This document shows positions 1 through 64,000 of a DNA stretch of 64,000 nucleotides, piece after piece. The DNA lies in IMG/VR virus record IMGVR_UViG_3300000062_000468. One strand, written 5' to 3'. The DNA comes from a virus. The translations under genes and the position numbers were made by a program. Within the stretch, counting starts at the first letter, position 1. Every line of letters begins with the position of its first letter. The notes under the pieces were generated by a model. That model did not search any database, had not been told where the DNA came from, and saw nothing but the letters and a program-made list of their open reading frames with translations.

Positions 1-872
1 TCCCCGTACCAAACCGTCTGCATTTCAATTTCCCATGAAAGTGCATTGAAGTCGGCTTCAGACATTTCATCAGCGACCTGGTCTTTTGAAAGTAAACCTT
101 CTCTAATTGATAGTTGATATGGAAGTCCACAAATAAAATATTTCTTCGATTCATTAACTAAATTTGCCGAGAATGCCTTTGCTTTATCAAAACTCCAATG
201 GCTCTTGAACCAACAACTCGACATATATATTTCTTTATTACGCTCTGCATATTTATCTTTGTTTTTCGAGTATTCTGGTTTTTCAAGAAAAGCTGGTATT
301 CTTTCAGCGCTTAGAAACTTTTTAAGTACGGCGTTAATTACATTTAAATCAACCATTCTAAACTCATCTATAACCATAATATTTGCCCTAGCACCACGGG
401 CATTATCACTTGCAACAACAACTCTTATCCAAGAGCCATTTTTAAAGATTATTTCAGCTCTATTCAAAGATAAAACGCTACTTTCGATTTCTGCTTTCAA
501 GTTTGGGGCTTTAATTAGTATTTCATTCATAATTTTCTCTAATACAATATTTCCCTGATTGCGATTCTTTGAAGCTACGCATATCTTGGTTTCGGGATAT
601 AAGATGCATCGAATAACACAAAAAATTGCCGTCAAATAGGATTTGCCCAACCCCCTCGCAGCAAGAAACATAAAATGTGTACTAATATTCATCATATAAA
701 GCAATATTTTTTGAAATATTTTTAAATTTGAAATATTCAAATAATCTTTTGCAAATCTATGTGGATTTGCACGATAGAAACTAGTCCAAATTGCAACCCC
801 TTCCATGACTCGCCTAGCTTTATCAGCAGCGACCTCATCAGCAGACATTTTTTTACTGTCTTTAGTTGCCAT
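1..872 (-). CDS. terL: Terminase large subunit, N-terminal ATPase part (runs off the window; two apparent indels near the 5' end)
   Basis: Manual translation gives WTSFYRANPHRFAKDYL, Walker A AARGLGKS, Walker B IMVIDE and coupling motif YMSS. Resembles SPbeta YonF-type terminases. The ATG at 872 overlaps the stop of the upstream gene. Frameshifts fall in A-runs. Confidence 0.85.
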   Translation of the reverse strand, partial: MATKDSKKMSADEVAADKARRVMEGVAIWTSFYRANPHRFAKDYLNISNLKIFQKILLYMMNISTHFMFLAARGLGKSYLTAIFCVIRCILYPETKICVASKNRNQGNIVLEKIMNEILIKAPNLKAEIESSVLSLNRAEIIFKNGSWIRVVVASDNARGARANIMVIDEFRMVDLNVINAVLKKFLSAERIPAFLEKPEYSKNKDKYAERNKEIYMSSCWFKSHWSFDKAKAFSANLVNESKKYFICGLPYQLSIREGLLSKDQVADEMSEADFNALSWEIEMQTVWYG

Positions 873-1830
873 TTGTATCACCACCAAACAATGAGTCGAA
901 TAAAGCCTCTGAATCCTCTTCGTATTCCGGCTTTTCTACAAGATGTTTATTCATTTCTTCATCATACATTCTGCTATATTTGTTATTAATCCCCATCATT
1001 CTACAAAAGTGACCTAAGAAGTAAATATGAATATATCTAACTATTCCATCAACATCTTGCCATTCAGGATCAGGTTCAGGAATCGGTCTTTCTCTTTCCC
1101 ATTTTTGTATCAATGTTCCTATGGTTTGGTCATCCGAGAATGTATTGTCTTTATTTTGTTTTGGTTTTAGGTCACCAGAATCCATTAAGTCTTGCAACGT
1201 TTTTATAACTTTGTCAGTTCCCTTACCATCACGCTTTGACTGTAAGATTTCTAATTCTGCTAAACATATCTGTTTAAACAAAACCTCTTGAGCTTTAGTG
1301 CTACATTCATGCCTAGTAGTCCAATCATCATATTGGTCTTGCAGCCATTGATACTCAGCATCAGTGAACCCGAATCCGAAAAACTTAACAGTTTTTTGCT
1401 TAGTCTTTGTCGTTTTATCAACAACATCAGACAGCGAATTTATCATATTTTCATTGTCACGTTCCTCAATAAGATTATCCTCAAAAGTTTTACCCTTACA
1501 TTGACTAAGATTTAAACTTTTTATATATTCCATAATCTTTGATTTGGTGGCTGGCACATTTACAAGATCATTAACGGAAGAAATATCGTAGTAACAACCT
1601 AAAATTTCACACATTCTACGAACAGCCTTGTTCATATTTCCATCATATAAATTCAAGTATTCGTCAAATAATTCGTTTACACACTTCTTACAGAATGGAG
1701 TATAATTATCATTTGATTTAAACAAGCTACTTTTCGATTTTGAAAAATTATTAACTTGTCTTGTAAATCTAGCACCACATCTATAACAATAGTAAGGTTT
1801 CTTTTGTTCTAATATGTCTATATAAATCAC
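862..1830 (-). CDS. Zinc-finger protein directly upstream of terL (YonG-like; possible small terminase subunit)
   Basis: N-terminal CYRC...CKKC motif, helical C-terminus, and translational coupling to terL. Confidence 0.5.
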   Translation of the reverse strand: MIYIDILEQKKPYYCYRCGARFTRQVNNFSKSKSSLFKSNDNYTPFCKKCVNELFDEYLNLYDGNMNKAVRRMCEILGCYYDISSVNDLVNVPATKSKIMEYIKSLNLSQCKGKTFEDNLIEERDNENMINSLSDVVDKTTKTKQKTVKFFGFGFTDAEYQWLQDQYDDWTTRHECSTKAQEVLFKQICLAELEILQSKRDGKGTDKVIKTLQDLMDSGDLKPKQNKDNTFSDDQTIGTLIQKWERERPIPEPDPEWQDVDGIVRYIHIYFLGHFCRMMGINNKYSRMYDEEMNKHLVEKPEYEEDSEALFDSLFGGDTNGN

Positions 1831-1881
1831 TTCCTCCCGTTCATTCTTAAACCAAACAGAAGCACCGTTTTACAGGTGCTT

Positions 1882-2913
1882 CTATAGGTCGCTTAATGTT
1901 GTTTGTTTTATATCTTTTATACCGTCTTCGTTGAAATATTTACCTATTTCATCATCAGCGTCTATATCCTTATAGACTTTCACCATTTCCAAACTATCCC
2001 AACCAATAATTGATTGAATTACACCATCGGGCAGATTACACTTTGCTAAACTAGTAGTAAAATAGTGCCTTAAACTGTGCCAATAAAACGGAACATCTAA
2101 TATTCTGCTAAATGTGTCAGCCCAACTATCTAAAGTTGTTATCTTCATCGGTTCATTAAAATTTTGCTTATTTGGAAATAACCATTCACTATTAATTTCA
2201 TTTTCTTTTCTATACTCCAGCCATTTATCTAAGTATGGTTGAAAATCTTTCATCAACACATAGGCGTGTAGCATTTTCCCACGCTTACCACGACCTTTAG
2301 TTTTGATTTTCTCAGGAGTTTTGTAGAACGAACCGAATACTATATTTTCTTCAGTGAGATATGATGTTTTGAATTGTGGTAATTCTGCTTTTCGCCTACC
2401 TGAATTAGCAGCGAGAGACAGCATGCAAGCTTTGTCGTATTGTTTCTTCTTTGTTAGCTCTCTTAGTAGCAATTCTATTTGTTCATCTTCGAGAATGGTT
2501 TTCTCACGAATATCTATTTTAGCCGGAGATTCGATTTTTGAAACTATATTCCTATAACCTTTAAATTCGGGTTCTTCATCTAAAATGTTTTCTATATAAT
2601 TGGAAAGAGAGCTGAGAGTAGCTTTTACTCTACGAATCCTATTTGGACTCCATTCCCAAGTGTTTAAAGCATAACTTTGAAATCTTGCGAATTCACGTTT
2701 AGTTATTTCTACAAATGATTTATTCTCATTACTATCTAAATTCCAGCAAAAGAAAATATCTAAGTCATTATCATAACTACGGATAGTGGTTTCTGCTCTG
2801 TCTATAGAAATAAGATAGTCTATGTAATCTTGTTTTAATGTAGAATTCTTCTTGTTGATTTTTGCAATTTTGTGTTCGTCTGTGATGTTATTCTTAATTG
2901 TTTTTCTTCCCAT
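1882..2913 (-). CDS. Tyrosine recombinase/integrase
   Basis: SAM-like N-domain (TIRSY), catalytic R (SGRRKAEL), HSLRH, W in IIGW, and Y in VKVYKD. Confidence 0.9.
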   Translation of the reverse strand: MGRKTIKNNITDEHKIAKINKKNSTLKQDYIDYLISIDRAETTIRSYDNDLDIFFCWNLDSNENKSFVEITKREFARFQSYALNTWEWSPNRIRRVKATLSSLSNYIENILDEEPEFKGYRNIVSKIESPAKIDIREKTILEDEQIELLLRELTKKKQYDKACMLSLAANSGRRKAELPQFKTSYLTEENIVFGSFYKTPEKIKTKGRGKRGKMLHAYVLMKDFQPYLDKWLEYRKENEINSEWLFPNKQNFNEPMKITTLDSWADTFSRILDVPFYWHSLRHYFTTSLAKCNLPDGVIQSIIGWDSLEMVKVYKDIDADDEIGKYFNEDGIKDIKQTTLSDL

Positions 2914-2956
2914 TACACATACCTACCTTTCTTGTTTTGAAATTTATTGTTGCGAA

Positions 2957-3030
2957 TTGCGGGAGTGAGATTTGAACTCACGACCTTCAGCTTATGAGGC
3001 TGACGAGCTACCAGACTGCTCTATCCCGCA
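2957..3030 (-). tRNA. tRNA-Met(CAT) with an initiator-like body but atypical identity elements
   Basis: Cloverleaf TGCGGGA..AGCAGTCTGGTAGCT..TCAGC-CTCATAA-GCTGA..GTGAG-TTCAAAT-CTCAC..TCCCGCA-A. No encoded CCA. Confidence 0.9.
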
Positions 3031-3035
3031 CTAAA

Positions 3036-3108
3036 TTGGAAGTGACAGATTTGAACTGCCGACGCTAAGATCTTCAATCTTACGCTCTACCAATTGAGCT
3101 AACTTCCA
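3036..3108 (-). tRNA. tRNA-Phe(GAA)
   Basis: Anticodon arm TAAGA-TTGAAGA-TCTTA and T-loop TTCAAAT. No CCA. Confidence 0.9.
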
Positions 3109-3117
3109 TTAAGTATA

Positions 3118-3190
3118 TGGGCTATTAAGGGCTTGAACTTTAGACTTACCAGTTAAAAGCTGGCTACTCTACCAACTGAGTTAATAGCCC
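3118..3190 (-). tRNA. tRNA-Lys(TTT)
   Basis: Acceptor GGGCTAT/ATAGCCC and anticodon arm GCCAG-CTTTTAA-CTGGT. No CCA. Confidence 0.85.
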
Positions 3191-3195
3191 AAAAC

Positions 3196-3253
3196 TGACT
3201 AGATTGGAATTGAACCAACGACTTCTCGGTTATACCAACTGAACTACTAGTCA
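3196..3253 (-). pseudogene. Internally deleted tRNA (Asn-like remnant)
   Basis: Acceptor stem and T-arm (GTTGG-TTCAATT-CCAAT) are intact. About 15 nt from the 3' D-arm through the anticodon are missing, leaving TAACCGAG. Confidence 0.65.
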
Positions 3254-3311
3254 AAAATAGAATGCCGTCGTAACGCCATCCTACAAAACGGTAAATCGTT
3301 CATTAATTTCA

Positions 3312-3394
3312 TGAGAGGGGATGGAGTCGAACCACCCGAATCCGAAGATGACTGAGTTACAATCAGCGCCGCTACCCCTACGGTATACCCTCCC
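3312..3394 (-). tRNA. tRNA-Tyr(GTA)
   Basis: Anticodon arm CTGA-TTGTAAC-TCAG, long variable arm, T-loop TTCGACT. No CCA. Confidence 0.9.
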
Positions 3395-3395
3395 A

Positions 3396-3425
3396 AAATA
3401 AAAGAGGGTAGTATTAACCACCCTC
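3396..3425 (-). terminator. Intrinsic terminator after the holin gene
   Basis: Minus strand GAGGGTGG-TTAATA-CTACCCTC followed by TTTTATTTT. Confidence 0.65.
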
Positions 3426-3437
3426 AGTTCATATTAA

Positions 3438-3719
3438 TTATTCTATTTCAGTATTCTTATGACCATTAATTATCTGTGTAAATGCCTGATGTAATCCAGT
3501 TGAAGCCAATCCAGTAACAGCACCAGCCACAATATCTTGTAACGAAACTCCGCCAACATTAATACAAGCCAGAACAGCACCAATTACAGCAAGAATAGTT
3601 GGAATATACTCATCGGCAACCACATCTAACCATTTGATGTTTTTAATACAAAAGCCAATAACTAAACAAGCCACTAATACTAGTGGTACATAATAATCCG
3701 TTAAAAAACTTAAATCCAT
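3438..3719 (-). CDS. Phage holin
   Basis: 93 aa with three hydrophobic segments and the GLASTGLHQ motif typical of Firmicutes phage holins. Confidence 0.8.
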   Translation of the reverse strand: MDLSFLTDYYVPLVLVACLVIGFCIKNIKWLDVVADEYIPTILAVIGAVLACINVGGVSLQDIVAGAVTGLASTGLHQAFTQIINGHKNTEIE

Positions 3720-3736
3720 AATTTAATCCTCCTATA

Positions 3737-4249
3737 CTATACCAAGTCGCCAAATGCTTTGAATATTTTGGCTAATCCACCATCTACGTCTAATATATCA
3801 ATCAACTCTTCAAGACTAATAGAACCTTCTTCTAAACAAGCACATCCATTACAATTACATTCTTCGTCACAATCATCATCTAAAACTAGAACATCATAAT
3901 TACTACAAGATTGTGCAATCAACCATTTACTAGGAACGTCTTCGTCAATCAACATATAATCAGCACAACAGTCTAAATAATTACCGACACCAGAACAAAT
4001 TGACTCAATGGCAATATCACCGTATCCAATACTTACTTCGTAGAATAAATCTTCATCATCTGGATTTACCTTCGCTAATAATACATCCATGTCATAATCT
4101 TCAACTAAGATACTAAAACATTTCAATGCCTCTTCTCTGCGTAGAATAACTACAACACGGCTATCTTCGTCATATTCCTCGCTAATATCTAACATATATT
4201 CGACGACATCTTCTACAGAATTAACTTCTATTAAATAATCATTTTTCAT
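3737..4249 (-). CDS. Acidic hypothetical protein
   Basis: 170-aa ORF with GGAGG RBS, co-oriented with its neighbours. Confidence 0.7.
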   Translation of the reverse strand: MKNDYLIEVNSVEDVVEYMLDISEEYDEDSRVVVILRREEALKCFSILVEDYDMDVLLAKVNPDDEDLFYEVSIGYGDIAIESICSGVGNYLDCCADYMLIDEDVPSKWLIAQSCSNYDVLVLDDDCDEECNCNGCACLEEGSISLEELIDILDVDGGLAKIFKAFGDLV

Positions 4250-4264
4250 TTTTATTTCCTCCGT

Positions 4265-5485
4265 TTATTCAAGGTCTATTGGATATGCTCCAACAATTCC
4301 GTTTTTATTAATTACACATGCCAATTGTGCAGCTTTTCCAGATAATCTTTTTTCAATGGTGTAATCACAACCACTTCCACTCAAGCAACCACCTCGCAGC
4401 ATCTTAATACCATTCGCATCATCCAATGCCGGAGTATGCATATGAGCAAATGTCACTCCATATGGAAACATTTTCAACATACTACATAATTTAAGAACAC
4501 CTTGAGTCGTAAATGGGTCGTAATCTCCGTGGACATTAAGAAAATCTAAACCTCGTATTGTCATCTTAGAAATACCGACATCGATATTATTTTCAATAAA
4601 TGTGAAGTTTTTGGTGTATTTGAGCGTTTTTTTCACAAAACGTCCTATCAAATTATCAAGACGCTCATCTTTTAACGCTTCATCCTTTTTTGTCATGCGA
4701 CTATGGTTGCCAGAAACATCAGTCACATATACATGTGTAAAATGTTTGCACAATTCATAACAAAAAGATGAGATATATTCTACGGCAAGTTCGATTTGGT
4801 CAATGACATTTTCTCTGTTCGCAACTTGAATTGTTTTGTGAATATTGCCCGATATTAAATCACCTGAAATAGATATATAACAATTTTCGGAATTGTGTAA
4901 TCTAGCAAGCTGTAAAATAGAAGATAGGTATTTATCCAATCGTTCTTTTGCTATATCTGAGTTATATTCTCCAAAAGGTGACGAGAAACATTGCCCTAAA
5001 TGCAAGTCTGACAATATAACCATCATGTCGTTATCAGAAGTAATACAAGGAGCATCCTTTAGTTCAAACTCAACTTTACCGAACGCCTCCATGCGTTCTT
5101 CTAAATAGTCCAATTTTTCTTGAACTCTTGAATCAATGAAATTTTGTTTTTGCCATGCGTTACGCTGATCCCTAAATTGAATTTTTGCTCGTTCTAATTC
5201 ACGGATTTTAATATCTAATTCTTTTTCTCTATTAGATGCACTTGCTAAATCAAAAACTCCTTCATCATAAAAACAGTTTGCATATTGAACTTTTTTTCGC
5301 AATGCAGACTCGTCTACATATTTCGGATTTTCTTCATCTTTAAAAAATTCACGATTAATAATATCAATACAATCACTCCAATGTGGTAATTGTTTACTTT
5401 CTATCTTCTTTCCGATGCGCCATAAGTAATGATATTTTTTTTCGTCAGGCTTTCGGATTAATTCGTTTAAATTATATGTACTAAT
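4265..5485 (-). CDS. Calcineurin-like metallophosphoesterase with N-terminal coiled coil; probable ATT start at 5485
   Basis: Motifs SDLHLG, GDLI, GNH, HGD and HMH. The frame stays open for 61 codons upstream of the annotated TTG (5302), up to an ATT preceded by AAAGGGTGA. Confidence 0.8.
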   Translation of the reverse strand: MSTYNLNELIRKPDEKKYHYLWRIGKKIESKQLPHWSDCIDIINREFFKDEENPKYVDESALRKKVQYANCFYDEGVFDLASASNREKELDIKIRELERAKIQFRDQRNAWQKQNFIDSRVQEKLDYLEERMEAFGKVEFELKDAPCITSDNDMMVILSDLHLGQCFSSPFGEYNSDIAKERLDKYLSSILQLARLHNSENCYISISGDLISGNIHKTIQVANRENVIDQIELAVEYISSFCYELCKHFTHVYVTDVSGNHSRMTKKDEALKDERLDNLIGRFVKKTLKYTKNFTFIENNIDVGISKMTIRGLDFLNVHGDYDPFTTQGVLKLCSMLKMFPYGVTFAHMHTPALDDANGIKMLRGGCLSGSGCDYTIEKRLSGKAAQLACVINKNGIVGAYPIDLE

Positions 5486-5499
5486 AAGAAATCACCCCT

Positions 5500-5703
5500 T
5501 TATCCTAATTCTTGTTCGGTATCTTGTTCGAGAACAAGTTCCTCATCATCTTTAAGTTTCAGTTGAAGCTCTACGAACTCATCAGCGAATTCATTTAGCG
5601 AATCATCAATATTAATTGATTCACCTTCAGCATCTAATAACCCTGCCGCCTTGAGAGTAGTAGTGGTAGATTTCTTATAACTCATAGCATTTTTAGCCAT
5701 CAT
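5500..5703 (-). CDS. Small acidic protein, YonK-like
   Basis: GGAGG RBS before ATG ATG GCT. Size, sequence start (MAKNAMSYKK) and position resemble SPbeta yonK. Confidence 0.5.
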   Translation of the reverse strand: MMAKNAMSYKKSTTTTLKAAGLLDAEGESINIDDSLNEFADEFVELQLKLKDDEELVLEQDTEQELG

Positions 5704-5871
5704 TAATTTCCTCCGTTTATTCTTAATATTCGTGTTTTCGTGCAAAATGCACTATATAAAATATTTAATGTCGTGAAAAATTTGTGAAAATTTCCAATAT
5801 ACTATTTTTAAAATGTAAGATATACTGTAGTTAGTGAATTTTTAAATATTTTTAGTGTGATAAAACAAACA

Positions 5872-6039
5872 TTATAAAGTTTTTGCTTTATCAGCATAAT
5901 AATCTTCAATGTATCGCCTGTTTACTGTTTTTGTAAAACCAATATGATTTCCATTTTTAGTCATGAAGCCATTATGGTTTTGCATTATAAATTCATTATC
6001 TAATAACTTTTTAACTTCGTATTTTGTTATCTGTTTGAT
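5872..6039 (-). CDS. 55-aa hypothetical protein with probable ATC start
   Basis: AAGGAG lies 8 nt before ATC AAA CAG; the frame is open to the TAA at 5872. Not in the ORF track. Confidence 0.45.
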   Translation of the reverse strand: MKQITKYEVKKLLDNEFIMQNHNGFMTKNGNHIGFTKTVNRRYIEDYYADKAKTL

Positions 6040-6358
6040 AGTAAGAACTCCTTTTATCTATTTATTTGATAGAGGGTGTCTGGTTATTAAAAAGTCAATT
6101 TTAATAACCAGTACCATACCATTAGTTTACAAAAACACCCATTCCAAAGGGTTACATCAGAAACATCAACATCATAACAATGTATCGTCAAAGAGAGGTT
6201 ATTGGAATAACCGACAAGTCGGCATATTAAAACTTAGACTAATTATGAAAAAGTGTCACCTTATTCATGTATAGTTTTTTGTGCGCCTCACGATGACTAA
6301 TCGTTGCTACACTCAGGATGAAAATGATTACTGAGAGAATCGAACTCTCAGTTACCAA

Positions 6359-6430
6359 GGTGACTAACGGGATTTGAACCCGTGATATCAGAACCACAAT
6401 CTGAAGGTTTACCAACTAACCTATAGTCAC
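6359..6430 (-). tRNA. tRNA-His(GTG)
   Basis: Acceptor GTGACTA/TAGTCAC, C73, anticodon arm TCAGA-TTGTGGT-TCTGA. Position -1 is T rather than G. No CCA. Confidence 0.85.
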
Positions 6431-6432
6431 AG

Positions 6433-6505
6433 TGACTGATGGGAGACTTGAACTCACCATTATATCCTTGAAAGAGATATGTGCTTGCCTTTACACTAAT
6501 CAGCC
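6433..6505 (-). tRNA. tRNA-Glu(TTC)
   Basis: Anticodon arm TATCT-CTTTCAA-GGATA. One T-stem mismatch. No CCA. Confidence 0.8.
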
Positions 6506-6519
6506 GATATTTAATATTG

Positions 6520-6930
6520 TAACCATAACAGCTACGTACAAACTCAACGCCATATGTTTAGAGCGATGAAAATAACTCGTAGATTTCATCGAATTTTATT
6601 TATTGTATTTTAAACTTTAATATCAGCTTTCGGCTGAGAAAGAAGTTTGAAATTTAAAAACTGATTTTTGAACGCTAAACTTTGAACTCTATATCCTTTA
6701 TTTGCATCATCATGTGCAATCGTATTATGTAGGAGAAACGTGTATTCAATCAAGATACACATTTCACGTACTAATATTTACCATTCTTGGTCTATTAGAA
6801 TTTTGGCTTAACACCAGCTTTTATTCATCAATTAACCCATTGATGAGAGGGAAACATGTTGAGAGTTTTCGTTATGGTCACAAAAAGCCCCTACGACTAG
6901 TAATCTAAGCGCAAGGGCAGTAGAGTATTT
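6520..6930 (-). ncRNA. Candidate structured RNA between the coiled-coil gene and tRNA-Glu
   Basis: No credible minus-strand ORF. Successive hairpins: TCATCAAT/ATTGATGA, GTGTAT/ATACAC, TTGCA/TGCAA, TCAGC-CGAAA-GCTGA, GATGAAA/TTTCATC. Confidence 0.35.
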
Positions 6931-6937
6931 CTATATT

Positions 6938-7567
6938 TTACAATTCTACATCAATGAATGTTGTCGCATTTGATAATGTAAGAGCAGTATCAACATTAGC
7001 TAAGAAACCTTGGGTTGCGTCATACATTGCCGCAATTTCCTTATCAGCATCGAAACCGGAAACGATTTCTTTCTTACCTTTTTCCTTGATACCAATTAAA
7101 ACGTCAAGCTCTTCTTTACTCAAAACTTTTGTGTCATCTTTCTTGTTATTATCTGATAGAGAACGGATTTCATCATCTACATTACTATTGTAAGCGTTGA
7201 CTTGTTTCTGCGCACATTCATTTTGCTGTTGAATAATAAGTAGTAAATCTTCATCATATTCAATACTAGTCTTACGTTCAATAGCTTCGGCAACAGTCAT
7301 AGTTTTATCATCAATAGTAACTTCTGTTTCTGCATTTGATTTAACAATAGCAGACTTCATTTTGTTACGATTTTCAATCAAATCTAATACCGATTGAAGC
7401 GCAGCCTGACTATCTTTCTTAAATTCTTCTTTATCCTTAGTTCCGACCTTTTGTTTATCGCCGATTTGACCAAAGCTTACAAAGTTTGCTTTTGTAGCCT
7501 TTTCAATTTTCTTATCGTATAGTTTTAATTCGTTTAATGCTTGGGTAATTGTGATTTTGTTTGTCAT
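6938..7567 (-). CDS. Helical/coiled-coil protein, possibly distantly DIP1984-like
   Basis: 209 aa with ITQALNELK, MTVAEAI and a C-terminal SNATT. GGAGG RBS. Confidence 0.6.
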   Translation of the reverse strand: MTNKITITQALNELKLYDKKIEKATKANFVSFGQIGDKQKVGTKDKEEFKKDSQAALQSVLDLIENRNKMKSAIVKSNAETEVTIDDKTMTVAEAIERKTSIEYDEDLLLIIQQQNECAQKQVNAYNSNVDDEIRSLSDNNKKDDTKVLSKEELDVLIGIKEKGKKEIVSGFDADKEIAAMYDATQGFLANVDTALTLSNATTFIDVEL

Positions 7568-7599
7568 AATATTTCCTCCGTTTATTCTGATTATTTGTT

Positions 7600-8160
7600 G
7601 TAGTTACAAATAGAAGAGTGCCTACCCACTCACAACTCCAAGATACTAAACGCTTCAGTCCTCTTCGGACAAAGTGATAGGATTTGTTTTATTCGTCACG
7701 GATGCGACACGAATTTCACTTGAAGGATGTCCTCTCCGGACTAGAATGACAATCGTTCACGATTATTTTTTATACAGGGGAGTGCCCAGTTCGGTCATTA
7801 CGAATCTCTCAGCAAGTGAGCCTGTTATAATACTAGATTTAACATTTCTCACTTATACGGCTGAGATACACCAGAGTATTACTTACTTGTGGATGATATT
7901 CTACATTTACGTCCCGTCATCCACGGAGACTATTTGTATCAACAATGTTTATGGGCACATTGTGAAGCCTGATTTTTCGATTTGTCTCTCGATTGTAAGA
8001 TAAGATACTGTTGGGTCAATATTCTAACCAACTTGAAGACCTCCACCTGCATTTGGTATCACTCACACAAGCTTCATCAGCCGAAAATTTCTACGGACTT
8101 CGTAAAGACAGTAGAATGTGTCTTCTATGCTTTGTTCAGCAAACAGCCAATGATTTTTCT
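7600..8160 (-). ncRNA. Candidate large structured ncRNA (ROOL/GOLLD size class)
   Basis: About 560 nt with no minus-strand ORF, raised GC and many nested stems (7889-7896/7917-7924; 7808-7820/7848-7865; 7751-7764; 7658-7670). Confidence 0.5.
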
Positions 8161-8368
8161 CTTTGTATATTCAATCTTCTTAATTTGTCGTTGTTCGCCT
8201 AGAAAAGAAGTTTTTCTTTCCATAGTAGGCGAATTTGCCAAAATCGCTGTAAACCGCATGGTTACTGGGTTTGTGAGGGTTTTGGAGGAAATTGGCGTTT
8301 TTCAAAAACCGCCTCAAACCCTTGTGGTTTCTAGGTTTGTGCATGGTTCAAACCTCAAATGAACTCGT

Positions 8369-9484
8369 CTACTTTTCTTTGATATTCTTGTTTTTACGCT
8401 TCCATTCACGCTTCTTCTTTTTTTCGTTTTCTATGTAACATTCAGCACATCTAATACGTCTTGACGATGGCTCTATTTCAACCTCACAACCACAATCTAC
8501 ACATTTGATTATCTTGGTTTCAATCTCTTGATATCCGCTACACTTCTTACAATACTTTTGATCGGATTTTATTGGCGTGTATTTCTTACCACAATGAAAG
8601 CATATCTTTTTATCACTTGGAATATTAGTTTTGATATTTTTTAGTATCATTTCCCCAAAGCATTGCCATAATAATTCCTTGTGCGGCGTTTTCTTTTTAA
8701 ATAAATGTTGAACGAGCGTATTACAAATGTCATCATCAGAATATTGCATTTCGACAAACTGCTTTTTAATATCACTCATAATAGCAGAAACGTTTTCCAT
8801 ATTTTTTTGATTAATTTTAAAATGATAATTCTTATTAATCTTATTATACGCATCAATTATCTTTTTTTGAGCAGTAGATGACGGTAGTGGTTTTTCGCTC
8901 ATCAATTTTCTATAGTTAAATAGTCCATACTTACTGTTATCAAATTTCAATTGACGAGACACAATTGCTTTTTCCAGCCTATCCACCAAACTACCACAAT
9001 TCCTTTCCACTTGAGACTTCTTATCGTCCTTTTTGTCTTCGTGTTTATTTTTTGCATATTTAAAAAAATGAGGCAACTTATGTTTGGTGTATACATTAAC
9101 ATTATCATTGATATTATCTGGTCGTGCAATAGTATATAAGGTTTTTGCCATATCTATACAAAAGTTATTTTCCATACAAAGAACCTTAATTGTATCAAGC
9201 GCCTTCCTTTTATCCTTTTCACTTGCATTTTCCCAATCTACAAAATTCCAAATTTTTGAAATTGCATTACTATAATAACCAATATTCCCACCAGTATATG
9301 CAGCATTTAATCCTTTATAGATTGACTCTGGATTTAATTCTACAGACCTAGCCTTTTTCATTTCATAGTAGAGTGGTAATATATTTTTTTTATCATTATT
9401 ATTTTTACTACCATTATTCATATTGCGTTCTGCCATTTCTACAAAAGTCTTGTCAGCAACAACTAGACTTTTGTCTCCGTCAAC
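8369..9484 (-). CDS. yonO: YonO-like single-subunit RNA polymerase, exon 2
   Basis: Begins GTT GAC GGA GAC (VDGD), completing the catalytic motif QFD|VDGD. Has a C-terminal CxxC zinc ribbon. Confidence 0.85.
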   Translation of the reverse strand, partial: VDGDKSLVVADKTFVEMAERNMNNGSKNNNDKKNILPLYYEMKKARSVELNPESIYKGLNAAYTGGNIGYYSNAISKIWNFVDWENASEKDKRKALDTIKVLCMENNFCIDMAKTLYTIARPDNINDNVNVYTKHKLPHFFKYAKNKHEDKKDDKKSQVERNCGSLVDRLEKAIVSRQLKFDNSKYGLFNYRKLMSEKPLPSSTAQKKIIDAYNKINKNYHFKINQKNMENVSAIMSDIKKQFVEMQYSDDDICNTLVQHLFKKKTPHKELLWQCFGEMILKNIKTNIPSDKKICFHCGKKYTPIKSDQKYCKKCSGYQEIETKIIKCVDCGCEVEIEPSSRRIRCAECYIENEKKKKREWKRKNKNIKEK

Positions 9485-10473
9485 CAACTCAACATATTAG
9501 TTGAGTCAGACTATATCATAACCATATCATTTCTGACTTAGGTTCTCAGCGCTTCCACTCTACGAATTTCACGCAGAATGTACTCTACTTGGTTATTCTC
9601 GTATGTCCTGTACGGTCACACAATATCCTTTCGATAGTCGTTTGAGTTTTATAGAATAAGATATTATAATTTCTTAAAAGAAAAATGTTTGTTGTATTTT
9701 TTATTATTTCTAATACATTTGTTTATTTGACTTCGCACACCTTCAGGATGTGAAGCATTTGAATATCCATTATTAATCATATATTCACAACACGGAATCA
9801 TATAGTCAAACGTTTCTACAAAATCATCATAATATAGTGAGATTTTTGACATCTTCCGTTTTGGATTCCTTTACGTCCTTGTTTTTCTATAGCTAAAGCC
9901 TTGTCTAATTTATATTTTTGTGACAATTTTCTATTTCCATAATTAGGATTATTTTTACCGTTCATGTCATGTCTGTTAACCAAACTGTATCTAATATTAT
10001 CGACACGTGATATCCACTCTAAGTTTTCTATGGTAGAATCCATTCTGTTGTAATTTTTATGATTTACTTCTGGCAAGTTATGAGGATTAGGTATAAAGGC
10101 TATTGCAACTAATCGTGCAACTCTAACACTTCTCCATCCTTTATCTGGTATTTTGATTGCACAAACAGAATAACCATCTGCATTGTAATATGTATTTCGT
10201 TTATTACCATTCCAAATAACATTACCTTTAGTAGATATTTCTATATTTGTTCCTTGATAATTTATTGTTTTCCATTTTTCTCTTTTAAATAATCACTTCC
10301 TTTGCAATATATTTATCTTATTCTATATTTACCACAGGATTCTTTCGTTCCCTGTCAGCACATCTTCTAATTGTCATTTCCTACAATTCCTAATCGTAAG
10401 ATGTACACCCTAGATTTCTAGGTTCACTGAGTTTTATATCCCCATGTTTCCATGGGGTTCGACATTAAAGGTC
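9485..10473 (-). mobile_element. Group I intron (989 nt) in the RNA polymerase gene
   Basis: The 5' exon ends in U, with P1 TTCGAT/GTCGAA giving a U.G pair at the splice site. P2 CCCCATG-GAAA-CATGGGG; P3 CTCAG/CTGAG; P7 elements AACGACTA and GATATAGTCT; P9 ACTCAAC/GTTGAGT; terminal G. Confidence 0.9.
9664..10290 (-). pseudogene. Intron-encoded NUMOD4/HNH homing endonuclease, frameshifted
   Basis: Translation gives EKWKTI..VARLVAIAFIPNPHNLPEVNHKNYNRMDSTIENLEW. The ORF is split into pieces and has no intact start. Confidence 0.8.
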
Positions 10474-12270
10474 ATCGAATTGGAGTATTTTGCTTATTGG
10501 ATCGTGAACGCTGGTATATATCGCATTCGTTGTAAACCACTTCTCAATATGCTTTTCTATAACATTTTTTCTAACTGCATGTTCTCTGAAAAGGTGAGGG
10601 CTTCTTAAACAATCTAGTTTTTTATACTGTCTATATAATTTACAAAACACCTCTTGGTTTTTGAGTAATCCCTGTGGGTTATCATCGCCACAAAATAGTT
10701 TTTCGCAAAAGGCATATAAGTCTGGAATCAAAAATGTATATTTGCCTTCAATTTCTAATTTTCCAGCTCTAAAATTTTTCACCAAACTATTTTTTATACC
10801 TCGTAATACCGCTTTAGTATGTTCGTCTTTTAGCAGCGCCGGATATAATTCTAAACATTGCTGAAAAGGGGTTTTATTCCTATTTGTCTTAGTAACTCCA
10901 AAAACACGATACATTGTGTCCATGTCGGAGGTTAGTTGCTTGAGTGTATTATTTGAACCCTTGACTAAATGATTAAATTCTTCTTTAGTAACATCAGTTA
11001 ATGATTGCAACATCTGATAATTTATAGTGGCTCTTGGAATAAAGTCTTCTTCTATATTACATACCCCAGCTTGACAATTATATTTCTCAAACCAGTCTTG
11101 ATACTGTTCCCACGACTTGTAATAGTTGTACATTTTGAATTGACTCTTGGTAAATATCACCTCAATATTATCTTCAAGAACGTTCCACTCTTTATCATAG
11201 ATATCCTTTACAATAGGAGAGCAGTCATCATGTTCTTCAATAAATTTTTTAAAATCAAATACTGCAAGCAAACCTTTGACCCACGGGAGTCTTACCATAA
11301 AGTTTTTCTTACTAACCGAAGGAAGTATCATTCCACATCCATCAGTATGAGGAATTGGAACATCCATCGTCTGTCTATTTATCTTGTAAGTCTTGTAGTT
11401 AATGAAATCGACCTCTGTGTTAACATTGGTTTCAAAATCTGGAACTACTATACATTTTTTAATATCAAACGTTTCCCATAAGTCCGTAGCTGAATTACAT
11501 AGTGCCAAGTAGGCTAAATATTTATTTACGTTTACGCCACCAACCTTATTGATTTTATCTATGGTTAAACCGCACATAAGACTTGGTTGCAATACTTTCC
11601 ATACAGACTCTCTTATAAATACAGTTTTCTTAGTTCTTATTTGTCCAGCAGACGAGGTGAAGTATCTGTATTTTTCTCCGTTATACATAAATCCATTTTT
11701 AACCAACTGCTCAATGACATCGTAGAAAAAAGTTTGAACCACTATAATATCTTTTGTAAGCTCATTCGTTTTCATATCGCCCAATCGTGTGAGAGTAGAT
11801 TCGAAGATTGATATTTTTCGCCAATCTGTCAGCCTGTTATCTTTAAGCTGGCGACAAATCCCGGACTTGCGACTTAAAGTACGCAATAAAAGTTCTTTGT
11901 ATTCTCTGATGGTCTTATTTATGTTGTCTATTTGTAAATCGGGATTACCCTTTAATATATCTGGTATCTGTTTGGAAAAATTTCGACTCTTGTGAAAAGC
12001 TCGTCTTAGTCGTCGTAACTTCCTAAGAAAAACAACCTGTTCTCGTGTGGTCATGTTTTTAAATCCTAGACCGTCACCACCTTTCATTTCTTCAATATCC
12101 TTTTTTATCTTTTCTTTGATTTTTAAATAGGTTGGCTTGGCGGATTCACTTTTGCATTTCTTTTTCAAACGAAGTGCATCAGTCATTTTTTTATGTATCG
12201 CCTGTTCTCTTCTGGTATAAAAGCAGCCAGTATCAAGAGAGTAAATATGTATTTGTCTATTTAGCGCCAT
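10474..12270 (-). CDS. yonO: YonO-like single-subunit RNA polymerase, exon 1 (spliced product about 970 aa)
   Basis: Motifs FTSSAGQIRTKK, DGCG, FMVRLPWVKG, CLRSPHL and LQFD. These belong to the RdRP-related phage RNAP family exemplified by SPbeta YonO. Confidence 0.9.
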
Positions 12271-13408
12271 ATGAATCCCCTCCTTTGATGTTGTGAGTTA
12301 CACTTTTATATTCAAGCATGTCAGGATTGTTCATTTCTTTATAAAACGAAAGCAACAGTTCTGTCTGAGATTCTTTACTAAATATTGATTCGTAGGACTC
12401 AACCGTGACTGTGCATGGGTATCTGTTTTGAGCTTTAAAACAAATAGAAATATTGTTGGGATAATTATAATAATATCTATCACCCATATGACGGTCGTAA
12501 TAAGACCCGCTACAACTTTTTCTGAAACTCAGCTCTGTATCTAGCCAATTGTGGCGTTCTAAATAGCCTTTCATAATTCTGATTATTTTTTGGAAATTAT
12601 ATGTTTTACTATGAGAATAAGATTCGTTACGCATTTGTTTTCTATGACATACTTTTTCGAATATATCATCCATAATTCCAAAACGGTCTACCGATATTGA
12701 ACAATTGTCATTTTCAAAATCCAAAAGTACTTTATTGATTTTTACAGCGCTGGCTTTTTTGGAATAAAACACCTTATCTTCTTTTTGTAATATTTCAGTG
12801 TAACTATCAAAAAATGGAATTGTATTTGTTATGGGGTATATGCATTCTTCGGATTCTTTGTCTTTCCAATAAACAAAGACCTTTTCGTCGACATCAAAAT
12901 GCCACCCACTATTTTTCTCAATAGTAGACCCTCTCATCTTTTTGCTACTTACAAAATACTTATCCGTTCCACAAATCCAAATATCCTCAATCCCAACACT
13001 TTCATACAACTCGTGTCGTTCAAAATATTCTGTGGCGATAGGAGAGCATTGGTACTCAATTACATATTGCTTCCCACCATATTTAAAACCAACATCAGCA
13101 CATTGGTCTGTTTCGGGTATGTATTGTTCAAGCTGAACATCTGTCACGCCGTCCAATCCTTTAACCCAATTGAACAAATCAATCTTTCCTTTAATGTGTT
13201 CTGGGGTTTCTGATTCTTGATACTTGATATTACAATCCACTTTATCTTTATGGCGGAAATATGGATTGTTTACTCGTCCGTGGCAGTATTCGTATACCTT
13301 GCCACAAATTGGACATTTTAATAAATTTTGTTCTGATAGTTCCTTTAGCTGCTCTTTGGAATATTCTCCGTCAAAGCAGTTGATACTAGTGTCATTCATT
13401 TTGCACAC
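12257..13408 (-). CDS. CoiA-like zinc-finger/PD-(D/E)xK nuclease-fold protein
   Basis: Motifs CPIC..YFRH..C, ETPEH, ADV..IEYQCS. Confidence 0.65.
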   Translation of the reverse strand: MCKMNDTSINCFDGEYSKEQLKELSEQNLLKCPICGKVYEYCHGRVNNPYFRHKDKVDCNIKYQESETPEHIKGKIDLFNWVKGLDGVTDVQLEQYIPETDQCADVGFKYGGKQYVIEYQCSPIATEYFERHELYESVGIEDIWICGTDKYFVSSKKMRGSTIEKNSGWHFDVDEKVFVYWKDKESEECIYPITNTIPFFDSYTEILQKEDKVFYSKKASAVKINKVLLDFENDNCSISVDRFGIMDDIFEKVCHRKQMRNESYSHSKTYNFQKIIRIMKGYLERHNWLDTELSFRKSCSGSYYDRHMGDRYYYNYPNNISICFKAQNRYPCTVTVESYESIFSKESQTELLLSFYKEMNNPDMLEYKSVTHNIKGGDSYGAK

Positions 13409-13740
13409 TAAAATAAGACATCACTCCTTCTGTGTATTTTTTGCACGTTAATAGTTCCTATGATTTCACATACAATTTTTAATTATTTTTCGTTATTCAG
13501 TTTTAATTCAATTCAATTTCTTTAATTTGGAATTGTTGTTAGTCATTCGTTTAATCTAATCTCAATCACAAACCGCCAAATTTGTAATCTTCGTATTTAT
13601 ATTTCAATGTTGCCCATGTACATTACATTTTATTCGTAAATTTCAAGTTTAAATTCATCACCCTAACTATCCTAGCCTAAGTGAGTTAAGATTGAAATTT
13701 GCTCTACTTTTTGTAACGTAGATACATGATAAAAACATCT

Positions 13741-14040
13741 CTAACTCTTTTTACTCTGGTGGTATTCAGTTAATCGTTCTGCGGCAGCTTGCTTTTGCTT
13801 TTCAGACGCTTTTCTAGCAGCGGTTAATTTAACAGCCCACTTAACAGGCATTTTTGCATATATTGTTCCATCATCATTCTCAGCTGAAATCTGACATTCC
13901 TCTGGACACTTCTCAGCTAGTTTTCTAACTCTACTAATAGCCCAACCTTGCGACAATGAACATCCGGCATACTTACTACCTTTAATCCATTCAATTACAT
14001 TTTCGCTACTTCCGTAACCTTGATATTCTTCTATTCCCAT
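13741..14040 (-). CDS. Hypothetical protein
   Basis: 99 aa, AAGGAG RBS, co-oriented. Confidence 0.7.
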   Translation of the reverse strand: MGIEEYQGYGSSENVIEWIKGSKYAGCSLSQGWAISRVRKLAEKCPEECQISAENDDGTIYAKMPVKWAVKLTAARKASEKQKQAAAERLTEYHQSKKS

Positions 14041-14069
14041 TTAATTCAGTTCTCCTTATGTATTTTATT

Positions 14070-14483
14070 TTAATCTAGCCAGACCTCGAAATATGGTGAT
14101 GAATTATTATTTAACAGTCGTGTTTTTAATCCTGGTTCACGCTTAAGTAGTTCTGCAATCTGATATATGTAAAAGCAGTAGTCAACCGCACCCAACCTAA
14201 TATTAAGTAACACATCATTTATGAAGCCAGCGTATCTACCGTATAATGTTACACCATCGTATATAGGTTGCGGGTCTGTAGAGGCTCTTGGCTCACTACA
14301 CAATGTTTTAAGTTTACTTCGCCGGATTTTCTCATCCTTTATAGGTGGTACTTTCTTTTTCAGAATAGAGTAGTAGGGTTGCCACTGTTCATCTGTCCAT
14401 GTACAACATGGTTGTGCTGCACGAGGGTTGACTCTTTTGTAGAGTTCTTGGTGTTTATGGTGTTTAATTGTTGTTTGATTCAT
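14070..14483 (-). CDS. Hypothetical protein
   Basis: 137 aa; RBS lies within the end of the upstream gene. Confidence 0.65.
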   Translation of the reverse strand: MNQTTIKHHKHQELYKRVNPRAAQPCCTWTDEQWQPYYSILKKKVPPIKDEKIRRSKLKTLCSEPRASTDPQPIYDGVTLYGRYAGFINDVLLNIRLGAVDYCFYIYQIAELLKREPGLKTRLLNNNSSPYFEVWLD

Positions 14484-14486
14484 ATG

Positions 14487-15299
14487 TTATGCTGATTCCT
14501 CCTTGATTATTTCTTCTTCGTTATCTATTGTGGTATCTAATAGATTATCAATCACTGTTTCCATCAAAGTCCGAGCTTCTTCATTATGAGAAACCACATC
14601 CATCGTGTATGCTTGTTCATATCCGTTATTAAAACAGAAGTCATCTACAATCTGAGAAAGATAATCTTTATCATATGTATTACTAAATTCCGAAAATAGA
14701 AGGGAATAAGTTCTGGTATATTTTGCATCATCTGGATAATAATAAGTACGAATTTCATCAATTTTCGGTTTTACCTTGCTCAGCCATGCTGGAAACATTG
14801 GTGAAGAATATCGTTTGGTTTTCGTATTGGATTGTATAAAGTCACAAAGTATTTTAGACATATCCATGATAGCAGTCACTAAATCGGATTGAGTCATCGA
14901 ATTTTGAGATTGCGGATTTTCTTTATGGATATAAATATTCGATAGCACATCTTTTACATTTAATTGGTAATTAACAAGTTTGGTTGCTAAAGCTGGATTA
15001 TCTTGTTTCATTTTCGGCGTGATTCTAATTTTAGCCAACCATAAAGGAAGATAGTCTATGTTAATTCCTAAAGTTTCATTATTTTGATCAAATACCCCTA
15101 TTGCAAATTTGCAACACCCCTTCTTTAACACTTCATCTTTTTGCAAATTTGTAATTTGTCGCTGTTTTTGTCCCTTGGTTAGTCCCACATTATCGCATAC
15201 TAAACTCGCTCCTACATATATACACCCATCAATATTCTGAGTTGTCTGAATAGTATCTCCGTTAAATTCAATTGTTTTTACTTCTAATCCTGTTGTCAT
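14487..15299 (-). CDS. Phage antirepressor-type protein (P22 AR N-terminal-like domain)
   Basis: KTIEFNGD...IYVGASLVCDNVGL...LPLWLAKI pattern. Confidence 0.7.
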   Translation of the reverse strand: MTTGLEVKTIEFNGDTIQTTQNIDGCIYVGASLVCDNVGLTKGQKQRQITNLQKDEVLKKGCCKFAIGVFDQNNETLGINIDYLPLWLAKIRITPKMKQDNPALATKLVNYQLNVKDVLSNIYIHKENPQSQNSMTQSDLVTAIMDMSKILCDFIQSNTKTKRYSSPMFPAWLSKVKPKIDEIRTYYYPDDAKYTRTYSLLFSEFSNTYDKDYLSQIVDDFCFNNGYEQAYTMDVVSHNEEARTLMETVIDNLLDTTIDNEEEIIKEESA

Positions 15300-15315
15300 A
15301 TTTTTGTTTTCTCCT

Positions 15316-16269
15316 TTATTTACATTCGTTTAATTTGTTTTCGAGTAATGGTATATCTTTTTCTTCGCCTCTTTTAAGTGCGTCTTTTGCTAGTAAATCA
15401 TTGTATTTTTTACAGTCTTTTATCAACCTTCTTATTTCTTTAGGATTATTGATATAGGTTTTTGCACCATCGAGACAGGCATCGTACCTTCTGGTAATTC
15501 CCGACTTCCACTTACTGACATTGGTAGCAAATGCACCATATAGACCCAGAGAACCCCGATTACAATTTTTTACCATCTCGTCCTTGTCTTCAATCCTACT
15601 GTAGTAATTATTAGTAAGTTGTGCTGAATGACCATCTTTGTATTTTCCAGAGTTATGAACGGCTATAATATTTAATCGCTTCAGTTCCTTTATATAGACG
15701 GGTATAGTAGCAGTGCTGAAGCCCCATGTAGAATTCATATAGGCGTGAGAGCGATTGGAATATTTCAGTGTATGATCTACAGAGGTGAGTAGTAATAGGT
15801 AAAACTGCACGAGGTTATAGGGGTCAACATTCTGCGAATCCCTAAAGATGCTTTGGATTTCTGATAAGGTACACATTATCCAGTTCGTAATACTAACCAT
15901 TCCTAATTCACGTTGTTTCGTTTCCACCCTAAGATGTTTACCCTCTAATATATATATGCCACATTTGTCGCTAATATCGCTGCGACTGACTATCTGTATG
16001 TATGATTGTTCGTGTAACCATTCAAAGGCAGAATTCATCTTTTTGATAAAAATATCATCTTTGCTGTTGGATATTATTTTTCTGAATATCATATAGTATA
16101 CAGTTTGGACATTCACATACACATATCGCTTGTTGGGTCTGTAGTATGAGTTTAATAACAGTGCCAACAATAATGTCGCTGAGTCTGGGTACGACCTACT
16201 GCCATTTCCGTAGTATAAGTACAGATTTTCGTTTTCGTTTCCTTGGTTCAATTTTTCACCTCCTCTCAA
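15316..16269 (-). CDS. Hypothetical protein, possibly a winged-helix DNA-binding/replication protein
   Basis: 317-aa ORF bordering the long AT-rich non-coding region; contains the HTH-like segment STATIPVYIKELKRLNII. Confidence 0.45.
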   Translation of the reverse strand: MRGGEKLNQGNENENLYLYYGNGSRSYPDSATLLLALLLNSYYRPNKRYVYVNVQTVYYMIFRKIISNSKDDIFIKKMNSAFEWLHEQSYIQIVSRSDISDKCGIYILEGKHLRVETKQRELGMVSITNWIMCTLSEIQSIFRDSQNVDPYNLVQFYLLLLTSVDHTLKYSNRSHAYMNSTWGFSTATIPVYIKELKRLNIIAVHNSGKYKDGHSAQLTNNYYSRIEDKDEMVKNCNRGSLGLYGAFATNVSKWKSGITRRYDACLDGAKTYINNPKEIRRLIKDCKKYNDLLAKDALKRGEEKDIPLLENKLNECK

Positions 16270-18306
16270 TTTTGCTATGGCTAACTCGTTTCAACCGTAT
16301 ATTTGCAGATGCCATAGTAAAATTCGCTATGGGGTATGCCGTATTTGCAGTTCAAACGATTAGGTATTATAAGTAAATATATAAGTAAATCATATTGGAA
16401 TTTCTGAAATTATTTATCCTAATATATTTCCAATTCTAAACTATGTACTATCATCTAAATCAATATTTAGTAATGGTACTATCTCTGACCTATACCAATA
16501 CTGTAAGAAGCAGTAGATTAACTTGTAGTCTGTGTTATCTCTGTTCTTATTATCCCTGTATCTGTATGTAGATGTAATCATGTGTAATAGCTATTCTCCT
16601 TTCCAAGTTGTTGTAATTAGTAAGTAGTTAAGTAAATGACTGCTGATGAAATGTAAAAGCAACTATGTGGAATAATTGAACTTTTGAACCGAAGATAAAA
16701 TCTAGTGTTAGCTTAGTACTGATACTCAAATGTGTATGTGGGTGTGTTACAGATATGAATAATCTGTAATCTATGAGATACCAATACTAAAACTAAGTGA
16801 ACTAGATAGTTGTGTGCTACATGAAAAATATCTTAATGAAGCCATAGATGATACTTGCGACAACAGGAACAATTAATATACTCTTCAGCCATGCTGCTGT
16901 ATCAAAATATTCATTTCCTCTTTTGTCTATTTTCCAGAATGTACCTTTCTTCATATGTGTACTCCTTTCAGTGAAACTTGTGAGATTGATATATGTATTA
17001 CTCAGCTACTATCGTAGCCTCGTTTGAGGCTCCTACGTCGCATCAAAATAGTGTGATTATTTTTGGGAATATGAAATAGTACTCCGCTCAGTATAACACA
17101 GATAAAACAAAAGTCAACACAATTTTGCAAAATAATTGAACTTTTGCAATTTGTGATTTTGGCTATATTCGGTCAGGTATCAATTTAAGTATTCGGGAGA
17201 TTGAGGTAGTGATGACTATTGAGATGATTAGGAATGTAGAGCTTATAAGGGATTGAGTAGGATATCTGGAGTGATTAAGGGATGATATTGGAACCAGTGC
17301 GGCATAATAATAGGATGTAAGTAGGTATGATTCGGTTGAAAGTGGCTTATTTACTGGTGTTGTGAGGTGTAAGATTGGCATATTTGGATATAATACCATA
17401 TTCTTGAGATCAGGAAAATGGTAGAAACGTTGGATTTACGGGGTTCGCTCGAATTGAGTGTCGAATGAATAAGTGCTAAAAACGTACATTTTTCGTTGAG
17501 GGTGATTCGGGGTGATTAAAATTTGAATGATAGGAATAATTAAGACATAGGGGTATATGGTGAAAAATTTTGCTGATTAAAAGTGTAAACCCACCCCCTC
17601 GCAAACCCTTTAAAATAAAGGGAAATTTGGCAAATCTGGTAAAAAGCCAAATTTTTATAGATAAATTTTTTGTAGGTACTAGCTAAAAGGAAAGGTAAAA
17701 TACGCAAATGAAATTCTCGATTTTAAAGATATTACTACGACAGATGCAATAATATCGATTTGGTTGCAGATGCAACAGAATGTGAAAAGTGTTATAACAT
17801 ACCTAACTAATATGTTTAATGAGAATTGGCATAACCACTCACTATCAAGCAATCCTAACACATACCAATCAACTATGTATTGAAATTATACCCGAATAAA
17901 TCCCACCTAGTAACAGCCGAAATTCCCCAATATACAACGATTCCTACAATATCCTTATAACATACTATTTTACTATGTATAACTACGCAAAGCAAAAATA
18001 CAATTTTCCTCTTGCAAAATGTCTTATCCTGTAATACAATAATCTTGCCCACGAAAAACGAACAAGCGTTCTGATTGTTTTGGCTTGGTATATGCTACAC
18101 GAGCACACTAGGCATAAGCACAACACAAAAAAGATACATCTAACAACTACATATATACTTACTACACCAGTAATACTACATATAATAACCTTAAATTAGC
18201 CATGTTATAACTGCTACCCATACTATACCATACCTAAGCTACTTTAAATCCATTCTGGCAGTTAAAACATACAGTACTATGGGCATATACAACAAGCTAA
18301 TGCTAA

Positions 18307-18729
18307 CTAATCCTCATCTTGCTCTACTTTAGCAGTAAAGAGGTTAACAGGCTCTGTATCTTCTTTAGTAGTAGTGGTAGCATCTTGTACAAGTGTCCGT
18401 GTTTTGCCTATCTGCTCTGGTGTAGGTGGTCTGTCTTTTGCGGGAGATAGCTCTTGCAGCTCTTGCAACCGTGTCTGGTACTCCTGTAAGCGTTGTACCT
18501 GCTCCGCTTGTGTGGGAGTACTATCTTCTATAGAATAGTGTAACTCGCAACCGATAACATTACATATGCGTTGTATATCCGCAAAAGATAGGTTTTTTTT
18601 GGCAAATGTTGCGTGTAAATTTTGTCCACTTATACCAAGTTTTTTGGCGACATCCTCTACAGTATAACCTCTGTTTTTTATAGCCATTTTAATATAATTT
18701 ACAAGCCTTGTATTATCTTCAAATATCAT
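18307..18729 (-). CDS. XRE/Cro-family HTH regulator
   Basis: TVEDVAKKLGISGQNLHATF helix-turn-helix. Confidence 0.8.
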   Translation of the reverse strand: MIFEDNTRLVNYIKMAIKNRGYTVEDVAKKLGISGQNLHATFAKKNLSFADIQRICNVIGCELHYSIEDSTPTQAEQVQRLQEYQTRLQELQELSPAKDRPPTPEQIGKTRTLVQDATTTTKEDTEPVNLFTAKVEQDED

Positions 18730-18835
18730 TAATTTCTTTCCTTTCTTCTATATAAATGTATTTCTGCTAGTAGTATAACATATCTACTAAACAAAGTAAA
18801 ATGCTTTGATATAAAAATATTTTTATAAAAAAGAG

Positions 18836-18864
18836 TTGACAATACAAAAGTGTTGTGATAAAAT
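18836..18864 (+). promoter_or_regulatory. sigmaA promoter
   Basis: TTGACA-17 nt-TAAAAT with extended TG. Confidence 0.75.
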
Positions 18865-18932
18865 ATAGCTAAGTCAAAACAAAACACTTTGACATCAACA
18901 AAAAAAACTTTCAAAATAAAGCAAAAAAAGTG

Positions 18933-18961
18933 TTGACAAAGAAAACTAGATATGATATTAT
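18933..18961 (+). promoter_or_regulatory. sigmaA promoter (tandem copy)
   Basis: TTGACA-17 nt-TATTAT with extended TG. Confidence 0.75.
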
Positions 18962-19474
18962 AGCATCAACAACAAAACAAAACACTTTGACATCAAAACG
19001 AATTAACAAATGCTTTAATGCAGTTAGCACAGTGAGGGAACACTACACAAGATGAGGTAGAACACAATCACAACGCTAAGAGGTCGCAACTCCTCATTAA
19101 ACATATGCAGAGCGAAGCAATAAAAAAGAAGTCAAGGGAGTGCAATCCCTCAACTTCTCCGCTACCAACAGAGTTGATAACATGTATTCAATATACACAT
19201 ACATTCTATCAATTCTTATAAGAAAAGTCAATCAATTCTGATTGGACAATTTCCCAAAAAGGTAGCAAACGTAACAACCGTACCTTGACAGTAAAATATA
19301 GTAGCGACTGAACTATACCGCATGAGCAGATAGGAAACTATCGAAGCGAAGATTGCGAGCATACTCGGCACTTGATACAAGGGCGAAGGAATCATAAGTT
19401 GCGAATTATTGACGCATCAATTGCCACGCTATGTAATCAAAAAGCGTGTAAAACATACATATAGAAGAACAACA

Positions 19475-19507
19475 AAAAAGAGCCTTCCATGTTTGGTTAG
19501 GCTCTTT
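19475..19507. terminator. Probable bidirectional terminator hairpin
   Basis: AAAAAAGAGCC...GGCTCTTT. Confidence 0.6.
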
Positions 19508-19543
19508 ACATATATAACAGGGTGGCTACCTGTTACAGGGTAG

Positions 19544-19756
19544 CTATTCATTTTCTAATTCCTCAATTTGACGATTAACTTCGTCAAGTTGTTTTTGAAG
19601 TTCATCAACTTCTTGTTGTGATTGTTTGGATTTTTCTATACTTTCTATAGCTTTATCCATTGCTTTACGTTGGGAATTTCCACCACCACAGGCGGTTAAA
19701 GTGAAAGATAAAATTGATAATGTTGAAACTGTTAAAATGATTTTAATTTTCTTCAT
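19544..19756 (-). CDS. Small lipoprotein
   Basis: Signal peptide with lipobox LTAC, followed by a short coiled coil. Confidence 0.75.
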   Translation of the reverse strand: MKKIKIILTVSTLSILSFTLTACGGGNSQRKAMDKAIESIEKSKQSQQEVDELQKQLDEVNRQIEELENE

Positions 19757-19771
19757 TTGTAAAATCTCCTT

Positions 19772-20071
19772 TTAGTTGTCTTGTTTGCGAGGAACGAAAT
19801 TTATTTCTAAATCGTAGCCGATAGCGTCAGTAATTTCAAGTAGTCGGTTAATACTAATATTGCTATTTAAGCGACTGTTGAGTGATTGAGGGGTTATATT
19901 TAGCTTGTCAGCTAGTGTTCTTTTAGTCATGTTGGCATTAATTAAAGCAATATCAACATGACGTTTTAACTCTTTTGAGTTGGTACATATCATAAAAATA
20001 CCACCTTTCATTGTGAAAAATAAACATATATCCGTACTGATTATTAGTATAAACTTATGCAATAGTAACAA
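19772..20071 (-). CDS. XRE-family HTH regulator (true start probably at MICTN)
   Basis: TKRTLADKLNITPQSLNSRL helix-turn-helix. Confidence 0.75.
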   Translation of the reverse strand: MLLLHKFILIISTDICLFFTMKGGIFMICTNSKELKRHVDIALINANMTKRTLADKLNITPQSLNSRLNSNISINRLLEITDAIGYDLEINFVPRKQDN

Positions 20072-20096
20072 ACATGAAATAAAATACGGAAATATC

Positions 20097-20125
20097 TTTA
20101 CAAATAAGGTTGAGAGTGCTATACT
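20097..20125 (+). promoter_or_regulatory. sigmaA promoter
   Basis: TTTACA-17 nt-TATACT with extended TG. Confidence 0.65.
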
Positions 20126-20407
20126 TAATTCAAGTCAAAGAGATAACAACTAATCAACAAACACCTTTGACCTACATAAACAAACGAACTTTGATAATTA
20201 AATAGTGGGGGAGGACAGAAAAAACGTTGGTAACGAAAATCCATCACTTCCCACGGACGCAAGTGAATGAGCCACTAACTCAAACTTGCGTGACCTTAAA
20301 TACATTTGCATTATAACCCTAAACGGTTAAAAATGCAACAAAAAAGAGCCTTCATTGAGTTGGCGCTCTAGGCTCTTTCTTAAACGAAAGACTAACCAAA
20401 ATACAGT

Positions 20408-20551
20408 TTACTTATTGTAGTATTCGCTAGTGATAGACAAATTGCCGAATGAAAAGTTGAAGCTTTTCAAATTGGCTCTTGCTAAACACATAGCACTAAT
20501 GATAATACAAGTTGCGACTATAATAAGTAACTTTTTGATTTTAGTAGTCAA
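20408..20551 (-). CDS. 47-aa hydrophobic peptide, type I toxin-like (copy 1)
   Basis: GGAGGTGA RBS 7 nt before TTG. Sequence MTTKIKKLLIIVATCIIISAMCLARANLKSFNFSFGNLSITSEYYNK. Not in the ORF track. Confidence 0.65.
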   Translation of the reverse strand: MTTKIKKLLIIVATCIIISAMCLARANLKSFNFSFGNLSITSEYYNK

Positions 20552-21087
20552 TAATGCTTCACCTCCCTTCATGGGAGATTATGAGCAGTTGCCATGACTG
20601 CACACAACAAGAGTATATCACACAAGTTAAGCGAGGGCGATATATGAATGTATTTTACGACTACAGCAATCAGCAATGGTATGTTGTAGAAAATGGTAGA
20701 TATATAGAAGTAGAAAGCGATTCAGAAGGCTACGACTATATAGAAAGCCAACTAAACTAAAAACAAATAACGTTTTTTTCATGTAACATATAAACAGTGA
20801 TTTCTCATTTCAAATTAATTATTGTTGAAAGTAGGCACAATCACAAGCGACAAACACAAGCAACCAAAGGGGCAGAAAATATACCTTTTGATGATATGCT
20901 TCGTAATTGCAAAACGTTAGAATGTGCCTATTATTGAGCAATATAATAACAATGACACTTGAAAAAGTAAGAAACTTCTTATATAATAGGGAAAGAAAAG
21001 GGCGAGAATTACCAAATGCGACCATATGGTCGTTTTTAGGATAAGCGAGCACGTGCTCGTATTTGAAAAAGGCGGTGATAATTTCAC

Positions 21088-21297
21088 ATGACGATATATC
21101 AAAAAGTAAAAACGGCTTGCATGATAGAGGGTAAGACATTAACCGAAGTAGCGAAAGAATTTGGCTCAAGTCAACAGACTTTTTCACAACGGTTACAAAC
21201 GGGCAAGTTTACACAAGAAGAACTTGAACGAATATTTTCAATTATTGGTTGCAAATATATATCTTATGTAGAACTATCAGACGGGAAAAGGCTATAA
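21088..21297 (+). CDS. XRE-family HTH regulator
   Basis: TLTEVAKEFGSSQQTFSQRL helix-turn-helix. Confidence 0.8.
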   Translation: MTIYQKVKTACMIEGKTLTEVAKEFGSSQQTFSQRLQTGKFTQEELERIFSIIGCKYISYVELSDGKRL

Positions 21298-21372
21298 AAG
21301 GGGCATTGTACTAATTTTGTATAGTGCTTTTTTGTTAGGAAAAATCACGACACAACAAAGGGGTAACAGAGA

Positions 21373-21645
21373 ATGAAAAAGACAACATGGGAAGAAGTTC
21401 AGTCGGAAATAAAGGCACTAGAAGGGCAAGTTTTTGAGGATATCAGCGAGGTAAACGAGACAATCATATGTGCATTTGGCGATTATTCTTACTACAACGA
21501 AGCGGAAGTATTAGTATCTGAATCATTTTCGTGTTCTCACCTGAAAAAATATTCAGCTTACGTCAATCATGCCAAAGCGCCAATGATTGATTTTACTTTA
21601 TACATAAATGGTGGAAATTTAACACTAGATGACGTAATCGTATAA
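21373..21645 (+). CDS. Hypothetical protein
   Basis: 90-aa ORF, first gene of the plus-strand early arm. Confidence 0.7.
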   Translation: MKKTTWEEVQSEIKALEGQVFEDISEVNETIICAFGDYSYYNEAEVLVSESFSCSHLKKYSAYVNHAKAPMIDFTLYINGGNLTLDDVIV

Positions 21646-21664
21646 AATTAATAGGAGGCGAATC

Positions 21665-22021
21665 ATGCAATCATTACATAAGATAGAAACAGTTTGCACT
21701 CGTGAAGAGTGGGAAAGATGGCACAATAAAAACAAGCGGAAAATTGCAATATATAAGATGAAAAAACGATTGAAGCAAGCGTACAAATTATCATTTTTGT
21801 TGGCTTGTTTTTTTGTTATAACAAGTCCAATATCAATACTAATTTACTTTTTTACAAACGGGAATTACAAAAGTAGTAACAATTCGTGGCTGATAATTGG
21901 TTTAGTTATCAGCTTAGTTGTTGTGATAATAGAGTGTTACATGGAGGATTGGTTAAATGATACAGGTGGAAAACATTACAAAAACAAGCGAACAGGACAT
22001 CATAGGCGAACTTCTCAATAA
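21665..22021 (+). CDS. Two-TM membrane protein
   Basis: GGAGG RBS and two hydrophobic segments. Confidence 0.7.
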   Translation: MQSLHKIETVCTREEWERWHNKNKRKIAIYKMKKRLKQAYKLSFLLACFFVITSPISILIYFFTNGNYKSSNNSWLIIGLVISLVVVIIECYMEDWLNDTGGKHYKNKRTGHHRRTSQ

Positions 22022-22090
22022 AGACATTTTAGCGTTTGAAGAGGTGCGGGACATTACAACAAGAACAGAACGGCAGACAACTTTATATAT

Positions 22091-22702
22091 GTGGAAGAAG
22101 AAGCAATTAAACAGAAAACCAAGGAACAAATGATGATTTACAAAAAGCTATCAAAGTGGAATTTCTATAAGCTGAAAAGGGGAAAGGTGGAAAATATGAG
22201 GTATGAAGGAATGACAAAACGTGAAGCGTGTGGAATGTGGGTAAGCGAATCTAATGCTTTTCCAGTATGGATGATTGAAAAGGTTGCGGGTGAATATTTT
22301 GATGGAATCAGGAAGATAGCAACACCATTATTTGTAGGCGATACGGTATTTTACAAGGGCGAAAGTTGCGAAATTAAAGAGATAAATGAAGAAAATGAAA
22401 CAATAACAATCATGAACGATGATGAAGAAATAAGGGTTAGCAAAAACAAGATTGAAAAAGAAGAATATACTTTTTTTCCGTCATGGTCTACAATGTGGGA
22501 ATTTTCAAATATTAAAGAGAAACAAGCGAAATTGGTTGCCAAATGTGGTTTTGATATGTACAAACTGGAAGAAGACGGAACAATTTTGATAGGTATTGAT
22601 GGGGGCGGTTGTGACTTTTTTGATGAATATTGGCTACCGCTGTACGACGCTATGAACATGAGGTGGCATGATGAAGCAACCGAAAAAGAGAATGTAGCTT
22701 AA
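22091..22702 (+). CDS. Hypothetical protein (true start probably ATG 22196)
   Basis: Conserved-looking C-terminal GIDGGGCDFFDEYWLPLY. Confidence 0.7.
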   Translation: MEEEAIKQKTKEQMMIYKKLSKWNFYKLKRGKVENMRYEGMTKREACGMWVSESNAFPVWMIEKVAGEYFDGIRKIATPLFVGDTVFYKGESCEIKEINEENETITIMNDDEEIRVSKNKIEKEEYTFFPSWSTMWEFSNIKEKQAKLVAKCGFDMYKLEEDGTILIGIDGGGCDFFDEYWLPLYDAMNMRWHDEATEKENVA

Positions 22703-22910
22703 TACATAAGTGGAAAATAAGCGAAACAGGAATCGCAAAGAGGCACAACAATGATAACGCTGTAAGCGAATGAAGATATTACAGGCGGAAAAAGGATAAT
22801 AATAAACCTTTTGAGGAAAGAAACAGCCTCATGGACAAAATGAATGAACTTAACACAGCACTAGGAAATTTATAAACCATGATAGAAGAAAGATTTGAAG
22901 GAGGTGTAAA

Positions 22911-23279
22911 ATGTTAAAAGCAGAATGTGAAAAGCTAATCAAAAGAATATTAACAGCAGAACAATATCAAGCCATAGAAATTTTATATATGGATTCGCTA
23001 CTTGATAAAGTGAAATTTTGCAAAGCATTGAAGCCAATTATCAAAGCTATACCACTTAGAAAGACAGAAAGAAAAGTCATACAAATAGGCGTAACTGATA
23101 GAGCAGGAAATTTCCAAACACCCAACAATTGTTGGTGGCATACTAAACTTGTGGAAGTGGTTGATGTTGATATTAAAAGTGGAAAAACTAAAGTTAAAGA
23201 AATACCTAACAGCTATGATTGTAGATACAAGGATTCGACATATTTACGACATGATGAAGTGGAGTTTGTGGAAAATTAG
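22911..23279 (+). CDS. Hypothetical protein
   Basis: GGAGGT RBS, 122 aa. Confidence 0.75.
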   Translation: MLKAECEKLIKRILTAEQYQAIEILYMDSLLDKVKFCKALKPIIKAIPLRKTERKVIQIGVTDRAGNFQTPNNCWWHTKLVEVVDVDIKSGKTKVKEIPNSYDCRYKDSTYLRHDEVEFVEN

Positions 23280-23299
23280 CAACCCGATAAAATACGGAT

Positions 23300-23497
23300 T
23301 TGAAAGTGAGGTTTAAATATATGAAGCGTATAACAGAAAAAGAGTATGCGGAAATATTAGATGATTACAAAGGCATATATCACGGACATCAAGGAATATT
23401 ATTACCACGCGCAAAAGGGAAAAGATGTTGTTTCATAAAAGGACATGGTACAGATTTGTTTATTGAAGGTGTGTCACTGGAAATAGTAAAGGAGTAG
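23300..23497 (+). CDS. Hypothetical protein
   Basis: Short co-oriented ORF. Confidence 0.55.
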   Translation: MKVRFKYMKRITEKEYAEILDDYKGIYHGHQGILLPRAKGKRCCFIKGHGTDLFIEGVSLEIVKE

Positions 23498-23503
23498 AAT
23501 AAA

Positions 23504-23893
23504 ATGAAATTAAAATTGAAAAATGTGTTAGATTATATCGAAACTTTAGACTGGAATGTAACAGATGATAGTGAATACACAAGAGAAAAGAAACCACAAA
23601 GTAACTTTATGATAAGTCAATACTCGCCAGCTGGTGAAGATTTTAGCTTTACCGTTGATTTAAAGGGTGATACTGATGTGGAAAAAATCGAAGGACTAGT
23701 AGAAGAAATTAATAGCTACTATGAAGATTTTGATATTGACGAACATATTGAAATGTTGATTGAAGCTAGAAAGAATGGGGTCGGTGGAGTACCAACTACA
23801 AGCGAATTGGTAGAGGACGCAAAAAATATTGACGAAATGCTCAAAAAATTATCTGATAATGTGGAAAATTTTGTAGCTGATAAAGTAGCTTAA
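23504..23893 (+). CDS. Hypothetical protein
   Basis: AAGGAG RBS, acidic, 129 aa. Confidence 0.75.
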   Translation: MKLKLKNVLDYIETLDWNVTDDSEYTREKKPQSNFMISQYSPAGEDFSFTVDLKGDTDVEKIEGLVEEINSYYEDFDIDEHIEMLIEARKNGVGGVPTTSELVEDAKNIDEMLKKLSDNVENFVADKVA

Positions 23894-24222
23894 TAAATCA
23901 TGTAGAAAATAAAGGAGAAGAAAGACATGGAACGAAAAATATATGCAGTGTGGAAAAATCATGAAGTAGTAGGGTATGTGAAATTATCAGAAGAGGACGC
24001 ATATTTTTTAAATGGAATTAAAGATATAGGAGTTTATTTTGGATTTGATAAAACCATCAGTCCAGAAATGTGTGAAAACACAAAAGAGTAGCCTAATAAA
24101 ACGGATATTTGATGGACGAAAGAGAGGTATATAACAAGTGGGAAAATCAAATGGATATAAAACTTTCTTAAAGGAATTAAAAGCGGAAAATTCAAATGAA
24201 AAAAGGGATAACATAAAGTGGT

Positions 24223-24456
24223 ATGACTATCAAGCTAACTAATGAGGAAATGGCGAACATCAGACAAGAATTAAATAGGAAATTAGCAGTGGAGTATCTA
24301 CAAACCTTTAATGATAAGATAAAAAACATTGAAGAACTGGGAAACAACTTATACTTCTTAGATGAATTAGGGGAGTATATACAGGCTGCTACTGATGATG
24401 AATACGAAAATATACGTTGTCGCTTTGAAGATGATGAAAGAGTTAAGTGGAACTAA
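24223..24456 (+). CDS. Hypothetical protein
   Basis: 77-aa co-oriented ORF. Confidence 0.6.
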   Translation: MTIKLTNEEMANIRQELNRKLAVEYLQTFNDKIKNIEELGNNLYFLDELGEYIQAATDDEYENIRCRFEDDERVKWN

Positions 24457-25040
24457 TAACCGTAAAACTGTATTTCTGTATGGTTGATAGGTGGAAAATT
24501 TGGAGGACAAAAAGAATGAATATTAAAGAATTATCGGAGGTAATGATTGAACATGGTCTTGTGATACGAGCTATTCCAAAAACAGTAACAGCTATTTACG
24601 ACCCACGACATAAAAATAAATATCCTAGCGGAGTAATTAAGTATGACGAACGATTAAATAGAGATATGTTGTTTGTGGAGTCTATCCCAGGTAATGCAGG
24701 AAAATTCATTATACGAAGTGAAGAATCTTCTAACGCAACGGTACAGTTCTATAAGTCAAAAGTGTATGATACACCAATTCAAGCAGTTGAAGATTTTTTG
24801 GAAAACCTAAATCCAAAACAGCGAAAAAATGATATGAAGGATACAAAAACGATTATCAACAACGCACGAAAGGAACTATGGGATCGTGAAAATTGGTTAG
24901 TTGAACGATACAACGAATTATACAACGAATCAACAATAGCCGAAATGGAAGATACAGAAAGAAGAAATTTACAATCAACCATCAGAGCGGAATTGTCTAT
25001 TTGTTGCGAGGCAATTAGCAGACTGTGGCGACTGGTTTAA
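24447..25040 (+). CDS. Hypothetical protein (true start probably ATG 24516)
   Basis: GGAGG RBS before MNIKEL. Confidence 0.65.
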   Translation: MELITVKLYFCMVDRWKIWRTKRMNIKELSEVMIEHGLVIRAIPKTVTAIYDPRHKNKYPSGVIKYDERLNRDMLFVESIPGNAGKFIIRSEESSNATVQFYKSKVYDTPIQAVEDFLENLNPKQRKNDMKDTKTIINNARKELWDRENWLVERYNELYNESTIAEMEDTERRNLQSTIRAELSICCEAISRLWRLV

Positions 25041-25135
25041 TGAGTGGGGGATAATACCGTAAAACGATAATTCTAATAGTGTGGAAAATAACGCTGTACG
25101 AATTTCGTACAACGCTTAAATTAAGGAGAAAAATA

Positions 25136-25978
25136 ATGAATATGATAGCAATAAACAATCAACAGCTACCAATTAGAGAGTATCAAGGACAAAGGGTAGT
25201 TACGTTTAAAGATATTGATGCAGTGCATGAAAGACCAGAAGGAACAGCAAAAAGGAACTTTTTGAAAAACGCAAGTCACTTCATAGAAGGTGCTGATTAT
25301 TATAATATTTTTCTAAAGGACGAATTTCGTACTTTAGGATTAGATGTACCTAATAGAGGTATATTGGCATTTACGCTGATGGGATATTTGATGTTAACTA
25401 AATCTTTTAAGGACGATTTAGCGTGGCAAGTACAAAGAAGGTTAGTTACTTCATATTTTCAGTTACAACAGTCACAAACGGAACAACCCCAACAACTTTA
25501 TACATTACATACTGGTGTACAAGCTGAGATTGGTTCAATAGCAGAAAGAGTGGCGAGACAGACAGTTGAAGAATCGTTAGTAAATTATAAACCAATTCCT
25601 AATAATATAGAAGAAACTGTTAAAGAAGCCTTGATAAGTATTAGAGATAAAGCTATCGCCAAGATGGATACTGTAGCATATGTGGAAAAACAACCAACGA
25701 TGGACTATATGATTCGCAAAGCTGTTCAACGGTTGGTGGAATTATCTGGTGATAACTCTTATGGATTTAATCTTACATATAGAAAAGTATATCAGAATAT
25801 GCCTTGTGATTGGAGATATCGCAGGTCAAGATATAAAAATAAGAAAGGTTATAAGAACTTACCAATCAAGCTAAAGATGATACAGGAAGATGGTAAATTA
25901 TTCAATATGTTTATTGATACAGTTAATAATATGATTACCGAATATGAACAAGCGGAATCAACGACCGTAAAAGGATAG
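25136..25978 (+). CDS. ORF6N (KilA-N-like) domain phage regulatory protein
   Basis: LPIREYQGQRVVTFKDIDAVHERPEGTAKRNF...GYLMLTKSFKDDLAWQVQR. Confidence 0.85.
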   Translation: MNMIAINNQQLPIREYQGQRVVTFKDIDAVHERPEGTAKRNFLKNASHFIEGADYYNIFLKDEFRTLGLDVPNRGILAFTLMGYLMLTKSFKDDLAWQVQRRLVTSYFQLQQSQTEQPQQLYTLHTGVQAEIGSIAERVARQTVEESLVNYKPIPNNIEETVKEALISIRDKAIAKMDTVAYVEKQPTMDYMIRKAVQRLVELSGDNSYGFNLTYRKVYQNMPCDWRYRRSRYKNKKGYKNLPIKLKMIQEDGKLFNMFIDTVNNMITEYEQAESTTVKG

Positions 25979-25983
25979 TTCTA

Positions 25984-26256
25984 TTGGGTATATGTGGAAA
26001 AATAAAACGAAAGGATAACAATTATATGAAAGTTTCTGAAAGAGAATTAATCGAAGCATTTAAAAATGAAAAACCAATTGAAGATGATGATATTAACCAA
26101 AAGGATTGTTTCACAACTAATATTTATGAACAAATATCGGGTGTCATATGTAAGTGTGACAATGTTGGTTGTTATGGTTGTGTTCATAATGAAAAATACC
26201 AATTATCTAAGCAAGAATCGGAAGATGAATATTTTTGTTGTTATGCCAATTATTAA
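25984..26256 (+). CDS. Cys-rich hypothetical protein
   Basis: CKCDNVGCYGC; co-oriented. Confidence 0.55.
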   Translation: MGICGKIKRKDNNYMKVSERELIEAFKNEKPIEDDDINQKDCFTTNIYEQISGVICKCDNVGCYGCVHNEKYQLSKQESEDEYFCCYANY

Positions 26257-26374
26257 AGGTAAAACCACAATAGAATGATGATTTGATAGTATGTGGAAAA
26301 TTCAATTATATCATAAACATACTGAATGATTAAATTGAAATGATTGATGATTAAATTAAAGAGAGGGCTATGTA

Positions 26375-26644
26375 ATGGAAAAACGCTATAGAGATAGAGA
26401 CGGAAGGTTGACAATTAAACTGGAAGAACTTGTAGCGCTTACAAAAGAAGACGGTCTTTCGTATTATAAAGAGGGTGAAACATACCGATATGGTACAGAA
26501 GATAGGGTTTATGTTTGTTTAGAAATTGGCGAAGATATTATCAAATTCATAAGTGGAAGTAATGAATTGTCAATAGACAAACATTCATGCGGAACTTTCT
26601 TGCCAGATATTGCAAGCGAAGGAATGGCACTGACAAAAGTATAA
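26375..26644 (+). CDS. Hypothetical protein
   Basis: GAGGG RBS, 89 aa. Confidence 0.65.
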   Translation: MEKRYRDRDGRLTIKLEELVALTKEDGLSYYKEGETYRYGTEDRVYVCLEIGEDIIKFISGSNELSIDKHSCGTFLPDIASEGMALTKV

Positions 26645-26982
26645 GCGGAAAATTCAGAAGGAGAGGATCAACAATGAAAACATACAAAGGAATGGAATAT
26701 ATTACACTGGAAGAAATGGAAGAATATGGTTACACTTCGCAGCCTTTTGGCGAAGCGGATAGTTATAGAATGATACCACTAACTACAGAACAGGCAAAAG
26801 CCGTTGTGAAAAGCGGAAAGTCTTTGATGAGACTGTATCCAGATGATACGGAAGAATATGTTGATACCGATGAGGCGTTTCAAAATGTACTTGATGATGA
26901 TATGATGTTTGGTTTGGAAATTAGAATATATGAAAATTGGTTGGATAAAATATATATTGATTTTCATTTGGGTTATGCTTGA
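26587..26982 (+). CDS. Hypothetical protein (true start probably ATG 26674)
   Basis: GGAGAGG RBS before MKTYKG. Confidence 0.6.
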   Translation: MRNFLARYCKRRNGTDKSISGKFRRRGSTMKTYKGMEYITLEEMEEYGYTSQPFGEADSYRMIPLTTEQAKAVVKSGKSLMRLYPDDTEEYVDTDEAFQNVLDDDMMFGLEIRIYENWLDKIYIDFHLGYA

Positions 26983-27069
26983 TACATATGTGGAATTAAA
27001 CCAAAGTGAATAACGATTTGGTTGTGTTTTAAAGTAGAAAATATTAAATTAAAAGAAAAGAGGTGAAAA

Positions 27070-27267
27070 ATGAAGGGAATAAAATTAGTTTGTGAGTGGA
27101 AAAATGACAAGGGTACATTTCAACTACATAGGTATGGCAACAATGATGATTATTCACTAACATTAGATAAAGGATATAGTGTAAGGGGTACTTTAGAAGA
27201 ATGTGTTAAAGACCTTGAGGTTAATTATGTTGAAGTATTAGACCAACTTACCAGTCAAATACTTTAA
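27070..27267 (+). CDS. Hypothetical protein
   Basis: GAGGTG RBS. Confidence 0.65.
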   Translation: MKGIKLVCEWKNDKGTFQLHRYGNNDDYSLTLDKGYSVRGTLEECVKDLEVNYVEVLDQLTSQIL

Positions 27268-27344
27268 ATGAATAATTCTGTCAGCATGTGGAAATTTTGC
27301 AATGAAATGATATACTAGATTAAATTAGCGAAAGGAAAATTAAG

Positions 27345-27671
27345 ATGACCAATGTGAATAATACAGATATACGGATTTTATCTTATCTTCTACATTATCC
27401 TTATCCACGCGACTACAGTGTTGATACATATTTTGTGAATACAAGCAAGTATCAGAAAAATTCGTGGGTTTGTTCAAGAGTAGAAGCTGTGGAAAGGTGG
27501 GTAATAAAACATGGTGGAAAATTTGAGGTGTTGTCCGAGTGTATGATAAAAGGATTACGTAAAGGATGTATGGTTAAGATAATTTTCCCAACTTACACAA
27601 AGCGGAATATGAAAAAGATAATGAGTATACTGTATTATAATCAAACACGTATTTGTTCAGATGGTGTATGA
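27345..27671 (+). CDS. Hypothetical protein
   Basis: AAGGA RBS, 108 aa. Confidence 0.6.
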   Translation: MTNVNNTDIRILSYLLHYPYPRDYSVDTYFVNTSKYQKNSWVCSRVEAVERWVIKHGGKFEVLSECMIKGLRKGCMVKIIFPTYTKRNMKKIMSILYYNQTRICSDGV

Positions 27672-27685
27672 TATGTGGAAAAGTC

Positions 27686-27714
27686 TTGACGTACGCTTAG
27701 ACGTATGCTACAAT
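27686..27714 (+). promoter_or_regulatory. Promoter/operator of the yefM-yoeB operon
   Basis: TTGACG-17 nt-TACAAT, with a repeated ACGTA in the spacer. Confidence 0.7.
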
Positions 27715-27737
27715 AAAGAAAAAAGGGAGGTCTTATT

Positions 27738-27989
27738 ATGCCAACAATTATGATTACAGAGGCTAGACAGGACATTTATAACGTAGCAAAAGAGGTATGC
27801 GATAATGCCGAACCTACTCTCATTGTAAATAGTCGTGGAAACAATGTGGTTATGATGTCAGAAGATGAGTACGAAGATATTAAAGAAACATTATTCTTCT
27901 TAGAAAATCCAGTAATGATGAAGAAGATAACCGAAGCGTTAAATACGCCACGAGAAGACTATGTGAAATTTGACGATTGGAGAAAATAG
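27738..27989 (+). CDS. yefM: Phd/YefM-family antitoxin
   Basis: ITEARQDIYNV...PTLIVNSRGNNVVMMSEDEYEDIKETL. Confidence 0.9.
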   Translation: MPTIMITEARQDIYNVAKEVCDNAEPTLIVNSRGNNVVMMSEDEYEDIKETLFFLENPVMMKKITEALNTPREDYVKFDDWRK

Positions 27990-27990
27990 T

Positions 27991-28254
27991 ATGTACGAAC
28001 TTATGTGGTCTAAACAGGCGATAAAAGACTGGAAGAGATTGGATAGGTCTAAATATGTGGAAAAAGCAAAAATATTATTAGGTATTATTGAAAAAAATCC
28101 ATATCAAGACCCGCCATTACTTAGGACAATGCAAGGGAACTTAAAAGGTACTTATTCAAGAAAAATTAGTGGAAAGCATAGGATGATGTACGAAGTGTCA
28201 GAACAAAAAAAAGAAGTATATCTTATTGGTATGTGGACTCATTATCACGAATAG
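27991..28254 (+). CDS. yoeB: Txe/YoeB-family toxin
   Basis: WSKQAIKDW...KNPY..P...LKGTYSRKISGKHRMMY, with C-terminal HYHE. The ATG lies 1 nt after the antitoxin stop. Confidence 0.9.
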   Translation: MYELMWSKQAIKDWKRLDRSKYVEKAKILLGIIEKNPYQDPPLLRTMQGNLKGTYSRKISGKHRMMYEVSEQKKEVYLIGMWTHYHE

Positions 28255-28432
28255 TAAGTGGAAAATTTAATAAGGTAACAAGTGGAAAATTCTCAAGTGT
28301 AAAAAGCTATGGGAATTTTTTGTTGCAATAAAATATGTAGAACAAAGTTAAGTGGAACTTCTATAAATAACAAGGTGTCAGTTTTTGTGTAACTGGCGAC
28401 TGACACCTCATGAATGGCTAACAATAAAATTC

Positions 28433-28576
28433 CTACTTGCCGTAGTATTCGCTAGTGATAGACAAATTGCCGAATGAAAAGTTAAAGCTTTTGAGATTGG
28501 CTCTTGCTAAACACAAGGCACAAATAACAATTATCATAGCCACAACGACAAGAAATTATTTGAATTTCATTGTCAT
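28433..28576 (-). pseudogene. Second copy of the type I toxin-like peptide, with TAA at codon 7
   Basis: Same 144-nt length as 20408-20551 and a near-identical 3' half. Reads MTMKFK*FLVVVAMIIVICALCLARANLKSFNFSFGNLSITSEYYGK. Confidence 0.65.
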
Positions 28577-28895
28577 ATAAAGGTTCGCCCTCCCTTCATG
28601 TATTTGTAGGAATGTTGCTCCTACAGAATTATATTATAACATGAAATGCGAGGAAGAAACGGAATTAAAATGAGAGTGTTTGGCGACACTTTTACTATAG
28701 AAGTTCTGCTTACTTTTGTTCTACAACACGCGTGGAAAATGGAATAAAGTGCAACAAACTATAGTAGTCATTTGGCGGTGACTGCTATTTTTATTAAAAC
28801 GAATGACTAATAGACCTAAACAAGAATAAAGGCTGAGAAATAGTAACCAATAACAGCAAATAAGTGGAAAATTTCCACGTGAATAGGAGAGAAGA

Positions 28896-29846
28896 ATGGA
28901 AACAACAAAAAGAAACGAAAAAGGTCTAGGGTCTGCAATTGGAGCAATATTTTACAGACAAGGAGATGGTACAAAGCATAATATAGAAAATCAAACGGTA
29001 GGAGAAAGTAGTAGAAGCGGAGTATTTGATGAGCCAGAAAAGGTAGGGTTTGTATATCGAACTATGAATTATGACCAGTTCCAGTATGAAGAAACAAATA
29101 GAGATGTGGAAAAAATTGATAAGTTAGTGAAAGAAGCTAAGAAGCCACACGGAGTTATCGTGCCAATTATAGTTGATGAAAACATGATTGTGTATGACGG
29201 ACAACATAGACTTGAAGCGTGTAAAGTGACGAACACACCAATTAAGTACATAGTTGACAAAAATGTGGGTGTAGAGGAAATGATCAGTTTAAATACCAGC
29301 AGTCAGAACTGGAAGATAGACGATTATGCGGCACATCATGCTAAAAGAGGACTTAAAGCCTATCAAGAAATTCTGAGGTTGGCTGATAGATATGGCGTCA
29401 CAGTATCAACAATAGCAGGATTGGTCGGAGTTGAGAATCCTTCTGGTATATATGGCGCAAAGTATGAGGCTTTCCAGAATGGCAAAGCTAGAATAGATGT
29501 GTCATATGTGGAAAATACACTTGATGACTTTGTGGAGTTTGTACGAGATACAAAAACAAAATATAGTCGTCTTTACAATTTTATTAAAGCATATGAGGGA
29601 TTGCATCAAGTAGTGTGTTTTGATAACGATAGGCTTGTCAAAAAAGTGAATGAAAAATTAGATAGGGACTCTTTTGCTAGGATAAGCGGAACGTCTGATA
29701 TGAGAGAAGAATTGTTGAAAGTTTACAATCATGGATTGACGGTTAAGTCACCGTTAAAAATCAAATATAACTATGACGAAGGAAAATCTATTTGTATTTT
29801 GTCAAAGAAAAATGTGCCAAAAATTGATTGGCGAAAGAAAGAATAG
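28896..29846 (+). CDS. ParB/Srx-like N-terminal domain protein
   Basis: PIIVDENMIVYDGQHRLEAC motif. Confidence 0.75.
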   Translation: METTKRNEKGLGSAIGAIFYRQGDGTKHNIENQTVGESSRSGVFDEPEKVGFVYRTMNYDQFQYEETNRDVEKIDKLVKEAKKPHGVIVPIIVDENMIVYDGQHRLEACKVTNTPIKYIVDKNVGVEEMISLNTSSQNWKIDDYAAHHAKRGLKAYQEILRLADRYGVTVSTIAGLVGVENPSGIYGAKYEAFQNGKARIDVSYVENTLDDFVEFVRDTKTKYSRLYNFIKAYEGLHQVVCFDNDRLVKKVNEKLDRDSFARISGTSDMREELLKVYNHGLTVKSPLKIKYNYDEGKSICILSKKNVPKIDWRKKE

Positions 29847-29882
29847 TATACACCAAAACAAATTATAGAAGGAGATGAAGAT

Positions 29883-30962
29883 ATGAATGTAACAACAGTA
29901 CAACAAAGCGGAAATTTTGGAGAGGCGATTTTAGGATTTATAAAAATTCAACAAAAAAATTTAAAAGCTGATTTTGAATTGAAACGTAGATTATCACACC
30001 GTTCATATCTTCAATCTGTGGAAAAATTAAAGAAAGAAGGTAGACATGTGGAAGATTTAAAATTGCAAGAAGATACACAAGTAGAAGAACTATCTAATGA
30101 TATTAATGTGTTGACGGCTGAAGTAATGGCTTATAAACAGATTGTTGGTCAGAGTGTGTGGGAGATTGGCAGACGATTAAAAAAGGTAAAAGATGAAGAT
30201 TTGACTCATGGAGAATTTGAGAAATGGGTAGAGTCAGTGGGCATACATCCTAGAATAGCAAGGCAGTTTATGAAAATAGCAAGGGAGTTACCAAAACGGA
30301 GCACGTGCTCCGATTTAAGTGATAGGGTTCTTTATGAGATTGCAACACTGCCAGAAGAAGAACGAAACAAAGAGCACACAACCAACAAAGGAGAACAAAA
30401 AGAAGTTTATTCCATGACAGTGAAAGAGTTACAAGAACTCAAAAAACATCTCAAAGAACGAGATGTTAAAATCCAAGACCTCAAAGACGAGAACGAAGTC
30501 TTGCGAAACACGCCACCACTAATTAAAGAAATAGAAGTTACACCTAACGATTATGCCGATTTATTAGAAGCCAGAACATATCATGGTAAAAAAATCGACC
30601 AACAAGAAAACAAAATTAATGCGCTTAAAATTGAAATTCAAGGATTAAAGGAGAAAAAAGTTGATGATGCCACGGAAGAGCTGTTAATCAAAGAAAAAGT
30701 AACGGCGCTAAAAAAACAGATGGATAATATGACTGTGGAAATTTCCCATCGCAAGAAAGTCCAAGATTTTTCATCTAAGGTGTCAACCTTCTTCGAAAAA
30801 GAAATGGTTGGAATATTGTATTCAGAATCAATCAAGCAACTTAATACTGAAGATGATATTCAAAGTCTCGTCGGAACTATTAATAATATTCAAGAGTGGT
30901 GTGATGATATGCGGAAAATTCTTGAGGCTAAAGGTAATATTGTAGATTTAGAAGTTGAATAA
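29883..30962 (+). CDS. DUF3102-like domain coiled-coil protein
   Basis: WEIGRRLKKVK...HGEFEKWVE...ARQFMKIARE. Confidence 0.75.
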   Translation: MNVTTVQQSGNFGEAILGFIKIQQKNLKADFELKRRLSHRSYLQSVEKLKKEGRHVEDLKLQEDTQVEELSNDINVLTAEVMAYKQIVGQSVWEIGRRLKKVKDEDLTHGEFEKWVESVGIHPRIARQFMKIARELPKRSTCSDLSDRVLYEIATLPEEERNKEHTTNKGEQKEVYSMTVKELQELKKHLKERDVKIQDLKDENEVLRNTPPLIKEIEVTPNDYADLLEARTYHGKKIDQQENKINALKIEIQGLKEKKVDDATEELLIKEKVTALKKQMDNMTVEISHRKKVQDFSSKVSTFFEKEMVGILYSESIKQLNTEDDIQSLVGTINNIQEWCDDMRKILEAKGNIVDLEVE

Positions 30963-31006
30963 TATGTGGAATAATAGCAAGTCAAACTCAAAACCTCTAT
31001 AGACTG

Positions 31007-31056
31007 AAACAACAGAAAACCTCTAAACATATTTTGGGTATGCTAGAGGTTTTCTG
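31007..31056 (+). terminator. Long hairpin after the DUF3102-like gene
   Basis: CAGAAAACCTCTA...TAGAGGTTTTCTG. Confidence 0.6.
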
Positions 31057-31440
31057 CGTAAGTTTATTAAATTAACAAAATTAGAATAAATGAAGAATTG
31101 ATTATATAAGATGTTATTTGTCGTTATGATGTTTGTCTTTTTTGAAAATAGACATCTTTAGTATGTCAATTATCGTCAATTTGATGTCTGAAACATTATT
31201 GTTATCAACACAATGTATGACAATAAAACCAACGACAATTATTAGTATTGCTGTGTTACTTATAATCATTCAACCCTATCCTTTCTTTCGTTTTAGTGGC
31301 AATATGCGTGCCTACTACCAAGGGTAATTATAAAGGATATGTGGAAAAGTTACAACATAGTTTGACTTGCTTTTATTTATAGAAACTAAAAATCAACAAA
31401 CAAAAAAGAGAAAATAACAAGAGAAAAAGGAGAAATAATT

Positions 31441-32208
31441 ATGTGTCAATTTAAGTCAGGAGTAGTATTTAAAAACAGAGTGGTTTTAGCATCAAGAGAA
31501 AATGAGAGTCATTCAGCATTGCTAGAAAGTTTGGGGGTTGAAGATACTCGTGAAAATGCGTTGACAAAATTCGTTAGAGTGGAGTTAATTCCAAAAGACG
31601 ATAATAAAACAACAGATGTATCAGAGTGGAAATATATTGTAGACCAAGATGATACACCGCAATGGTATGACGAAGATACTGAAAGATATGAGCAAGAGTT
31701 TAGAGATGCGGTTAAAGAATGGTGGGAAGGTAAATTTGAAGAAATTTGCGGACACCCATGGACAGTGATGAAAGAAGATGAGCTGGGTACATATTATGTA
31801 CTTGATGGCATTACTGAAAGCGGTGAGTTTGGAGAGACAAACAATTACGAAATATCTGATACTCGTAAAAGGCTTAATGAAAGTAAACTAGTAAAAGATT
31901 TAATAGAGAAATTTGGCGACAGGTTAGTTCCAATTACGTTAGATTTAACCTCATTAGACGGACTGACCGATTATGGTGTTGTGGAAGGAGATTTAATTGC
32001 ACCGTTGACATTTGATTTATACAGAGATAATAGAAGATATGGTGGTATACCCAAACTTGATAAGGGATACTTTCTAGCAACCCCGGACTCAACACCTTCT
32101 GGATACGGTTCTCGCTATGTTCGGGGCGTCGACTCCGATGGTGGCGTGGACTACGACGGCTGTGGCTACTCCAGGGGCGTGCGTCCGTTTTTTATCTTAA
32201 AATCTTAA
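31441..32208 (+). CDS. Remote DGR target protein with C-terminal CLec-like (DUF6273-like) variable domain
   Basis: C-terminal ...DLTSLDGLTDYG...FLATPDSTPSG...GVRPFFILK is paralogous to 53010-53633 and contains VR2. Confidence 0.85.
   Translation: MCQFKSGVVFKNRVVLASRENESHSALLESLGVEDTRENALTKFVRVELIPKDDNKTTDVSEWKYIVDQDDTPQWYDEDTERYEQEFRDAVKEWWEGKFEEICGHPWTVMKEDELGTYYVLDGITESGEFGETNNYEISDTRKRLNESKLVKDLIEKFGDRLVPITLDLTSLDGLTDYGVVEGDLIAPLTFDLYRDNRRYGGIPKLDKGYFLATPDSTPSGYGSRYVRGVDSDGGVDYDGCGYSRGVRPFFILKS
32110..32192 (+). repeat. DGR variable repeat VR2
   Basis: Aligns without gaps to the TR at 54098-54180, with 16 mismatches at TR adenines and 1 T>G before the 3' divergence point. Confidence 0.9.
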
Positions 32209-32312
32209 ATCTTCGTATCTTCGACGAAGTAGAGGATAGCCGATAACGTTGGTGTGGGTGCGACAGCACCCGCTTCGACAACTTAAAAGCGACTGAAAGG
32301 AGCGTATGGTGT

Positions 32313-32537
32313 GTGTTTACAGAGATAGGCAGAGCGATATTAGCGAGAAAATTAATAGAAGATTTGATTATCGAAAAAGGATTTGGAGAATTAACGAAGG
32401 AAGATGCAAATTACATAGTGGAAAATTACGGACTTAAATATAAAGAGTTGATTGATGCTTATGAGTATTTCACATCTCACGAGGATCAAACAGAATTCAG
32501 AGAACAATATGTGGGAAATTTTGGAGGTGTAAAATGA
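32313..32537 (+). CDS. Hypothetical protein
   Basis: Uses the AAGGAG inside the post-VR conserved block as its RBS. Confidence 0.6.
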   Translation: MFTEIGRAILARKLIEDLIIEKGFGELTKEDANYIVENYGLKYKELIDAYEYFTSHEDQTEFREQYVGNFGGVK

Positions 32538-32794
32538 ATGAATCGTGGGTAGACCTTGATGAAGGTCAAAAAGAATATTTACAATTGAAAGAAATTGTTG
32601 AAACAAAGAAGTGTTCATTGCAAGAATTACACAAAGAACTTTATGGATATAACGAAGGGAGTTGTTGGTTTGATGTAGCTTACAAGTCAATTGTTGCTAC
32701 TATTAAACAAGTAAGTGGAAAATTTGTTCTGATGGATAAGTATAATGTGTATTCAGAAGACGGCGGTAGAAAATTGAGAGGTAAAAAGGCATAG
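32534..32794 (+). CDS. Hypothetical protein
   Basis: GGAGGT RBS; ATGA overlap with the upstream gene. Confidence 0.7.
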   Translation: MNESWVDLDEGQKEYLQLKEIVETKKCSLQELHKELYGYNEGSCWFDVAYKSIVATIKQVSGKFVLMDKYNVYSEDGGRKLRGKKA

Positions 32795-32880
32795 ATAACA
32801 AGTGGGGAATTTACCGTTGAATGTGAGTTCTATGAACATTTTAGATACGAATTAAATAATAAAAATAAAGGAGAATGTAA

Positions 32881-33153
32881 ATGAATAGAGAAAAATATGA
32901 ACATAGTGGAAAACAAATGAAAATCAAGAATTTTGTATCAAATGGACTCGCTGGAAAAATTATTGAGGTCGAAGATTATTGGGAAAATGTAAGTGGTAAA
33001 TCATGGATGTTATCAGATGGGAATATAGCGGCGATGAATTATGGATTCAGAACTGGCACACAAGGAGGTGTACCAATAAATGACGAAGTGGTTTATGGAA
33101 AAGTGGACGGATTGGGATATTTGCTTCATGTATCAGAATTGGAAGAAAAATAA
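32881..33153 (+). CDS. Hypothetical protein
   Basis: AAGGAG RBS. Confidence 0.7.
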   Translation: MNREKYEHSGKQMKIKNFVSNGLAGKIIEVEDYWENVSGKSWMLSDGNIAAMNYGFRTGTQGGVPINDEVVYGKVDGLGYLLHVSELEEK

Positions 33154-33156
33154 AAT

Positions 33157-33405
33157 ATGGACAATTATGGTAAACGAAGGCTGACAATTTGTATTGACGG
33201 AGAGTCGGCTGAAGGCTTATTTGCGGTTGGAATAGACGATTTGAAAAATTACTTTTTACCAGAAAATTTCGGAGTAGCTACTGGCGACGTCGAATCAATG
33301 ATTTTTACTCGATGTAAATTAGATGAAAACGGAAACGAATTACCACTTACAGTTTTTGGTGGTAAAAAATGGGAATATGATAGAGCGAAAAAACCAAATA
33401 AATGA
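33157..33405 (+). CDS. Hypothetical protein
   Basis: Co-oriented 82-aa ORF. Confidence 0.6.
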   Translation: MDNYGKRRLTICIDGESAEGLFAVGIDDLKNYFLPENFGVATGDVESMIFTRCKLDENGNELPLTVFGGKKWEYDRAKKPNK

Positions 33406-33436
33406 TTACTTTTACGGTAAATGGAAAGGAGTAGAT

Positions 33437-33712
33437 ATGAGTAAATCAAGTTTTACAACTATTGAAATATTAAATATTATGAATGGCGATATTCAACAGC
33501 CATTACACTATACAAAAAACGAACAAAACCAAGCGATTGTAGAAGCTGAGGAAGCGTTGGAGAAACAAACACCAATGATAGTAACCGAATACGAGGAAGA
33601 TAGAATTTTTTGTCCATCATGTAAGAGTGAACTATTATACGACACATACTTTGACGAGTTTCCTATTTATTGTGAAATATGTGGACAGCGACTTGTTGAA
33701 GAATCAAAGTAA
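33437..33712 (+). CDS. Zinc-ribbon protein
   Basis: ALEKQTP...CPSC...CEICGQRL; AAGGAG RBS before MSKSS. Confidence 0.7.
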   Translation: MSKSSFTTIEILNIMNGDIQQPLHYTKNEQNQAIVEAEEALEKQTPMIVTEYEEDRIFCPSCKSELLYDTYFDEFPIYCEICGQRLVEESK

Positions 33713-33773
33713 AAGAGCGTTTTTATGGACGAAAACCCTATAAATGACTGTTTTTACAGACAAGGAGAAGACG

Positions 33774-34223
33774 ATGAGAGAAATAATAGGAGATATTACA
33801 GAAATTACAAATGGAATCATAATGCACCAAGTAAATTGTCAAAATGTGATGGGGTCTGGTGTAGCAAGGGCATTATATGAAAAATATCCGCAAGTAAAGT
33901 CAGATTATCATAAATTTTGTGAAGGACAAAAGCCTAAGAAATTATTAGGATGTGTTCAGACTGTTTTCATTGATAGGAATTTGATAGTTGTTAATTCATT
34001 TACACAGTTGAATTTTGGAAAGGGTAATATTACAGGAGTTAAGTATACTGACGAAAAGTTGTTGATTAACAGTATTAAGGAGCTTGATAGCTTTGCAAAA
34101 GCAAGAAGCCAAACTGCGTATGTTCCTAAGTATATTGGTTGCTGTCAAGCTGGTGGCGACTGGGCGGCAATTGAATCGGCATTAAAAGAGACAGATATTG
34201 TTGTGGTTGGTTTACCTCAATAA
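33774..34223 (+). CDS. Macrodomain (Poa1p/DarG-like ADP-ribose hydrolase)
   Basis: GDI...HQVNCQNVMGSGVA...P.IGC..AGGDW. Confidence 0.9.
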   Translation: MREIIGDITEITNGIIMHQVNCQNVMGSGVARALYEKYPQVKSDYHKFCEGQKPKKLLGCVQTVFIDRNLIVVNSFTQLNFGKGNITGVKYTDEKLLINSIKELDSFAKARSQTAYVPKYIGCCQAGGDWAAIESALKETDIVVVGLPQ

Positions 34224-34254
34224 TAAAAAAATAAGAATAAAAGGAGAAAGAAGG

Positions 34255-35100
34255 ATGAATAGTATTAAAGGATATAAAGTATTTGAATCCGATTGGACTT
34301 GTAGAGATTTTCAGTATGAAGTAGGTAAAACTTATGAAATGGATGAAAAACCAATGTGTTGTGACAGGGGTTTTCATTTTTGCCCTGAATTAAAGGATTG
34401 TTTTAATTATTACAGTTTTGACCCTGAAAATAAGATTGCTGAAATTATCGCCGAAGGCGAGGTTGATGGAAAACGCAATGGCGATAAGGGTTGTACTAAC
34501 AAGATAACGATAGTTAGAGAATTGACATGGGAAGAAGTGTTGCGAATGGTAAACATTGGAAAAGGAAATGCAGGACTTTGCAACAGTGGCAATTGGAACA
34601 GTGGCAATTGCAATAGCGGCAATTGGAACAGTGGCAATTGCAATAGCGGTAATTGCAATAGTGGCAATTGGAACAGTGGTAATCGGAACAGCGGTGATTG
34701 GAACAGCGGCAATTGGAACAGTGGTGATTGGAACAAGACTTGCTTTTCCAACGGATGCTTTAACACCGAAGAACCAACAATCTTCTTATTCAATAAACCT
34801 TCTGATTGGACTTATCACAAGTGGCTTAATTCAGAAGCACGGCGGTTATTGAACTGTATCCCCAAGGATGTTGTTGAATGGATTTGGTCAAGAAATATGA
34901 CCGAAGAAGAAAAAACCGTACATCTTGAACATGAAACAACAGAAGGATATTTGAAAGTGCTTGATGAATCAGAAAGTGTGCAAGTTTGGTGGATTAGTTT
35001 ACCAGAACGTGATAAAAACACAATTCTAAGTATTCCAAATTTTGATGCTGCGATTTTTAAGCAGATTACGGAAATCGATGTTGATCAATTAGGAGAGTGA
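34255..35100 (+). CDS. Phage protein with GNWNS pentapeptide repeats
   Basis: N-terminal KGYKVF..CRDFQYEVGK..CDRGFHFC domain followed by 11 pentapeptide repeats. Confidence 0.85.
   Translation: MNSIKGYKVFESDWTCRDFQYEVGKTYEMDEKPMCCDRGFHFCPELKDCFNYYSFDPENKIAEIIAEGEVDGKRNGDKGCTNKITIVRELTWEEVLRMVNIGKGNAGLCNSGNWNSGNCNSGNWNSGNCNSGNCNSGNWNSGNRNSGDWNSGNWNSGDWNKTCFSNGCFNTEEPTIFLFNKPSDWTYHKWLNSEARRLLNCIPKDVVEWIWSRNMTEEEKTVHLEHETTEGYLKVLDESESVQVWWISLPERDKNTILSIPNFDAAIFKQITEIDVDQLGE
34576..34737 (+). repeat. 15-bp tandem repeat (AAYAGYGGYRATYGS)
   Basis: About 11 units encoding G-N/D-W/C/R-N-S. Confidence 0.9.
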
Positions 35101-35149
35101 CAACTGAAGAGCAGTTTGGTTGGTAGAAGAAAGGAGATGATGAGCTGTA

Positions 35150-36256
35150 TATAAAGCATATAAATATAGAATATATCCAAATAAGTTTCAAATAGAATTA
35201 ATACAAAAGACTTTTGGATGCTGTAGGTTTGTTTATAATCAAATGTTAGAGTACAAGCAAAAGAAATATAAAGAAGGTGGAATGACTTTGACTGATTACG
35301 AATGTAAAAACTATATGGTTCGCACGTTAAAGAAAGAGTACGAATGGTTAAAAGAGCCTGATAAATGGGCTTTAGATAATTCGGTATTTAATATGTGCAA
35401 GGCTTATAAGAATTTCTTTAAGGAAAAGAATAAAGGGTTTCCAAAATTCAAAAGTAAACATAGAAGTAAAAAATCTTATATGACAACATGTGTACCAACG
35501 GGAAATACTTATAATATTGTAGTGGATTTTGAAGAGCATAAGATTAAGCTTCCAAAATTATGTTTAGTGAAGTATAAGGGTAGCTTGTGTTTTAAAGGAG
35601 TGATCAAATCAGCTACAATATCACAGCGTCCATCTGGAAAGTATTATGTGTCAGTTCTTGTTGATGAAAATACCGATTTAACCAAACCAGAAATCACAAA
35701 CAAAATTGGAATAGATTTAGGTTTGTCTAATTTTGCAATATTATCTACGGGCGAGAAGGTTAACAACCCAAAACATCTATACAAATCGGAGCAACAACTG
35801 AAATAATTACAACGAGCTTATTGTAGAAAGAAGAAAGATTCTAAGAACAAAGAGAAGGCGAGGATATTACTTGCTAAGAAACACGAAAAGATAGCTAATC
35901 AAAGAAAGGATTTTTCAAACAAACTTTCAAAACGGCTAATAGACGAAAACCAAGTTATAGTCATAGAGAAGTTGAGAACACAGAATATGATGAGCAATCA
36001 CAAATTAGCAAAATCAATAAGTGATGTTGGGTGGGGAGAATTCACTAGACAACTTAAATACAAGGCTGAATGGTACGGCAGAGAAGTTATAGAAGCCGAC
36101 ACATTTTATCCATCGAGTCAGATCTGTTCAGAATGTGGACATAGAGATGGAAAGAAAAAATTACATATTAGAGAGTGGACTTGTAGTAAATGCGGTGTGG
36201 TTCACGACAGAGATATAAATGCTGCTAAGAATTTACTAGCGTTAGCAGGGGAATAG
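35150..36256 (+). pseudogene. tnpB: IS200/IS605-family TnpB with one internal TAA (35804-35806) and no intact start
   Basis: KAYKYRIYP HTH, RuvC GIDLGL / IEKL / DRDINAA, and zinc finger CSECG..CSKCG. The frame continues across the stop. Confidence 0.9.
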
Positions 36257-36437
36257 GAAACTAAAAACAATAGGGTGTGATATACGCTTTGGTAAATAGG
36301 AATAGCTAATAGCAGTATTCCGTTCCCAGAAGGGAGTTTATAGAAATTTTATAAAACCCAATATAATGAGAATTTGCTAGTAAATAAAAGTTAATAGCCA
36401 CATATGACTGATGTGACTGGTTGAAAGGAAGGTAAAA

Positions 36438-36926
36438 ATGAAAGACAGTGTATATTTTGAAGTATTGAAGGATAGCGACTTGTATAGAGATTATTTTGAA
36501 TGGATGTCAGACAACACCACAGTTAGTAATGCGGTTGATATTGTGAGAAAGGAATTTGGTGTAGAAACAAGTTCTTTCTATGCAGTTAGAGATTATTTGC
36601 TGATTAATCCTACTCCCAAGGACAGAAAAAAATTTGCGTCATACTTAATGAAAACAAAAGACGGACGATTCAAAAAGGCATCAGACATGAGCAAGCGTTG
36701 GGTGGAATTATTAAAAGATGTAAAATATGTTAGAAAACCGCAATTGTATTACTATCTAAGAATTGTTGGGAGATGGACGGAAAGATTATTTCATCACCAA
36801 AATAAACTGTATGGACAGATAGGGGTAGAGGTGGATGGAGAGATTGGCACTATACCTGAAAGCTTTGTAGAAATGAAAGCCAGTGAATTTTATAAAATTG
36901 TGGAGACATTAGAATTGGGAAAGTGA
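36438..36926 (+). CDS. Hypothetical protein
   Basis: AAGGAAGG RBS, 162 aa. Confidence 0.75.
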   Translation: MKDSVYFEVLKDSDLYRDYFEWMSDNTTVSNAVDIVRKEFGVETSSFYAVRDYLLINPTPKDRKKFASYLMKTKDGRFKKASDMSKRWVELLKDVKYVRKPQLYYYLRIVGRWTERLFHHQNKLYGQIGVEVDGEIGTIPESFVEMKASEFYKIVETLELGK

Positions 36927-36933
36927 GATAAAG

Positions 36934-37197
36934 ATGATATTTAAAAGAAAATATAAAACTGGTAAAAAAGAAGTTAAAATATCGAAAATCAAACTCAAAG
37001 ATGGTTTTGTAGATACAGTACCAGGAGTACCAAGGTTTATAGAGAAGTATCGAATATTCAAGCAGTGGGGCGGTAAATCGCTAATGGGTTTTAATCCAAT
37101 TGTGGTATCAGAGGATTTAACACTACAAGATGGATATGTTACGTATTTGATTTTGAAAATGTTTGATTATAAGAAAGTGGATGTGACTGTAGAATAG
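36934..37197 (+). CDS. Hypothetical protein with a ParB-like PIVV..DGY motif
   Basis: PIVVSEDLTLQDGYVTY. Confidence 0.55.
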   Translation: MIFKRKYKTGKKEVKISKIKLKDGFVDTVPGVPRFIEKYRIFKQWGGKSLMGFNPIVVSEDLTLQDGYVTYLILKMFDYKKVDVTVE

Positions 37198-37223
37198 CAA
37201 AAGTCAGAAAGAGAGGTCTTATT

Positions 37224-37946
37224 GTGAGTGTATTGGTAAAAAGAGAAAAAAATAATATAGTAGAATTCACGATTATAAGTGGTGGTAAAGGTGAAAACAG
37301 AACTAATCAGCCCATAAAAGTTAATAGAACTCAGACTATGACACCTTTAACATTGGAAGAAGTGCAAAAATTAAAAGCCACTCTTTTTCATGCGTTTAAG
37401 AATGCGAAAACAGAAACAAAACGCAGACAAAAGGCTAGAAATATTGTATTACTAATTACGGCGTTGAATGTTGGCTTTCGAGGTTCGGATATGACAACAT
37501 TAAGCTGGTCAGATTTATACAATAGTGATGGGACATTTAGAGATGATGATAGTATGATGAATCAAATGAAGACTAAGTACACCCAGCACTTTATAATCAA
37601 TGATGCAGTTAAGGGGATTTTCAATTGGTATGTTGATTTATTTGATATAAACACATCTTCAAATAGTTATATATTTTTAAGTCAACAGAATAAACCAATG
37701 GATGTAGAACGTATGTCACAAATTATTAAGGAGTCTGCAAAGGCTGCCGGAATAAAAAGAAGAGTGGCTACACACACGCCACGAAAAACGTTGGGCAGAC
37801 AAATTGTGGAGCAGAATAATGGGCATATAGATGCTTTAAATGCGGTTAGAATGTTACTGGGACAAAAAAGCATAGCATCAACAATGCATTATATTTGTAC
37901 ACCTAGAGATATTATACGGCAGTATTCTGAAGCGCTAGAAATGTAA
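37224..37946 (+). CDS. Tyrosine recombinase, catalytic domain only
   Basis: R in NVGFRGSD, THTPRK, LLGQ, and Y in TMHYI. Confidence 0.85.
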   Translation: MSVLVKREKNNIVEFTIISGGKGENRTNQPIKVNRTQTMTPLTLEEVQKLKATLFHAFKNAKTETKRRQKARNIVLLITALNVGFRGSDMTTLSWSDLYNSDGTFRDDDSMMNQMKTKYTQHFIINDAVKGIFNWYVDLFDINTSSNSYIFLSQQNKPMDVERMSQIIKESAKAAGIKRRVATHTPRKTLGRQIVEQNNGHIDALNAVRMLLGQKSIASTMHYICTPRDIIRQYSEALEM

Positions 37947-37969
37947 AATTGAAATCAATTATTGATTAA

Positions 37970-37998
37970 GAAAGGATTACCAAACGGTAGTCCTTTTA
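37970..37998 (+). terminator. Intrinsic terminator
   Basis: AAAGGATTACC-AAAC-GGTAGTCCTTTT. Confidence 0.65.
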
Positions 37999-38148
37999 TA
38001 ATACGAAAAACAAGGAGAAAATATGACGCAAATTATTAGAAGATACTACCCAGTGTTTATTCGTGAAAATCCAGAAGAAAAAAGTGATTACAAATATTTA
38101 GTGTATGTACTAGATTTAAAATTATGGACGCAAGGAAAAACATTATGA

Positions 38149-38430
38149 GTGACATTTTATGGAGAAAAGGAGGATTTAAATATGACAACGAAGAAGTTTC
38201 TTGCAGAACTAGATAGATTAGATATACCATACAGAGAAGACCAAGATAAAGATGATAAACATAGAGTTATTATTTACAATGATGGTGTAACATTGGTTGT
38301 ATTGTATCCAGATGATTACTCTATAAGTTGGAAATTTAATCTTAGGGAAATTTACCAATATGAAGACAAAGATACACTAATTGAACTATTGTGTAAATAT
38401 GATTTGAGAGATCCGAGAGATAGGTGGTAG
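38149..38430 (+). CDS. Hypothetical protein
   Basis: GGAGG RBS before MTTKK. Confidence 0.6.
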   Translation: MTFYGEKEDLNMTTKKFLAELDRLDIPYREDQDKDDKHRVIIYNDGVTLVVLYPDDYSISWKFNLREIYQYEDKDTLIELLCKYDLRDPRDRW

Positions 38431-38510
38431 TACAGGCAGGGTAGAAATAATATTTCATTGGCTTTTAAGACCAAAGTTGATATAATCGTAATACAGAAAG
38501 AGGTGTAGTT

Positions 38511-39040
38511 ATGAAATTTTCAGATATAAAACCATTCATACGAGCCGGAAGTTATGAAGTTGATATAACTTTAGATTATTTAGAAACGTGGATTGAAAGA
38601 CACGAAAAATTCAGGGGTTAGAGTTAAATACTGATTTTCAACGAGGACACGTATGGACAGAACAACAACAAGTTGCATATATAGAGTTCTTTTTAAGGGG
38701 AGGGGTCACAGGAAGAGTGATATATTTCAATTCTCCTAGTTGGATGGGTGATTATTCACACCCATTACAATGTGTTGATGGATTACAACGCCTTACTGCA
38801 TTGATAAGATTTTTAAAGGACGAAATAAAAGCATTTGGGTATTATTATTCTGAGTACGAAGGTCATCCCAGTCATCATAGTATGACACTTAAAGTTAATA
38901 TTAACTCGTTGCAAACTAGAGAAGAAGTGTTGGAGTGGTATTTACAATTCAACTCTGGAGGAACTATTCATAGTGAAGATGAACTAAATAAAGTAAGAAA
39001 ATTATTAGAAGAAGAAAAGAATAAAAGTAACGAGAGGTAA
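38511..39040 (+). CDS. Standalone DUF262 (ParB/Srx-like, GmrS-type) domain protein, one frameshift
   Basis: DFQRGHVW and CVDGLQRLT motifs. The ATG 38511 frame shifts near 38605. Confidence 0.75.
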
Positions 39041-39122
39041 AAGACTGTTTTATAATAGCAGTCTTTTTTATTACCGTGAAAATTCTATTTTATAGACGGT
39101 TTGAAGAAAGATAAGGTGAAGT

Positions 39123-39596
39123 ATGATTTTTAAGAAATGTAGATGTGAATATAAAGAAACAGAGCGAACAGGTCGAGGAGGTTACCAGCCAATAGAAGGT
39201 AATGCAACAAGTAGACCGCCAAATATTGGTAGTATGGTGGTGACAAGATGTTCAATGGACTCAGAGTTTGTTAGAAGTTTAAGAGATAATGTTGATAGAT
39301 TTGAAAAAATAAAAAGGAATAAGTTCTTAAAATTGTTTAATGAGTGGTGTCCCTATTTTGAAACTATGTTACAGACACAATCATCAAAAGGGTTAGATGA
39401 ATTAGACATATCAAAATCAGACTTTGATGATTGTTTTAAGGAGTTATTGGTTAGTACAAATGAAAGATATTTAGTTGATGAAGTTTATAAGCGATATAAA
39501 GGCTTGTCGGTGTATTATTATAAGAAAAGATACTATGAAGGCATGAGTGTTATTAAGATAGAACATCGCCTTTATGGTAGTTGGAAATACTCATAA
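39123..39596 (+). CDS. Hypothetical protein
   Basis: 157-aa co-oriented ORF. Confidence 0.6.
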   Translation: MIFKKCRCEYKETERTGRGGYQPIEGNATSRPPNIGSMVVTRCSMDSEFVRSLRDNVDRFEKIKRNKFLKLFNEWCPYFETMLQTQSSKGLDELDISKSDFDDCFKELLVSTNERYLVDEVYKRYKGLSVYYYKKRYYEGMSVIKIEHRLYGSWKYS

Positions 39597-39651
39597 ATTT
39601 GGATTTTTGTTGGGTTTTGTGTATTATAAGGTCAATAGGAGGTATTGAGTA

Positions 39652-39942
39652 ATGACGATTTTTGAATACAAAATGGGTAATTATGATGACGATTTGAAAT
39701 GTATTAGATTAGAAGGATTTGAAGAAAAGCCAAAGAGCTATAAAAGTGAACGTAGAATAATAAAGAAAGATAATATTGGTAAGATGATTAGTTATTATGG
39801 AATGGCTATGAGTGTTTATTTGTTGGAAGAAAATGAAAAAGAAGCTAAGAAAATATTTACCAATCACATTGAGAAGCTTAAGCAATCGGCTATTGAGAAA
39901 GTAGAGTTGAGAGAAAGGCAATTGAGGGCAGTTCAAGAATAA
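39652..39942 (+). CDS. Hypothetical protein
   Basis: GGAGGT RBS. Confidence 0.7.
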   Translation: MTIFEYKMGNYDDDLKCIRLEGFEEKPKSYKSERRIIKKDNIGKMISYYGMAMSVYLLEENEKEAKKIFTNHIEKLKQSAIEKVELRERQLRAVQE

Positions 39943-40015
39943 GTAATAGTGTAGAGTAATGAAAATGAATCTTAGATATAGGGTTCATTTTTATTGCTCA
40001 AAATGGAGGATAAAA

Positions 40016-41365
40016 ATGGATTTTGTAACAGAACTAGCCAAGAAGATATCTGAAAAATCAGGTAGAACATTTTATGTTGGTGGATATGTGAGAGATTCGA
40101 TATTGGGAATTCCCAATAAGGATATTGATATTGAAGTACATGGTATACCAGTTGAAGATTTGAAAAATATATTATTAGAGTTTGGTGAAATAAAACTGGT
40201 GGGCGAGTCTTTCGGCGTATTTAGGGTTGGTCATTATGATGTTGATATTTCTTTACCAAGAACAGAAGCATCTATTGGTGATGGACATAGAGATTTTGAG
40301 GTAGATGTTGATCCATTTATTGGAACAAAGCTTGCATCAAAGAGAAGAGATTTCACTATCAACGCATTGATGAAGGATGTGTTGACTGGTGAAATTATAG
40401 ATGAATGGAATGGATTAAAGGATTTAGAAAATAAAGTTATCAGACATATTGACAGTTTGACGTTTATAGAAGACCCTCTGCGAGTATTGAGAGCTGCCAG
40501 ATTTGTGTCACGCTTTGATTTTAAAATAGCAACAGAAACTATTATTTTGTCTTCTGCCATGAATATCACTGAATTACCAAAGGAGAGAGTATTCGAAGAA
40601 ATATCAAAGGTGTTTTTGAAATCAAAACAACCATCAATATTCTTTGAGACGCTGATAGACATGGTTCAATTATCATCATGGTTTGAAGAAGTTGAAAACC
40701 TGATTTATGTACCACAGTCTTCAGAACATCATCCTGAAGGTAACGTTTGGAATCATACAATGATTGCGTTGAATAACGCAGCTAGTAAATTAGAAGAAGC
40801 TGAAAATCCACTAGCATTTATGTTTTCAGTATTATGTCACGATTTTGGAAAAATCGTAAGTACAGAAGAAGTAGAAGGTAAAATCAAATCTATAGGTCAC
40901 GATATAGAAGGTGTGATTATTACTGAAACATTTTTGGATAGAATTACAAATGAAAAGGCTTTAAAGAAAATAGTATTAAATCATGTTGAACTTCATATGC
41001 GACCTAATATGATGATAAAGAGGTCGAGAAAAAAGAGTTTGATGAAGCTATGGGATAGTAGCGTTTGTCCTAATGATTTGATTCTACTAGCTTATGCTGA
41101 TAAATATAATAGATATGATGATCAAGATGTTATAACGGCATTGCAACGAAGATCGCTACAAGAATATGAGGATTTAATATTACAACCGCAAGTGATGGGT
41201 GCTGATTTGGTGAAACTTGGTTTAAAACCATCACCTCAATTCTCAGAGATACTAGAGTTTACTCATAAGTTACATTTAGCCGGAGTAGATAAAGAGGACG
41301 CTATAAAACACGCAATAGGAAGTTTTAAATTAAGGAGAAAAATCAATGCAGATGAGCGAGATTAA
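40016..41365 (+). CDS. cca: Class II tRNA nucleotidyltransferase (CCA-adding) with HD domain
   Basis: VGGYVRD, DIDIE, RRDFTINA, EDPLRVLRAARF, HHPEG..WNHT and CHDFGK. Confidence 0.9.
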   Translation: MDFVTELAKKISEKSGRTFYVGGYVRDSILGIPNKDIDIEVHGIPVEDLKNILLEFGEIKLVGESFGVFRVGHYDVDISLPRTEASIGDGHRDFEVDVDPFIGTKLASKRRDFTINALMKDVLTGEIIDEWNGLKDLENKVIRHIDSLTFIEDPLRVLRAARFVSRFDFKIATETIILSSAMNITELPKERVFEEISKVFLKSKQPSIFFETLIDMVQLSSWFEEVENLIYVPQSSEHHPEGNVWNHTMIALNNAASKLEEAENPLAFMFSVLCHDFGKIVSTEEVEGKIKSIGHDIEGVIITETFLDRITNEKALKKIVLNHVELHMRPNMMIKRSRKKSLMKLWDSSVCPNDLILLAYADKYNRYDDQDVITALQRRSLQEYEDLILQPQVMGADLVKLGLKPSPQFSEILEFTHKLHLAGVDKEDAIKHAIGSFKLRRKINADERD

Positions 41366-42377
41366 AGATAAGCATTGATAATGCGCCAGAGTATGAGTTT
41401 TTGAAAACCAATCCGCAATTGGGTGATAGTATTATCATGCTGGGTGTTGGTGGTAGTCATGCTCATGGTACTAATATAGCAGGAAGCGATATTGATGTTA
41501 GAGGTGTTGCTATGAATTCTAAGAAAGAATTGCTGACAACTAACAATTTCGAGCAAGTGGTTAATAACGAAACAGATACAACAATTTATTCATTCAACAA
41601 ACTTGTTCAGCTAATTACAAATTGTAATCCAAACACGATTGAGCTACTAGGACTGAGAGATGAACAGTATTTTCTACTGAATGGTTTAGGAAAGCAGCTC
41701 TTAGAAAATAAAAACATCTTTTTATCTCAAAGAGCCATTCATTTGGCGGTTATGCGAATTCACAGCTTAGAAGATTGCAAAATTTCTTAGCGAGACATGA
41801 GTATTCTCAAGGCGAAAAGGAACGGCACATATTAGGGAGCATTAAACATTCTATGTGGGCTATTAAAGAGCGATATAAAGATTATGGAGAAGACGGATTT
41901 AAAATGTATGTAGACAAGGCTGAGACAGAAGATTTGGACGAAGAAGTATTCTTAGATGTTAATTTACAACACTATCCATTACGTGATTTTAGAGCCATCA
42001 TTGGAGAAATGAATTCAGCGGTTAGAGGGTATGAAAAACTAGGCAAACGAAATACTAAAAAGACTGAAGAGAAAGTTGGCAAACACGCAATGCATCTTAT
42101 TCGTTTGTATCTAATGGGAATTGATATTCTTGAGAAAGAATAAATTATCACATATAGAGAAAATGATTTAGAACTGCTCATGAAAATTCGCAATGGTGAC
42201 TTTCAATATGAAGATGACAAATTTAGAGATGAGTTCTTTGAACTGGTCGATGAGTATGAGAAGAAATTTAATTATGCTTGCGAACACACTAATTTGCCTA
42301 AGAAGCCAAGAGTTGAAGAAATTCAGGAGTTTCAAATGGAAATGAATGAGCAATGGATTAAGAGGGTGAATGTATGA
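41346..42377 (+). CDS. Pol-beta-superfamily nucleotidyltransferase (YcgL/RlaP-like), broken by 2-3 indels
   Basis: GGSHAHGTNIAGSDIDVRG, NCNPNTIELL, KHAMHLIRL and KIRNG motifs spread over several frames. Confidence 0.75.
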
Positions 42378-42583
42378 GAATGAAATTTATAGGTAAATCG
42401 TCCTGTGGTTTTCAGCACGGAAGGATATATGAGTTAATGGATATAATTCAACCTAGTATAGTTAATAAGGATAGACTAGCGTGCGGTATGATGATTTGGC
42501 TGGGTGATGTTAATAGTAATGCCAGTTGTCCATACAGTAGTGTGGCTGCCATTATGAAAAATTGGAAGTATGTAGAAGAGTAG
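42374..42583 (+). CDS. Hypothetical protein
   Basis: GAGGGTG RBS. Confidence 0.6.
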   Translation: MRMKFIGKSSCGFQHGRIYELMDIIQPSIVNKDRLACGMMIWLGDVNSNASCPYSSVAAIMKNWKYVEE

Positions 42584-42615
42584 TGTTCAAACAAATATTT
42601 TATGGAGGATTTTAA

Positions 42616-43017
42616 ATGAAAACAACGACAATAGCGTTGAGCGAAAGGGACATAAGAGCCAGAATGGGCGAATATTATGGTGAAATAACAGAAGATTTGG
42701 ATAAACATTTATGTGATGGTGGCGGTCATCCCGAATATGGTTGGCGCACTTACATAATGCACCACACAGATAATAAGGATGGTTCAACTATATGGGTATT
42801 CAGAGTTCCGGGCGCAACCAGAGGACGCATTATTGTTGATAATAAAGATATCATAGTGGAATTTGAAGTATACAATGAAACTGGCGATTGTTATGAAGAA
42901 GCAGTATCAGAGGTATGCAATAAGTATATTGGATATGAGTTGGTTATAGAAAGCCTAGCAGAAGATTATCATAAGAATAGAACATACTACCCAAGAGTGC
43001 TAAAAGGAGGAGCTTAA
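42616..43017 (+). CDS. Hypothetical protein
   Basis: GGAGG RBS. Confidence 0.7.
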   Translation: MKTTTIALSERDIRARMGEYYGEITEDLDKHLCDGGGHPEYGWRTYIMHHTDNKDGSTIWVFRVPGATRGRIIVDNKDIIVEFEVYNETGDCYEEAVSEVCNKYIGYELVIESLAEDYHKNRTYYPRVLKGGA

Positions 43018-43018
43018 T

Positions 43019-43309
43019 ATGTTTGGAAACTTAGACATCACTTTTTGTAGTAATTCAGATGAGTGTCCTAGTAAAGAAACTTGTGCTAGACACACACGAA
43101 AGAAGGAAATACCAGAGGAAAGACCAGTGAGTATGAGTATGTTTGCAGATACGATAGTTAAAGGTAAGGATAAGTGTGATTGTTATTTTACTGAGGAATA
43201 CGTTCCACATAATATAGTCGAGGATTTTCGTAAATTGCTGAAGAATGGAGAGTTTGATAAGATGGATAAAGTTGTGCAGCAAGTGAGGGAGTTTAGAATG
43301 AAACAGTAA
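43019..43309 (+). CDS. Small Cys-rich protein
   Basis: DITFCS..ECP..ETCARH...CDCYF. Confidence 0.7.
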   Translation: MFGNLDITFCSNSDECPSKETCARHTRKKEIPEERPVSMSMFADTIVKGKDKCDCYFTEEYVPHNIVEDFRKLLKNGEFDKMDKVVQQVREFRMKQ

Positions 43310-43335
43310 AAATACAGTTATTTCATAAAAAAGCA

Positions 43336-43363
43336 TTGACTTTTTTGACGAATGTGTTATAAT
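43336..43363 (+). promoter_or_regulatory. sigmaA promoter for mazF
   Basis: TTGACT-16 nt-TATAAT. Confidence 0.65.
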
Positions 43364-43396
43364 GTCAGTATACACTTATAAGAAAGGGGTGAAGGC

Positions 43397-43786
43397 ATTA
43401 TAAGCACAAAAAATACAAATAACAGAAACTATGAAATTAATCAGTATTCAGTAGTATGGATAGAAATACCAGAAGAGATGGCAATGCCTCACTTGCAAGC
43501 TGGAACTAGACCGTATGTGGTTATATCAAATAACAGATGTAATAAGTACAGTCCTATAGTAACAGTGATTCCTATTACAACCCAAAACAAAAAGTCATTG
43601 CCTACTCATTATACACTTAGCGAGTCAGAAATAGAATACACAGGATTAGATAGAGAATCAACAATACTTGGAGAGTCTATAACAGCAATAAATAAAGACT
43701 TAATATTAAGTAAAATAGGAGAGCTGCATGACTTAACAAAGAGGAGTGTTACTAATGTGATACGAACACAATTAGGTATGGCATAG
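43397..43786 (+). CDS. mazF: PemK/MazF-family endoribonuclease, orphan; likely ATT/ATA start
   Basis: QAGTRPYVVISNNRCNKYSPIVTVIPITT...ESITAINKDLILSKIG. The N-terminal strand YSVVWIEI lies upstream of ATG 43478. Confidence 0.85.
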   Translation: MISTKNTNNRNYEINQYSVVWIEIPEEMAMPHLQAGTRPYVVISNNRCNKYSPIVTVIPITTQNKKSLPTHYTLSESEIEYTGLDRESTILGESITAINKDLILSKIGELHDLTKRSVTNVIRTQLGMA

Positions 43787-43835
43787 CCCATATTTTTATT
43801 TCAAACATAAAAGTTCAGTTTTTTCACGAAGCCAG

Positions 43836-43864
43836 TTGACAAAAATGAAAGTTCATGTTACTAT
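43836..43864 (+). promoter_or_regulatory. sigmaA promoter for the MrpR-like gene
   Basis: TTGACA-17 nt-TACTAT with extended TG. Confidence 0.65.
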
Positions 43865-43905
43865 TTGTCTGTTGTACTAAGACAATAGTGAGTGGGGATT
43901 AAGAA

Positions 43906-44844
43906 ATGTATAATGAAGCACAAAAGAACGATTATTTAGGATATGCACATAATAAGAAAAGGGCAAAAGAACTATTTGAAAAATTAGCCAAAAAAGAAGA
44001 AGAGTTGAACAAAGATATATGTATGATGAACTTGGACGAAATAATGGAGTGTTTATTATCAATGTCCACCGTATATAATGCAATCATTGCAAAAGTGGAC
44101 ATAGGTAGTTATCTGGAATGGTGTGTAATCAAAGATATAATTGTGGGGAATTGTATATTATCATTGACGAATATGACAATAAAATCGACTTATTTTCGTG
44201 AAAAAGAAGAATTTTATATATCTAAAGAATATTATGATGATTTGATTTTAAAACTTACACAATCACCATATGGGGTCTACTGGACAAGCTTTGTAATGGC
44301 TATGTATGAAGGTATTAGTGGTGATAATTTTGACAACCTTATACATCTGAGGCTGCGAGATATAGACAGAAAAACTAATACGATAAAGCTATGTAACGGA
44401 GCAACTGAAAGCGTGTCTACTTCGTTAACCACGATGTTAGTACAAACATCGCAAATTTCGGAAATCACGGTTAATTTTAGAAAAAAATTGGTGTCATCAT
44501 TATATGCAGATTCAGTTTGGAATTTTTCAATGACAGATATAACAGAAAAGAAGGCTAAAGATACTTTTGGTAGATGGTTGCGCATAATGCGAGACGTGTT
44601 TGAAGAGCCGAGGATAACAAAGTATAGTATAGAGCGAAGTGGTTATTTTAATATTAAGTTAGATCAACTTTTCGATGGTGGTATGACAAAAGAAGAACTG
44701 GTAGATATGTGTTATTCTGAGAAGGCAAAAATTAATAGCAGATATTCAGAGTTTTTTGAAGATGGGGATGACAATGCTGGGGTAAAAGTAGACAGTATGC
44801 GAAAATTTATTTACAGCTACCGGTCTTTTCTTAATCAAATATAG
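43906..44844 (+). CDS. MrpR (YopR)-like repressor, degenerate tyrosine-recombinase fold
   Basis: MYNEAQK start, EEELNKDI and YEGISG..L.HLRLRDID, as in SPbeta MrpR. Lacks the catalytic R and HxxR set. Confidence 0.65.
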   Translation: MYNEAQKNDYLGYAHNKKRAKELFEKLAKKEEELNKDICMMNLDEIMECLLSMSTVYNAIIAKVDIGSYLEWCVIKDIIVGNCILSLTNMTIKSTYFREKEEFYISKEYYDDLILKLTQSPYGVYWTSFVMAMYEGISGDNFDNLIHLRLRDIDRKTNTIKLCNGATESVSTSLTTMLVQTSQISEITVNFRKKLVSSLYADSVWNFSMTDITEKKAKDTFGRWLRIMRDVFEEPRITKYSIERSGYFNIKLDQLFDGGMTKEELVDMCYSEKAKINSRYSEFFEDGDDNAGVKVDSMRKFIYSYRSFLNQI

Positions 44845-44917
44845 TAAGTAAATTCAAGCTCTCCATTGCGAGAGTTTGGGCTTACGGTAAAAAGTACAGT
44901 TATTTTACAAAAATAAA

Positions 44918-45217
44918 ATGAAAAATAAAGGAGATTCTATGAGTATTAGGGAAGATATTATACCAGTCGAAGACGAAGTAACAAAGGAGGTTTTATACTT
45001 TATAGTTTCGAAACAATACTTACTTGATAAATTGGATACGCTGGTTAGTGTGGATGAAAGAGGCGTGGTTGGATCTGAAGAACTAAAGGGTAGAATAGAG
45101 GACTCTGAGAAGATTGAATATTATCCAGATGATGATTGGAGATTGGATATATATAACATTTATGAAGAAGGAATAATACATAGGATTACACAGGTTATTG
45201 ATTTACAAAAGGAATAA
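44918..45217 (+). CDS. Hypothetical protein
   Basis: AAGGAG RBS before MSIRED. Confidence 0.6.
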   Translation: MKNKGDSMSIREDIIPVEDEVTKEVLYFIVSKQYLLDKLDTLVSVDERGVVGSEELKGRIEDSEKIEYYPDDDWRLDIYNIYEEGIIHRITQVIDLQKE

Positions 45218-45425
45218 GAAGGAGGTTGATAATACCATAGAAATTACTAAACTTAGATACAAAGAAAGAACCATCATCGAGTTGGCGCTCTAGGTTCTTT
45301 CCTCTGAATGACTAATATTGCCTCTGAATGAGGCGTTATTAGACCTAACCAGAAATGGTTAGATTCATATTGTAACAAAATTAAAACAACCAGTCAAATA
45401 GGAGCTGGTAGAAAGGATATTCTAT

Positions 45426-46094
45426 ATGGGCTTGGAGCATTTAAAAGAAGGAACAATCGTCAAGGTAAAGAGTTTGAAATATAAACACACTGTAAGTAAA
45501 ACATACAAGCACACACTAAATTGCACTGGCGTAATCATGCGAAATGGAAGTGGATCTATTGGAGTTGAACTAGATGGTATGGAAAATTCAAGTAGTAGTT
45601 ATGGGTGGTTTTGGTTTGAAGCATCAGAGCTAAAAGTAATTGAAGAAAGCAATCAAAAAGGAGGAAATGGAATGGGTAAATTAACAGGATTTGAAAAGGT
45701 AGCAGTGTTAAAAGGTAACTATGATAAGGAGTACCATTTTGCACTATACGACGACACAGTTGAAGAAGGTGATTTGGTATACAGCAATAATGGAAATGCC
45801 AGTGAAAAGGTGTTTAAAGTACATAGGGTTTTAATGCATGAAGAAGCGTTAGAAGAAAATCCAAAACTAAATATTTCAAAAGAAGTTATTTGTAAATTAG
45901 ATACATCTGCATATGATGCAAGAGTTAGAGAACGTGAAGTCGCCAAGGAAAAAGAACAGAAGAAAAGAACATTGAAAGCTAAAATGGATAGTATTGCAGA
46001 TGATCTCGTTAAAGATGAGTTTTACCAGAAGTTAGCAGAATCATCAGGAAATTCGGAACTAAAGAAATTACTGGAAGAGTACAACAATATTTAA
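45426..46094 (+). CDS. Hypothetical protein (SH3/KOW-like N-terminus, coiled-coil C-terminus; may be two fused ORFs)
   Basis: Internal GGAGG RBS before MGKLTG. Confidence 0.6.
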   Translation: MGLEHLKEGTIVKVKSLKYKHTVSKTYKHTLNCTGVIMRNGSGSIGVELDGMENSSSSYGWFWFEASELKVIEESNQKGGNGMGKLTGFEKVAVLKGNYDKEYHFALYDDTVEEGDLVYSNNGNASEKVFKVHRVLMHEEALEENPKLNISKEVICKLDTSAYDARVREREVAKEKEQKKRTLKAKMDSIADDLVKDEFYQKLAESSGNSELKKLLEEYNNI

Positions 46095-46431
46095 AAAAGA
46101 GGGCTTATGGATATTAAAGTAGGAGATAGAGTGGAAATTATAGGAGATCGAATAGAAGAGACGCAAGGAAAACTTGGGATAGCTGGTGTTTTTGATAAAT
46201 GTGATGATATGGATGTAATTGGTGTTTAGTAGACGAAATGACAGCCCATTATACCAACAGCGGCATGTACTGGTATACGAAGGATGATTTAAAAGTTATA
46301 GCAGATGAAGAAAATATGGCTTTTTCAGTAGTCTTGTCACGCCAAGCAGTGATGGAATACATGGAAGAAAATGAATAAGAAAAGGAGAAAGAATTGTACA
46401 AGAATGGCAACAAGCGAATCAAGAGGAATTA

Positions 46432-46809
46432 ATGAAGGCGATTGATAATATGAAAAGTGGCATGATTGAAAATGACCCAGTGGTATCAGAGGTTACAAAA
46501 CGTGTTGGTGAGATTAATGAGTATATTAAGACCGTGGACGATGAAGTTTCTCAGCAGATTGAGTTTTCTAAATACGTGTATGTTACAGGTACAACAGAAG
46601 AGCTGTTGGATAAATTAGAAGAAAAGGAAAGTTTAATTTCTTCGGAGATTAAGAAAACTGCTCGTAGAACCATTCTTTTATTGGGTATGTGTGAGACTTA
46701 CGGTCAAAAGATAGCGCTGTTACAAACTAAGAAAATTGTGACTGTTGAAACAGATATTAGTGTGTTTGTGACAGAGGAATATGTTAAGAATTATCAGATG
46801 GAGGATTAA
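46432..46809 (+). CDS. Hypothetical protein
   Basis: GAGG RBS. Confidence 0.65.
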   Translation: MKAIDNMKSGMIENDPVVSEVTKRVGEINEYIKTVDDEVSQQIEFSKYVYVTGTTEELLDKLEEKESLISSEIKKTARRTILLLGMCETYGQKIALLQTKKIVTVETDISVFVTEEYVKNYQMED

Positions 46810-46811
46810 AT

Positions 46812-47465
46812 GTGAAACAGTTTGATTGGGATGGTTTTAAGAAAGCAAAATTTTATGTTAGATGTAGAACAGAAAATGAAGCAAAGAGTTTTTGTGAACA
46901 AATGCATCTACAAGGATTGCGGTGGCGCAATGGCGTATATTTATTAACAGATCATACAAATTATAATCATTATAATAGTAATACTGTTTATAGTTGTCGT
47001 TTTGAACGGGGTTCAGAATGCGTTGAATACGGACATTCTGATTTCCAATTACGAGCTGGATGTATAGTTAAAAATTGGGAGGATTATGTGCAAAAAAAAT
47101 TTACAAAGGCAGATTTGAGAACAGGGGATATTGTTCAATGCAGAAACGGGAAGGTTATGAGGGTGATGCTGAACACAGTGGAGGGTAGTGTGCTAATTGC
47201 AAAAAACCTAAAAAGGTCATTGTCTGATTATTGTACCGGGCTAACACATGCTCACCAAGCCGATTTGAACATTGAGAATGTATACAGATTGAACAAGTTG
47301 AGAAACTTTACAGTATGTGTAGAACAAAATTTAGATATGTCTTTTGCCGAAAGTGACTATATTCATCTTTGGCAACGTGAAAACCCAACAGTAAAAATAT
47401 CAAAAGATGAAGCGTTTAGAGTACTGAAGGAATACTATGGTGCAAGAGTTGAGATGACAGAGTAG
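46812..47465 (+). CDS. Hypothetical protein
   Basis: VRCRTENEAKSFC and KADLRTGDIVQCRNG phage-type motifs. Confidence 0.7.
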   Translation: MKQFDWDGFKKAKFYVRCRTENEAKSFCEQMHLQGLRWRNGVYLLTDHTNYNHYNSNTVYSCRFERGSECVEYGHSDFQLRAGCIVKNWEDYVQKKFTKADLRTGDIVQCRNGKVMRVMLNTVEGSVLIAKNLKRSLSDYCTGLTHAHQADLNIENVYRLNKLRNFTVCVEQNLDMSFAESDYIHLWQRENPTVKISKDEAFRVLKEYYGARVEMTE

Positions 47466-47535
47466 TGCATACAGAAGTGCAATTCTATAAGGGTTTTATA
47501 TTAAAAATCAACAAGAGAAAGAAAGGAAAAGGAAA

Positions 47536-49641
47536 ATGGGATTTATTGATGTAAAAGAAAAGTTACAAGAGAACTTCAAAAACATGACGCAAGATATTGA
47601 GCATTTATTTGAAGTAGAAGTAGATAAGGAAGAAATGTGGAATCTATATTTAGATAGTTTTCCAGCCGGAACAAATGAAATCTTCAGAGAAAGAAGAGAA
47701 CATGATTGCAGTTGTTGTAGACAATTCATCAAGAATATCGGCAATGCTGTTGTAATTAAGAACAATCAAATACATACAATTTGGGATTTCAATATTGATG
47801 AAAAGACCTATACTTACAAACCAGTCTTGAAAGCACTGTCAGAATACATTAAAGCAAAAGCTGTGTCAAATATTTACATAAGTAAATTCAAGAAAATTGG
47901 TACAGACCATGACCACGAGTTGTATGAAGGTGAAACTATTAGATGGGAGCATTTTTATTTAGAGCTGCCTAGTAAATTTGTTGATAACAGTGGCAGGTCT
48001 ATTGGAGATATTCAAGGTTCATATCGTGATACAAAGAATGTGTTTAAGCGTTCATTAGATGAAATTTCAGAAGATAGTGTTCTTACTGTATTGGAATTGA
48101 TTGCTCAAAAATCATTGTATAAAGGAGAGGAGTGGGAACATGCTTTAAAAGAGTTTCTTCAATATAAGAAAGAATATGACAAACTTACCGAAGAAACTGA
48201 GAAAAATAATTTCGCATGGGAACAATCTGTAAAAGCTGGAGCTGTAATTGGAAGAATCAGAAATCATAGTATCGGTACATTATTAGTAAACATCAGCGAA
48301 AATATGGATTTAGATACAGCGGTTAAAAAATATGAAGTTATTGTAGCGCCTACCAATTACAAGAGACCTAAAGCAATTTTTACAAAGAAGATGTTGGAAG
48401 ACGCTAAGAAAACCATTGAAGAATTAGGATACTTAGATTCACTGAAAAGAAGATATGCCACGTTAGATGATATTACAGTGAACAACATTCTATTCTCTAA
48501 TAAGGACGCTGCAAACAGGATTTCTGGCGGCGATATTTTTGACGACATGTTAGGTGAAGTCGCTGTTAATCCTAAGAAGTTTTCCAAGGTAGAAGAAGTG
48601 TCAGTTGAAGATTTTGTGTCTGATATTTTACCTACTACTAAAGAGATTGAAGTGTTACTAGAGAATAAACATGCCTCAAATATGGTGTCTTTAATCGCCC
48701 CAGAAGTTGCAGACAGTAAGACTATGTTTAAGTGGGATAATAATTTTGGCTGGGCTTATTCTGGAAACATTACTGATAGTGAATTACGAAATGCTGTCAA
48801 AATGGCTGGTGGTAGGATAGATGGAGCGTTAAGATTCTCACATACATGGAATTATGACGGGAATAATCAAAGTTTGATGGATTTGCATGTATTTATGCCG
48901 GATACTACTTATAAAACTATTGATACAAAGACTGATGAAATTCATGACAACTACCCATCTGGTAGACGTGTTGGTTGGAATTGTCGTCAAGATTATGCAT
49001 CTGGCGGTGTTCAAGATGTAGATTTTGTTCATAAACCAGGAAGCGCAGTTCCAGTTGAAAATATTACATTTCCAGACATTAATAAGATGCCTGAAGGGAA
49101 GTATATATTTAAAATTCATAATTGGGATTTAAGGCAACCTACTAGAAGTGGTTTTAAAGCTGAAATTGAATTTGGTGGAGATATTTATTCATTTGAACAT
49201 GCAGAACCACTAAAGAATAAGCAGTGGATAACATTGGCAGAGGTTACATTAAAGAATGGACAATTTACGATTGAAGAAAAATTAAAACCTACAATAGCGC
49301 CCAAAGAAATTTGGGGACTATCAAGCAATCAATTTGTACCAGTGTCGGTGATGATGTATTCACCTAACTATTGGGACGAACAAGAGGGTATTGGACACAA
49401 ACATTATTTCTTTATGCTGAAGGATTGCGTGAATCCAGAGAACCCAAATGGTTTTTATAATGAATTTTTGAAACAAGAATTAGTAGAACATAAGAGAGTA
49501 TTTGAAGCTCTAGGTGGCAAAATGGCGGTACAAGAAGTTGGGGATCAATTATCAGGACTAGGGTTTTCATCAACTAAGCGAAACGAATTAGTAGTTAAAG
49601 TAAAAGGGCAAACAGAAAGAACAATTAAGATTAAATTCTAA
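47536..49641 (+). CDS. Large conserved phage protein (701 aa)
   Basis: N-terminal HDCSCCRQF; C-terminal beta-rich domain with LRFSHTW..MDLH and DVD motifs. Confidence 0.8.
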   Translation: MGFIDVKEKLQENFKNMTQDIEHLFEVEVDKEEMWNLYLDSFPAGTNEIFRERREHDCSCCRQFIKNIGNAVVIKNNQIHTIWDFNIDEKTYTYKPVLKALSEYIKAKAVSNIYISKFKKIGTDHDHELYEGETIRWEHFYLELPSKFVDNSGRSIGDIQGSYRDTKNVFKRSLDEISEDSVLTVLELIAQKSLYKGEEWEHALKEFLQYKKEYDKLTEETEKNNFAWEQSVKAGAVIGRIRNHSIGTLLVNISENMDLDTAVKKYEVIVAPTNYKRPKAIFTKKMLEDAKKTIEELGYLDSLKRRYATLDDITVNNILFSNKDAANRISGGDIFDDMLGEVAVNPKKFSKVEEVSVEDFVSDILPTTKEIEVLLENKHASNMVSLIAPEVADSKTMFKWDNNFGWAYSGNITDSELRNAVKMAGGRIDGALRFSHTWNYDGNNQSLMDLHVFMPDTTYKTIDTKTDEIHDNYPSGRRVGWNCRQDYASGGVQDVDFVHKPGSAVPVENITFPDINKMPEGKYIFKIHNWDLRQPTRSGFKAEIEFGGDIYSFEHAEPLKNKQWITLAEVTLKNGQFTIEEKLKPTIAPKEIWGLSSNQFVPVSVMMYSPNYWDEQEGIGHKHYFFMLKDCVNPENPNGFYNEFLKQELVEHKRVFEALGGKMAVQEVGDQLSGLGFSSTKRNELVVKVKGQTERTIKIKF

Positions 49642-49656
49642 GGAGGAAGAAAGATT

Positions 49657-50052
49657 ATGAGTATTGAAATAGGAAAATTATTTGAGGTAGCATCGAAAAA
49701 GAAATTCAGATTTGTGTTTAAAGGGATTATTGCAACAGAAGATTTATGGGATTTGTCTGTAAAAGATTTGAATGTGATTTTCAAGGATTTAAACAAACAA
49801 GTTAAGCAGACTGTGGAAGAAAGCTTATTAGATATTCAAACAGAAAAAGATACAGACCTTGACAATATGCTTCGTATTGTAAAATACATTGCTAGTATCA
49901 AGTTGGCAGAAATTGAAAATGCAAAACAGGCTAAGTCTCGAAAAGAGAAGAAAGAAAAAATCATGTCAATTATTGCATCTAAACAAGATGAAGCACTTGA
50001 AAACAAATCTGTAGATGAATTGATGGCTATGTTAGATGAGGATGAAGGGTAG
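49657..50052 (+). CDS. Conserved coiled-coil phage protein
   Basis: LFEVASKKKFRF..KG..ATEDLWDL; GGAGG RBS. Confidence 0.8.
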   Translation: MSIEIGKLFEVASKKKFRFVFKGIIATEDLWDLSVKDLNVIFKDLNKQVKQTVEESLLDIQTEKDTDLDNMLRIVKYIASIKLAEIENAKQAKSRKEKKEKIMSIIASKQDEALENKSVDELMAMLDEDEG

Positions 50053-50090
50053 GTAACTACCCCCCTAAAGCAAAGTGTGAAAGTGAGGAT

Positions 50091-51167
50091 ATGATTTTGA
50101 GTAGAAAATTAGCAAGTATTAGGACAATCACAGATGTGCTACCAATTGAAGGTAGAGACAGAATTGAGTTAGCAGCTATTGACGGGTGGCAAGTAATTGT
50201 AAAGAAAGATGAATTTCAAATTGGTGACAAGTGTATCTATTGTGAGATTGATTCAGTATTACCAGAGAAAGATGAGTTTGAATTTCTCAGAAGTAAAAAG
50301 TTCAGAATTCGCACAATGAAAATGGCGGGAGTTATTAGTCAAGGGATTTGTTTTCCAATGAGTATGTTACCAGAAGGCAAATATGAAGTTAATGATGATG
50401 TTACGAAGTTGATGGGCGTAACTCAATACACCGGAACAATGGACATTGAAACAGATGTAAATTTACATAAAGCTAAAAAGAGATACCCTAAATTTTTGAT
50501 GAGAATGGGTTGGTTTAGAAAATTAGTATTACCTAAAAAGCAAGCAAAAGGGTTTCCTAGTTTTGTATCAAAGACTGATGAAACAAGGATTCAAAACGCA
50601 CCGTTTTATTTAAAGAGCGAAAACGAATGGGTGGCTACCGAGAAGTTAGATGGACAGAGTGGTACATTTTTTGTTAAGAAGGTAAAAGGCTTATTTAAGA
50701 GCAAATACGATTTTGGTGTGTGTTCTCGAAACCTACGAAAATTTAAAGAAGATAACTCGTCGTTTTGGAGTGTGGCTAAAAGGTATGGCATTAAAGATAT
50801 CCTTCTTAATAGTGTAGGTTCTGATGATTTCCTCGCTATTCAAGGTGAATGTCTTGCGTCAAATGTACAAGGTAATAAGTACAAAGTTACAGAACCAGAC
50901 CTTTATGTATTCAATGTTATTACTCCGTCTGGGCGAATGGGGACGGAAGAAGCTAAAGCGTGGTGCGATGAGAATGGTTTGAAGTTTGTACCAATTCTTG
51001 ATACACGGTATGTTACCCCCAATAGCGTTTCTGAGATACTAGAGTACGCTCATGCAAAGAGTAAACTGTACGATACATTACGTGAAGGCGTTGTATTCAG
51101 AAGTAAAGACGGTAAGCAGAGCTTTAAAGCTGTCGATCCGTTATTCCTACTGAAGCATGATGAGTAA
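50091..51167 (+). CDS. ATP-dependent RNA ligase (Rnl2/DRB0094-like)
   Basis: Motif I TEKLDGQS, IQGE, LYVFNV, motif IV REGVV and motif V FKAV. Confidence 0.9.
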   Translation: MILSRKLASIRTITDVLPIEGRDRIELAAIDGWQVIVKKDEFQIGDKCIYCEIDSVLPEKDEFEFLRSKKFRIRTMKMAGVISQGICFPMSMLPEGKYEVNDDVTKLMGVTQYTGTMDIETDVNLHKAKKRYPKFLMRMGWFRKLVLPKKQAKGFPSFVSKTDETRIQNAPFYLKSENEWVATEKLDGQSGTFFVKKVKGLFKSKYDFGVCSRNLRKFKEDNSSFWSVAKRYGIKDILLNSVGSDDFLAIQGECLASNVQGNKYKVTEPDLYVFNVITPSGRMGTEEAKAWCDENGLKFVPILDTRYVTPNSVSEILEYAHAKSKLYDTLREGVVFRSKDGKQSFKAVDPLFLLKHDE

Positions 51168-51213
51168 GAGTGCCAACAGAAATCGTATTTTATTGGGTTA
51201 GAAAGGAGTTTAA

Positions 51214-51726
51214 TTGACAAAACAGCAAAATAAATTAGTAACAGACCATCACTATCTCATCGCTCAATGTATGAAGATATGTAAGATACCATTGAAGTAT
51301 AGAGACGACTATTATGGTGATGCTGCAATCGGATTGTGTGAGGCTGTGGTAAAGTTTGATGAGAGTAATGGAACTATTTTGAACTTCACTCAATACGCAA
51401 GAACTATAGTTATTAATAAAATAAAAATGGTATACAGAAAAGAGTTAAGTAAAAAAAGAGACATAATTAAAGTTGGACTTAGTGGGGCGCAGAATAAAAA
51501 AGATGAAAGCTTTGAGAATAATTTCAATTTTCGGTTGATATTTTTAGACTTTTCGCAACTACTATATATGAAGGAACAAATAATTGTAAAAATGATTTTA
51601 GAAGGATATACATATGCTGAGATTGGAAACGAACTAGGAATGTCCGGTCAGGCAATACATAAGAAAATTAAAAAGATACGAAGAAGATTAACCAGCACTA
51701 CTGATTTGGCGAGATGTGGTGTGTAG
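51214..51726 (+). CDS. Sigma70-family sigma factor-like protein
   Basis: Region 2 (DDYYGDAAIGLCEAVVKFD..FTQYA) and region 4 HTH (GYTYAEIGNELGMSGQAI). Confidence 0.8.
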   Translation: MTKQQNKLVTDHHYLIAQCMKICKIPLKYRDDYYGDAAIGLCEAVVKFDESNGTILNFTQYARTIVINKIKMVYRKELSKKRDIIKVGLSGAQNKKDESFENNFNFRLIFLDFSQLLYMKEQIIVKMILEGYTYAEIGNELGMSGQAIHKKIKKIRRRLTSTTDLARCGV

Positions 51727-51820
51727 ACAAACGAATAGACTAATAAATTTCCAAAAAGAGAAAAACAATTGAATTAAAGAAAACCAAATACCTGTTTTAT
51801 CTGGCATTAAAGGAGGGAAA

Positions 51821-52561
51821 ATTATAGAAAATTTACAAATTTTTAATGAACAAAGAGTGTTAGAAAAAGATTTTAAAATTTATGGAACAATTGAAGAGCC
51901 ATTATTTTTGGCAAAAGATGTGGCAAATTGGATTGAACACAACAAGCCTTCTGAACTGACTCGACTAGTTGATGATGACGAAAAGCTGGAGGCGATAGTA
52001 TCGCACTCAGGTCAGAATCGTAAAATGTGGTTTCTTACTGAAGATGGATTGTACGAAGTCTTAATGCAATCAAGAAAACCAATTGCCAAATTATTTAAAA
52101 CGGAAGTAAAGAAAATTTTAAAGAGTGTTAGAAAGAATGGTGGGTATATCGCAAATCAAGAAAATCTTACAGATATTGAAATTCTCGCCAAAGCAGTTTT
52201 AGTTGCACAAAATGTAATTGCTGAAAAGGATAAGCAAATTGAAGAAATGACACCTAAAGCAGCATTTGCAGATCAAGTATCCGATTCTAAAGATGCAATT
52301 GATATTGGCAGTTTTGCAAAAGTAGTTAAAGACGAACATATTAACATAGGAAGAAACAAGTTATTTGATTGGTTGCGAAACAAGGGATTTCTGATGAATA
52401 ATAACGTTCCATATCAACGATACATAGATAATAATTGGTTTAAGGTTATAGAACTCACAAAGGATACTTGTTATGGAGTGAAATGTTTTACTAAAACACT
52501 CATTACGGGTAGAGGACAAATTAATATTGTAGAGAAGTTGAGAGCAGAAATCGGAAACTAG
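51821..52561 (+). CDS. Bro-N + ANT/KilA-C antirepressor; probable ATT/ATA start
   Basis: PLFLAKDVA, FLTEDGLYEVLMQSRKPIAK and IGRNKLFDWLR. AGGAGG RBS at 51811. Confidence 0.85.
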   Translation: MIENLQIFNEQRVLEKDFKIYGTIEEPLFLAKDVANWIEHNKPSELTRLVDDDEKLEAIVSHSGQNRKMWFLTEDGLYEVLMQSRKPIAKLFKTEVKKILKSVRKNGGYIANQENLTDIEILAKAVLVAQNVIAEKDKQIEEMTPKAAFADQVSDSKDAIDIGSFAKVVKDEHINIGRNKLFDWLRNKGFLMNNNVPYQRYIDNNWFKVIELTKDTCYGVKCFTKTLITGRGQINIVEKLRAEIGN

Positions 52562-52572
52562 AAGGGGTAAGA

Positions 52573-52986
52573 ATGGAAGTAGAAACTAAGACAATGTATG
52601 TAACCGAAGACGGTTCGCTGTTCGAAGATGAGGAAGATTACTTAGACTATGAGGATTATATTAGTAAGCAGAAAGAGTTGAGAGAACGAGAAGTCAGGTT
52701 TATGGATATTGTGAAATTTACTAATGATTATCAGTACTATAAAGTATATTCAAAAGAAGATTTTGAGCATGTCTATGCATTATATACAGAAGTGTATGCA
52801 GACTATTATCCAGCAATACAACAAGAGTATCCCGAATCGTATCCAGCTGTGATAGCGTGCATTACATATGAAGATGAAAATTTTGATAGTATGCCATGGT
52901 GTGATGTCGAAGTAGAAATACTAGGCAATCTGAAAAAGACCGTTTTGGAAATAGAAACAGAGTTAGAAAATCCTATAAATGATTAG
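52573..52986 (+). CDS. Acidic hypothetical protein
   Basis: 137 aa, AAGGGG RBS. Confidence 0.7.
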   Translation: MEVETKTMYVTEDGSLFEDEEDYLDYEDYISKQKELREREVRFMDIVKFTNDYQYYKVYSKEDFEHVYALYTEVYADYYPAIQQEYPESYPAVIACITYEDENFDSMPWCDVEVEILGNLKKTVLEIETELENPIND

Positions 52987-53009
52987 TTTGATGGTGATAA
53001 GAAAGGATA

Positions 53010-53633
53010 ATGAAAATTATGACAAACATTGAGATAGTAAATAATGCAACAAATATTAAAGTGACGACAGAAGATACAAGAGATGGGAAACGTGTAATTA
53101 TTGAAACTGCACCAGACCAAGTGAAATTAGAAGATATTAAATTGGGTGGAGCATTTCAAGTTGGAAGATTTGTGTTTGTAAAAACTAAAGACGGATACGT
53201 TTTAAGAAATCTTTTGAATGATGGAAAAAAATATAAATTTGGCGATAATAACAATTATGCAGAGAGTGATGTTCGTGAAATGTTGAATGGAGAATTTTAT
53301 AGAGAGTTGGCTGGCATTGTTGGAATTGAAAATATTATTGAACATGAAGTTGATTTAATGTCGTTAGACGGATTAAAAGATTACGGAAAATGTAGAGATA
53401 AGGTAAGTTTACTAACACTAAGAATGTATCAAGATAACAGAGAATATATTCCTCTAGTAGATGATTGGTATTGGTTAGCTACTGGAAATTCGACACCTTC
53501 AGGTTATCCTACTCACTGTGTTCTGTGCGTCGGCTCCAATGGTGACGTGGACTGCGACGACTGTAGCTACTCCGGGGGCGTGCGTCCGTTTTGTATCTTT
53601 AAACCTTCAATCTTCGTATCTCCAGTAAACTAG
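53010..53633 (+). CDS. DGR cassette target protein, C-terminal CLec-like (DUF6273-like) domain
   Basis: NNYAESDVR..DLMSLDG..WYWLAT..GGVRPFCIFK; contains VR1. Confidence 0.9.
   Translation: MKIMTNIEIVNNATNIKVTTEDTRDGKRVIIETAPDQVKLEDIKLGGAFQVGRFVFVKTKDGYVLRNLLNDGKKYKFGDNNNYAESDVREMLNGEFYRELAGIVGIENIIEHEVDLMSLDGLKDYGKCRDKVSLLTLRMYQDNREYIPLVDDWYWLATGNSTPSGYPTHCVLCVGSNGDVDCDDCSYSGGVRPFCIFKPSIFVSPVN
53511..53593 (+). repeat. DGR variable repeat VR1
   Basis: Gapless match to the TR with 14 mismatches, all at TR adenines, plus one C>T at the 3' divergence point. Confidence 0.95.
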
Positions 53634-53708
53634 AGACAAACTAACAAAGTAAATGGGTGCGTAAGCACCCTGACAACCCCAAAAGCGACTGAAAGGAGCT
53701 GACACATA

Positions 53709-54074
53709 TTGTCTGGAATAATGGAAGTAACTATTAAATCTGTTGAGTTAATGGAATACACAATGACAATTACATCAAACAGAAAACGTTATCCAGCTAA
53801 ACATTTAATGTTAGTGAAACGTATTCAGGCAAAAAGTTTCGATATTTATGAATACCTTTTAGAAGCGAATAGGTTACAGTTATCTACATCAAAAGTAGAA
53901 AGAAATGAATTGCAAACTAAAGCAGTTGTAAGTTGTGACAAATTATCTTGTTATGTAGAGCTATCAATGAAGCTTAAATTGGTTGGAAGCAATACTGTAG
54001 AAAAATGGCAAAAGAAGATTAATGATGTTAAATATATGACGCTTGCGTGGAGAAGAACAGATAAAGATAGATAA
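53709..54074 (+). CDS. avd: DGR accessory variability determinant (four-helix bundle)
   Basis: 121-aa basic helical protein between target and TR; RYPAK..LVKRIQ..ANR pattern. Confidence 0.85.
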   Translation: MSGIMEVTIKSVELMEYTMTITSNRKRYPAKHLMLVKRIQAKSFDIYEYLLEANRLQLSTSKVERNELQTKAVVSCDKLSCYVELSMKLKLVGSNTVEKWQKKINDVKYMTLAWRRTDKDR

Positions 54075-54097
54075 TATATTAGGTTGTTTGCTGTATG

Positions 54098-54180
54098 ACT
54101 CACTATGTTCAGTACGTCAACTCCAATGGTAACGTGAACTACGACAACTGTAACTACTCCAAAAGCGTGCGTCCGTTCTG
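54098..54180 (+). repeat. DGR template repeat (TR)
   Basis: AAC-rich 83-nt copy with 24 adenines, between avd and RT. Confidence 0.95.
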
Positions 54181-54299
54181 AGCTGGAAGACGAAACAAAG
54201 TAGGAGAAACACCGAAATTAGAGTCCCAGCAGCAAAAGAGCAAACAACCTTTCTTGATGATGAATAAGCGTCAGGATAAATACAAAGGATTTAATTATT

Positions 54300-55337
54300 A
54301 TGACAGAAGATAATCAAAGTGATTTTGAAAAAGTAACAGATTTTTCTAATTTATATAAAGCATATAAGAAGTCTAAACTAGGGAAAGGTTACAGTAAAAG
54401 CAGTATGAAGTTTCAAGTGTCTGCGCTTGATGGGATATATCAGATAAAGCGAAGACTAGAAACGAAACAATACATAGTGTCAAAGTATAACGAGTTCAAG
54501 ATATATGAACCAAAAGAGCGAATTATAAAAGCGTGTTCGTTTCAAGACAAGATAATTCAACATAGTCTTTGTGACAATGTGCTAATGCCTTTATTTAAAG
54601 ATGAATTTATCTTAGATAATTACGCCGGACAAATCGGCAAGGGAACATTATTTGGACTTGACCGCTTATCAGAACAGATGAGTTTAGCGTACAAAGAGTT
54701 TGGAATGAACTGTTGGATTTTAAAAGCTGATGTACGGAAGTTCTTTTACAATATTAATCATGACATCTTAAAGAAAATCGTGAAGAAACATGTGAAAGAT
54801 GAAGACGTATATTGGTTGTGTGAAAAGTTTATTGATAGTACCGATGGATTAGGATTGCCATTAGGAAATCAGATTAGTCAATTATTTGCTTTATTATATC
54901 TTTCGGGAATGGATCATTTCATCACAGAAGATTTGGGTATTAAATATTATGGGCGATACATGGATGATTTCTGCTTGATACACGAGGACAAGAATCATTT
55001 AAAACACTGTTTAGCTGAAATAAACAATGTGGTTAGTAAACTCGAATTAGAGCTAAATGAGAAAACTCAAATTATGCCGTTTAAAAATGGAATTAAGTTT
55101 TGTGGTTTTCATACATATGTTACCAGTGATGGTAAAGTGATTAGAAAATTGAAGAATGAAAACAAGCGTGCTGCTAAGAAAAAATATAAAAGAATGGCAC
55201 GGTTGATTAAACAAGGTAAGCTGAGTAGAGAAAAGTTTGATGAGTCATATGGTGCGTGGAAGAACCATATTTCACATGGGAATTGTGTGAAGCTCGGTGT
55301 TGAGATGGATAGGTATATTGCAGAGTTATTTGAGTGA
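54300..55337 (+). CDS. DGR reverse transcriptase
   Basis: FSNLYKAY, KERII..FQDKIIQH, KADVRKFF, GLPLGNQISQ (DGR LGxxxSQ signature), YMDD and FCG. Confidence 0.95.
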   Translation: MTEDNQSDFEKVTDFSNLYKAYKKSKLGKGYSKSSMKFQVSALDGIYQIKRRLETKQYIVSKYNEFKIYEPKERIIKACSFQDKIIQHSLCDNVLMPLFKDEFILDNYAGQIGKGTLFGLDRLSEQMSLAYKEFGMNCWILKADVRKFFYNINHDILKKIVKKHVKDEDVYWLCEKFIDSTDGLGLPLGNQISQLFALLYLSGMDHFITEDLGIKYYGRYMDDFCLIHEDKNHLKHCLAEINNVVSKLELELNEKTQIMPFKNGIKFCGFHTYVTSDGKVIRKLKNENKRAAKKKYKRMARLIKQGKLSREKFDESYGAWKNHISHGNCVKLGVEMDRYIAELFE

Positions 55338-55340
55338 AAT

Positions 55341-55473
55341 TGTGCGGTGGTGGAAAGAGTAGACACAGCCGAAAGTGAATAGGTGGGATGGTATTTCTGT
55401 TCGAGCCAGACAAGTAATTTCACATTGGGAAAAGCCAACCAATACTATGAGGTTTGAATCCTCATCCGCACAA
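55341..55473 (+). ncRNA. tRNA-like RNA with a branched insert in place of the anticodon arm
   Basis: Acceptor TGTGCGG/CCGCACA, D-arm GTG-GAAAGAGTAGA-CAC, T-arm ATGAGG-TTTGAAT-CCTCAT, and an insert of about 80 nt. Confidence 0.55.
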
Positions 55474-55496
55474 TATAAGATAAAAGAATTGTTTAG

Positions 55497-55799
55497 TTGG
55501 CGCTTCAGGAGGTGATGATTATGAAATGGAAAAAAGAGGAGAACTGCTGTTATAGTCTGTATCGGGTGGATGAAGCAGACAACTTTGCAACACTTATTAT
55601 AAATCGAAACAATGGTAAATTAACAGAAGTGTCGTTAGATTGGACGGAAACTTATTTGGGTAATTATCGTACCATTGATAATGCAGAAGATAAAACGGAT
55701 GCGGATTTATTAAGGGCGGCAACAAACATAATTGTAGAATATTTAAAAGAAGAGGTGAATTATAATCTTAAGATACTAAAAGAAATTGTATCTTCGTAA
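55497..55799 (+). CDS. Hypothetical protein (true start probably MKWKK)
   Basis: GGAGGTG RBS. Confidence 0.65.
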   Translation: MALQEVMIMKWKKEENCCYSLYRVDEADNFATLIINRNNGKLTEVSLDWTETYLGNYRTIDNAEDKTDADLLRAATNIIVEYLKEEVNYNLKILKEIVSS

Positions 55800-55828
55800 A
55801 GTGAATCGTTTATTAATGCATATTGAAT

Positions 55829-55942
55829 TTGGTGGTGTGAGGTACACAGGTGGTGGGTTCGACTCCTACACAGCTCTAGCGAATAGTGCTGTAACCGTGG
55901 TGGAAAGTAAGAGGTTGCTGGTTTAACTCCAGTCGCCACCAA
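55829..55942 (+). ncRNA. tRNA-like RNA with two T-loop hairpins
   Basis: Closing stem TTGGTGG/CCACCAA; hairpins GTGGG-TTCGACT-CCTAC and GCTGG-TTTAACT-CCAGT. Confidence 0.5.
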
Positions 55943-56087
55943 CAACAAAGATTCGTAATAGCATAAGCTATTGACATATATTTGACTTTTCCTTTCTTTG
56001 ATTTGGGCGGTGAGTGAAACATCTCACTGCCAATTCCACTAAGGGATAAGCGAGAAAGAGAGTGAATACATAAAGAGGTAAATTAAG

Positions 56088-56702
56088 ATGTTAGAAAAGA
56101 TTACAGAAAAAATACAATTATTACCAAAAAAACCAAACGATGGAGAAGTATTATGTGAGCGTTGTGGCGGTATCGGTTATTTAATTAATAAAGAATACGG
56201 ATACATAGAGCATTGTGGAGAGTGTTATGGAACAGGCTCTAAGCCAGTATGTGAAATTTGTGGACAGCCTAAATGGGGTATGTGTAAAAATCGTAAATGT
56301 CGTGTTGAAATTGATAGACGAAATGAACAAAGGCTATTAGATAAAGCGACTAAATGTGAGATTGAAGAAGTTTCTAGTGAATTTACAGAGATGTTCTATT
56401 CTGAAAGTTATGGGGGTGAAGGATTTTTCACCGAAATTGAAGAACTTGTAGAATATTGTGAGGACGAAGATATTACTATACCAGACTATGTGTGGGTTAC
56501 ACAAAAAGTAGAATTGTCGCTAGATGCATATGGTATTTTGGAAAGTACATGTGAGGAATTACACGAAGATGCTCTTAGTAATCTGACGAATATTAATGGT
56601 CTACAAGAATTGCTAGATAAGTGGGTAGATACACAAGGCGGTCAAAGCACTTATTACCCATACTACAAATATGCAATTAAGGTGCATAAGGAAGCCAAAT
56701 AG
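56088..56702 (+). CDS. DnaJ-type zinc-finger protein
   Basis: CERCGGIG, CGECYGTG and CEICG..C. Confidence 0.75.
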   Translation: MLEKITEKIQLLPKKPNDGEVLCERCGGIGYLINKEYGYIEHCGECYGTGSKPVCEICGQPKWGMCKNRKCRVEIDRRNEQRLLDKATKCEIEEVSSEFTEMFYSESYGGEGFFTEIEELVEYCEDEDITIPDYVWVTQKVELSLDAYGILESTCEELHEDALSNLTNINGLQELLDKWVDTQGGQSTYYPYYKYAIKVHKEAK

Positions 56703-56755
56703 TAATTCTATAGGTGATTTGTAGAAAACAAGACAAAAAGTAGAAGGAGAATAAT

Positions 56756-57295
56756 ATGAACAAAGATAAAATTTTAGTAGTGGTAGATATGCAAAATGAT
56801 TTTATTACAGGGTCATTAGGTACACCAGAGGCACAAGCAATAGTACCTAAAGTGGTAGATAAAATCAGAGAATGGGATAGCGTGATTTTGGCGACTATGG
56901 ACACTCATGGTGCAGACTATTTGGATACACAAGAAGGTAAGAACTTGCCGGTTGAACATTGTATGCATCGTACAGAAGGGCAATTCATAGTTGAGGAAGT
57001 ATCTGATTTACTGTGGGATAAAACCCAAATATTCCCAAAGAATACATTTGGTAGCGTGAATTTGGCATGTGGTATTAATGATTTATATAAAGAAGGATAT
57101 GTAGAAGTGGTGTTGATTGGCGTATGTACGGATATTTGTGTGATTTCAAACGCCCTTCTAATCAAAGCATTTTGTCCTGAAATCAAGATTACCGTAGATG
57201 CAACTTGTTGTGCCGGTGTAACACCAGATAGTCATAAGAATGCGTTAGAAGCAATGAAGATGTGTCAGATTAATATAGTGGGAGAAGATGAGTAG
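56756..57295 (+). CDS. pncA: Nicotinamidase (isochorismatase family)
   Basis: VVDMQNDF, DTH, HC, K in FPKNTF, and catalytic C in GVCTDICV. Confidence 0.9.
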   Translation: MNKDKILVVVDMQNDFITGSLGTPEAQAIVPKVVDKIREWDSVILATMDTHGADYLDTQEGKNLPVEHCMHRTEGQFIVEEVSDLLWDKTQIFPKNTFGSVNLACGINDLYKEGYVEVVLIGVCTDICVISNALLIKAFCPEIKITVDATCCAGVTPDSHKNALEAMKMCQINIVGEDE

Positions 57296-58111
57296 ATGAT
57301 TAAAATTAACAACGAGAAGTTAGAAGTAAATAAGTTTCCCGATGGGACATTTCGCTTAAACTATTTGACTGATACAGAGGGTTATAAAATTGAATGGATT
57401 TACGAAGACGATTCGGAAGCAATGTTATTGTATTACCTTGTTAACCACATAAGAGAAAATGTCTATGATTCTATAATCGGTTTGAATATGAAATATTGCA
57501 GCAATGCACGAATGGACAGAACACAACAAGATGAAGAAGTGTTCACTTTAAAATGGTTTTCTAAATTTATAAACAGTATGAAATTTGACTCAGTTACAAT
57601 AGAAGATCCGCATTCAAATGTAGTGCCAGCACTATTAGATAATGTTCATGTTACATATGACTTTCAAAATGCTGTGGAAGAAGAAATGAAAAAAGATGCT
57701 AACAATACAGTATTATTCTTTCCTGATAATGGTGCGGCATCTAAATATACAAGGTTTTACACACACCCCTATGCTTATGGGTTAAAACATAGAGACTGGA
57801 AGACAGGTGAAATTCAGGGGTTAGAGGTTGTTACTAATGGATTAGACATGAAAAATAAAAAAGTAATAATTGTAGATGACATATCAAGTTACGGAACAAC
57901 CTTTTTATACTCAGCAAAAGCATTAAAAGAACTAGGAGTTGGAGATATTACATTATGTGTAACTCACTGTGAGAATAGTGTACTAGATGGCGAAATGATT
58001 AAAAGTGATTTAATCAGCAAAATTATTACGACTGACTCTATCTTTACAGGGGAACATGACAAGATTGAAGTGAAAAGATGGTATAGAGGAGAAAAGAATG
58101 AAGAGAACTAA
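57296..58111 (+). CDS. PRPP-synthetase-like enzyme (Adps-like)
   Basis: FPDGT, ARMDR, DPHS, FPDNGA, KHRD and IVDDISSYGTTF. Confidence 0.85.
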   Translation: MIKINNEKLEVNKFPDGTFRLNYLTDTEGYKIEWIYEDDSEAMLLYYLVNHIRENVYDSIIGLNMKYCSNARMDRTQQDEEVFTLKWFSKFINSMKFDSVTIEDPHSNVVPALLDNVHVTYDFQNAVEEEMKKDANNTVLFFPDNGAASKYTRFYTHPYAYGLKHRDWKTGEIQGLEVVTNGLDMKNKKVIIVDDISSYGTTFLYSAKALKELGVGDITLCVTHCENSVLDGEMIKSDLISKIITTDSIFTGEHDKIEVKRWYRGEKNEEN

Positions 58112-59612
58112 TCCAGTATTATTAATTGACTTTTATAAGGCAACACACGCAGAACAATTTCCGAAAGGATTAACAAAACTTGTTTCGTATTTTACACCAC
58201 GAATGAGTAGATTGAAGCACGAGAATAAGTTGATTCTATTTGGACTACAAGGTTTCATCAAAACATATTTGATTGACTATTTCAATGAATACTTCTTTCA
58301 ACAAAGCGAAGACGATGTAGTTGGTGAATATGAGAGGGTGTTAAACGCAACATTAGGTAAGAATACATATAAGAGTGAAAAGATTCGTGAATTACACAAA
58401 TTAGGATATTTACCTATTCAAATCAATGCATTACCAGAAGGTACTAGAGTTCCGATTCACGTACCAATGATTGAAATGACAAATACTCATCCGGATTTTG
58501 CATGGTTGGTACAGGCGTTAGAATCATTAATGTCAGCCGAATTATGGCATCCTATGGTGTCAGCAAATGTAGGCTACAGATATCGTCAAATAGTCAACGA
58601 GTGGTTTGACAAGACCGTTGAAGACGATATTCCACGTAAGAGAGCATTAGGAGACTTCTCATTTAGGGGTCAAGAGAGTTTACAATCAGCAGAAAAAAGT
58701 TCGGCTGCATGGTTATTGAGTTTTGTAAACACATCTAATGTGCCAGCAATTCTTTATTTAGAGAATAATTACAATTGTGATTGTGAAAAAGAAGAAGTTG
58801 GATTTGGTGCTGTGAGTACAGAGCATAGTTGTATGTGTTCGAATTTTTCAGTAGATGGGGATGAGAGAACCCACGTAAAGAGATTGTTAGAAGAAATTTA
58901 TCCAGACTGTAATTTTAGTATGGTAAGTGATTCTTACGACTATTGGAAGATGTTGACCGAAACATTACCCAGTTTGAAAACTGAGATTATGAACCATAAT
59001 GGGAAGCTGATCGTCCGTCCGGACTCAGGAAATCCAGCAGATATTATTTGTGGGACTTGTTCAGCAGGAGGAAATACACCAGAAGAAAAGGGTTCTATCG
59101 AAGTTCTCTGGGAACAGTTTGGTGGGACTATAAACTCTAAGGGGTATAAAGTGTTAGACCAACATGTTGGTCTTGTATATGGCGATTCAATCACTATTCA
59201 AAGAGCAGAGGATATTTATAGAAGATTAGAAGCGAAAGGATTTGCTGCTAATAATGTTTCATTGGGAGTAGGAAGTTTTTCCATGCAATGTATGGAAGAA
59301 GATGGAGAGCTAAAGCCGTTCACACGAGACACGTACGCTATGGCATTTAAGGCAACTTACGGCGAAATTAATAGAGAACCTATTATGATTTTCAAAAATC
59401 CTAAAACAGATAGTGGTTTTAAGAAATCTCAGAGAGGTATTTGTTGTGTATTCAAAGATGGTGATGGTGAAATTGCCTATGCTGATGGTTTCGACAAGTA
59501 TGTGAGATTTAACGAAGCTAACCTGTTAATGAAAGTGTTTAAAGACGGCGAAATGATTAGAACATCTTTGCTTCAAGACATAAGAAAGAGACTACATGGA
59601 GGTGACTTTTAA
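58098..59612 (+). CDS. Nampt/Namat-family phosphoribosyltransferase
   Basis: DFYKATH, FTPR, DFSFRG, STEHS, VSDSYD, RPDSG, GDSIT and GVGS. Confidence 0.9.
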   Translation: MKRTNPVLLIDFYKATHAEQFPKGLTKLVSYFTPRMSRLKHENKLILFGLQGFIKTYLIDYFNEYFFQQSEDDVVGEYERVLNATLGKNTYKSEKIRELHKLGYLPIQINALPEGTRVPIHVPMIEMTNTHPDFAWLVQALESLMSAELWHPMVSANVGYRYRQIVNEWFDKTVEDDIPRKRALGDFSFRGQESLQSAEKSSAAWLLSFVNTSNVPAILYLENNYNCDCEKEEVGFGAVSTEHSCMCSNFSVDGDERTHVKRLLEEIYPDCNFSMVSDSYDYWKMLTETLPSLKTEIMNHNGKLIVRPDSGNPADIICGTCSAGGNTPEEKGSIEVLWEQFGGTINSKGYKVLDQHVGLVYGDSITIQRAEDIYRRLEAKGFAANNVSLGVGSFSMQCMEEDGELKPFTRDTYAMAFKATYGEINREPIMIFKNPKTDSGFKKSQRGICCVFKDGDGEIAYADGFDKYVRFNEANLLMKVFKDGEMIRTSLLQDIRKRLHGGDF

Positions 59613-60400
59613 TGGGGTATAAATTTGACGCAAAGAAAACAACCGAAGATTTAATTCAATGGATTAGAAACTGGTTTGAGGGAAATGGTAAGGATTGTAA
59701 TGCAGTGATTGGTATTTCTGGTGGTAAAGACTCTTCTGTAGTAGCTAAATTGTGTGTAGAGGCATTAGGTGATGATAGAGTTGTTGGTGTGCTTATGCCA
59801 GATGGTGAACAATATGATATTGATATCTCAAAAAGTGTATGTGAATATCTGAATATTCAAAATTATGAAATTAATGTTGGTGGTGCTACATTAGGGGTAA
59901 TAAGGTCATTGTTTAATTCGGATATTGAAATATCAGAACAGGCGAGGATTAACATGCCAGCTAGAATACGAATGACAACATTATACGCAGTATCTCAATC
60001 CATGAATGGTAGAGTAGCAAATACATGCAATCTATCAGAAGATTGGGTTGGATACTCAACAAGATATGGTGATAGTGTTGGTGATTTCAGTCCACTAAGT
60101 AATTTAACTGTTACAGAAGTAATTGCTATTGGTGAATATTTAGGAATACCCGATAAATTTATTCATAAGACACCTAGCGATGGCTTGTGTGGTATGACGG
60201 ACGAAAAAAATCTTGGATTTACATATGAAGTTTTAGACAAATATATTCGTGAAGGTGTTATTGAAGATATTGAGATTCAAGAAAAGATTGAAGATATGCA
60301 TAATAAGAATTTGTTCAAATTAAGATTGATGGATTGTTTCCCGTATCATATTGAGAAATGGCAATACAATTCAGAGTGGCACATGTTGGAGAAAGTGTAG
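59612..60400 (+). CDS. nadE: NH3-dependent NAD+ synthetase
   Basis: GISGGKDSSV, ARIRM, NLSEDWVGYSTRYGD and PSDGL..TDE. No glutaminase domain. Confidence 0.95.
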   Translation: MGYKFDAKKTTEDLIQWIRNWFEGNGKDCNAVIGISGGKDSSVVAKLCVEALGDDRVVGVLMPDGEQYDIDISKSVCEYLNIQNYEINVGGATLGVIRSLFNSDIEISEQARINMPARIRMTTLYAVSQSMNGRVANTCNLSEDWVGYSTRYGDSVGDFSPLSNLTVTEVIAIGEYLGIPDKFIHKTPSDGLCGMTDEKNLGFTYEVLDKYIREGVIEDIEIQEKIEDMHNKNLFKLRLMDCFPYHIEKWQYNSEWHMLEKV

Positions 60401-60403
60401 GAG

Positions 60404-61135
60404 GTGATTGAAATAGATAAGGTAAAACAAATAGTAAAAGATGAATTTAGGGGATGGAAGTTTTGGGAATTAGCATGGATGGCTATTGCCGTATTGACAA
60501 TCATAGCGGTGTCTATATATTGGAATGAAAGTTTAATAGGAGTCATCTCGGCAGTAACAGGAGTTATTTGTGTTATATGTACAGGAAAAGGGAAGCTGTC
60601 TGCGTATGTTTTTGGCGCAATAAATACGTTGTTGTATGCAATCATAGCCTTTCAAGTTAAGTATTATGGCGAAGTTATGCTTAATGCACTTTATTACTTC
60701 CCACTACAATTTTATGGTTTATACGTTTGGGCTAAACATATGAATCCAGAAACTAATGAAGTTATTAAAATTAGGATGAGTAATAAAAGCCGTGCGATTA
60801 TATTTGGCGCTGTTGCCATAGTTACTTTAGTTTATGGATATGTGTTACAACTAATGGGTGGCAATTTACCATACATAGATGCATTAAGCACAGTTGTCTC
60901 AGTAGTAGCAATGGTTATATCTATTAAAATGTATATGGAACAATGGATTCTCTGGATTTTTGTGGATATCGTCACAGTAATTATGTGGGCTGTCGCATTT
61001 ATGCGAGGAAGCGAAAGTATTGCGACTTTGTTAATGTGGGTTGTCTATCTGGCTAATGCAGTCATTATGTATGTGAAATGGAGTAAAGAGGCTAATAGTA
61101 GAAGTAGCAAAGAGGTGATAGCTAGTGAAATATAA
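60404..61135 (+). CDS. pnuC: PnuC-family nicotinamide riboside transporter
   Basis: Multi-TM protein with KGK..YVFG, YG...W..W, D...T and EQW..W..VD motifs. Confidence 0.9.
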   Translation: MIEIDKVKQIVKDEFRGWKFWELAWMAIAVLTIIAVSIYWNESLIGVISAVTGVICVICTGKGKLSAYVFGAINTLLYAIIAFQVKYYGEVMLNALYYFPLQFYGLYVWAKHMNPETNEVIKIRMSNKSRAIIFGAVAIVTLVYGYVLQLMGGNLPYIDALSTVVSVVAMVISIKMYMEQWILWIFVDIVTVIMWAVAFMRGSESIATLLMWVVYLANAVIMYVKWSKEANSRSSKEVIASEI

Positions 61136-62162
61136 AGTTGGAATGTATGGTGGGTCTTTTGATCCTCTACATTTGGGACATATACATGATATTATCCGTG
61201 CAGCATCAGTGTGTGAAGAATTATATGTGATTATAAGTTGGTGTGAAGGAAGAGAAACCGTTTGTAAAGAACTTATATATCGGTGGATATACAACAATAG
61301 TAAACATCTACATAATGTAACAATTTTAATGTTAGAAGACAAAGCGGTTAGCAAAGAAGAATACGATTCAGATTACTATTGGGAAAAGGGTGCTAATGAT
61401 ATTAAAAACCTTATAGGTAAGCCCATCAATGCAGTATTTTGTGGTTCTGATTATAAAGACAGTGGTCGCTTTGAGGGTTTATATTGTCCGGAAAGCGAAG
61501 TGATTTATTTTGACAGGAGTGAAGTTCCAATTAGTTCTACAGAATTAAGAGATGATATTTACGAAAACTGGCAGTACATACCGCCTATCTGTAGACCCTA
61601 TTACACGAAAAAAGTACTAGTGGTCGGAGGGGAAAGCACAGGGAAGTCAACGTTGGTTAAGAATTTGGCAATTGCCTATAACACAAATTATGTGCGAGAG
61701 ATAGGCAGAGATACTTGCGAAGTTGCTGGCGGTGAAGGTTTTATGAATCAAGATGATTTAATTGAAAATCTTTTGCGCCAAAAGACAGAAGAAATAAAAG
61801 CTGTAGAACAAAGTAATCGCATATTGTTTATTGATACAGATGCAGTTACAACAAAATTTTATTCACAGTTCCTACTAACAGACGTAGAGCAGTTAGAAAG
61901 TTGTAACTTATTAGCAGACGCAATCAGTAGATTAAATAGTTTTGATTTGGTACTGTTTCTCGAACCAACAGTGGAGTTTGTGCAGGACGGAACAAGAAGT
62001 GAAGAAATAGCGTCTGATAGAGAAAAATATAGTTCAGCAATTAAAAAATTATTGGATGATGCTAATATCTTATACCACAGTATTGATGGTGATTATTTGG
62101 AAAGATTTAATAAGGCTAAATGGTTGATTGCAAAAAGATTAGGTATTGTATCTAAATTTTAG
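61125..62162 (+). CDS. nadR: NadR-like bifunctional NMN adenylyltransferase / NR kinase (no HTH domain)
   Basis: GGSFDPLHLGH, ISSTE.R, P-loop GGESTGKST and IDTD. Confidence 0.9.
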   Translation: MKYKVGMYGGSFDPLHLGHIHDIIRAASVCEELYVIISWCEGRETVCKELIYRWIYNNSKHLHNVTILMLEDKAVSKEEYDSDYYWEKGANDIKNLIGKPINAVFCGSDYKDSGRFEGLYCPESEVIYFDRSEVPISSTELRDDIYENWQYIPPICRPYYTKKVLVVGGESTGKSTLVKNLAIAYNTNYVREIGRDTCEVAGGEGFMNQDDLIENLLRQKTEEIKAVEQSNRILFIDTDAVTTKFYSQFLLTDVEQLESCNLLADAISRLNSFDLVLFLEPTVEFVQDGTRSEEIASDREKYSSAIKKLLDDANILYHSIDGDYLERFNKAKWLIAKRLGIVSKF

Positions 62163-62164
62163 AA

Positions 62165-62578
62165 ATGACTATAAATAAGGAGTTCTGTATGGATAACATA
62201 AACCGTGGTTTAAGTAGTACGGAAGTATTTAAACGGGTAGAAGATATGTGTATAAAGAGGATGGATAGAGGATTTGATTGGGATAGGTATAAGAAAGAAA
62301 ATATCGCTGTTAGTTGTAAAACGTTAGAGGAAGCTAGGGATTTTCGTAAAGTAGTAAAAGTTAGAAATGACATGACTTGGTATAACCATTACGCCGAAGA
62401 TTGTCGATTACGTGATTTTTATAATGAAGAAGATTGGTGTTTTACGTGCGAGACAGAATCTAGTGAATTAGGTGGATTTGTTAATGGTGGAAGCGTGGTA
62501 GTTATATATGGTATAGAAGTTGCTAAAGACCACAATTATCAAATACTAGAATGGTCTGATTATATGCTAACCAAATAG
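62165..62578 (+). CDS. Hypothetical protein
   Basis: Co-oriented 137-aa ORF. Confidence 0.65.
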   Translation: MTINKEFCMDNINRGLSSTEVFKRVEDMCIKRMDRGFDWDRYKKENIAVSCKTLEEARDFRKVVKVRNDMTWYNHYAEDCRLRDFYNEEDWCFTCETESSELGGFVNGGSVVVIYGIEVAKDHNYQILEWSDYMLTK

Positions 62579-62757
62579 ATGTTTCATAGGTATCAGGAGG
62601 AAATAGTATATGAATATGAGGTGTTGTTTTGAATGTGAGTATGGAGTAAGAGGCGAAAATATGGATTATTATTGTACAAAAGATGGCAGTGGCGTAAATG
62701 CGATGGATACAAGTCCTCATGATGGCTGTGAAGATTGGGAGGAAAGAGAGGATTAAA

Positions 62758-63006
62758 ATGATTAAAGAAAAATCATTAAAAGAGTTTAGAGAGTCAGGAT
62801 TATTATGGTTTATTAATACCATATTACATATGTTTGGTTGGAGTATTGTAATGGCTTTCGATGGTGAAAGTAATCCGATTTCAATGTATCCGGCAAGATG
62901 TAAGTTTAGAGGCTTTGATGAGAAGAATAACGACGAAGGCTATCAGAAAGTTACAAGGTTCTTGAAAGAGAATATTGATGGGCTTGTAGAAGACTTAGAT
63001 GCATAG
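62758..63006 (+). CDS. Conserved small phage protein
   Basis: KEFRESGLLWFINTILHMFGW..YPARCKFRGF. Confidence 0.75.
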   Translation: MIKEKSLKEFRESGLLWFINTILHMFGWSIVMAFDGESNPISMYPARCKFRGFDEKNNDEGYQKVTRFLKENIDGLVEDLDA

Positions 63007-63448
63007 GAGAATTGTAATGATGACAAAAGAAAATGGGTTATTTATGAATAAGTACCCAAAGGTATTTGCTGTATGTCAAGCTAATGGTGTTACTTTTGAT
63101 GATTTTGATGCAGTTGTATCTAAGTATTTACAATGGTTAGGTAAACAAGATAAGGAAGCAGTCGCCAGAAATTGTTATATACCTAAAAATTCAGAAGAAT
63201 TTCAAATGTATATGCGAATTTATTTGAGTAGCATAGGTCTTCATGAACAGACATATCACACACTTTTAGGAAGAGGATGTGGTAAGACGTTAAATACGAG
63301 AAGAGGATTGGCTACATATTTAGCAGTAACATTTGGACTGGCAGACTGTGTCGCATATAACTATATAACCACAGAATATGTAGATAAGAGGTTAGCCGGC
63401 AGATTGGTACAAAAATTAGATGAGATGAATGAAAAGTCTGTCAAATAG
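62999..63448 (+). CDS. Hypothetical protein
   Basis: Co-oriented ORF with AGGAG RBS. Confidence 0.6.
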   Translation: MHRRIVMMTKENGLFMNKYPKVFAVCQANGVTFDDFDAVVSKYLQWLGKQDKEAVARNCYIPKNSEEFQMYMRIYLSSIGLHEQTYHTLLGRGCGKTLNTRRGLATYLAVTFGLADCVAYNYITTEYVDKRLAGRLVQKLDEMNEKSVK

Positions 63449-64000
63449 ACATTTGGTATGGCTTAACGGTTCTAATACAGGAAATGTAATTTAGATGTAT
63501 TGTCTCACATTAATAAGAAGAAAGCAAAATTAGATAAGATTAGAAAAAGCGAGGTAAGAGAATGATAGGATTAATTAGGTTATGTCCAAAATGTGGTATA
63601 TCACCAGAACCTAGACTTACAGTTGATAATAAGACGGAGATAATTAGAAAAGATGCATCTGAGAGTGCATCAATAACAAAGATGTATCACTAGATACATC
63701 AACCGGAAAGTGAGAAAGTTTAGATGATATTTGAAGAAAGAATTAGTCAAGCAGTAAGCGAAAAATTAAATGATGGTTCAATAGATGAACTGATTAATAA
63801 TAAGTTAGAAGAGGCAGTTGCAAAAACTCTAGATGATACATTGGGTTGGAATGGTAAAGGACGTGAATTATTAAAATCTAAAGTAGAAGATATTTTAATT
63901 CCTTGTATCGAAAGACATGACTTTAATCAGTATTTAGTTAAATTAGATACTTGTTTAACAGAAATGATTAATAACACAAGCCTCGCTGATAACAAGACAA

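Follow-up and report, generated by a model that had tools for sequence, protein, structure and literature searches.

What does a long stretch of phage DNA without open reading frames (ORFs) specify when it lies between an RNA polymerase (RNAP) gene and a group of tRNA genes? We addressed this question for one such locus in a 64-kb window of viral DNA (the whole stretch that was analysed), in which a first-pass annotation had singled out about 560 nt as a candidate large ornate RNA of the ROOL/GOLLD class.

A non-coding gap beside a phage RNA polymerase gene

The window is part of a large phage or prophage of the SPbeta/YonO type from a low-GC host. Its genes lie on the minus strand and include a YonO-like single-subunit RNAP that is split in two, with the N part closest to the RNAPs of Clostridium botulinum phage-plasmids (55-57% identity) and the C part 42% identical to that of Clostridium phage D-1873. 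After the C part, the next co-oriented gene encodes a 209-aa phrog_1491 protein, and beyond it lie six tRNA genes, an exonuclease gene (phrog_284) and an integrase gene. Scans of the viral collection with single proteins returned no close phage relatives, the best RNAP identity being ~50-57%. For comparison we gathered the surroundings of RNAP C-part homologues, 160 loci in all, drawn equally from viral contigs (80) and bacterial genomes (80); the bacterial genomes are mostly Lachnospiraceae, and RNAP identity in these loci is at most ~50%. The RNAP protein itself has been recorded on a contig that measures up to 288,751 bp.

The stretch of interest is indeed free of ORFs on the minus strand, as first proposed, and is longer than the ~560 nt then reported. 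It spans 801 nt (7568-8368), bounded by the stop codon of the RNAP C part (8369) and by the start codon (ATG) of the gene for the 209-aa protein (7567), and the longest minus-strand ORFs within it are 37-54 aa. Two plus-strand ORFs (109 and 126 aa) were rejected as genes, having low-quality translations without a family match. A decayed protein gene was also rejected, as tblastn detected no remnant of the small HU/YonN-like gene, which follows the RNAP gene in most relatives, in either the gap or the window. The raised GC content was confirmed (0.38-0.43 in the gap versus ~0.29-0.36 in the flanks), and each of the stems listed by the first-pass annotation could be found by direct reading of the minus strand (Table 1). 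The gap, on the gene strand, is non-coding and very probably specifies an RNA.

The folding of the gap beats chance only modestly. The minimum free energy of the minus strand has a z-score of -2.47, with 1 of 100 shuffles folding equally well, compared with -1.09 for the plus strand; in a GC-corrected comparison of 425 sliding 300-nt windows, pieces of the gap take only places 20 to 82. By itself, folding energy is weak evidence. The strong signal comes from individual hairpins, which are homologous to known repeat RNAs, rather than from the overall folding energy. Elsewhere in the window, the structured gaps at 6506-6937 and 16270-21400 gave no repeat-RNA matches.

The search of Rfam that had been suggested as a check returned none of the expected large RNAs. 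At gathering score, the whole window yielded only tRNAs. On the 1.1 kb from 7400 to 8500, ROOL, GOLLD, OLE and raiA were absent even at E<=10, and the only notable match in the gap at that threshold was a sub-threshold one to Fusobacteriales-1 (RF02920). We therefore rejected the known large RNAs (ROOL, GOLLD, OLE, raiA, HEARO and others), none of which matched at either threshold. The same tool recovered ROOL at ~400 bits in four relatives (L003, L008, L013 and L020; gathering score 99.1 bits, RF03087) and GOLLD at 172 bits in a further positive control (L047; gathering score 150 bits, RF02032). No full-length homologue of the gap was found in ~250 related or matching loci, nor in the phage and plasmid collections. 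Searches of phages and plasmids (blastn), of the 160 RNAP-anchored loci (nhmmer and blastn) and of 800 sampled Clostridia and Bacilli genomes returned only individual units or short matches at chance level.

The argument from context was a fair one: relatives with YonO-type RNAPs do carry such RNAs close to tRNAs, with ROOL (four loci), GOLLD, DUF3800-I and skipping-rope RNAs, together with tRNAs, lying 0.6-3.3 kb downstream of the RNAP gene. The idea of one large ornate RNA in the ROOL/GOLLD class nonetheless finds no support here, given the missing Rfam match, the missing whole-stretch homologue and the modular make-up of the gap. The two most prominent of the listed stems are hairpins of single units resembling type III antitoxins, so the stretch is a composite of small modules. 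For annotation, this suggests looking for antitoxin units in the long, structured-looking gaps of big phages before new ornate RNAs are named.

Table 1. Features of the gap and its neighbouring genes (positions in the 64-kb window)
Feature	Position	Strand	Basis or remark
YonO-like single-subunit RNAP, N part	10465-12270	-	phrog_8308 positions 2-550; Pfam RdRP
YonO-like single-subunit RNAP, C part	8369-9487	-	phrog_8308 positions 551-845
Conserved leader directly after RNAP gene	8200-8368	-	Outside the candidate decoy core
150 nt with hairpins, including TTCTAC/GTAGAA	8020-8170	-	Stems read and fold; no homologue found
TTCTAC/GTAGAA stem	8116-8089	-	Read in sequence; appears in computed fold
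Sigma-70-like promoter TTGACC-16-TACAAT (predicted)	7992-8019	-	Consensus scan, 10/12 matches
Single cptI-type antitoxin unit GGCTTCA-CAATGT-(8-nt loop)-ACATTG-TTGATACAAATAG	7930-7969	-	Rfam Fusobacteriales-1 and array identity
Single unit of 53-nt repeat RNA, tentatively tenpI-like; hairpin GTGGATGA/TCATCCAC	7889-7930	-	Match to plasmid array
Stem GTGGATGA/TCATCCAC	7923-7888	-	Read in sequence
Single toxI-type antitoxin unit GGTGTATCTCAGCC..AAGTGAGAAATGTTAAATC	7836-7881 (unit proper 7872-7836)	-	Homology to ToxN-linked arrays
Nested stem CTCAGC+AAGTGAG / CTCACTT+GCTGAG	7866-7808	-	Read in sequence
Inverted partial copy of toxI-type core (CTCACTTGCTGAG)	7808-7820	-	Read in sequence
Region of small hairpins (the three below)	7632-7807	-	No related array found
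AATCG-TGAA-CGATT hairpin	7764-7751	-	Read in sequence
GTCC-GGAGA-GGAC hairpin (second of its kind)	7741-7729	-	Read in sequence
GTCC-GAAGA-GGAC hairpin	7670-7658	-	Read in sequence
Terminator-like hairpin GAGTG-GGTAGG-CACTC, then T-rich run TTCTATTTGT	7606-7631	-	Stem read in sequence; only terminator-like site in 7400-8600
209-aa phrog_1491 protein gene	6938-7567	-	Next co-oriented gene after RNAP C part

Single units of three repeat RNAs

In type III toxin-antitoxin systems, the toxin cuts a repeat-containing precursor RNA, and the resulting RNAs inhibit the toxin. Three pieces of the gap resemble repeats of this sort. They abut within 134 nt (7969-7836), share one orientation and each match a different tandem-repeat RNA.

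The first is the source of the sub-threshold Rfam match. It has the CAATGT-loop-ACATTG hairpin, 5' TTC and 3' TGATACAA tail of Fusobacteriales-1, and scores 40 bits (E=0.0013) with that model, below the gathering score of 52.1. Scanning public collections for the pattern CAATGT-N8-ACATTG-N-TGATACAA returned one viral contig (L161) and 59 metagenome loci, and most of the metagenome loci contain tandem arrays of two or three cptI-type units. A CptN homologue lies <=250 nt downstream on the same strand in 37 of the 39 arrays with at least two units; in L212, for instance, a terminator and then a 171-aa ORF homologous to CptN (PDB 4rmo, E=3.7e-7) come after the array. Complete loci are also present on the C. 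botulinum plasmid pNPD1_1, the toxin of which matches the NCBIfam CptIN family (E=2.7e-15), and on the Clostridioides phage pCD1602_4. This linkage to CptN homologues identifies the arrays as cptI antitoxins of CptIN type III systems, a family whose published members, including some in Fusobacterium, have 1.9-3.4 copies of a 40-48-nt repeat (PMC3401426). In these data, the Rfam family Fusobacteriales-1, filed as cis-regulatory, is thus the antitoxin array of CptIN loci. At every non-loop position, the window unit is identical to internal units of the CptN-linked arrays; the stem is invariant across copies and provides no covariation evidence either way. A tandem cptI array is absent from the window, where the pattern occurs once and scores below Rfam gathering. 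With a single occurrence in the window, the CAATGT hairpin was also rejected as a repeated operator.

The second unit shows 90.5% identity over 42 nt (E=8e-5) to a tandem array (53 nt x 3.1) carried by 16 Apilactobacillus kunkeei plasmids. That array has its own promoter (TTCAAT-17-TATACT) and lies 86 nt from a 126-aa ORF that matches the NCBIfam TenpIN toxin (E=2.3e-7; 31 bits, with a cut-off of 90). The tenpI criterion applied was a 39-57-nt repeat with a TenpN toxin gene downstream. Here, the TenpN-like ORF is short at its N terminus and runs convergently to the array instead of lying downstream and, as its match is also below threshold, the tenpI-like label is tentative. The 53-nt unit had no match in the viral collection.

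The third unit belongs to a segment (7881-7836) with 91% identity over 46 nt (E=4e-11) to positions 492-536 of L212, where the matching sequence sits between the promoter and the first cptI unit. It is also 86% identical to the viral contig L221, in which three tandem ~36-nt repeats are followed by a terminator and then by a ToxN gene (Pfam PF13958, E=3.8e-39; PDB 4ato, 1.5e-18). The same order of array and ToxN, the latter recognized as a tblastn homologue, occurs in L231, from a sampled Clostridia genome. Between copies, the 5-bp stem of the unit covaries (TCTCA/TGAGA, TTCGC/GCGAA and TCTTG/CAAGA). The tandem arrays ahead of ToxN and the covarying stem together identify 7872-7836 as a toxI-type unit, with the ~36-nt length, 4-5-bp covarying stem and A-rich tail of its kind and a single copy in the window. 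An inverted partial copy of its core (7820-7808) pairs in the computed fold with 7866-7842, forming the nested 13-bp hairpin of the first-pass annotation. This inverted copy could sequester the toxI-type unit or could be a rearrangement scar.

Upstream of the three units is a sigma-70-like promoter sequence, ~22 nt from the first base of the cptI-type unit as drawn (7969) and ~30 nt from the hairpin stem. The layout is that of cptIN loci, such as L223, in which TTGACG-17-TACAAT lies ~33 nt ahead of the first unit. A promoter function is predicted here from the consensus, and the region has no excess of promoter-like sites over shuffled sequence. Outside the units, 8160-8020 and 7835-7632 (~60% of the 560 nt originally noted) had no homologue or related array in the collections searched. 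The two GTCC-GRAGA-GGAC hairpins in the latter part were considered as a fourth repeat family and rejected, a viral scan with them having matched only acidic coding repeats in high-GC phages.

Among the 160 loci, the only conserved part of the gap is its first 130-170 nt (8325-8200), in L002 and L086. This leader aligns with the spacer between the RNAP gene and the next gene in L002 (nhmmer E=3e-5; blocks include ACAAACCYAGTA and TTACAGC-ATTTT) and with the corresponding spacer in L086. In L002, just 245 nt separate the RNAP gene from a remote analogue of the 209-aa gene, so ~600 nt (8170-7568) are extra in the window phage relative to L002. These observations bear on one reading of the gap, as an ordinary regulatory spacer or 5' leader of a late operon that starts with the 209-aa gene, its hairpins being terminators, antiterminators or RNase sites. 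Such a role would fit the position between a phage RNAP gene and the next co-oriented gene, the first 170 nt conserved with L002 and L086, and the terminator-like hairpin, which lies 27 nt ahead of the ribosome-binding site of the 209-aa gene (GGAGG, 7579-7575). However, L002 links the same two genes with its short spacer and without the core, and a leader role does not account for segments that are 85-91% identical to units of three repeat RNAs linked to toxins. We consider it highly improbable.

A candidate antitoxin-mimic locus

The cptI-type unit also occurs alone in two other lineages of YonO-type phages, represented by L161 (with its relative L208) and L188. As in the window, the units lie in long ORF-free stretches upstream of a phrog_284 exonuclease gene; the GC-rich stretch of L161 is 1.3 kb long and abuts a tRNA, and that of L188 is 0.75 kb long. 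The three lineages have in common ~45 nt (TC-GG-YTTCACAATGT ... ACATTGTTGATACAAA) and nothing else, and the flanks cannot be aligned. Retention of the unit amid such flanks suggests selection on it. The L161 and L188 flanks gave no further array matches. CptN is absent from the whole 105.9-kb L161 contig (68% complete), and was found in the positive control, pCD1602_4.

The long ORF-free stretches of L161 and L188, GC-rich and in a syntenic place around the solitary unit, could also be taken to mean that the whole gap is one new, fast-evolving large RNA in the ROOL/GOLLD niche, with the antitoxin-like hairpins as built-in modules or convergent look-alikes. The RNAs found downstream of the same RNAP gene and near tRNAs in relatives (ROOL, GOLLD, skipping-rope and DUF3800-I) are in keeping with this idea, as is the lower folding z-score of the minus strand than of the plus strand. 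Yet no Rfam match was obtained even at the permissive threshold, the three phages share no detectable conservation of sequence or structure outside the 45-nt unit, fold stability is unremarkable within the window, and a different small repeat RNA accounts for each conserved piece. A new large RNA is thus quite unlikely.

Neither CptN nor ToxN had a tblastn match anywhere in the 64-kb window, and the gene that follows the units encodes the phrog_1491 protein, with no CptN or ToxN directly downstream, so the locus does not have the form of a type III toxin-antitoxin locus. What was found instead is of the pseudo-ToxI kind: phage-borne, resembling type III antitoxin repeats and without CptN or ToxN in the window. 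We propose, giving it about an even chance, that the core of the gap (~8019-7606, minus strand) specifies a non-coding phage RNA with one unit each of the cptI type, the 53-nt tenpI-like type and the toxI type, and that this RNA acts as an antitoxin mimic, or decoy. The RNA would be transcribed from its own sigma-70-like promoter and possibly also by read-through from the phage RNAP operon. Infection would cut the supply of the host's short-lived antitoxin RNAs, and the host endoribonuclease toxins (CptN, TenpN-like and ToxN) would cut out and bind the phage-supplied units instead. The toxins would then stay inhibited, and abortive infection would fail. We infer the transcription, processing, toxin binding and effect on infection by analogy.

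Several published observations bear on this proposal. A single CptI repeat gives full antitoxicity (PMC4627078), and phage PhiTE escapes ToxIN through intergenic pseudo-ToxI repeats and through recombination with toxI (PMC3475682). The presence of cptIN loci on Clostridium and Clostridioides phage-plasmids also counts in favour of a decoy. Counting against it, the 1.5 repeats of wild-type PhiTE are inactive until expanded (PMC3475682), phage resistance by cptIN was not demonstrated (PMC3401426), there is only one unit per family, the toxI-type unit can be locked in a 13-bp hairpin by the inverted partial copy, and ~60% of the 560 nt first noted had no match. In a broader and more tentative form, to which we give less than an even chance, a temperate SPbeta/YonO-type phage of low-GC anaerobes might make one promoter-driven transcript that strings together cptI-, tenpI-like and toxI-type units. 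The other hairpins would perhaps be further decoys, and the lone cptI-type unit would be a conserved element, inherited from an ancestor, of the counter-defence of this phage group.

The inverted copy also resembles the scar of a rearrangement, and the units could be recombination debris, that is, decay remnants of toxin-antitoxin loci. Material for such events is at hand, as related Clostridium and Clostridioides phage-plasmids have complete cptIN loci and one viral contig has toxIN. Moreover, in the Rfam alignment the sequence immediately preceding the intact cptI-type unit is placed as a degenerate first hairpin, and the inactivity of the natural PhiTE repeats can be counted here as well. 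Decay would, however, have had to reduce the arrays of three families each to exactly one intact unit, head to tail within 134 nt and with a promoter kept. It would also have had to leave the non-loop positions of the cptI-type unit 100% identical to those of functional array units, and a solitary cptI-type unit in three divergent lineages with flanks diverged beyond alignment. No remnant of a toxin gene was found in the gap by tblastn with CptN and ToxN. On balance, we regard debris as unlikely.

Alternatively, the units may be genuine antitoxins of toxins encoded elsewhere in the same phage, split in trans and with a role, for example, in maintaining a prophage or plasmid or in excluding superinfection. 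The 64-kb window is only part of a phage genome, the RNAP protein is recorded on a far longer contig, and Clostridia phage-plasmids carry type III loci, including toxIN on a C. botulinum phage (PMC3401426). Against a split arrangement, each of the 37 toxin-linked arrays has its toxin gene no more than 250 nt downstream, split loci were not observed, and L161 has the solitary unit on a contig that is 68% complete and lacks CptN. The arrangement would also require remote genes for three different toxins, and we judge it very unlikely.

Relation to known systems

A phage antitoxin mimic with units of several families is, we conclude with moderate confidence, the best-supported reading of the gap, and what is new in it is the multi-family form of the mimic idea. 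To our knowledge, experimental evidence for mimicry of type III antitoxin RNAs comes essentially from one phage (PhiTE) and one toxin family. If the decoy proposal is correct, a multi-family, toxin-less locus would make RNA decoys a general and modular means of counter-defence, a case to which the conserved solitary unit adds, and it would provide indirect evidence for a natural anti-phage action of CptIN. The units could also serve directly as reagents, each having a named toxin gene as its test partner.

The closest known counterpart is the pseudo-ToxI of the Pectobacterium phage PhiTE (Blower et al. 2012, PMC3475682), which, like the window locus, is an intergenic copy of type III antitoxin repeats without a toxin. 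Recombination with a toxin-antitoxin locus supplied or altered it, and RNA mimicry is its proposed mode of action against a host endoribonuclease toxin (PMC3475682). PhiTE, however, has 1.5 repeats of one family (toxI) that need expansion, whereas the window has single complete units of three families behind one predicted promoter. The window phage, unlike PhiTE, is of the SPbeta/YonO type from a low-GC Firmicute.

Compared with the cptI arrays of CptIN (Blower 2012, PMC3401426; Rao 2015, PMC4627078; including the RF02920 arrays), the 40-nt window unit is identical outside the loop, sharing the CAATGT/ACATTG stem, 5' TTC, 3' TGATACAAAT tail and promoter layout. The arrays have 1.9-3.4 tandem units with a terminator and cptN downstream, whereas the window has one unit without this terminator-plus-cptN arrangement. 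The window unit is unrelated in sequence to the crystallised Eubacterium rectale CptI. Similarly, the ~37-nt toxI-type unit matches the first units of the L221 and L231 arrays, of the ToxIN/AbiQ type, with a covarying 5-bp stem and an A-rich tail. Such arrays precede ToxN, whereas the window unit is single, lacks ToxN and is followed by its inverted partial copy.

ROOL and GOLLD (RF03087 and RF02032) occupy the same niche, in large tRNA-bearing phages and, in relatives of the window phage, downstream of a YonO-type RNAP, and are similar in ORF-free length. Unlike them, the window stretch has no model match and no conserved global fold, and is built of repeat-RNA units. RNA anti-CRISPRs, the solitary CRISPR repeat units of phages, follow the same logic as the proposed decoy, in that a lone repeat of a defence RNA misdirects its protein partner. 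[quoted passage not shown]

Non-coding RNAs downstream of the RNA polymerase gene

In the YonO-type phage group, non-coding RNAs recurrently occupy a niche downstream of the RNAP gene. ROOL, GOLLD, DUF3800-I or skipping-rope RNAs were found 0.6-3.3 kb downstream of the gene in relatives carrying the same YonO-type RNAP, and tRNA genes usually adjoin them. In two other YonO-type phages (L161 and L188), a solitary cptI-type unit sits within an ORF-free, GC-rich, structured-looking stretch. These two stretches have neither an Rfam family nor homologues, and they may contain further RNAs beyond the cptI-type unit.

Features of the window and of loci from other genomes or contigs (L-numbers)
Feature	Location	Strand	Remark
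RNAP halves, YonO-like	Window 10465-12270 and 8369-9487	minus	
Insert separating the RNAP halves	Window 9488-10464	minus	
Degenerate HNH endonuclease ORF	Window 9816-10076		inside the insert
Conserved post-RNAP leader	Window 8200-8368; L002 3630-3874; L086 about 5000-5110		
Most stable folds	Window 19051-20700	both	
RNA-bearing relatives	L003, L008, L013, L020 (about 7550-8180); L047 6110-6603		
Further RNA-bearing relatives	L038 5613-5720; L058 5747-5834; L054; L015		
Stretch around cptI-type unit	L161 4712-6020	minus	1.3 kb; abuts tRNA
Stretch around cptI-type unit	L188 about 60-850		0.75 kb
53-nt x 3.1 repeat RNA, promoter-driven, and TenpN-like ORF	L222 1444-2074		Apilactobacillus kunkeei plasmid OX335109.1
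Complete toxIN locus	L221 12328-14708		viral contig IMGVR_UViG_3300045988_151923
cptIN locus with hybrid RNA	L212 465-1194		

Split RNAP gene and its leader

The YonO-like RNAP gene of the window is broken exactly at position 550/551 of the phrog_8308 profile by an insert of ~980 nt, for which an Rfam search returned no intron match at E<=1. Directly 3' of the gene lies a conserved leader of ~130-170 nt, common to distant relatives, with ACAAACCYAGTA and TTACAGC-ATTTT as its conserved blocks. This leader may be a late promoter or terminator element of the phage RNAP operon.

Elsewhere, among small early-region ORFs, the window contains its most stable folds after GC correction (z about -3.3); this region had no Rfam match and no repeat-RNA match in plasmids.

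Type III toxin-antitoxin loci and cptI arrays

The TenpN-like ORF of the A. kunkeei plasmid is N-terminally short and convergent with the 53-nt repeat RNA, and the locus resembles a tenpIN-like one that has been rearranged or disabled and has retained its antitoxin array. The complete toxIN locus on a viral contig is flanked by genes for a PemK/MazF-like toxin and a GmrSD-like nuclease, together forming a small phage-borne defence island.

The hybrid RNA of one cptIN locus (L212) joins, after a promoter, one toxI-type unit to three cptI units, followed by a terminator and then cptN; thus, a toxin-bearing locus also mixes units of different antitoxin families. Across the cptI arrays, 37 of 39 are followed by a CptN gene. 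In these data (loci L162-L220, L223 and L224), Fusobacteriales-1 (RF02920), classed in Rfam as cis-regulatory, corresponds to the array of cptI antitoxin repeats in type III CptIN toxin-antitoxin loci.

Follow-up and report, generated by a model that had tools for sequence, protein, structure and literature searches.

Among Cluster A mycobacteriophages, a set of phage genes is silenced through stoperators, the sites of the L5 gp71 repressor, and a single motif serves as both operator and stoperator in systems of the L5 type. The T4 endoribonuclease RegB targets GGAG, a word abundant in early transcripts and rare in later ones, with sites that favor the spacers, and this one enzyme inactivates many early mRNAs. 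Phage early accessory regions, to which most of the unknown anti-defense and host-takeover genes belong, change fast. A repeated regulatory element of SPbeta, SPBRE, is bound by the master repressor MrpR (PMC10516654).

The window analyzed here is a stretch of 64,000 nucleotides from an uncultured phage related to Bacillus phage SPbeta, with a host assignment at the phylum level, to Bacillota. An initial annotation had reported about 35 same-strand copies of GTGGAAA confined to one block. Exact counting gave 35 copies on the plus strand within 21611-32912, including all 30 positions that had been listed and a further five at 27835, 28169, 29106, 30735, and 31626. The one reverse copy noticed in the block lies at 28872, and the estimate of about three copies in 33-64 kb was also correct for the plus strand (46131, 55350, and 55900); three minus-strand copies are found in 1-20 kb. 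A second form, GCGGAA(A), had been missed. It occurs 14 times on the plus strand of the block, and no copy was identified in 33.2-64 kb or on the minus strand of the entire window. The full word reads WWG[T>C]GGAAAAWT, with GTGGAAAA or GCGGAAAA as its eight-letter forms, and is represented by 43 seven-letter copies (35 GTGGAAA and 8 GCGGAAA) and 61 six-letter copies (G[TC]GGAA). The seven-letter word is strictly oriented, with 43 copies on the plus strand of the block and 1 on the minus strand. GTGGAAA flanks match WWGTGGAAAAWT: 28 of the 35 copies have A at +7, the next three positions (+8 to +10) are T or W, and upstream there is a weak ATAT. No conserved partner positions were found around the word from -60 to +60, and as the flanks are uninformative, the copies are not what is left of some longer repeat. 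The features of the region are listed in Table 1.

Table 1. Features of the tagged block and its surroundings in the window
Feature	Position	Strand	Remark
140-aa HTH_26 protein, repressor-like candidate reader	18307..18729	-	Leftward
Candidate rightward early promoter, TTGAAA-17-TATAAT	20959..20987	+	Consensus match only
Two 14-bp palindromes, CGACCATATGGTCG and CGAGCACGTGCTCG	21019..21059		Between promoter and first gene
First rightward gene, 69-aa Cro-type HTH protein, without any copy	21088..21297	+	
Hairpin and T-run, GCATTGTAC-N5-GTATAGTGC-TTTTTT	21305..21336	+	Directly after HTH gene; read from sequence
25 consecutive cistrons, mostly orphan, each with at least one copy in the coding sequence or following spacer	21373..33153	+	
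Array of one-way word WWG[T>C]GGAAAAWT	21502..32912	+	Exact counts, spacing, nulls
ORF6N anti-repressor	25136-25978	+	In tagged block
YefM/YoeB-type toxin-antitoxin pair	27738-28254	+	In tagged block
GTGGAAAATTTCCAC, palindrome, sole site of a minus-strand copy in block	28864..28878		18 nt before ParB-like gene
DGQHR/ParB-like protein	28896-29846	+	In tagged block
DUF3102 protein	29883-30962	+	In tagged block
Reported DGR target	31441-32208	+	In tagged block
Same-direction genes depleted of word	33157..64000	+	
MazF-family endoribonuclease gene, no visible antitoxin	43478..43786	+	E=9e-12 to solved MazF structures

The word is a selected, polarized nucleic-acid signal and not a by-product of codon usage, as the initial annotation had argued. 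Shuffling of synonymous codons within the genes gave 6.8±2.2 copies of GTGGAAA (maximum of 14 in 1000 shuffles) against the 23 observed, and the coding copies fall in all three frames (12, 8, and 3 in frames 0, 1, and 2) while others occupy spacers; the word is therefore under selection. About 60% of the copies are inside coding sequence. Depending on the count, 12 to 13 are intergenic, with 12 held in 2251 intergenic bases, a density 2.2 times that of coding sequence, and copies are frequently found 0-40 nt after stop codons. The enrichment also survived Markov nulls of orders 1, 2, and 3 within the block (2.6, 4.7, and 9.7 copies, respectively, versus 35 observed); models of orders 4-5 were trained on the block itself and so absorb the word. 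Dinucleotide shuffles of the whole window yielded 10.6±3.8 copies on both strands, and none of 100 reached the observed 42. GTGGAA is the most over-represented of 183 hexamers in the block, and GTGGAAAA, with a z-score of 19.7 under an order-2 Markov model, clusters locally far more than any other 8-mer of the window, 28 of its 28 copies lying in the block (binomial P of about 4e-21). The 6-mer recurs at a mean gap of 190 nt and the 7-mer at one of 269 nt, and spacing is more regular than chance, with a CV of 0.66 versus 0.97 for random placement (P=0.002).

Read rightward, one gene lacking the word is followed by 25 that carry it and then by none, with sharp borders. The array starts 3' of the candidate early promoter, the Cro-like gene, and the hairpin with its T-run, and we take the block to be the rightward early accessory-gene domain of an SPbeta-like phage. 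The hairpin was missed by a simple scan. Matches to the promoter-proximal palindromes at up to 2 mismatches number 3, compared with 0.42 expected, and these palindromes are probably conventional operators; they are unrelated to the polar word. Beyond the block, the word is purged from genes of the same direction, where G[TC]GGAA is present 7 times versus 23.5±4.1 expected, G[TC]GGAAA is absent versus 8.1±2.4 expected, and GTGGAA is under-represented more strongly than all but two of 1025 hexamers. In the opposite arm, the sense strand showed no depletion. Depletion in co-directional downstream genes, and not in the opposite arm, fits a signal that is relevant only to rightward transcription. 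Selection maintains the word in the block and removes it from the same-direction genes downstream, and the word is clearly a signal of control.

Arrays of the same kind were identified in the related metagenome contigs L087-L089, whose ParB-like protein is 72% identical to that of the window and which carry 19 GTGGAAA and 6 GCGGAAA copies on the plus strand and none on the minus strand. At 5208-8100 of L088, approximately 3 kb of array shares nucleotide homology with the window only in three matches of 34-42 bases. The gene order of this relative comprises 6 untagged genes, about 23 tagged genes, and 7 further untagged genes, again with sharp borders, and its mean 6-mer gap of 190 nt is the same as that of the window. 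The two could be aligned in segments of 71-76% identity; of the 27 sites there, 14 are common to both, T and C being swapped at 4, and lost sites are replaced nearby. At three orthologous positions, the word is present only when the position falls within an array, and a 1.2-kb cassette swapped into a 99% variant carries 4 sites of its own. These comparisons show an array that persists while its genes change. A comparable array was not found in SPbeta or Perkons, nor in small phages that share the ParB-like/DUF3102 gene pair.

We regard the case as evenly balanced for the word being a transcription-linked, orientation-dependent tag that brings the swappable early accessory genes under one control. 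Such a cis-acting tag would be coupled to rightward transcription and read in one orientation by one putative sequence-specific protein, and its effect would be negative, the common control of all tagged swappable genes being most likely their joint switch-off. The earlier proposal of a polarized array by the divergence zone thus holds as to a selected, one-way, and confined array; its Chi-like and partition roles are disfavored, and silencing, another of its options, comes closest to the reading favored here. Two versions of this reading fit equally well, and each taken singly is doubtful. In a stoperator-like version, the reader would bind DNA and block elongating host RNA polymerase one-way, as stoperators do, although 8-10 bases make a short target for a specific DNA-binding repressor and one site per 190 nt far exceeds the need of a roadblock. 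In a RegB-like version, the reader would bind or cut the transcript at each cistron, by the logic of T4 RegB and GGAG. Counting against this are a predicted single-strandedness at the sites of 0.58, versus 0.57 with shuffled flanks, the lack of any Rfam match, the opposite arm, which is not purged of the word, and Perkons, which has a MazF gene without an array. Counting against the transcription-linked tag as a whole, the probable early-promoter operators are palindromes unlike the word. At the candidate early promoter the word is missing even when 1 mismatch is allowed. Because all array genes point the same way, a signal of DNA strand and a signal of transcription direction are inseparable here.

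The candidate readers are few, namely, three small HTH proteins, the ParB-like/DUF3102 pair, and the orphan MazF. The HTH_26 protein shares 58% identity over its HTH part with a protein of the relative. The MazF-family gene sits in the depleted zone, and for its product to be a candidate reader, the word would have to act on RNA.

As an alternative, a host enzyme that translocates along DNA (AddAB, FtsK, or SpoIIIE) might read a Chi-like or KOPS/SRS-like DNA word that protects or orients the first-entering DNA. The word is short, strictly one-way, and evenly covering; known Chi sites (GCTGGTGG, AGCGG, and GAAGCGG) have 3' ends similar to its GYGG core, the AAGCGGAA form contains the Bacillus subtilis Chi core, and AddAB is reported to process injected free ends up to Chi. 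We nevertheless consider this improbable, as SPbeta, the positive control, shows what polarity regardless of gene direction looks like across a replicon: AGCGG, the real B. subtilis Chi core, occurs 50 times on its plus strand versus 6 on its minus strand, and AGGGGA 54 versus 4, genome-wide and whatever the direction of the genes. The window has no genome-wide polar word of this sort. Contrary to what Chi predicts, the word is confined to one region, with depletion on the same strand farther on, and orthologs outside the array lose it; this also tells against the protection from AddAB suggested by the initial annotation. If the DNA ends in the divergence zone, as in Perkons, an entering enzyme would read the other strand.

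Comparably improbable is that the block corresponds to the long terminal repeat or first-step-transfer segment of phages such as T5 or SPO1. The word would then mark that domain for end duplication, packaging, or DNA entry, the last of these being another option of the initial annotation. An 11.5-kb domain with sharp borders, full of small early orphan genes and with the word purged outside it, is reminiscent of the T5 (10 kb) and SPO1 (13 kb) host-takeover repeats, and the DNA of the related Perkons ends in the homologous divergence zone. However, the Perkons repeat is only 264 bp, the array does not begin at a noncoding end but within the rightward operon, 0.4 kb in for the window and 2 kb in for the relative, and we know of no such word in the T5 or SPO1 repeats.

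That the copies are junction words for cassette swapping by short-homology recombination, as for the PeSL cassettes of T4-type phages, is unlikely to a somewhat greater degree. Gene turnover in the array is fast, many copies directly follow stop codons, and three patches of 86-95% identity join otherwise unrelated genes (window 23268-23305, 24436-24477, and 25968-26001), one beginning at a copy, one ending in a copy, and one lying just upstream of a copy. The intragenic majority is placed, however, where recombination would destroy genes, and the downstream depletion and even spacing are left unexplained. PeSL junctions each have an early promoter and a stem-loop; here there is no partner promoter or stem-loop, with no partner positions from -60 to +60 and no structural signal.

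Highly improbable is a scaffold for loading or spreading of the DGQHR/ParB-like protein, with a role in partition, as had also been suggested, or in anti-silencing. The ParB-like gene is inside the array and is preceded by its only palindromic pair of the word, and there is a loose resemblance to half-sites of parS (GTGAAACA) and Noc sites. Yet a dimeric ParB site is a palindrome of approximately 16 bp in few copies, whereas the sites here are asymmetric and all one-way, and the palindrome GTGGAAAATTTCCAC is not kept in the relative. The small phages with the same ParB-like/DUF3102 pair but no array also argue against a scaffold, as does the DGQHR motif, which we take to be that of DndB-like proteins.

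A DnaA-box array titrating host DnaA is barely tenable: TGTGGAAAA is the complement of TTTTCCACA, and the 14 copies that read TGTGGAAAA fit a loose TTWTNCACA box, but the word departs from the TTATCCACA consensus with its free fifth position, the preceding T is found in only about half of the copies, GCGGAAAA is accepted, and the reading is largely refuted by the absence of the consensus form GTGGATAA from the block and by the fourth G, a free position in DnaA boxes that is invariant here. Scarcely credible too is a by-product of composition or of the shared ancestry of paralogous genes, for which a purine-rich coding strand and block-trained high-order Markov models that reproduce much of the count might speak but which is refuted by the codon-preserving null and the relative's array, with the downstream depletion, the array-only orthologs, and the uninformative flanks also against it.

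A word required of every resident gene and purged next door implies a shared step of control or protection, and to our knowledge no such step acting through such a word has been described for SPbeta-like phages or any other Bacillota phage. We propose, with a little less than even confidence, a dense "operon tag" of 6-8 bases, present at least once per cistron, that would be written into genes entering a hypervariable domain, erased from those leaving it, and read one-way, as a previously undescribed form of phage control distinct from stoperators, Chi, and RegB. If this is true, it would point to a more widely used way for phages to govern or protect swappable early genes. Identifying the reader would give a handle on the timing or silencing of these gene sets, and the word offers a simple sequence marker for recognizing such domains in metagenomic phage genomes.

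SPBRE is comparable in that it, too, is repeated, is regulatory, and comes from this group of phages, but the polar word differs in sequence, number, and placement from this 15-bp element, which is found in about 10 promoter regions and whose core, AATATGTATAT (derived here), does not exceed chance in the window. Like Chi, KOPS, and SRS, it is a short, strictly oriented, over-represented word with a similar GYGG core; those words are polar replicon-wide regardless of gene direction, whereas the word here is local to one operon and depleted beyond it. The RegB system is similar in having a short sense-strand word, which here is enriched in the block and scarce in downstream rightward genes. The differences are that the word has 6-8 bases and lies outside the ribosome-binding site, that the opposite arm is not purged, and that no RegB homologue was identified. 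Stoperators resemble it in being asymmetric, one-way with respect to transcription (43 versus 1 here and 25 versus 0 in the relative), distributed along transcription units with a bias to spacers and gene ends, and conserved in related phages. They have a length of 13-14 bp and a density of about 30 per 50 kb, lie in both arms and mainly in short spacers, and share their motif with the early-promoter operator, whereas the word described here has an 8-base core, recurs every 190-270 nt, is mostly intragenic, and is confined to a single 11.5-kb domain (21.5-32.9 kb) with purging downstream.

The initial annotation had counted by eye about 35 same-strand GTGGAAA motifs, with one reverse copy, in an 11-kb block of the early arm, and exact counting gave the same result: 35 copies on the plus strand between 21611 and 32912 and a single minus-strand copy in the block, at 28872. 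Outside the block, three copies were located on the plus strand in 33-64 kb and three on the minus strand in 1-20 kb. In an alignment of the 35 copies, 28 have A at position +7; positions +8 to +10 are T or W, a weak ATAT precedes the word, and no other position from -60 to +60 is conserved; thus, the word is free-standing, approximately 10 to 12 bases long, and has no fixed partner. A second form, missed by eye, emerged when all k-mer counts inside the block were set against those outside it: GCGGAA(A), with 14 plus-strand copies in the block, none in 33.2-64 kb and none on the minus strand across the window. When every single-base variant was scanned, the core was found to be strict, G-[T>C]-G-G-A-A-A-A (GYGGAAAA), with totals of 43 seven-letter (G[TC]GGAAA) and 61 six-letter (G[TC]GGAA) copies. 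All 28 copies of the top locally clustered 8-mer of the window, GTGGAAAA, are in the block. A literature search for the word itself returned only primers.

Low-order Markov models of the block predicted 2.6 to 9.7 copies of GTGGAAA, compared with the 35 observed. Loss of enrichment under a codon-preserving null had been put forward as grounds for abandoning the motif; using synonymous-codon shuffling within each gene, which preserves proteins and codon usage, the enrichment persisted, with 23 coding copies observed versus 6.8 ± 2.2 expected (maximum of 14 in 1,000 shuffles). Coding copies are spread over all three frames, and the 2.25 kb of spacers hold a further 12, at a density 2.2-fold above that of coding sequence. 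The codirectional downstream genes (33.2-64 kb) contain 7 copies of G[TC]GGAA versus 23.5 ± 4.1 expected under synonymous shuffling, and none of the seven-letter forms versus 8.1 expected. GTGGAA is the most overrepresented of 183 hexamers in the block and the third most underrepresented of 1,025 hexamers in 33.2-64 kb, while in the leftward arm the sense strand shows no depletion of the word (7 versus 6.1 expected). Markov nulls trained on 33.2-64 kb give a weaker depletion there (z of about -2 to -2.5), and the evidence that the downstream depletion is real is therefore good but not overwhelming.

With ORF-based gene calls, all 25 consecutive cistrons from 21373 to 33153 carry at least one copy of the word, either in the coding sequence or in the spacer that follows it. 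The first rightward gene, encoding an HTH protein, and every gene from 33157 onward are untagged. In the relative, represented by metagenome contigs L087 to L089, six untagged genes are followed by approximately 23 tagged and then 7 untagged ones. Sites are spaced more evenly than under random placement (CV of 0.66 versus 0.97; P = 0.002), no gap between sites is shorter than 24 nt, and the mean gap between six-letter copies is 190 nt in the window and the relative alike. Spacer copies frequently lie 0 to 40 nt 3' of a stop codon. The tagged genes are mostly orphans but include an ORF6N antirepressor, a YefM/YoeB-type pair, and DGQHR/ParB-like and DUF3102 proteins; functional literature on DUF3102 was not found. 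The YefM/YoeB-type toxin-antitoxin pair has its own strong promoter, and one copy of an approximately 190-nt repeat, resembling SPbeta type I toxin-antitoxin loci such as bsrG/yonT, also falls within the array.

No clustered one-way word comparable to that of the array was found in the whole SPbeta genome (NC_001884.1) or the first 46 kb of Psychrobacillus phage Perkons, and none of about 115 unrelated loci had a comparable density; one of these, L015, has eight plus-strand copies, yet is unrelated. Scans of viral contigs with four proteins and of genome contigs with a ParB-like alignment identified no syntenic relatives, matching generic antirepressor phages or distant Bacteroidota loci. A protein search identified two close lineages in metagenomes, and the array is carried by two independent lineages only. 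The relative (ParB-like protein 72% identical) harbors 19 copies of GTGGAAA and 6 of GCGGAAA on the plus strand and none on the minus strand. Across about 3 kb of its array (L088 5208-8100), nucleotide homology to the window is limited to three matches of 34 to 42 bases, indicating that the word persists as gene content turns over. Where segments align at 71 to 76% identity, 14 of 27 sites are positionally shared, four with a T/C swap, and where a site is lost, a replacement lies between a few bases and tens of bases away. In L092, a 99% variant on a 292-kb contig, part of the array has been replaced by a 1.2-kb cassette with four sites of its own. At three orthologous positions, inside the array in the relative and outside it in the window, the word is present in the relative only. 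A search for a terminator or promoter where the relative's array begins gave only a weak promoter-like match. In small temperate siphophages, too, the DGQHR/ParB-like and DUF3102 pair comes first in the early operon, immediately 3' of a cI/cro-type switch; the pair is apparently a conserved early module.

A near-DNA search of the phage collection found no close match among deposited phages. The split YonO-type RNA polymerase of the minus arm shares 50 to 54% identity with its homologues in SPbeta, phi3T, and Perkons, one conserved protein is similar to those of Bastille-like Bacillus phages, and a NadR look-alike search placed the host to Bacillota only. Coding is leftward across 1-20 kb and rightward across 20-64 kb; features of this plan are listed in the table. 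By analogy with Perkons, the ORF-poor region beside the leftward arm is a candidate site of genome termini or a pac site. The two near-consensus rightward promoters possibly drive a noncoding RNA antisense to leftward small genes. The word-free stretch at about 33.2-36.9 kb is represented in the relative only by the homologue of a 149-aa gene, and so may include recent insertions; TnpB fragments are located in it. GATC is avoided sixfold in the whole window (33 sites versus 199 ± 13 expected), which points to selection by a host restriction system of the Sau3AI/DpnII type.

Features of the window and related sequences
Feature	Sequence	Coordinates	Remarks
Segment 95% identical to relative	Window	15949-16540	Surroundings ~70%; overlaps start of ORF-poor region
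ORF-poor region	Window	16270-18300	~2 kb without a convincing ORF, up to HTH repressor-like gene
Paralogous small Cro/C1-type HTH proteins	Window	18307-18729, 19772-20071, 21088-21297	Beside divergence zone; two leftward, one rightward; signature ...Q..L.......L....I....IGC.L
Near-consensus rightward promoters	Window	18836-18961, 19520-19591	TTGACA-17-TAAAAT, TTGACA-17-TATTAT; both upstream TG; two terminator-like hairpins ~600 nt after, no rightward ORF between
~190-nt element	Window; L089	20382-20600, 28413-28600; 1-184	Copies 72-77% identical; kept in relative
Small hydrophobic peptides of the element	Window	20408-20572, 28433-28543	54 and 36 aa; minus strand, behind GGAGG site
Rightward arm, 1st: promoter-like site	Window	20959-20987	
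Rightward arm, 2nd: two 14-bp palindromes	Window	21019 and 21046	Probably conventional operators
Rightward arm, 3rd: Cro-type HTH gene	Window		69 aa
Rightward arm, 4th: hairpin with T-run	Window		
Rightward arm, 5th: array	Window	~21.5-32.9 kb	
YefM/YoeB-type pair	Window	27686-28254	Three word copies; promoter TTGACG-17-TACAAT with TG
149-aa gene	Window; L089	33762-34210; 2703-3152	Homologues
IS605-type TnpB fragments	Window; L092	35282-36256; 16945-17958	Two ORFs (OrfB_IS605 + Cas12f-like TNB domain); between array and integrase-like gene
DGQHR/ParB-like + DUF3102 pair	L090; L091	9375-11813; 340-2782	Small temperate siphophages
Weak promoter-like match	L088	5011-5040	Start of relative's array

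There is roughly an even chance that the word is a cis-acting signal whose reading is tied to rightward transcription of the array domain. This is based on its strict sense-strand polarity, the presence of at least one copy per cistron, a sharp-bordered domain starting behind an early promoter and hairpin, the way genes acquire the word within the domain and lose it outside, and the confinement of the constraint to the rightward arm. Through the word, a single recognizing factor would handle a fast-changing accessory gene set as a unit. Two versions of this reading divide its probability about equally. Copies may serve as stoperator-like roadblocks on the DNA, consistent with the orientation rule and with the preference for spacers; however, the promoter operators are unrelated to the word, the word is short, and its density is very high. 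Alternatively, the word may be a RegB-like tag on the RNA, its reader perhaps the orphan MazF encoded at 43478-43786; other candidate readers of the word are the three small HTH proteins and the ParB-like and DUF3102 proteins. An RNA tag is consistent with the density per cistron and with enrichment early and depletion later, although the leftward arm is not purged, an RNA accessibility test at word sites was neutral, and no Rfam match was found at E values up to 0.1.

A Chi-like or translocase signal, as proposed in the initial annotation, is now disfavored and considered unlikely, since GYGGAAAA is enriched only locally and its bias reverses sign farther along the one strand, behavior not predicted for a Chi-type function. 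SPbeta provides a positive control: AGCGG, the Bacillus subtilis Chi core, occurs 50 times on the plus strand versus 6 on the minus strand of the whole genome, AGGGGA 54 versus 4, and GAGCGG 20 versus 0, all independent of gene direction and, for AGCGG and AGGGGA, in both arms. These strand-locked G-rich words are the Chi and SpoIIIE/FtsK-type polarity of the host chromosome. No such genome-wide polar word was found in the window, and the phage may therefore not be a long-resident integrated prophage. Perkons has a 264-bp terminal repeat, with termini in the divergence zone; if those of the window phage were placed likewise, an enzyme entering there would read along the opposite strand. That the block is a terminal-repeat or entry domain is just as improbable as a Chi-like signal.

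Recombination linkers, a ParB scaffold, DnaA boxes, and a by-product are less probable still. The partition scaffold suggested earlier is not favored, as the sites are asymmetric and the lone palindromic pair of copies (28864-28878) is not conserved in the relative; no array is present in small phages that carry this ParB-like/DUF3102 pair. TGTGGAAAA fits a loose DnaA box, but the consensus GTGGATAA is absent, a supposedly free position is invariant, and GCGG is accepted. A two-box promoter was rejected, as there is no conserved partner at a fixed distance and some sites are too near the next ribosome-binding site; resemblances to sigma-H, an ECF -35 box, and AbrB TGGNA were dropped on the same ground. 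Pairing with 16S rRNA (the CUUCCGC region) was dismissed because the perfectly complementary GTGGAAGA is not enriched, and the SPBRE/MrpR operator core AATATGTATAT, derived from 10 published SPbeta target regions, is unlike the word and absent from the window.

Of the systems described so far, the Cluster A stoperators, RegB/GGAG, and Chi come closest. Among the features testable here, the array misses at least one that defines each of the three, and there is a substantial chance that it represents something new.

What the first reader, a model, noticed from the sequence alone, without database searches (positions are those of the whole stretch)
31441..55337. Complete DGR with two targets, one about 22 kb from the cassette, both apparently non-virion proteins
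The TR (54098-54180) aligns without gaps to VR1 (53511-53593; 14 mismatches, all at TR adenines) and to VR2 (32110-32192; 16 at adenines plus one T>G). The cassette order is target-avd-TR-RT. The two targets share a C-terminal CLec/DUF6273-like domain but have unrelated N-termini. Both lie in the early/accessory arm, far from any structural gene, so they are unlikely to be tail fibres. Inference: the DGR hypervaries intracellular ligand-binding proteins, for example anti-defence or host-takeover factors.
Basis: partly seen in the sequence, partly recalled or inferred. Interest (0 to 1): 0.8.

Follow-up and report, generated by a model that had tools for sequence, protein, structure and literature searches.

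The report
Active two-target DGR, early-gene targets
A large gut phage carries a working diversity-generating retroelement that rewrites the binding sites of two small lectin-fold proteins, one 22 kb from the cassette. Both genes sit among early, regulatory and counter-defence genes rather than tail genes, so they may act inside the cell, but this is not proven.

Summary
An 80-nt TR (54098-54177, 24 adenines) matches VR1 (53511-53590; 14 mismatches, all at TR adenines). It also matches VR2 (32110-32189; 16 at adenines plus one T>G). The cassette order is target-avd-TR-RT, and the RT has the DGR motif LGNQISQ.

VR2 is not a fossil. A 96-99% identical relative has 15 differences in the 80-bp VR2 (13 at TR adenines) against 6 in about 2.3 kb of flank. 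Three further VR1 alleles behave the same way, and the TR is identical in all sources. Both VRs are followed by the same IMH-like block, hairpin and 19-nt block, which continue past target 2's stop codon.

Both targets fold as C-type-lectin/DUF6273 domains. Target 2 also has a conserved 98-residue N-terminal module of unknown fold.

The "non-virion" reading is partly supported, by context only. In the window, in 12 individually read loci and phages, and in 47 dereplicated viral loci, neighbours are Avd, repressors, sigma factors, antirepressors, replication/recombination, methylase, RNA-repair and NAD-salvage genes. No structural family ranks among the 25 commonest. Neither target has a signal peptide or membrane segment. 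Virion incorporation was not tested.

Remote DUF6273 targets (Toutatisvirus) and a defence-island target (Quimbyvirus) are already published. I class this as a new variant of a known kind.

The parts
31441..32208 (+). Target 2 gene (255 aa): N-terminal module (residues 1-98) plus C-type-lectin/DUF6273-like domain (residues ~100-255)
   Evidence: ORF; phrog_9958 E 1e-25 over residues 95-255; AF2 pLDDT 92.5; VIA Z 14.6 to the DUF6273 domain of 9qa6
31441..31734 (+). N-module of target 2 (MC.FKSG...VDQD..P.W), unknown fold and function, always N-terminal
   Evidence: 882 representative clusters; conservation; no Pfam/PHROG/NCBIfam/PDB match
32110..32189 (+). VR2, in frame, at the C-terminus of target 2
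   Evidence: 16 A-site plus 1 T>G mismatches to TR; 15 differences to the relative L005, 13 at A sites
32190..32224 (+). IMH-like block downstream of VR2. It spans the stop codon (32206-32208) and is near-identical to the block after VR1
   Evidence: Alignment A4; ATCTTCGTATCT at 32209
32256..32271 (+). Hairpin GGGTGC-GACA-GCACCC downstream of VR2
32285..32303 (+). 19-nt block AAAAGCGACTGAAAGGAGC (includes an RBS), identical to the block before avd
53010..53633 (+). Target 1 gene (207 aa from ATG 53010; gene callers use ATG 53019, 204 aa): single C-lec/DUF6273 domain with a short N-terminal beta-hairpin
   Evidence: Pfam DUF6273 25.7 bits (cut-off 23.5) and phrog_9958 E 5e-34; AF2 pLDDT 91.9
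53511..53590 (+). VR1
   Evidence: 14 mismatches, all at TR adenines; 11-13 A-site differences in each of three other strains
53591..53625 (+). IMH-like block downstream of VR1 (coding here)
53655..53670 (+). Hairpin GGGTGC-GTAA-GCACCC downstream of VR1
53681..53699 (+). 19-nt block with the RBS of avd
53709..54074 (+). avd (accessory variability determinant), 121 aa from TTG (117 aa from ATG 53721)
   Evidence: phrog_3206 'Avd protein of DGR' E 1e-16; NCBIfam DivGenRetAVD E 1e-6, below its cut-off
54098..54177 (+). Template repeat (TR), 24 adenines, six AAY codons in the VR frame; followed by a divergent IMH* (CTGAGCTGG...)
   Evidence: identical in L006, L007, L024 and L025
54300..55337 (+). 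DGR reverse transcriptase (345 aa) with LGNQISQ and YMDD motifs
   Evidence: RVT_1 E 1e-17 and phrog_1423 E 5e-112; motifs

Best explanation
This is a canonical, currently active DGR. The steps I treat as shown by sequence signature are: the TR is transcribed, the RT (with Avd) copies it into cDNA with random misincorporation opposite adenines, and the cDNA replaces two homologous variable repeats. VR1 is in the adjacent target and VR2 acts in trans in a second target 22 kb upstream.

Each VR is marked for homing by the same 3' signal: a GC-rich core, a ~34-nt IMH-like block, a GGGTGC-N4-GCACCC hairpin and a 19-nt block. The role of these elements is inferred by analogy to Bordetella phage BPP-1. 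The VR codes the surface beta-hairpin region of a C-type-lectin/DUF6273 domain, and about 6e13 protein variants are possible.

My inference, at roughly 55-60% likelihood, is that both targets are not tail or capsid components. I read them as soluble, acidic proteins made from the phage's early/regulatory/accessory regions, acting as programmable binders of variable host or competitor molecules. Counter-defence is the most likely purpose. In target 2 the variable lectin domain is the specificity module, attached to a constant 98-residue N-terminal module. In about 60% of relatives that module carries a beta-solenoid-like repeat array instead. The window's phage appears to have brought a second, normally cassette-adjacent target type under one TR by giving it the resident cassette's 3' recognition signal.
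For: DGR identity and activity:
- A-only mismatches at both VRs.
- The A->N pattern is unique in the window.
- RT, Avd and the RT motifs are present.
- The TR is identical in five sources. The in-frame VR alleles vary at 23 sites, 21 of them TR adenines.
- VR2 against L005: 15 differences in 80 bp versus 6 in about 2.3 kb of flank.
- VR1 against L006/L007: 11 differences, all at A sites, versus 9 in 4.9 kb.

Cis elements:
- They are shared by both VRs, they are non-coding after VR2, and they are absent from more distant cassettes.

Fold:
- Z 14.6 to the DUF6273 domain of T. ramosa IgA peptidase, 7.6 to TvpA and 6.1 to Mtd.

Non-structural reading:
- Window neighbours are ParB-like/DUF3102, Bro-N/ANT, RNA ligase, CCA enzyme, MazF, MrpR and an NAD-salvage cluster.
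- Five related true DGR cassettes sit in equivalent settings.
- Homologues lie in the early operon of FP_Brigit, Dulem virus 35, L015 and L016.
- The neighbour surveys are dominated by Avd, regulators, sigma factor, antirepressors, SSB, RecT, DnaB, methylase and an anti-restriction protein.
- There is no signal peptide or TM segment, and the pI values are 4.6 and 4.9.
- The N-module is fused to C-lec in 17 of 150 representatives and to 9-residue repeats in most others.
Against: - No expression, localisation or virion data exist for any member, so all the evidence for 'non-virion' is gene neighbourhood.
- Large phages scatter structural genes, and only 64 kb of a 387-kb contig was visible.
- The DUF6273 domain is used extracellularly elsewhere: IgA peptidase, tentaclin/Hoc-like targets (6 of 140 neighbours), and tail-adjacent targets in Faecalibacterium phages (PMC13432834; bioRxiv 10.1101/2024.10.15.618418).
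- The neighbour surveys list only the 25 commonest of 121-220 families, so rare structural neighbours cannot be excluded.
- Published authors read close relatives (nd4/nd12 tgt2) as receptor-binding proteins (PMC10743442).
- The N-module has no recognisable function.
- The role of the hairpin and 19-nt block in homing is by analogy only. The 19-nt block may be conserved simply as an RBS.
Confidence: 0.6

Rival explanations
1. Both targets are virion-associated receptor-binding or adhesion proteins, such as accessory fibre tips or decoration proteins, that happen to be encoded outside the structural module. The DGR would then tune host range or mucus/particle adhesion as in BPP-1 Mtd.
For: - The C-lec fold is shared with Mtd (Z 6.1), TvpA (Z 7.6) and a Bacteroides fimbrial protein (Z 7.7).
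- BFVD matches include proteins labelled receptor-binding or tail proteins.
- DUF6273 targets lie next to tail genes in some Faecalibacterium phages (PMC13432834; 10.1101/2024.10.15.618418).
- Hoc-like/tentaclin co-targets occur beside this family.
- The literature default is a receptor-binding protein (PMC10743442, PMC8144416).
- A constant N-module with a swappable C-terminal binder is also the design of tail fibres.
Against: - No structural family ranks among the 25 commonest neighbours in 47 dereplicated loci.
- In small modular temperate phages the homologues sit between Cro and RecT/Sak/replication genes, a slot that by general knowledge of modular temperate phages does not normally hold virion genes.
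- The models are compact monomers without fibre-like shafts.
- No fold match extended beyond the lectin domain (inconclusive for the N-module).
Confidence: 0.25
2. The targets are lysogen-benefiting sensors for superinfection exclusion or prophage-encoded defence. The hypervariable lectin domain would recognise proteins of incoming competitor phages and the N-module would act as effector or adaptor.
For: - The genes lie close to immunity and regulatory genes: CI/Cro, antirepressors, MrpR, MazF.
- DGRs have been linked to conflict and signalling systems in bacteria (cited in PMC8008677).
- The N-module has nearly invariant polar residues (C2, S6, H24, D35, E48, D68, Q69) that could form an active site.
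Against: - In the small phages the genes lie on the lytic (Cro) strand, not the repressor strand.
- The PADLOC defence-system library was not searched, so this reading was not tested against known defence families.
- The 98-residue N-module matches no known effector.
- Target 1 has no effector domain at all.
Confidence: 0.12
3. VR2 is a fossil: a duplicated or recombined copy of the target 3' end that the DGR no longer rewrites.
For: It carries one non-adenine difference (T>G at 32125) and lies 22 kb from the cassette.
Against: - Against the 96%-identical relative, 15 of 21 differences in 2.4 kb fall in the 80-bp VR2, and 13 of those are at TR adenines.
- The same T>G recurs independently in a VR1 allele (L024), so it looks like a DGR by-product and not drift.
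- The 3' cis elements are intact.
- The reading frame is intact.
Confidence: 0.03

Closest known systems
Bordetella phage BPP-1 DGR (Brt, Avd, TR, VR in mtd)
   Same: Same components and cassette logic. Mutagenesis is adenine-specific. The VR is C-terminal in a C-lec fold, with a GC-rich core, IMH and downstream hairpin. The TR is rich in AAY codons.
   Different: BPP-1 has a single target, the trimeric tail-fibre tip protein Mtd in the tail module. Here there are two small targets in non-structural regions, one 22 kb away. The hairpin lies about 65 nt after the VR rather than immediately after the IMH.
Quimbyvirus DGR (Benler et al. 2021, PMC8008677)
   Same: A phage DGR with two C-lec targets. 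One is distal and lies among methyltransferases, a nuclease and a tRNA ligase, and the authors proposed it is non-structural and involved in phage-host conflict. A-site variation was shown by comparing near-identical genomes.
   Different: Quimbyvirus infects Bacteroides, one of its targets is tail-adjacent, and its RT is frameshifted. Here neither target is near structural genes in the window, the host is probably Lachnospiraceae, and target 2 carries a distinct N-module.
Toutatisvirus (Faecalibacterium) DGR (Egorov et al. 2024, bioRxiv 10.1101/2024.10.15.618418)
   Same: Two DUF6273 targets under one TR, one of them remote (17,480 nt upstream of the TR).
   Different: In Toutatisvirus one target is a Hoc-like/tentaclin protein in a hotspot flanked by tail genes, and the authors interpret both as receptor-binding proteins.
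nd4/nd12 'target2' small DUF6273 proteins and tentaclins (Baykov et al. 2023, PMC10743442)
   Same: Target 1 matches nd4 tgt2 (31% identity, E 2e-16) and nd12 tgt2 (38%). All are single-domain C-lec proteins next to the cassette.
   Different: Those phages pair the small target with a tentaclin, and the authors hypothesise receptor binding. In nd4 the gene in fact lies between the lysis and replication genes, which fits the pattern seen here.
DUF6273 domain of Thomasclavelia ramosa IgA peptidase (PDB 9qa6; PMC12402451 appeared in the DUF6273 literature search but was not read)
   Same: It is the best structural match to both targets (VIA Z 14.6, 152 residues, 20% identity; Foldseek E 5e-5 and 2e-4).
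   Different: It is a domain of a large secreted metallopeptidase, is not DGR-diversified, and acts outside the cell.
SPbeta-like phages (YonO RNA polymerase, MrpR repressor)
   Same: The window encodes a YonO-type RNAP, an MrpR-like protein and a MazF-like toxin.
   Different: This element sits on a contig about 3 times larger than SPbeta's ~134 kb (recalled from memory).

Membership tests
Diversity-generating retroelement (DGR) | Reverse transcriptase of the DGR clade ([I/L]GxxxSQ motif, YxDD) | tested here: met
   RVT_1 E 1e-17; phrog_1423 E 5e-112; LGNQISQ at residue 188 and YMDD at 220
Diversity-generating retroelement (DGR) | TR/VR pair whose mismatches are almost all at TR adenines | tested here: met
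   VR1 14/14 and VR2 16/17 at adenines; the pattern is unique in the window, 0 expected by chance
Diversity-generating retroelement (DGR) | Accessory protein (Avd) next to the TR | tested here: met
   phrog_3206 E 1e-16; NCBIfam DivGenRetAVD E 1e-6, below its curated cut-off
Diversity-generating retroelement (DGR) | IMH at the VR 3' end that differs from the TR (IMH*), plus a downstream hairpin | tested here: met
   The GC core GCGTGCGTCCG is shared by TR and VRs. The next ~34 nt are shared by the VRs only. Both VRs have a GGGTGC-N4-GCACCC hairpin. Function was not tested
Diversity-generating retroelement (DGR) | Ongoing diversification of the VR with an invariant TR | tested here: met
   The VR alleles vary at 23 sites, 21 at TR adenines. 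The TR is identical in window, L006, L007, L024 and L025. Within-sample read heterogeneity could not be tested
C-type-lectin / DUF6273 variable protein | C-lec fold with the VR at the C-terminus | tested here: met
   Target 1: Pfam DUF6273 25.7 bits against a cut-off of 23.5. Target 2: no Pfam hit at E<0.01 but phrog_9958 E 1e-25 and VIA Z 14.6 to a DUF6273 domain
Virion receptor-binding protein of the Mtd type | Gene located in the tail/structural module | tested here: not met
   Window context; relatives; neighbour surveys
Virion receptor-binding protein of the Mtd type | N-terminal fibre-attachment or trimerisation domains homologous to Mtd | tested here: inconclusive
   Structural matches to Mtd cover only the lectin domain, residues 100-255.
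Virion receptor-binding protein of the Mtd type | Presence in purified virions; VR variants change host range | not testable with these tools
   Needs proteomics and adsorption assays
Phage anti-defence protein | Demonstrated binding or inhibition of a host defence system | not testable with these tools
   Only guilt by association: neighbouring RNA repair, NAD salvage, methylase and anti-restriction genes

The most novel reading that the evidence does not exclude
A widespread lineage of Firmicutes gut phages may encode early, cytoplasmic 'programmable binders'. These would have a constant N-terminal module, or none, joined to an interchangeable hypervariable recognition domain. That domain would be either a DGR-rewritten C-type lectin or a recombining beta-solenoid repeat array. 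The phage would use it as an adaptive, antibody-like counter-defence or takeover factor. In that case DGRs in phages would be diversifying intracellular weapons as well as host-range determinants.
Probability: 0.3. Interest if true: 0.85.

Novelty: new variant of a known kind. Interest (0 to 1): 0.52.

Why it matters
Phage DGRs are usually read as host-range devices acting on tail fibres. If this lineage really diversifies early, non-virion proteins, DGRs would also serve intracellular phage-host or phage-phage conflict. The lectin-fold targets would then be natural, evolvable binders whose ligands (defence proteins?) could be found by pull-down.

The case is practical to test. The VR alleles already differ between closely related strains. 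A cultured relative (FP_Brigit) carries a homologous early gene. The two-target arrangement shows that a target can be recruited in trans simply by acquiring the cassette's 3' recognition signal.

Tried and rejected
- Whole-genome search for further VRs: no genome is held for this window.
- A->N pattern scans of metagenome, viral and genome collections found only the TR of the JGI 8-kb contig. A third VR elsewhere on the 387-kb contig therefore remains untested.
- Public sequencing runs: none was listed for the target-2 region. Within-sample read heterogeneity could not be examined and read laying was not used.
- Megablast of 20 kb of the window against GenBank phages gave no match.
- The ORF after target 2 (32313-32537) was tested as an avd remnant and rejected.
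- Rfam scan of 53500-56200 gave no match at E<=1.
- Function of the N-module: no Pfam, PHROG, NCBIfam or PDB-sequence match. Atlas structure neighbours all had TM below 0.5 to anything named. Whole-model fold searches were filled by the lectin domain.
- The promoter/terminator scan near target 2 was no better than shuffles.
- Complex prediction was not used. No specific partner was in question, and an oligomer result would not separate the rival explanations.
- The first attempt to scan viral contigs with the broad N-module alignment failed for lack of a conserved stretch. It was repeated with 9 closer sequences.

Full report

Yes. An ungapped comparison gives a TR core at 54098-54177, 80 nt long with 24 adenines. 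VR1 at 53511-53590 differs from it at 14 positions, all TR adenines. VR2 at 32110-32189 differs at 16 adenines plus one T>G at 32125. The TR with every A replaced by N matches only these three places in the 64-kb window at up to three mismatches, with none expected in 100 shuffles.

The surrounding genes are as described.
- Target 1 is at 53010-53633. Gene callers start it at ATG 53019, which is better spaced from the RBS. It hits Pfam DUF6273 above the gathering score and phrog_9958.
- avd is at 53709-54074 (phrog_3206, 'Avd protein of DGR').
- The reverse transcriptase is at 54300-55337 (RVT_1, phrog_1423). It carries the DGR-type LGNQISQ motif and YMDD.
- Target 2 is at 31441-32208 and hits phrog_9958 over residues 95-255.

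In the VR reading frame the TR has six AAY codons. It allows about 6e13 protein variants.

**2. Are both VRs active?**

The window's contig is 387,362 bp. A close relative lies on a 292-kb ENA contig (L005, L006). Shorter relatives are L007, L024 and L025.

| Comparison | Differences in the 80-bp VR | At TR adenines | Differences in flank |
|---|---|---|---|
| VR2, window vs L005 | 15 | 13 | 6 in ~2.3 kb |
| VR1, window vs L006/L007 | 11 | 11 (one is a 1-nt deletion that frameshifts that assembly) | 9 in 4.9 kb |
| VR1, window vs L024 | 11 | 10 (one is the recurrent T>G at TR 54113) | 1 in the gene |
| VR1, window vs L025 | 13 | 13 | 0 in the gene |

Over the five in-frame VR alleles, 23 sites vary and 21 of them are TR adenines. 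The TR is letter-identical in all five sources. The single non-adenine change in the window's VR2 (T>G at TR position 54113) recurs independently in the VR1 allele of L024. That points to a by-product of mutagenic copying between two adenines and not to drift. The "fossil duplicate" reading is therefore rejected.

**3. Cis elements**

After the shared GC core (GCGTGCGTCCG), the TR diverges (CTGAGCTGG...). The two VRs continue with a near-identical ~34-nt block. In target 2 this block runs through and past the stop codon (32206-32208). About 65 nt after each VR there is a GGGTGC-N4-GCACCC hairpin with different loops (GTAA and GACA). It is followed by an identical 19-nt block that contains the RBS of the next gene.

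These elements occur only in this phage and its close relative, and not in more distant cassettes of the same family. Target 2 therefore carries the recognition signal of the resident cassette. The ORF after target 2 is not an avd remnant. An earlier first-stage note (e1-5343945) described the same block. I had verified it independently before seeing that note.

**4. The proteins**

AlphaFold models are confident: pLDDT 92.5 and pTM 0.87 for target 2, and pLDDT 91.9 and pTM 0.82 for target 1. Residues ~100-255 of target 2, and most of target 1, form a C-type-lectin fold.
- The best match is the DUF6273 domain of the Thomasclavelia ramosa IgA peptidase (VIA Z 14.6, rmsd 2.5 Å, 152 residues).
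- Next come Legionella Lcl (Z 9.5), the DGR target TvpA (Z 7.6) and Mtd (Z 6.1).

The two targets share 46% identity over this domain only. Neither has a hydrophobic segment (maximum 19-residue Kyte-Doolittle mean 0.85), and both are acidic (pI 4.6 and 4.9).

Target 2 has an extra 98-residue N-terminal module. Its consensus is MC.FKSGIILK...DSH..LLE.LGIED...FVRAEL.P...W...VDQD..P.W. The module is present in 882 representative clusters and is always at the N-terminus. It matches no Pfam, PHROG, NCBIfam or PDB family. Among 150 representatives, 17 join it to a C-lec domain. Most others join it to arrays of a 9-residue repeat (xNSxVxxMx) of beta-solenoid type, and a few to pentapeptide, DUF4116 or other domains. 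The module is therefore a constant part with interchangeable, intrinsically variable "binder" C-termini.

**5. Where these genes live**

In the window:
- Target 2 follows a ParB-like gene and a DUF3102 gene.
- The cassette follows DUF8224, RNA ligase and a Bro-N/ANT antirepressor.
- Downstream of the cassette is an NAD-salvage cluster: isochorismatase-like, PRPP synthetase, NAMPT, NadE, PnuC and NadR-like genes.
- Between the two targets lie TnpB fragments, an integrase, a CCA-adding enzyme, MazF and an MrpR-like protein.

In relatives, the target-2 type is itself the cassette-adjacent target (L008/L009, L010, L012), and so is the target-1 type (L021, L022). All five cassettes are true DGRs with 10-14 mismatches, of which 0-2 are at non-adenines. 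Their neighbours are PemK, integrase, sigma factor, GmrSD_N, Thg1, DNA methylases, RNA ligase/RtcB, SSB and NAD salvage.

In small phages with clear modules:
- The N-module protein lies between the Cro-like repressor and the replication genes in Dulem virus 35.
- It lies between Cro/Xis-like genes and Sak in L015, and beside YqaJ and DUF3854 in L016.
- A target-1-like DUF6273 protein in the cultured Faecalibacterium phage FP_Brigit lies between CI/Cro and exonuclease/RecT.
- nd4 tgt2 lies between the lysis and replication genes.

Two systematic surveys of IMG/VR loci point the same way.

| Survey | Loci (dereplicated) | Neighbour ORFs | Commonest neighbour families |
|---|---|---|---|
| C-lec family | 28 | 140 | a second phrog_9958 protein (18), Avd (16), Hoc-like (6), then SbcC, SSB, recombinases, RecT, DnaB, primase, replication initiator, methyltransferase; the first ORF scanned is an anti-restriction protein |
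| N-module family | 19 | 133 | Avd (11), sigma factor (5), repressors and regulators, Thg1, integrase, antirepressors, invertase |

No capsid, portal, terminase or tail family is among the 25 commonest in either survey. The caveat is that only the first 25 of 121-220 families are listed.

RT linkage varies by architecture.
- Of 25 N-module+C-lec loci, 20 have an RT about 1.2 kb downstream and 5 have none within 7 kb, like the window.
- None of 9 N-module+repeat loci has an RT.
- Of 46 C-lec loci with full flanks, 26 have the RT downstream and 20 have none within 7 kb.

**6. Interpretation**

The molecular mechanism is the standard DGR one. The A-specific signature, the invariant TR and the component set are shown here. 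Transcription, cDNA synthesis and homing are inferred from established DGR biology. Trans-action on VR2 over 22 kb is consistent with the shared 3' signal.

The functional reading rests on gene neighbourhood, which is consistent across many independent phages, and on the absence of export signals. I read the targets as early, soluble, non-virion binders that probably act in counter-defence or takeover. I put this at about 55-60%.

The main rival is a virion receptor-binding or adhesion protein encoded outside the structural module (about 25%). It is supported by the use of DUF6273 in extracellular and tail-adjacent proteins and by the literature default. A defence or superinfection-exclusion sensor role is a lesser rival (about 12%).

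**7. Comparison with what is known**

- Multi-target DGRs with a remote target are published: Toutatisvirus has two DUF6273 targets, one 17,480 nt from the TR (bioRxiv 10.1101/2024.10.15.618418). Faecalibacterium prophages with two VRs are also described (PMC11792537).
- A phage DGR target in a defence-related island, suggested to be non-structural, was described for Quimbyvirus (PMC8008677).
- Small single-domain DUF6273 targets were described for nd4 and nd12 and interpreted as receptor-binding proteins (PMC10743442).
- Roux et al. classed most viral targets as tail proteins and left many as unknown (PMC8144416).

Several points appear to be additional here.
- Both targets of one DGR lie outside any structural context within the 64-kb window.
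- There is family-wide evidence that this cassette lineage resides in early, regulatory or replication modules.
- The N-module architecture swaps a DGR-lectin domain for a repeat array.
- A second target type has evidently been recruited by acquiring the cassette's own 3' signal.

**8. Verdict**

Activity at both VRs is confirmed at strain level. I class the finding as a new variant of a known kind, of moderate interest.

Noticed in passing
window 8369-12270 (-): A YonO-type single-subunit RNA polymerase (Pfam RdRP hit) is split into two ORFs, 10465-12270 and 8369-9487. They match the two halves of phrog_8308 and are separated by a ~1-kb insert at 9488-10464. A first-stage note calls the insert a group I intron.
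   Followed up: partly
window 56756-62162 (+): A complete NAD+ salvage and synthesis cluster lies directly downstream of the DGR: isochorismatase-like, PRPP synthetase, NAMPT, NadE, PnuC and NadR-like NMNAT. The same DGR-plus-NAD linkage occurs in L022, and the relative L006 has an extra NUMOD3 endonuclease gene inside the cluster. Compare gut jumbo phages in PMC11662467.
   Followed up: partly
window 21611-32906 (+): 35 of the 38 plus-strand GTGGAAA motifs fall in this 11-kb block, which ends just after target 2, against only 4 on the minus strand in the whole window. A perfect palindrome GTGGAAAATTTCCAC sits at 28864-28878, immediately upstream of the ParB-like gene (28896-29846). This suggests ParB/parS-like binding sites. 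Synteny with the close relative also breaks at about 32830.
   Followed up: partly
IMG/VR loci L106-L131: In many ~30-46-kb viral contigs the N-module/repeat gene lies within about 0.4-0.8 kb of a contig end. This suggests that its 9-residue repeat array breaks assemblies, or is hypervariable in copy number.
   Followed up: no
L029-L101 (IMG/VR): 18 of 140 neighbouring ORFs of the small C-lec family are themselves phrog_9958 proteins, so tandem pairs of C-lec proteins (likely double targets) are common. In addition, 20 of 46 loci have no RT within 7 kb, so they are remote or orphan targets.
   Followed up: partly
window 43478-44844 (+): A PemK/MazF-like toxin with no recognisable antitoxin beside it lies directly upstream of an MrpR-like recombinase/repressor, which is the SPbeta-type lysogeny regulator. 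PemK genes also recur near the DGR cassettes of relatives (L008, L010, L012, L022).
   Followed up: no
window 2957-6505 (-) and 39959-41365, 50091-51167 (+): The window holds six tRNA genes (Met, Phe, Lys, Tyr, His, Glu), a CCA-adding enzyme with an HD domain and an RNA ligase. Relatives add Thg1 and RtcB. Together these look like an RNA-repair toolkit around the DGR.
   Followed up: no
window 55341-55473: A first-stage note proposes a tRNA-like element right after the RT stop codon. ARAGORN and Rfam at E<=1 report nothing there.
   Followed up: partly
L006 10559-10640 / L007: The VR1 allele of the 292-kb relative, and of the JGI contig, has a 1-nt deletion at a TR-adenine position that frameshifts the target's C-terminus (P0126). 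This is either a DGR-generated null allele or an assembly consensus of a mixed VR population.
   Followed up: no

Follow-up and report, generated by a model that had tools for sequence, protein, structure and literature searches.

A phage operon with two joined candidate NAD+-restoring modules, a nicotinate-type NARP1 variant and a NARP3-like pair

Which route to NAD+ is encoded by six consecutive NAD+ genes in a viral genome, and could it serve the virus against host immunity? NAD+ depletion is among the commonest outcomes of bacterial immunity, as in Thoeris, DSR, SIR2-HerA, SEFIR and pAgo, and NAD+ reconstitution has recently been recognised as a way for phages to counter it. The window, that is, the whole 64,000-nucleotide stretch of viral DNA analysed here, carries the operon at positions 56756-62162. 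The operon probably consists of two joined NAD+-restoring modules, a nicotinate-type NARP1 and a NARP3-like pair, which would counter NAD+ depletion.

Operon layout and relation to known systems

A preliminary description had recorded six abutting or overlapping genes at this locus. Indeed, six open reading frames (ORFs) lie on the plus strand across 56756-62162:

56756-57295, + strand: pncA-like nicotinamidase, 179 aa (PF00857, Isochorismatase, 2.6e-20)
57296-58111, + strand: Adps-like pyrophosphokinase of the PRPS fold, 271 aa (ribose-phosphate diphosphokinase-like, 88 bits)
58098-59612, + strand: Namat-like transferase with a Nampt fold, from the non-Asp (nicotinate-type) branch, 504 aa, protein P0001 (NAMPT_N and NAPRTase)
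59612-60400, + strand: nadE, single-domain NH3-dependent NAD synthetase, 262 aa (PF02540 1.7e-50, TIGR00552 171 bits)
60404-61135, + strand: pnuC, nicotinamide-riboside transporter, 243 aa (PF04973 1.8e-46, TIGR01528)
61125-62162, + strand: nadR-like bifunctional NMN adenylyltransferase/ribosylnicotinamide kinase, HTH-less, 345 aa (TIGR01526, AAA_28)

The junctions, in gene order, are a 0-nt gap, a 14-nt overlap, a 1-nt overlap, a 3-nt gap and an 11-nt overlap. The ORFs on either side (56088-56702 and 62165-62578) have no Pfam or PHROG function, and their Atlas matches are phage hypothetical proteins only; they were excluded from the system, and neither was identified as a defence or anti-defence gene. 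A scan for promoters and terminators gave a number of sites not above that in shuffled sequence, and no close DNA relative turned up when 24 kb was compared with the phage collection by megablast. The carrier of the operon is a large phage.

The kinase is of the Adps type. It shares 38% identity over the full length with the validated SPbetaL1 Adps (E 8e-57) and 22-23% with the canonical Prs of cassette-bearing bacteria, and its 88 bits fall below the ribP_PPkin cut-off of 113 bits. Its PP-loop reads DDISSYGTTF, beside DDLSSFGGTF or DDICDGGxTF in Adps and DDMIDTAGT in canonical Prs. With 271 aa it is almost exactly as long as SPbetaL1 Adps (272 aa), an enzyme type without the C-terminal helices of PRPS (PMC13586617). 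The pncA-like product aligns over its full length with its best solved relative, the P. horikoshii pyrazinamidase/nicotinamidase 1ILW, and has the same Asp/Lys/Cys triad and Asp-His-His metal site. Among solved structures, NadE is closest to P. horikoshii NadE (2E18), followed by the Francisella protein 3FIU; in bacterial cassettes this slot is filled interchangeably by NH3-type or two-domain glutamine-dependent NadE. PnuC matches TIGR01528 above the cut-off (3.6e-41, 141 bits). The NadR-like protein has NMNAT and kinase domains (TIGR01526, 194 bits; AAA_28, 6.8e-29); its alignment to NF005988, the model of full-length NadR, begins at model position 63, it has no HTH, and among solved structures the NARP3 enzyme Bas30_86 (9X6F) is closest to it.

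Several known systems invite comparison. NARP1, composed of Adps and Namat, occurs in phages SPbetaL1, Bas63 and ICP1 and in Paenibacillus foliorum (Osterman et al., 10.1101/2024.02.11.579819; PMC12774641; PMC13586617), and the window resembles it in the adjoining genes for an Adps-type kinase and a Nampt-fold transferase, which overlap by 14 nt. NARP3, reported in August 2026, consists of the PnuC-like Bas30_87 and the NadR-like Bas30_86 of Escherichia phage TrudiRoth (PMC13464706). It is matched here by adjacent pnuC and HTH-less nadR genes, the latter with NMNAT and kinase domains, overlapping by 11 nt; however, the sequences are distantly related (141 bits), and the pair shares an operon with a nicotinate-type cassette in a relative of Bacillota phages. 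The genes thus fit the nicotinamide-riboside route proposed for PnuC and NadR in the preliminary description, but the route is not new, being that of NARP3 (PMC13464706). NARP2 (Nampt with NMNAT-Nudix) pairs a NatV-type NMNAT with a Nampt that has the Asp and is specific for nicotinamide, whereas in the window the Asp is replaced, the partner is Adps-type, and the NMNAT lies inside NadR with a kinase domain. In Preiss-Handler operons, such as nrtR-pncA-pncB-nadD-nadE of Clostridium acetobutylicum (PMC2330246), a pyridine-transferase step is likewise flanked by PncA and NadE, frequently with NrtR as regulator; the window, by contrast, has neither a canonical PncB nor NadD, and its Nampt/Namat-fold transferase is paired with an Adps-type kinase.

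Nicotinamide pocket and adenine clamp of the transferase

The transferase matches only the NadV/Nampt-type model NF006629, with 467 bits, and is 46% identical to SPbetaL1 Namat. Its best solved matches are 9W5X and 9W5W, and no canonical NAPRT appears in its top 50 structural matches. SPbetaL1 Namat (PDB 9W5X, motif FTGTDT) served as the reference structure; an AlphaFold model of the transferase (pLDDT 90.4) superposes on it with TM 0.91/0.95 and an rmsd of 1.8 A, and the pocket geometry was taken from the alignment to 9W5X, not from the predicted model. The following positions distinguish the enzyme:

58728-58736, + strand: codons of Asn211, Thr212 and Ser213 (Namat Gly213, Thr214 and Asp215), by ungapped alignment to Namat and NAMPT
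58815-58817, + strand: codon of Ser240 (Namat Ala242, a nicotinamide-pocket residue), Ser in 138/138 non-Asp and Ala in 29/29 Asp-type sequences
59289-59318, + strand: insertion of 9-10 residues (residues 398-407) in the helix motif of the adenine selectivity clamp

Codon 58734-58736 is TCT and encodes Ser213 within AWLLSFVNTSN; it stands, gap-free, opposite Namat Asp215 (the equivalent of human NAMPT Asp219) and the GTD motif that NAMPT has in bacteria and mammals. The earlier reading that Asp219 is Ser in this enzyme is thus borne out, and the alignment with Namat and NAMPT agrees, Ser213 falling on the Asp and the model superposing on 9W5X. In 9W5X, Asp215 hydrogen-bonds nicotinamide, and the D215A change in Namat lowers activity 8-fold (PMC12774641); a review table citing Khan 2006 lists human NAMPT D219A as inactive and D219S as a substrate switch.

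Within the Namat family there is a large non-Asp branch, to which the window's enzyme belongs; members of this branch have Ala or Ser in place of Asp215, Ser in place of Ala242, and Asn or Lys in place of Gly213. Positions 213/215/242 read G/D/A in 28-29 of 29 Asp-type sequences and N or K/A or S/S in 137-138 of 138 non-Asp sequences. With ligand contacts defined from the Namat crystal structures, the only contacting residues that differ between the branches are these three, around the carboxamide, and the Tyr396 region. Loss of the Asp together with Ala242 -> Ser is common to the branch. Ser as such is not a special feature: position 215 is Ala in 118 of 121 close relatives, and Ala exceeds Ser by about 3:2 across diverse non-Asp representatives. 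Of the earlier claim of an Asp-to-Ser exchange, the loss of Asp therefore holds, but Ser is the less frequent residue in the clade and comes with the changes at positions 213 and 242.

The rest of the active site is largely conserved. Neither branch varies at the catalytic His, Arg192, Arg306, Asp308, Gly360 or Asp361, and the non-Asp branch retains the residues for ribose-phosphate and catalysis and most of the adenine clamp, including Arg40 (133/138) and Phe392 (137/138). In Namat, which also uses PRPP in vitro, an Arg40/Phe392 double mutant abolishes the ADPR-PP-driven activity and keeps the PRPP-driven one (PMC12774641). Basal non-Asp lineages have the exact Namat clamp signature, GSYTYQY.TRD. 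The window's enzyme keeps the catalytic His243, Arg190, Arg307 and Asp309 and the clamp residues Arg38, Phe394, Thr409, Arg410 and Asp411, of which Arg38 fills the stacking Arg/Lys position of the clamp loop. It thus shares with NARP1 the catalytic core, Arg40, Phe392 and the TRD part of the clamp, and differs by Ser for Asp215, Ser for Ala242, Asn for Gly213 and the clamp insertion. Its clamp helix motif is GSFSMQCMEEDGELKPFTRD, versus GSFTYQYNTRD in Namat; from the consensus GSX-phi-X-phi-X-phi-TRD, with aromatics at 3 and 7, it keeps the position-3 Phe and TRD and has lost position 7. The insertion, modelled as a beta-hairpin (pLDDT 75-79), marks a sub-clade inside the non-Asp branch (SH-aLRT 95), in which the second clamp aromatic (Tyr396) is lost. 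The clamp is thus remodelled in the window's sub-clade, so that adenine binding may differ.

Gene neighbours and distribution of the non-Asp branch

The preliminary description had placed the altered transferase between PncA and NadE, and a survey of neighbouring genes shows the same association elsewhere. After removal of sequences with >92% identity, PncA homologues, sought within 8 kb, were found at 70 of 75 non-redundant non-Asp loci versus 0 of 22 Asp-type loci. The 16 viral non-Asp loci have PncA in 14, the Adps-like gene in 15 and NadE in 15; for the 59 bacterial loci the numbers are 56, 59 and 51. At the Asp-type loci, Adps is present in 21 of 22, and PncA and NadE in none. Five basal non-Asp loci have the Adps-like gene (5/5), NadE (5/5) and PncA (4/5). 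NARP1 thus never has PncA and NadE, whereas the non-Asp pair nearly always has both, and co-inheritance of the transferase with PncA, the Adps-like gene and NadE is the rule over 80 non-redundant loci. The gene set persists through changes of gene order and at least four switches between phage and bacterium. Pocket type and neighbour linkage follow a single split of the tree (SH-aLRT 100), and their association therefore counts as one evolutionary event, though a long-retained one.

The cassette is found in at least 274 species, mostly gut Clostridia and often with NrtR, and in many uncultured phages, but in only 1 of 50,697 GenBank phage records. The locus had been presented as a phage operon; the cassette does occur in phages, but it is neither unique to this one nor phage-specific, being a widespread chromosomal operon of gut Clostridia. 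The Acetatifactor MAGs (L135 and L147) carry a chromosomal pncA-adpsL-prt-nadE-nrtR-pnuC-nadR, that is, the window's six genes in the same order at 43-66% identity. These and the four- or five-gene operons of the at least 274 species have the NrtR repressor and Ala at the key position, whereas the phage has no nrtR and has Ser. An nrtR gene accompanies the cassette at 45 of 59 bacterial loci and 0 of 16 viral loci, and the effector of NrtR in vitro is ADP-ribose (PMC2330246).

Proposed pathway, competing explanations and meaning

We propose the following. The first module (56756-60400) would be NARP1 in a nicotinate-type form and run in four steps: PncA would convert nicotinamide to nicotinate; the Adps-like kinase would form ADPR-PP from ADP-ribose and ATP; the Namat-like transferase, with its Asp215 -> Ser, Ala242 -> Ser and Gly213 -> Asn changes, would join nicotinate and ADPR-PP directly to deamido-NAD (NaAD), where NARP1 yields NAD+; and the NH3-dependent NadE would convert NaAD to NAD+. 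In the second module (60404-62162), which matches NARP3, PnuC would import nicotinamide riboside, and the NadR-like enzyme would take it through NMN to NAD+. The phage probably acquired both modules from Clostridia-type NAD salvage operons, leaving the regulator behind. The earlier idea of a deamidating NARP1 variant, in which PncA supplies nicotinate, the Asp is lost and NadE acts last, thus has strong support from comparative genomics, its chemistry being predicted. The further suggestion in that description, that a deamidated intermediate might elude NADases, is speculative. Most likely, the nicotinate-type operon is a variant of a known phage counter-defence, implying a reaction found in no paper. 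As far as our incomplete coverage goes, neither the NARP1, NARP3, Namat and Adps literature nor a November 2026 review describes NARP1 in a nicotinate/NaAD form, and no report of the reaction of nicotinate with ADPR-PP to NaAD was found in the literature.

Between the direct route to NaAD and one through NaMN, the evidence leans to the former. A Preiss-Handler pathway on a Nampt fold would have a Prs-like enzyme making PRPP, the transferase making NaMN, a host NadD making NaAD and NadE finishing. NCBIfam places the transferase in PRK09198, which is named nicotinate PRTase; the in vitro PRPP activity of Namat and the remodelled clamp of the window's sub-clade also fit, and NadD is present elsewhere in five of five cassette-bearing genomes. 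However, NadD is linked in 0 of 176 related loci and was not found in the window by tblastn, the kinase is Adps-type and not Prs-type, and a canonical Prs coexists in all five genomes. The clamp residues relevant to ADPR-PP only are conserved, with the full Namat clamp in basal members, and the linked NrtR senses ADP-ribose. Two of the five genomes have no other NAPRTase-family gene, canonical PncB included, so the transferase could be the sole nicotinate PRTase there; the other three have canonical PncB (NF006695) alongside, which weakens the idea that the transferase is a mere substitute for it. We consider the NaMN pathway unlikely. A different route was considered because 3FIU is the second-best solved match of NadE: as in Francisella, the transferase would make NaMN, the NadE homologue would act as NMN synthetase, and the NMNAT domain of NadR, which is indeed in the same operon, would complete NAD+. 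The best NadE relative is archaeal-type, though, and the assayed enzyme of this type, from M. jannaschii, is NaAD-specific and without NMN synthetase activity (PMC3376133); NadR is missing from 16/16 viral and 56/59 bacterial cassettes of the non-redundant survey, and a two-domain glutamine-dependent NadE can occupy the same slot. This route seems barely credible. An ordinary NARP1 enzyme acting on nicotinamide, beside PncA and NadE as merely co-located salvage genes, would fit the NARP1-like fold, catalytic core and Adps partner; yet the nicotinamide-bonding Asp is replaced in 138 of 138 members along with two further pocket changes, D215A in Namat and, in the review table, D219A in NAMPT are strongly impaired, and PncA and NadE accompany the non-Asp type nearly always and the Asp type in 0 of 22 loci. 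We regard it as very improbable.

The role of the operon is a separate matter from its chemistry. For the phage, a counter-defence role is suggested by analogy only, because the bacterial homologues resemble housekeeping genes, being NrtR-linked with chromosomal flanks. It is quite possible, though we doubt it, that the operon is a general metabolic booster of the NAD+ supply of a large phage and no NADase counter-measure: the closest full-length counterpart is chromosomal and NrtR-regulated with ordinary flanking genes, and the adjoining ORFs offer no identified defence or anti-defence gene. On the other hand, NARP1 and NARP3 each rescue phages experimentally from NAD+-depleting systems, NrtR is lost from the phage copies, and ADP-ribose and nicotinamide build up chiefly after NADase action.

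Taking the nicotinate-type pathway in full, we hold with slightly better than even confidence that non-Asp enzymes catalyse nicotinate + ADPR-PP -> NaAD + PPi, that the route bypasses NaMN and NadD, that hundreds of gut Clostridia species use it for NrtR-controlled, ADPR-triggered recycling, and that its regulator-free form is a fourth kind of phage NAD+ reconstitution, fused here with NARP3 as a dual-input operon. If so, a nicotinate ADP-ribose transferase would be a new activity in NAD biochemistry, and the route would dispense with NaMN adenylyltransferase. Neighbouring PncA and NadE genes and the residues at 213, 215 and 242 would provide clear sequence rules that tell it from NARP1. Gut Clostridia and their phages would commonly carry the route, yet surveys of cultured phages would miss it, since a single GenBank phage record has the cassette. 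Chromosomal NARP1-like genes would find a physiological explanation, in which the ADPR-sensing NrtR switches on ADPR recycling, and NAD+-restoring modules would be seen to stack in a single phage operon.

The operon and its phage surroundings

Six plus-strand open reading frames occupy positions 56756-62162, abutting or overlapping at junctions of 0, -14, -1, +3 and -11 nt. Pfam and NCBIfam matched their products, in order, to an isochorismatase-family protein, a ribose-phosphate-diphosphokinase-like protein (88 bits, under the family cut-off of 113 bits), a transferase with NAMPT_N plus NAPRTase (NF006629, 467 bits), a single-domain NAD synthetase, PnuC and, as the sixth, an NMN adenylyltransferase/ribosylnicotinamide kinase of NadR type, whose start lies beyond the HTH region of the full-length protein. 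In the first product, which is PncA-like and aligns end to end with the P. horikoshii nicotinamidase 1ILW, both the catalytic Asp/Lys/Cys and the Asp/His/His metal site are preserved. The layout and gene families of the preliminary description are borne out by the ORF listing and these searches, and its observation on the operon is confirmed. No NadD-like or NrtR-like gene was found within the 64-kb window.

The 64 kb around the operon looks like a large phage. PHROG matches include an integrase, Ant, a ParB-like protein, an exonuclease, an RNA ligase and a tRNA nucleotidyltransferase, and identity to large Bacillus phage proteins reaches 59%. The coding strand flips near 16-20 kb, as seen in GC skew. 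Two further features lie outside the operon:

2957-6505, minus strand: six tRNA genes (Met, Phe, Lys, Tyr, His, Glu), adjoining an integrase-like gene
54300-55337, plus strand: reverse transcriptase, 1.4 kb upstream of the operon (RVT_1 at 9.6e-18; Drt3a at 69 bits; group II intron RT/maturase model at 109 bits, under that model's cut-off)

The IMG/VR contig L043 (IMGVR_UViG_3300000114_000047), from the same phage lineage, matches the final 1.4 kb of the window at 100% identity and the stretch from nadE to nadR at 92%. L043 carries some 1.1 kb without a match (348-1441) between the transferase gene's 3' part and nadE, against about 250 bp in the window (59351-59598); the NadR proteins are 99% identical and the transferases just 72%. 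This difference looks like a mosaic or recombination boundary within the operon.

The transferase counterpart of the Namat nicotinamide pocket

AWLLSFVNTSN is found in the transferase, and codon 58734-58736 is TCT, encoding Ser213. The top phmmer matches among solved structures are 9W5X and 9W5W, SPbetaL1 Namat with nicotinamide and with NAD+. The alignment to Namat is gapless at the site (LSFVNTSNVPAILY in the window transferase versus LSFTGTDTIPAILY), thus making Ser213 the counterpart of Namat Asp215 and NAMPT Asp219 (the latter as had been claimed by eye). Asp215 forms a hydrogen bond to nicotinamide in the Namat structure, and D215A cuts NAD+ formation about 8-fold (PMC12774641); for human NAMPT, a review table citing Khan 2006 lists loss of activity for D219A and a substrate switch for D219S. 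The structural comparison with NAMPT, NAPRT and Namat that had been called for used an AlphaFold2 model (57-sequence alignment, pLDDT 90.4) and placed Namat closest (9W5X, TM 0.91/0.95), followed by H. ducreyi NadV (0.87/0.92) and mammalian NAMPT (0.83/0.89); canonical NAPRT was not found among the top 50 structural matches.

Ser213 belongs to a pocket change spanning the whole non-Asp branch of the Namat family. Among the 120 nearest database relatives (53-90% identity), the position is Ala in 118 and Ser in two, besides the window, and in all of them Ser replaces Namat Ala242 and the motif of the adenine selectivity clamp is interrupted by an insertion. When all ligand-contacting residues of the Namat crystals were mapped onto 29 Asp-type and 138 non-Asp sequences, the groups were separated only by Gly213 (to Asn/Lys), Asp215 (to Ala/Ser), Ala242 (to Ser) and the region around Tyr396. 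Residues retained are Arg192, Arg306, Asp308, Gly360, Asp361, clamp-loop Arg40, Phe392 and Thr398-Arg399-Asp400, along with the catalytic His. The family comprises 1,234 members at E < 1e-30, and the 150 representatives examined at 50% clustering fall into about 100 of Gly/Asp/Ala type and about 50 non-Asp. In a tree inferred without the trait columns, a branch with SH-aLRT 100 separates all 100 Asp-type rows from 46 non-Asp rows. Ten non-Asp rows with the canonical short clamp (e.g. GSYTYQYVTRD) sit outside the insertion sub-clade (support 95), and within the non-Asp branch viral sequences are intermingled with bacterial ones.

Elsewhere in the family, the Asp-type representatives P0158, P0201 and P0258 carry insertions of about 300 residues exactly within the clamp motif, with intein-like ends (GS[FY] then C at the start; SHN then TYQ at the end). 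A large number of further representatives span 550-900 aa, with their matches broken into two or three stretches; for several Bacillus phage genes the match is split in two. The short-clamp non-Asp transferase P0141, encoded on a phage-like contig (L198 6001-8379) with PncA, an Adps-like gene and NadE, carries some 300 extra N-terminal residues of no assigned function.

Gene neighbours and the ribosyl donor

With the window protein and SPbetaL1 Namat as queries, IMG/VR yielded 88 viral loci; a branch-specific pattern matched 274 species genomes, of which 80 were fetched.

Neighbours of Namat-family transferase genes, counted once sequences >92% identical were removed
Loci; n; PncA; Adps-like; NadE; NrtR
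Non-Asp, viral; 16; 14; 15; 15; 0
Non-Asp, bacterial; 59; 56; 59; 51; 45
Asp-type; 22; 0; 21; 0; 0

The proposed co-occurrence with pncA and nadE holds in the non-Asp viral loci (14/16 and 15/16), but it is not peculiar to the Ser variant, the nearest relatives being mostly Ala. The gene set is kept despite variable order (PncA-Adps-PRT-NadE, Adps-PRT-NadE-PncA, NrtR-Adps-PncA-PRT-NadE and dispersed forms), and the NadE slot holds an NH3-type or a two-domain glutamine-type enzyme. Basal short-clamp non-Asp lineages have the Adps-like gene and NadE in five of five and PncA in four, the fifth contig being just 4.3 kb. None of 176 loci has a NadD-like gene; NadD is elsewhere in the genome in all five genomes checked. 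The pocket change and the PncA/NadE neighbours support, with corrections, the interpretation as a deamidating variant, and the cassette probably works via nicotinate. Short contigs assigned to Methanomassiliicoccaceae, Methanofilum, Azoarcus and Bacteroidaceae MAGs (L145, L146, L154, L173) also hold cassette copies; horizontal transfer may account for them, or wrong binning of contigs from phages or Clostridia.

The transferase could join nicotinate to ADPR-PP, giving NaAD, or to PRPP, giving NaMN. The Adps-like kinase shares 38% identity with validated SPbetaL1 Adps over its full length, and only 22-23% with canonical Prs from genomes bearing the cassette; five of five such genomes also have a normal Prs. 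The kinase's PP-loop follows the Adps pattern, not the Prs DDMIDTAGT pattern. Arg40 and Phe392 are nearly invariant across the non-Asp branch; in Namat, R40A/F392G abolished ADPR-PP-driven NAD+ synthesis, not PRPP-driven NMN synthesis (PMC12774641). NrtR, the usual cassette neighbour in bacteria, dissociates from DNA in vitro when ADP-ribose is present (PMC2330246). Considering the kinase type, the separate Prs, the kept Arg40 and Phe392, NrtR, and a canonical PncB alongside the cassette in three of five genomes, NaAD formation is favoured. The PRPP reaction, less favoured, draws support from the remodelled clamp of the window's sub-clade and from the two genomes lacking PncB. We lean, with some reserve, towards a transferase that forms NaAD directly from ADPR-PP. 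In 2008 it was thought puzzling (PMC2330246) that Shewanella, Acinetobacter and Chromobacterium should have an extra, dedicated prs paralogue in a prs-nadV operon under NrtR control; given NARP1, these pairs may merit a check for Adps/Namat signatures.

The PnuC-NadR module and the place of the operon among phage NAD+ pathways

The PnuC and HTH-less NadR pair, proposed as a parallel nicotinamide-riboside import route, matches NARP3 (published August 2026), and the window NadR has Bas30_86, the enzyme of NARP3, as its best solved relative. Two Acetatifactor MAG chromosomes (L135, L147) carry pncA-adpsL-prt-nadE-nrtR-pnuC-nadR, the window's gene order plus nrtR, with identities to the window of 55% (pncA), 43% (adpsL), 60% (prt), 65% (nadE), 52% (pnuC) and 66% (nadR); ordinary cellular genes (SpoVAA, GGDEF-EAL, ABC permeases) flank the L135 operon. 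The shared order indicates that the phage operon is homologous over its whole length to a bacterial operon, without the regulator. The PnuC-NadR extension was absent, within 8 kb, from all 16 non-redundant viral lineages of the survey; of the viral contigs covered, only L043, from the window's own lineage, shares it with the window.

The NARP1 preprint makes no mention of PncA, NadE or nicotinate; in the searched literature, "NARP1" occurs with "nicotinic acid" in the NARP3 paper only, as general background, and a November 2026 review covers only NARP1, NARP2 and the aRES phosphatase extension. Among 50,697 GenBank phage records, one is of non-Asp type (MT835544.1, an uncultured faecal contig), and all other matches are at most 47% identical; this rarity would explain why cultured-phage surveys missed the variant. 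The Ser state, the deep position in the insertion sub-clade and the NARP3 fusion in a phage are specific to the window. The operon is best read as a nicotinate-type variant of NARP1 stacked with NARP3, and by analogy it may play a counter-defence role in the phage.
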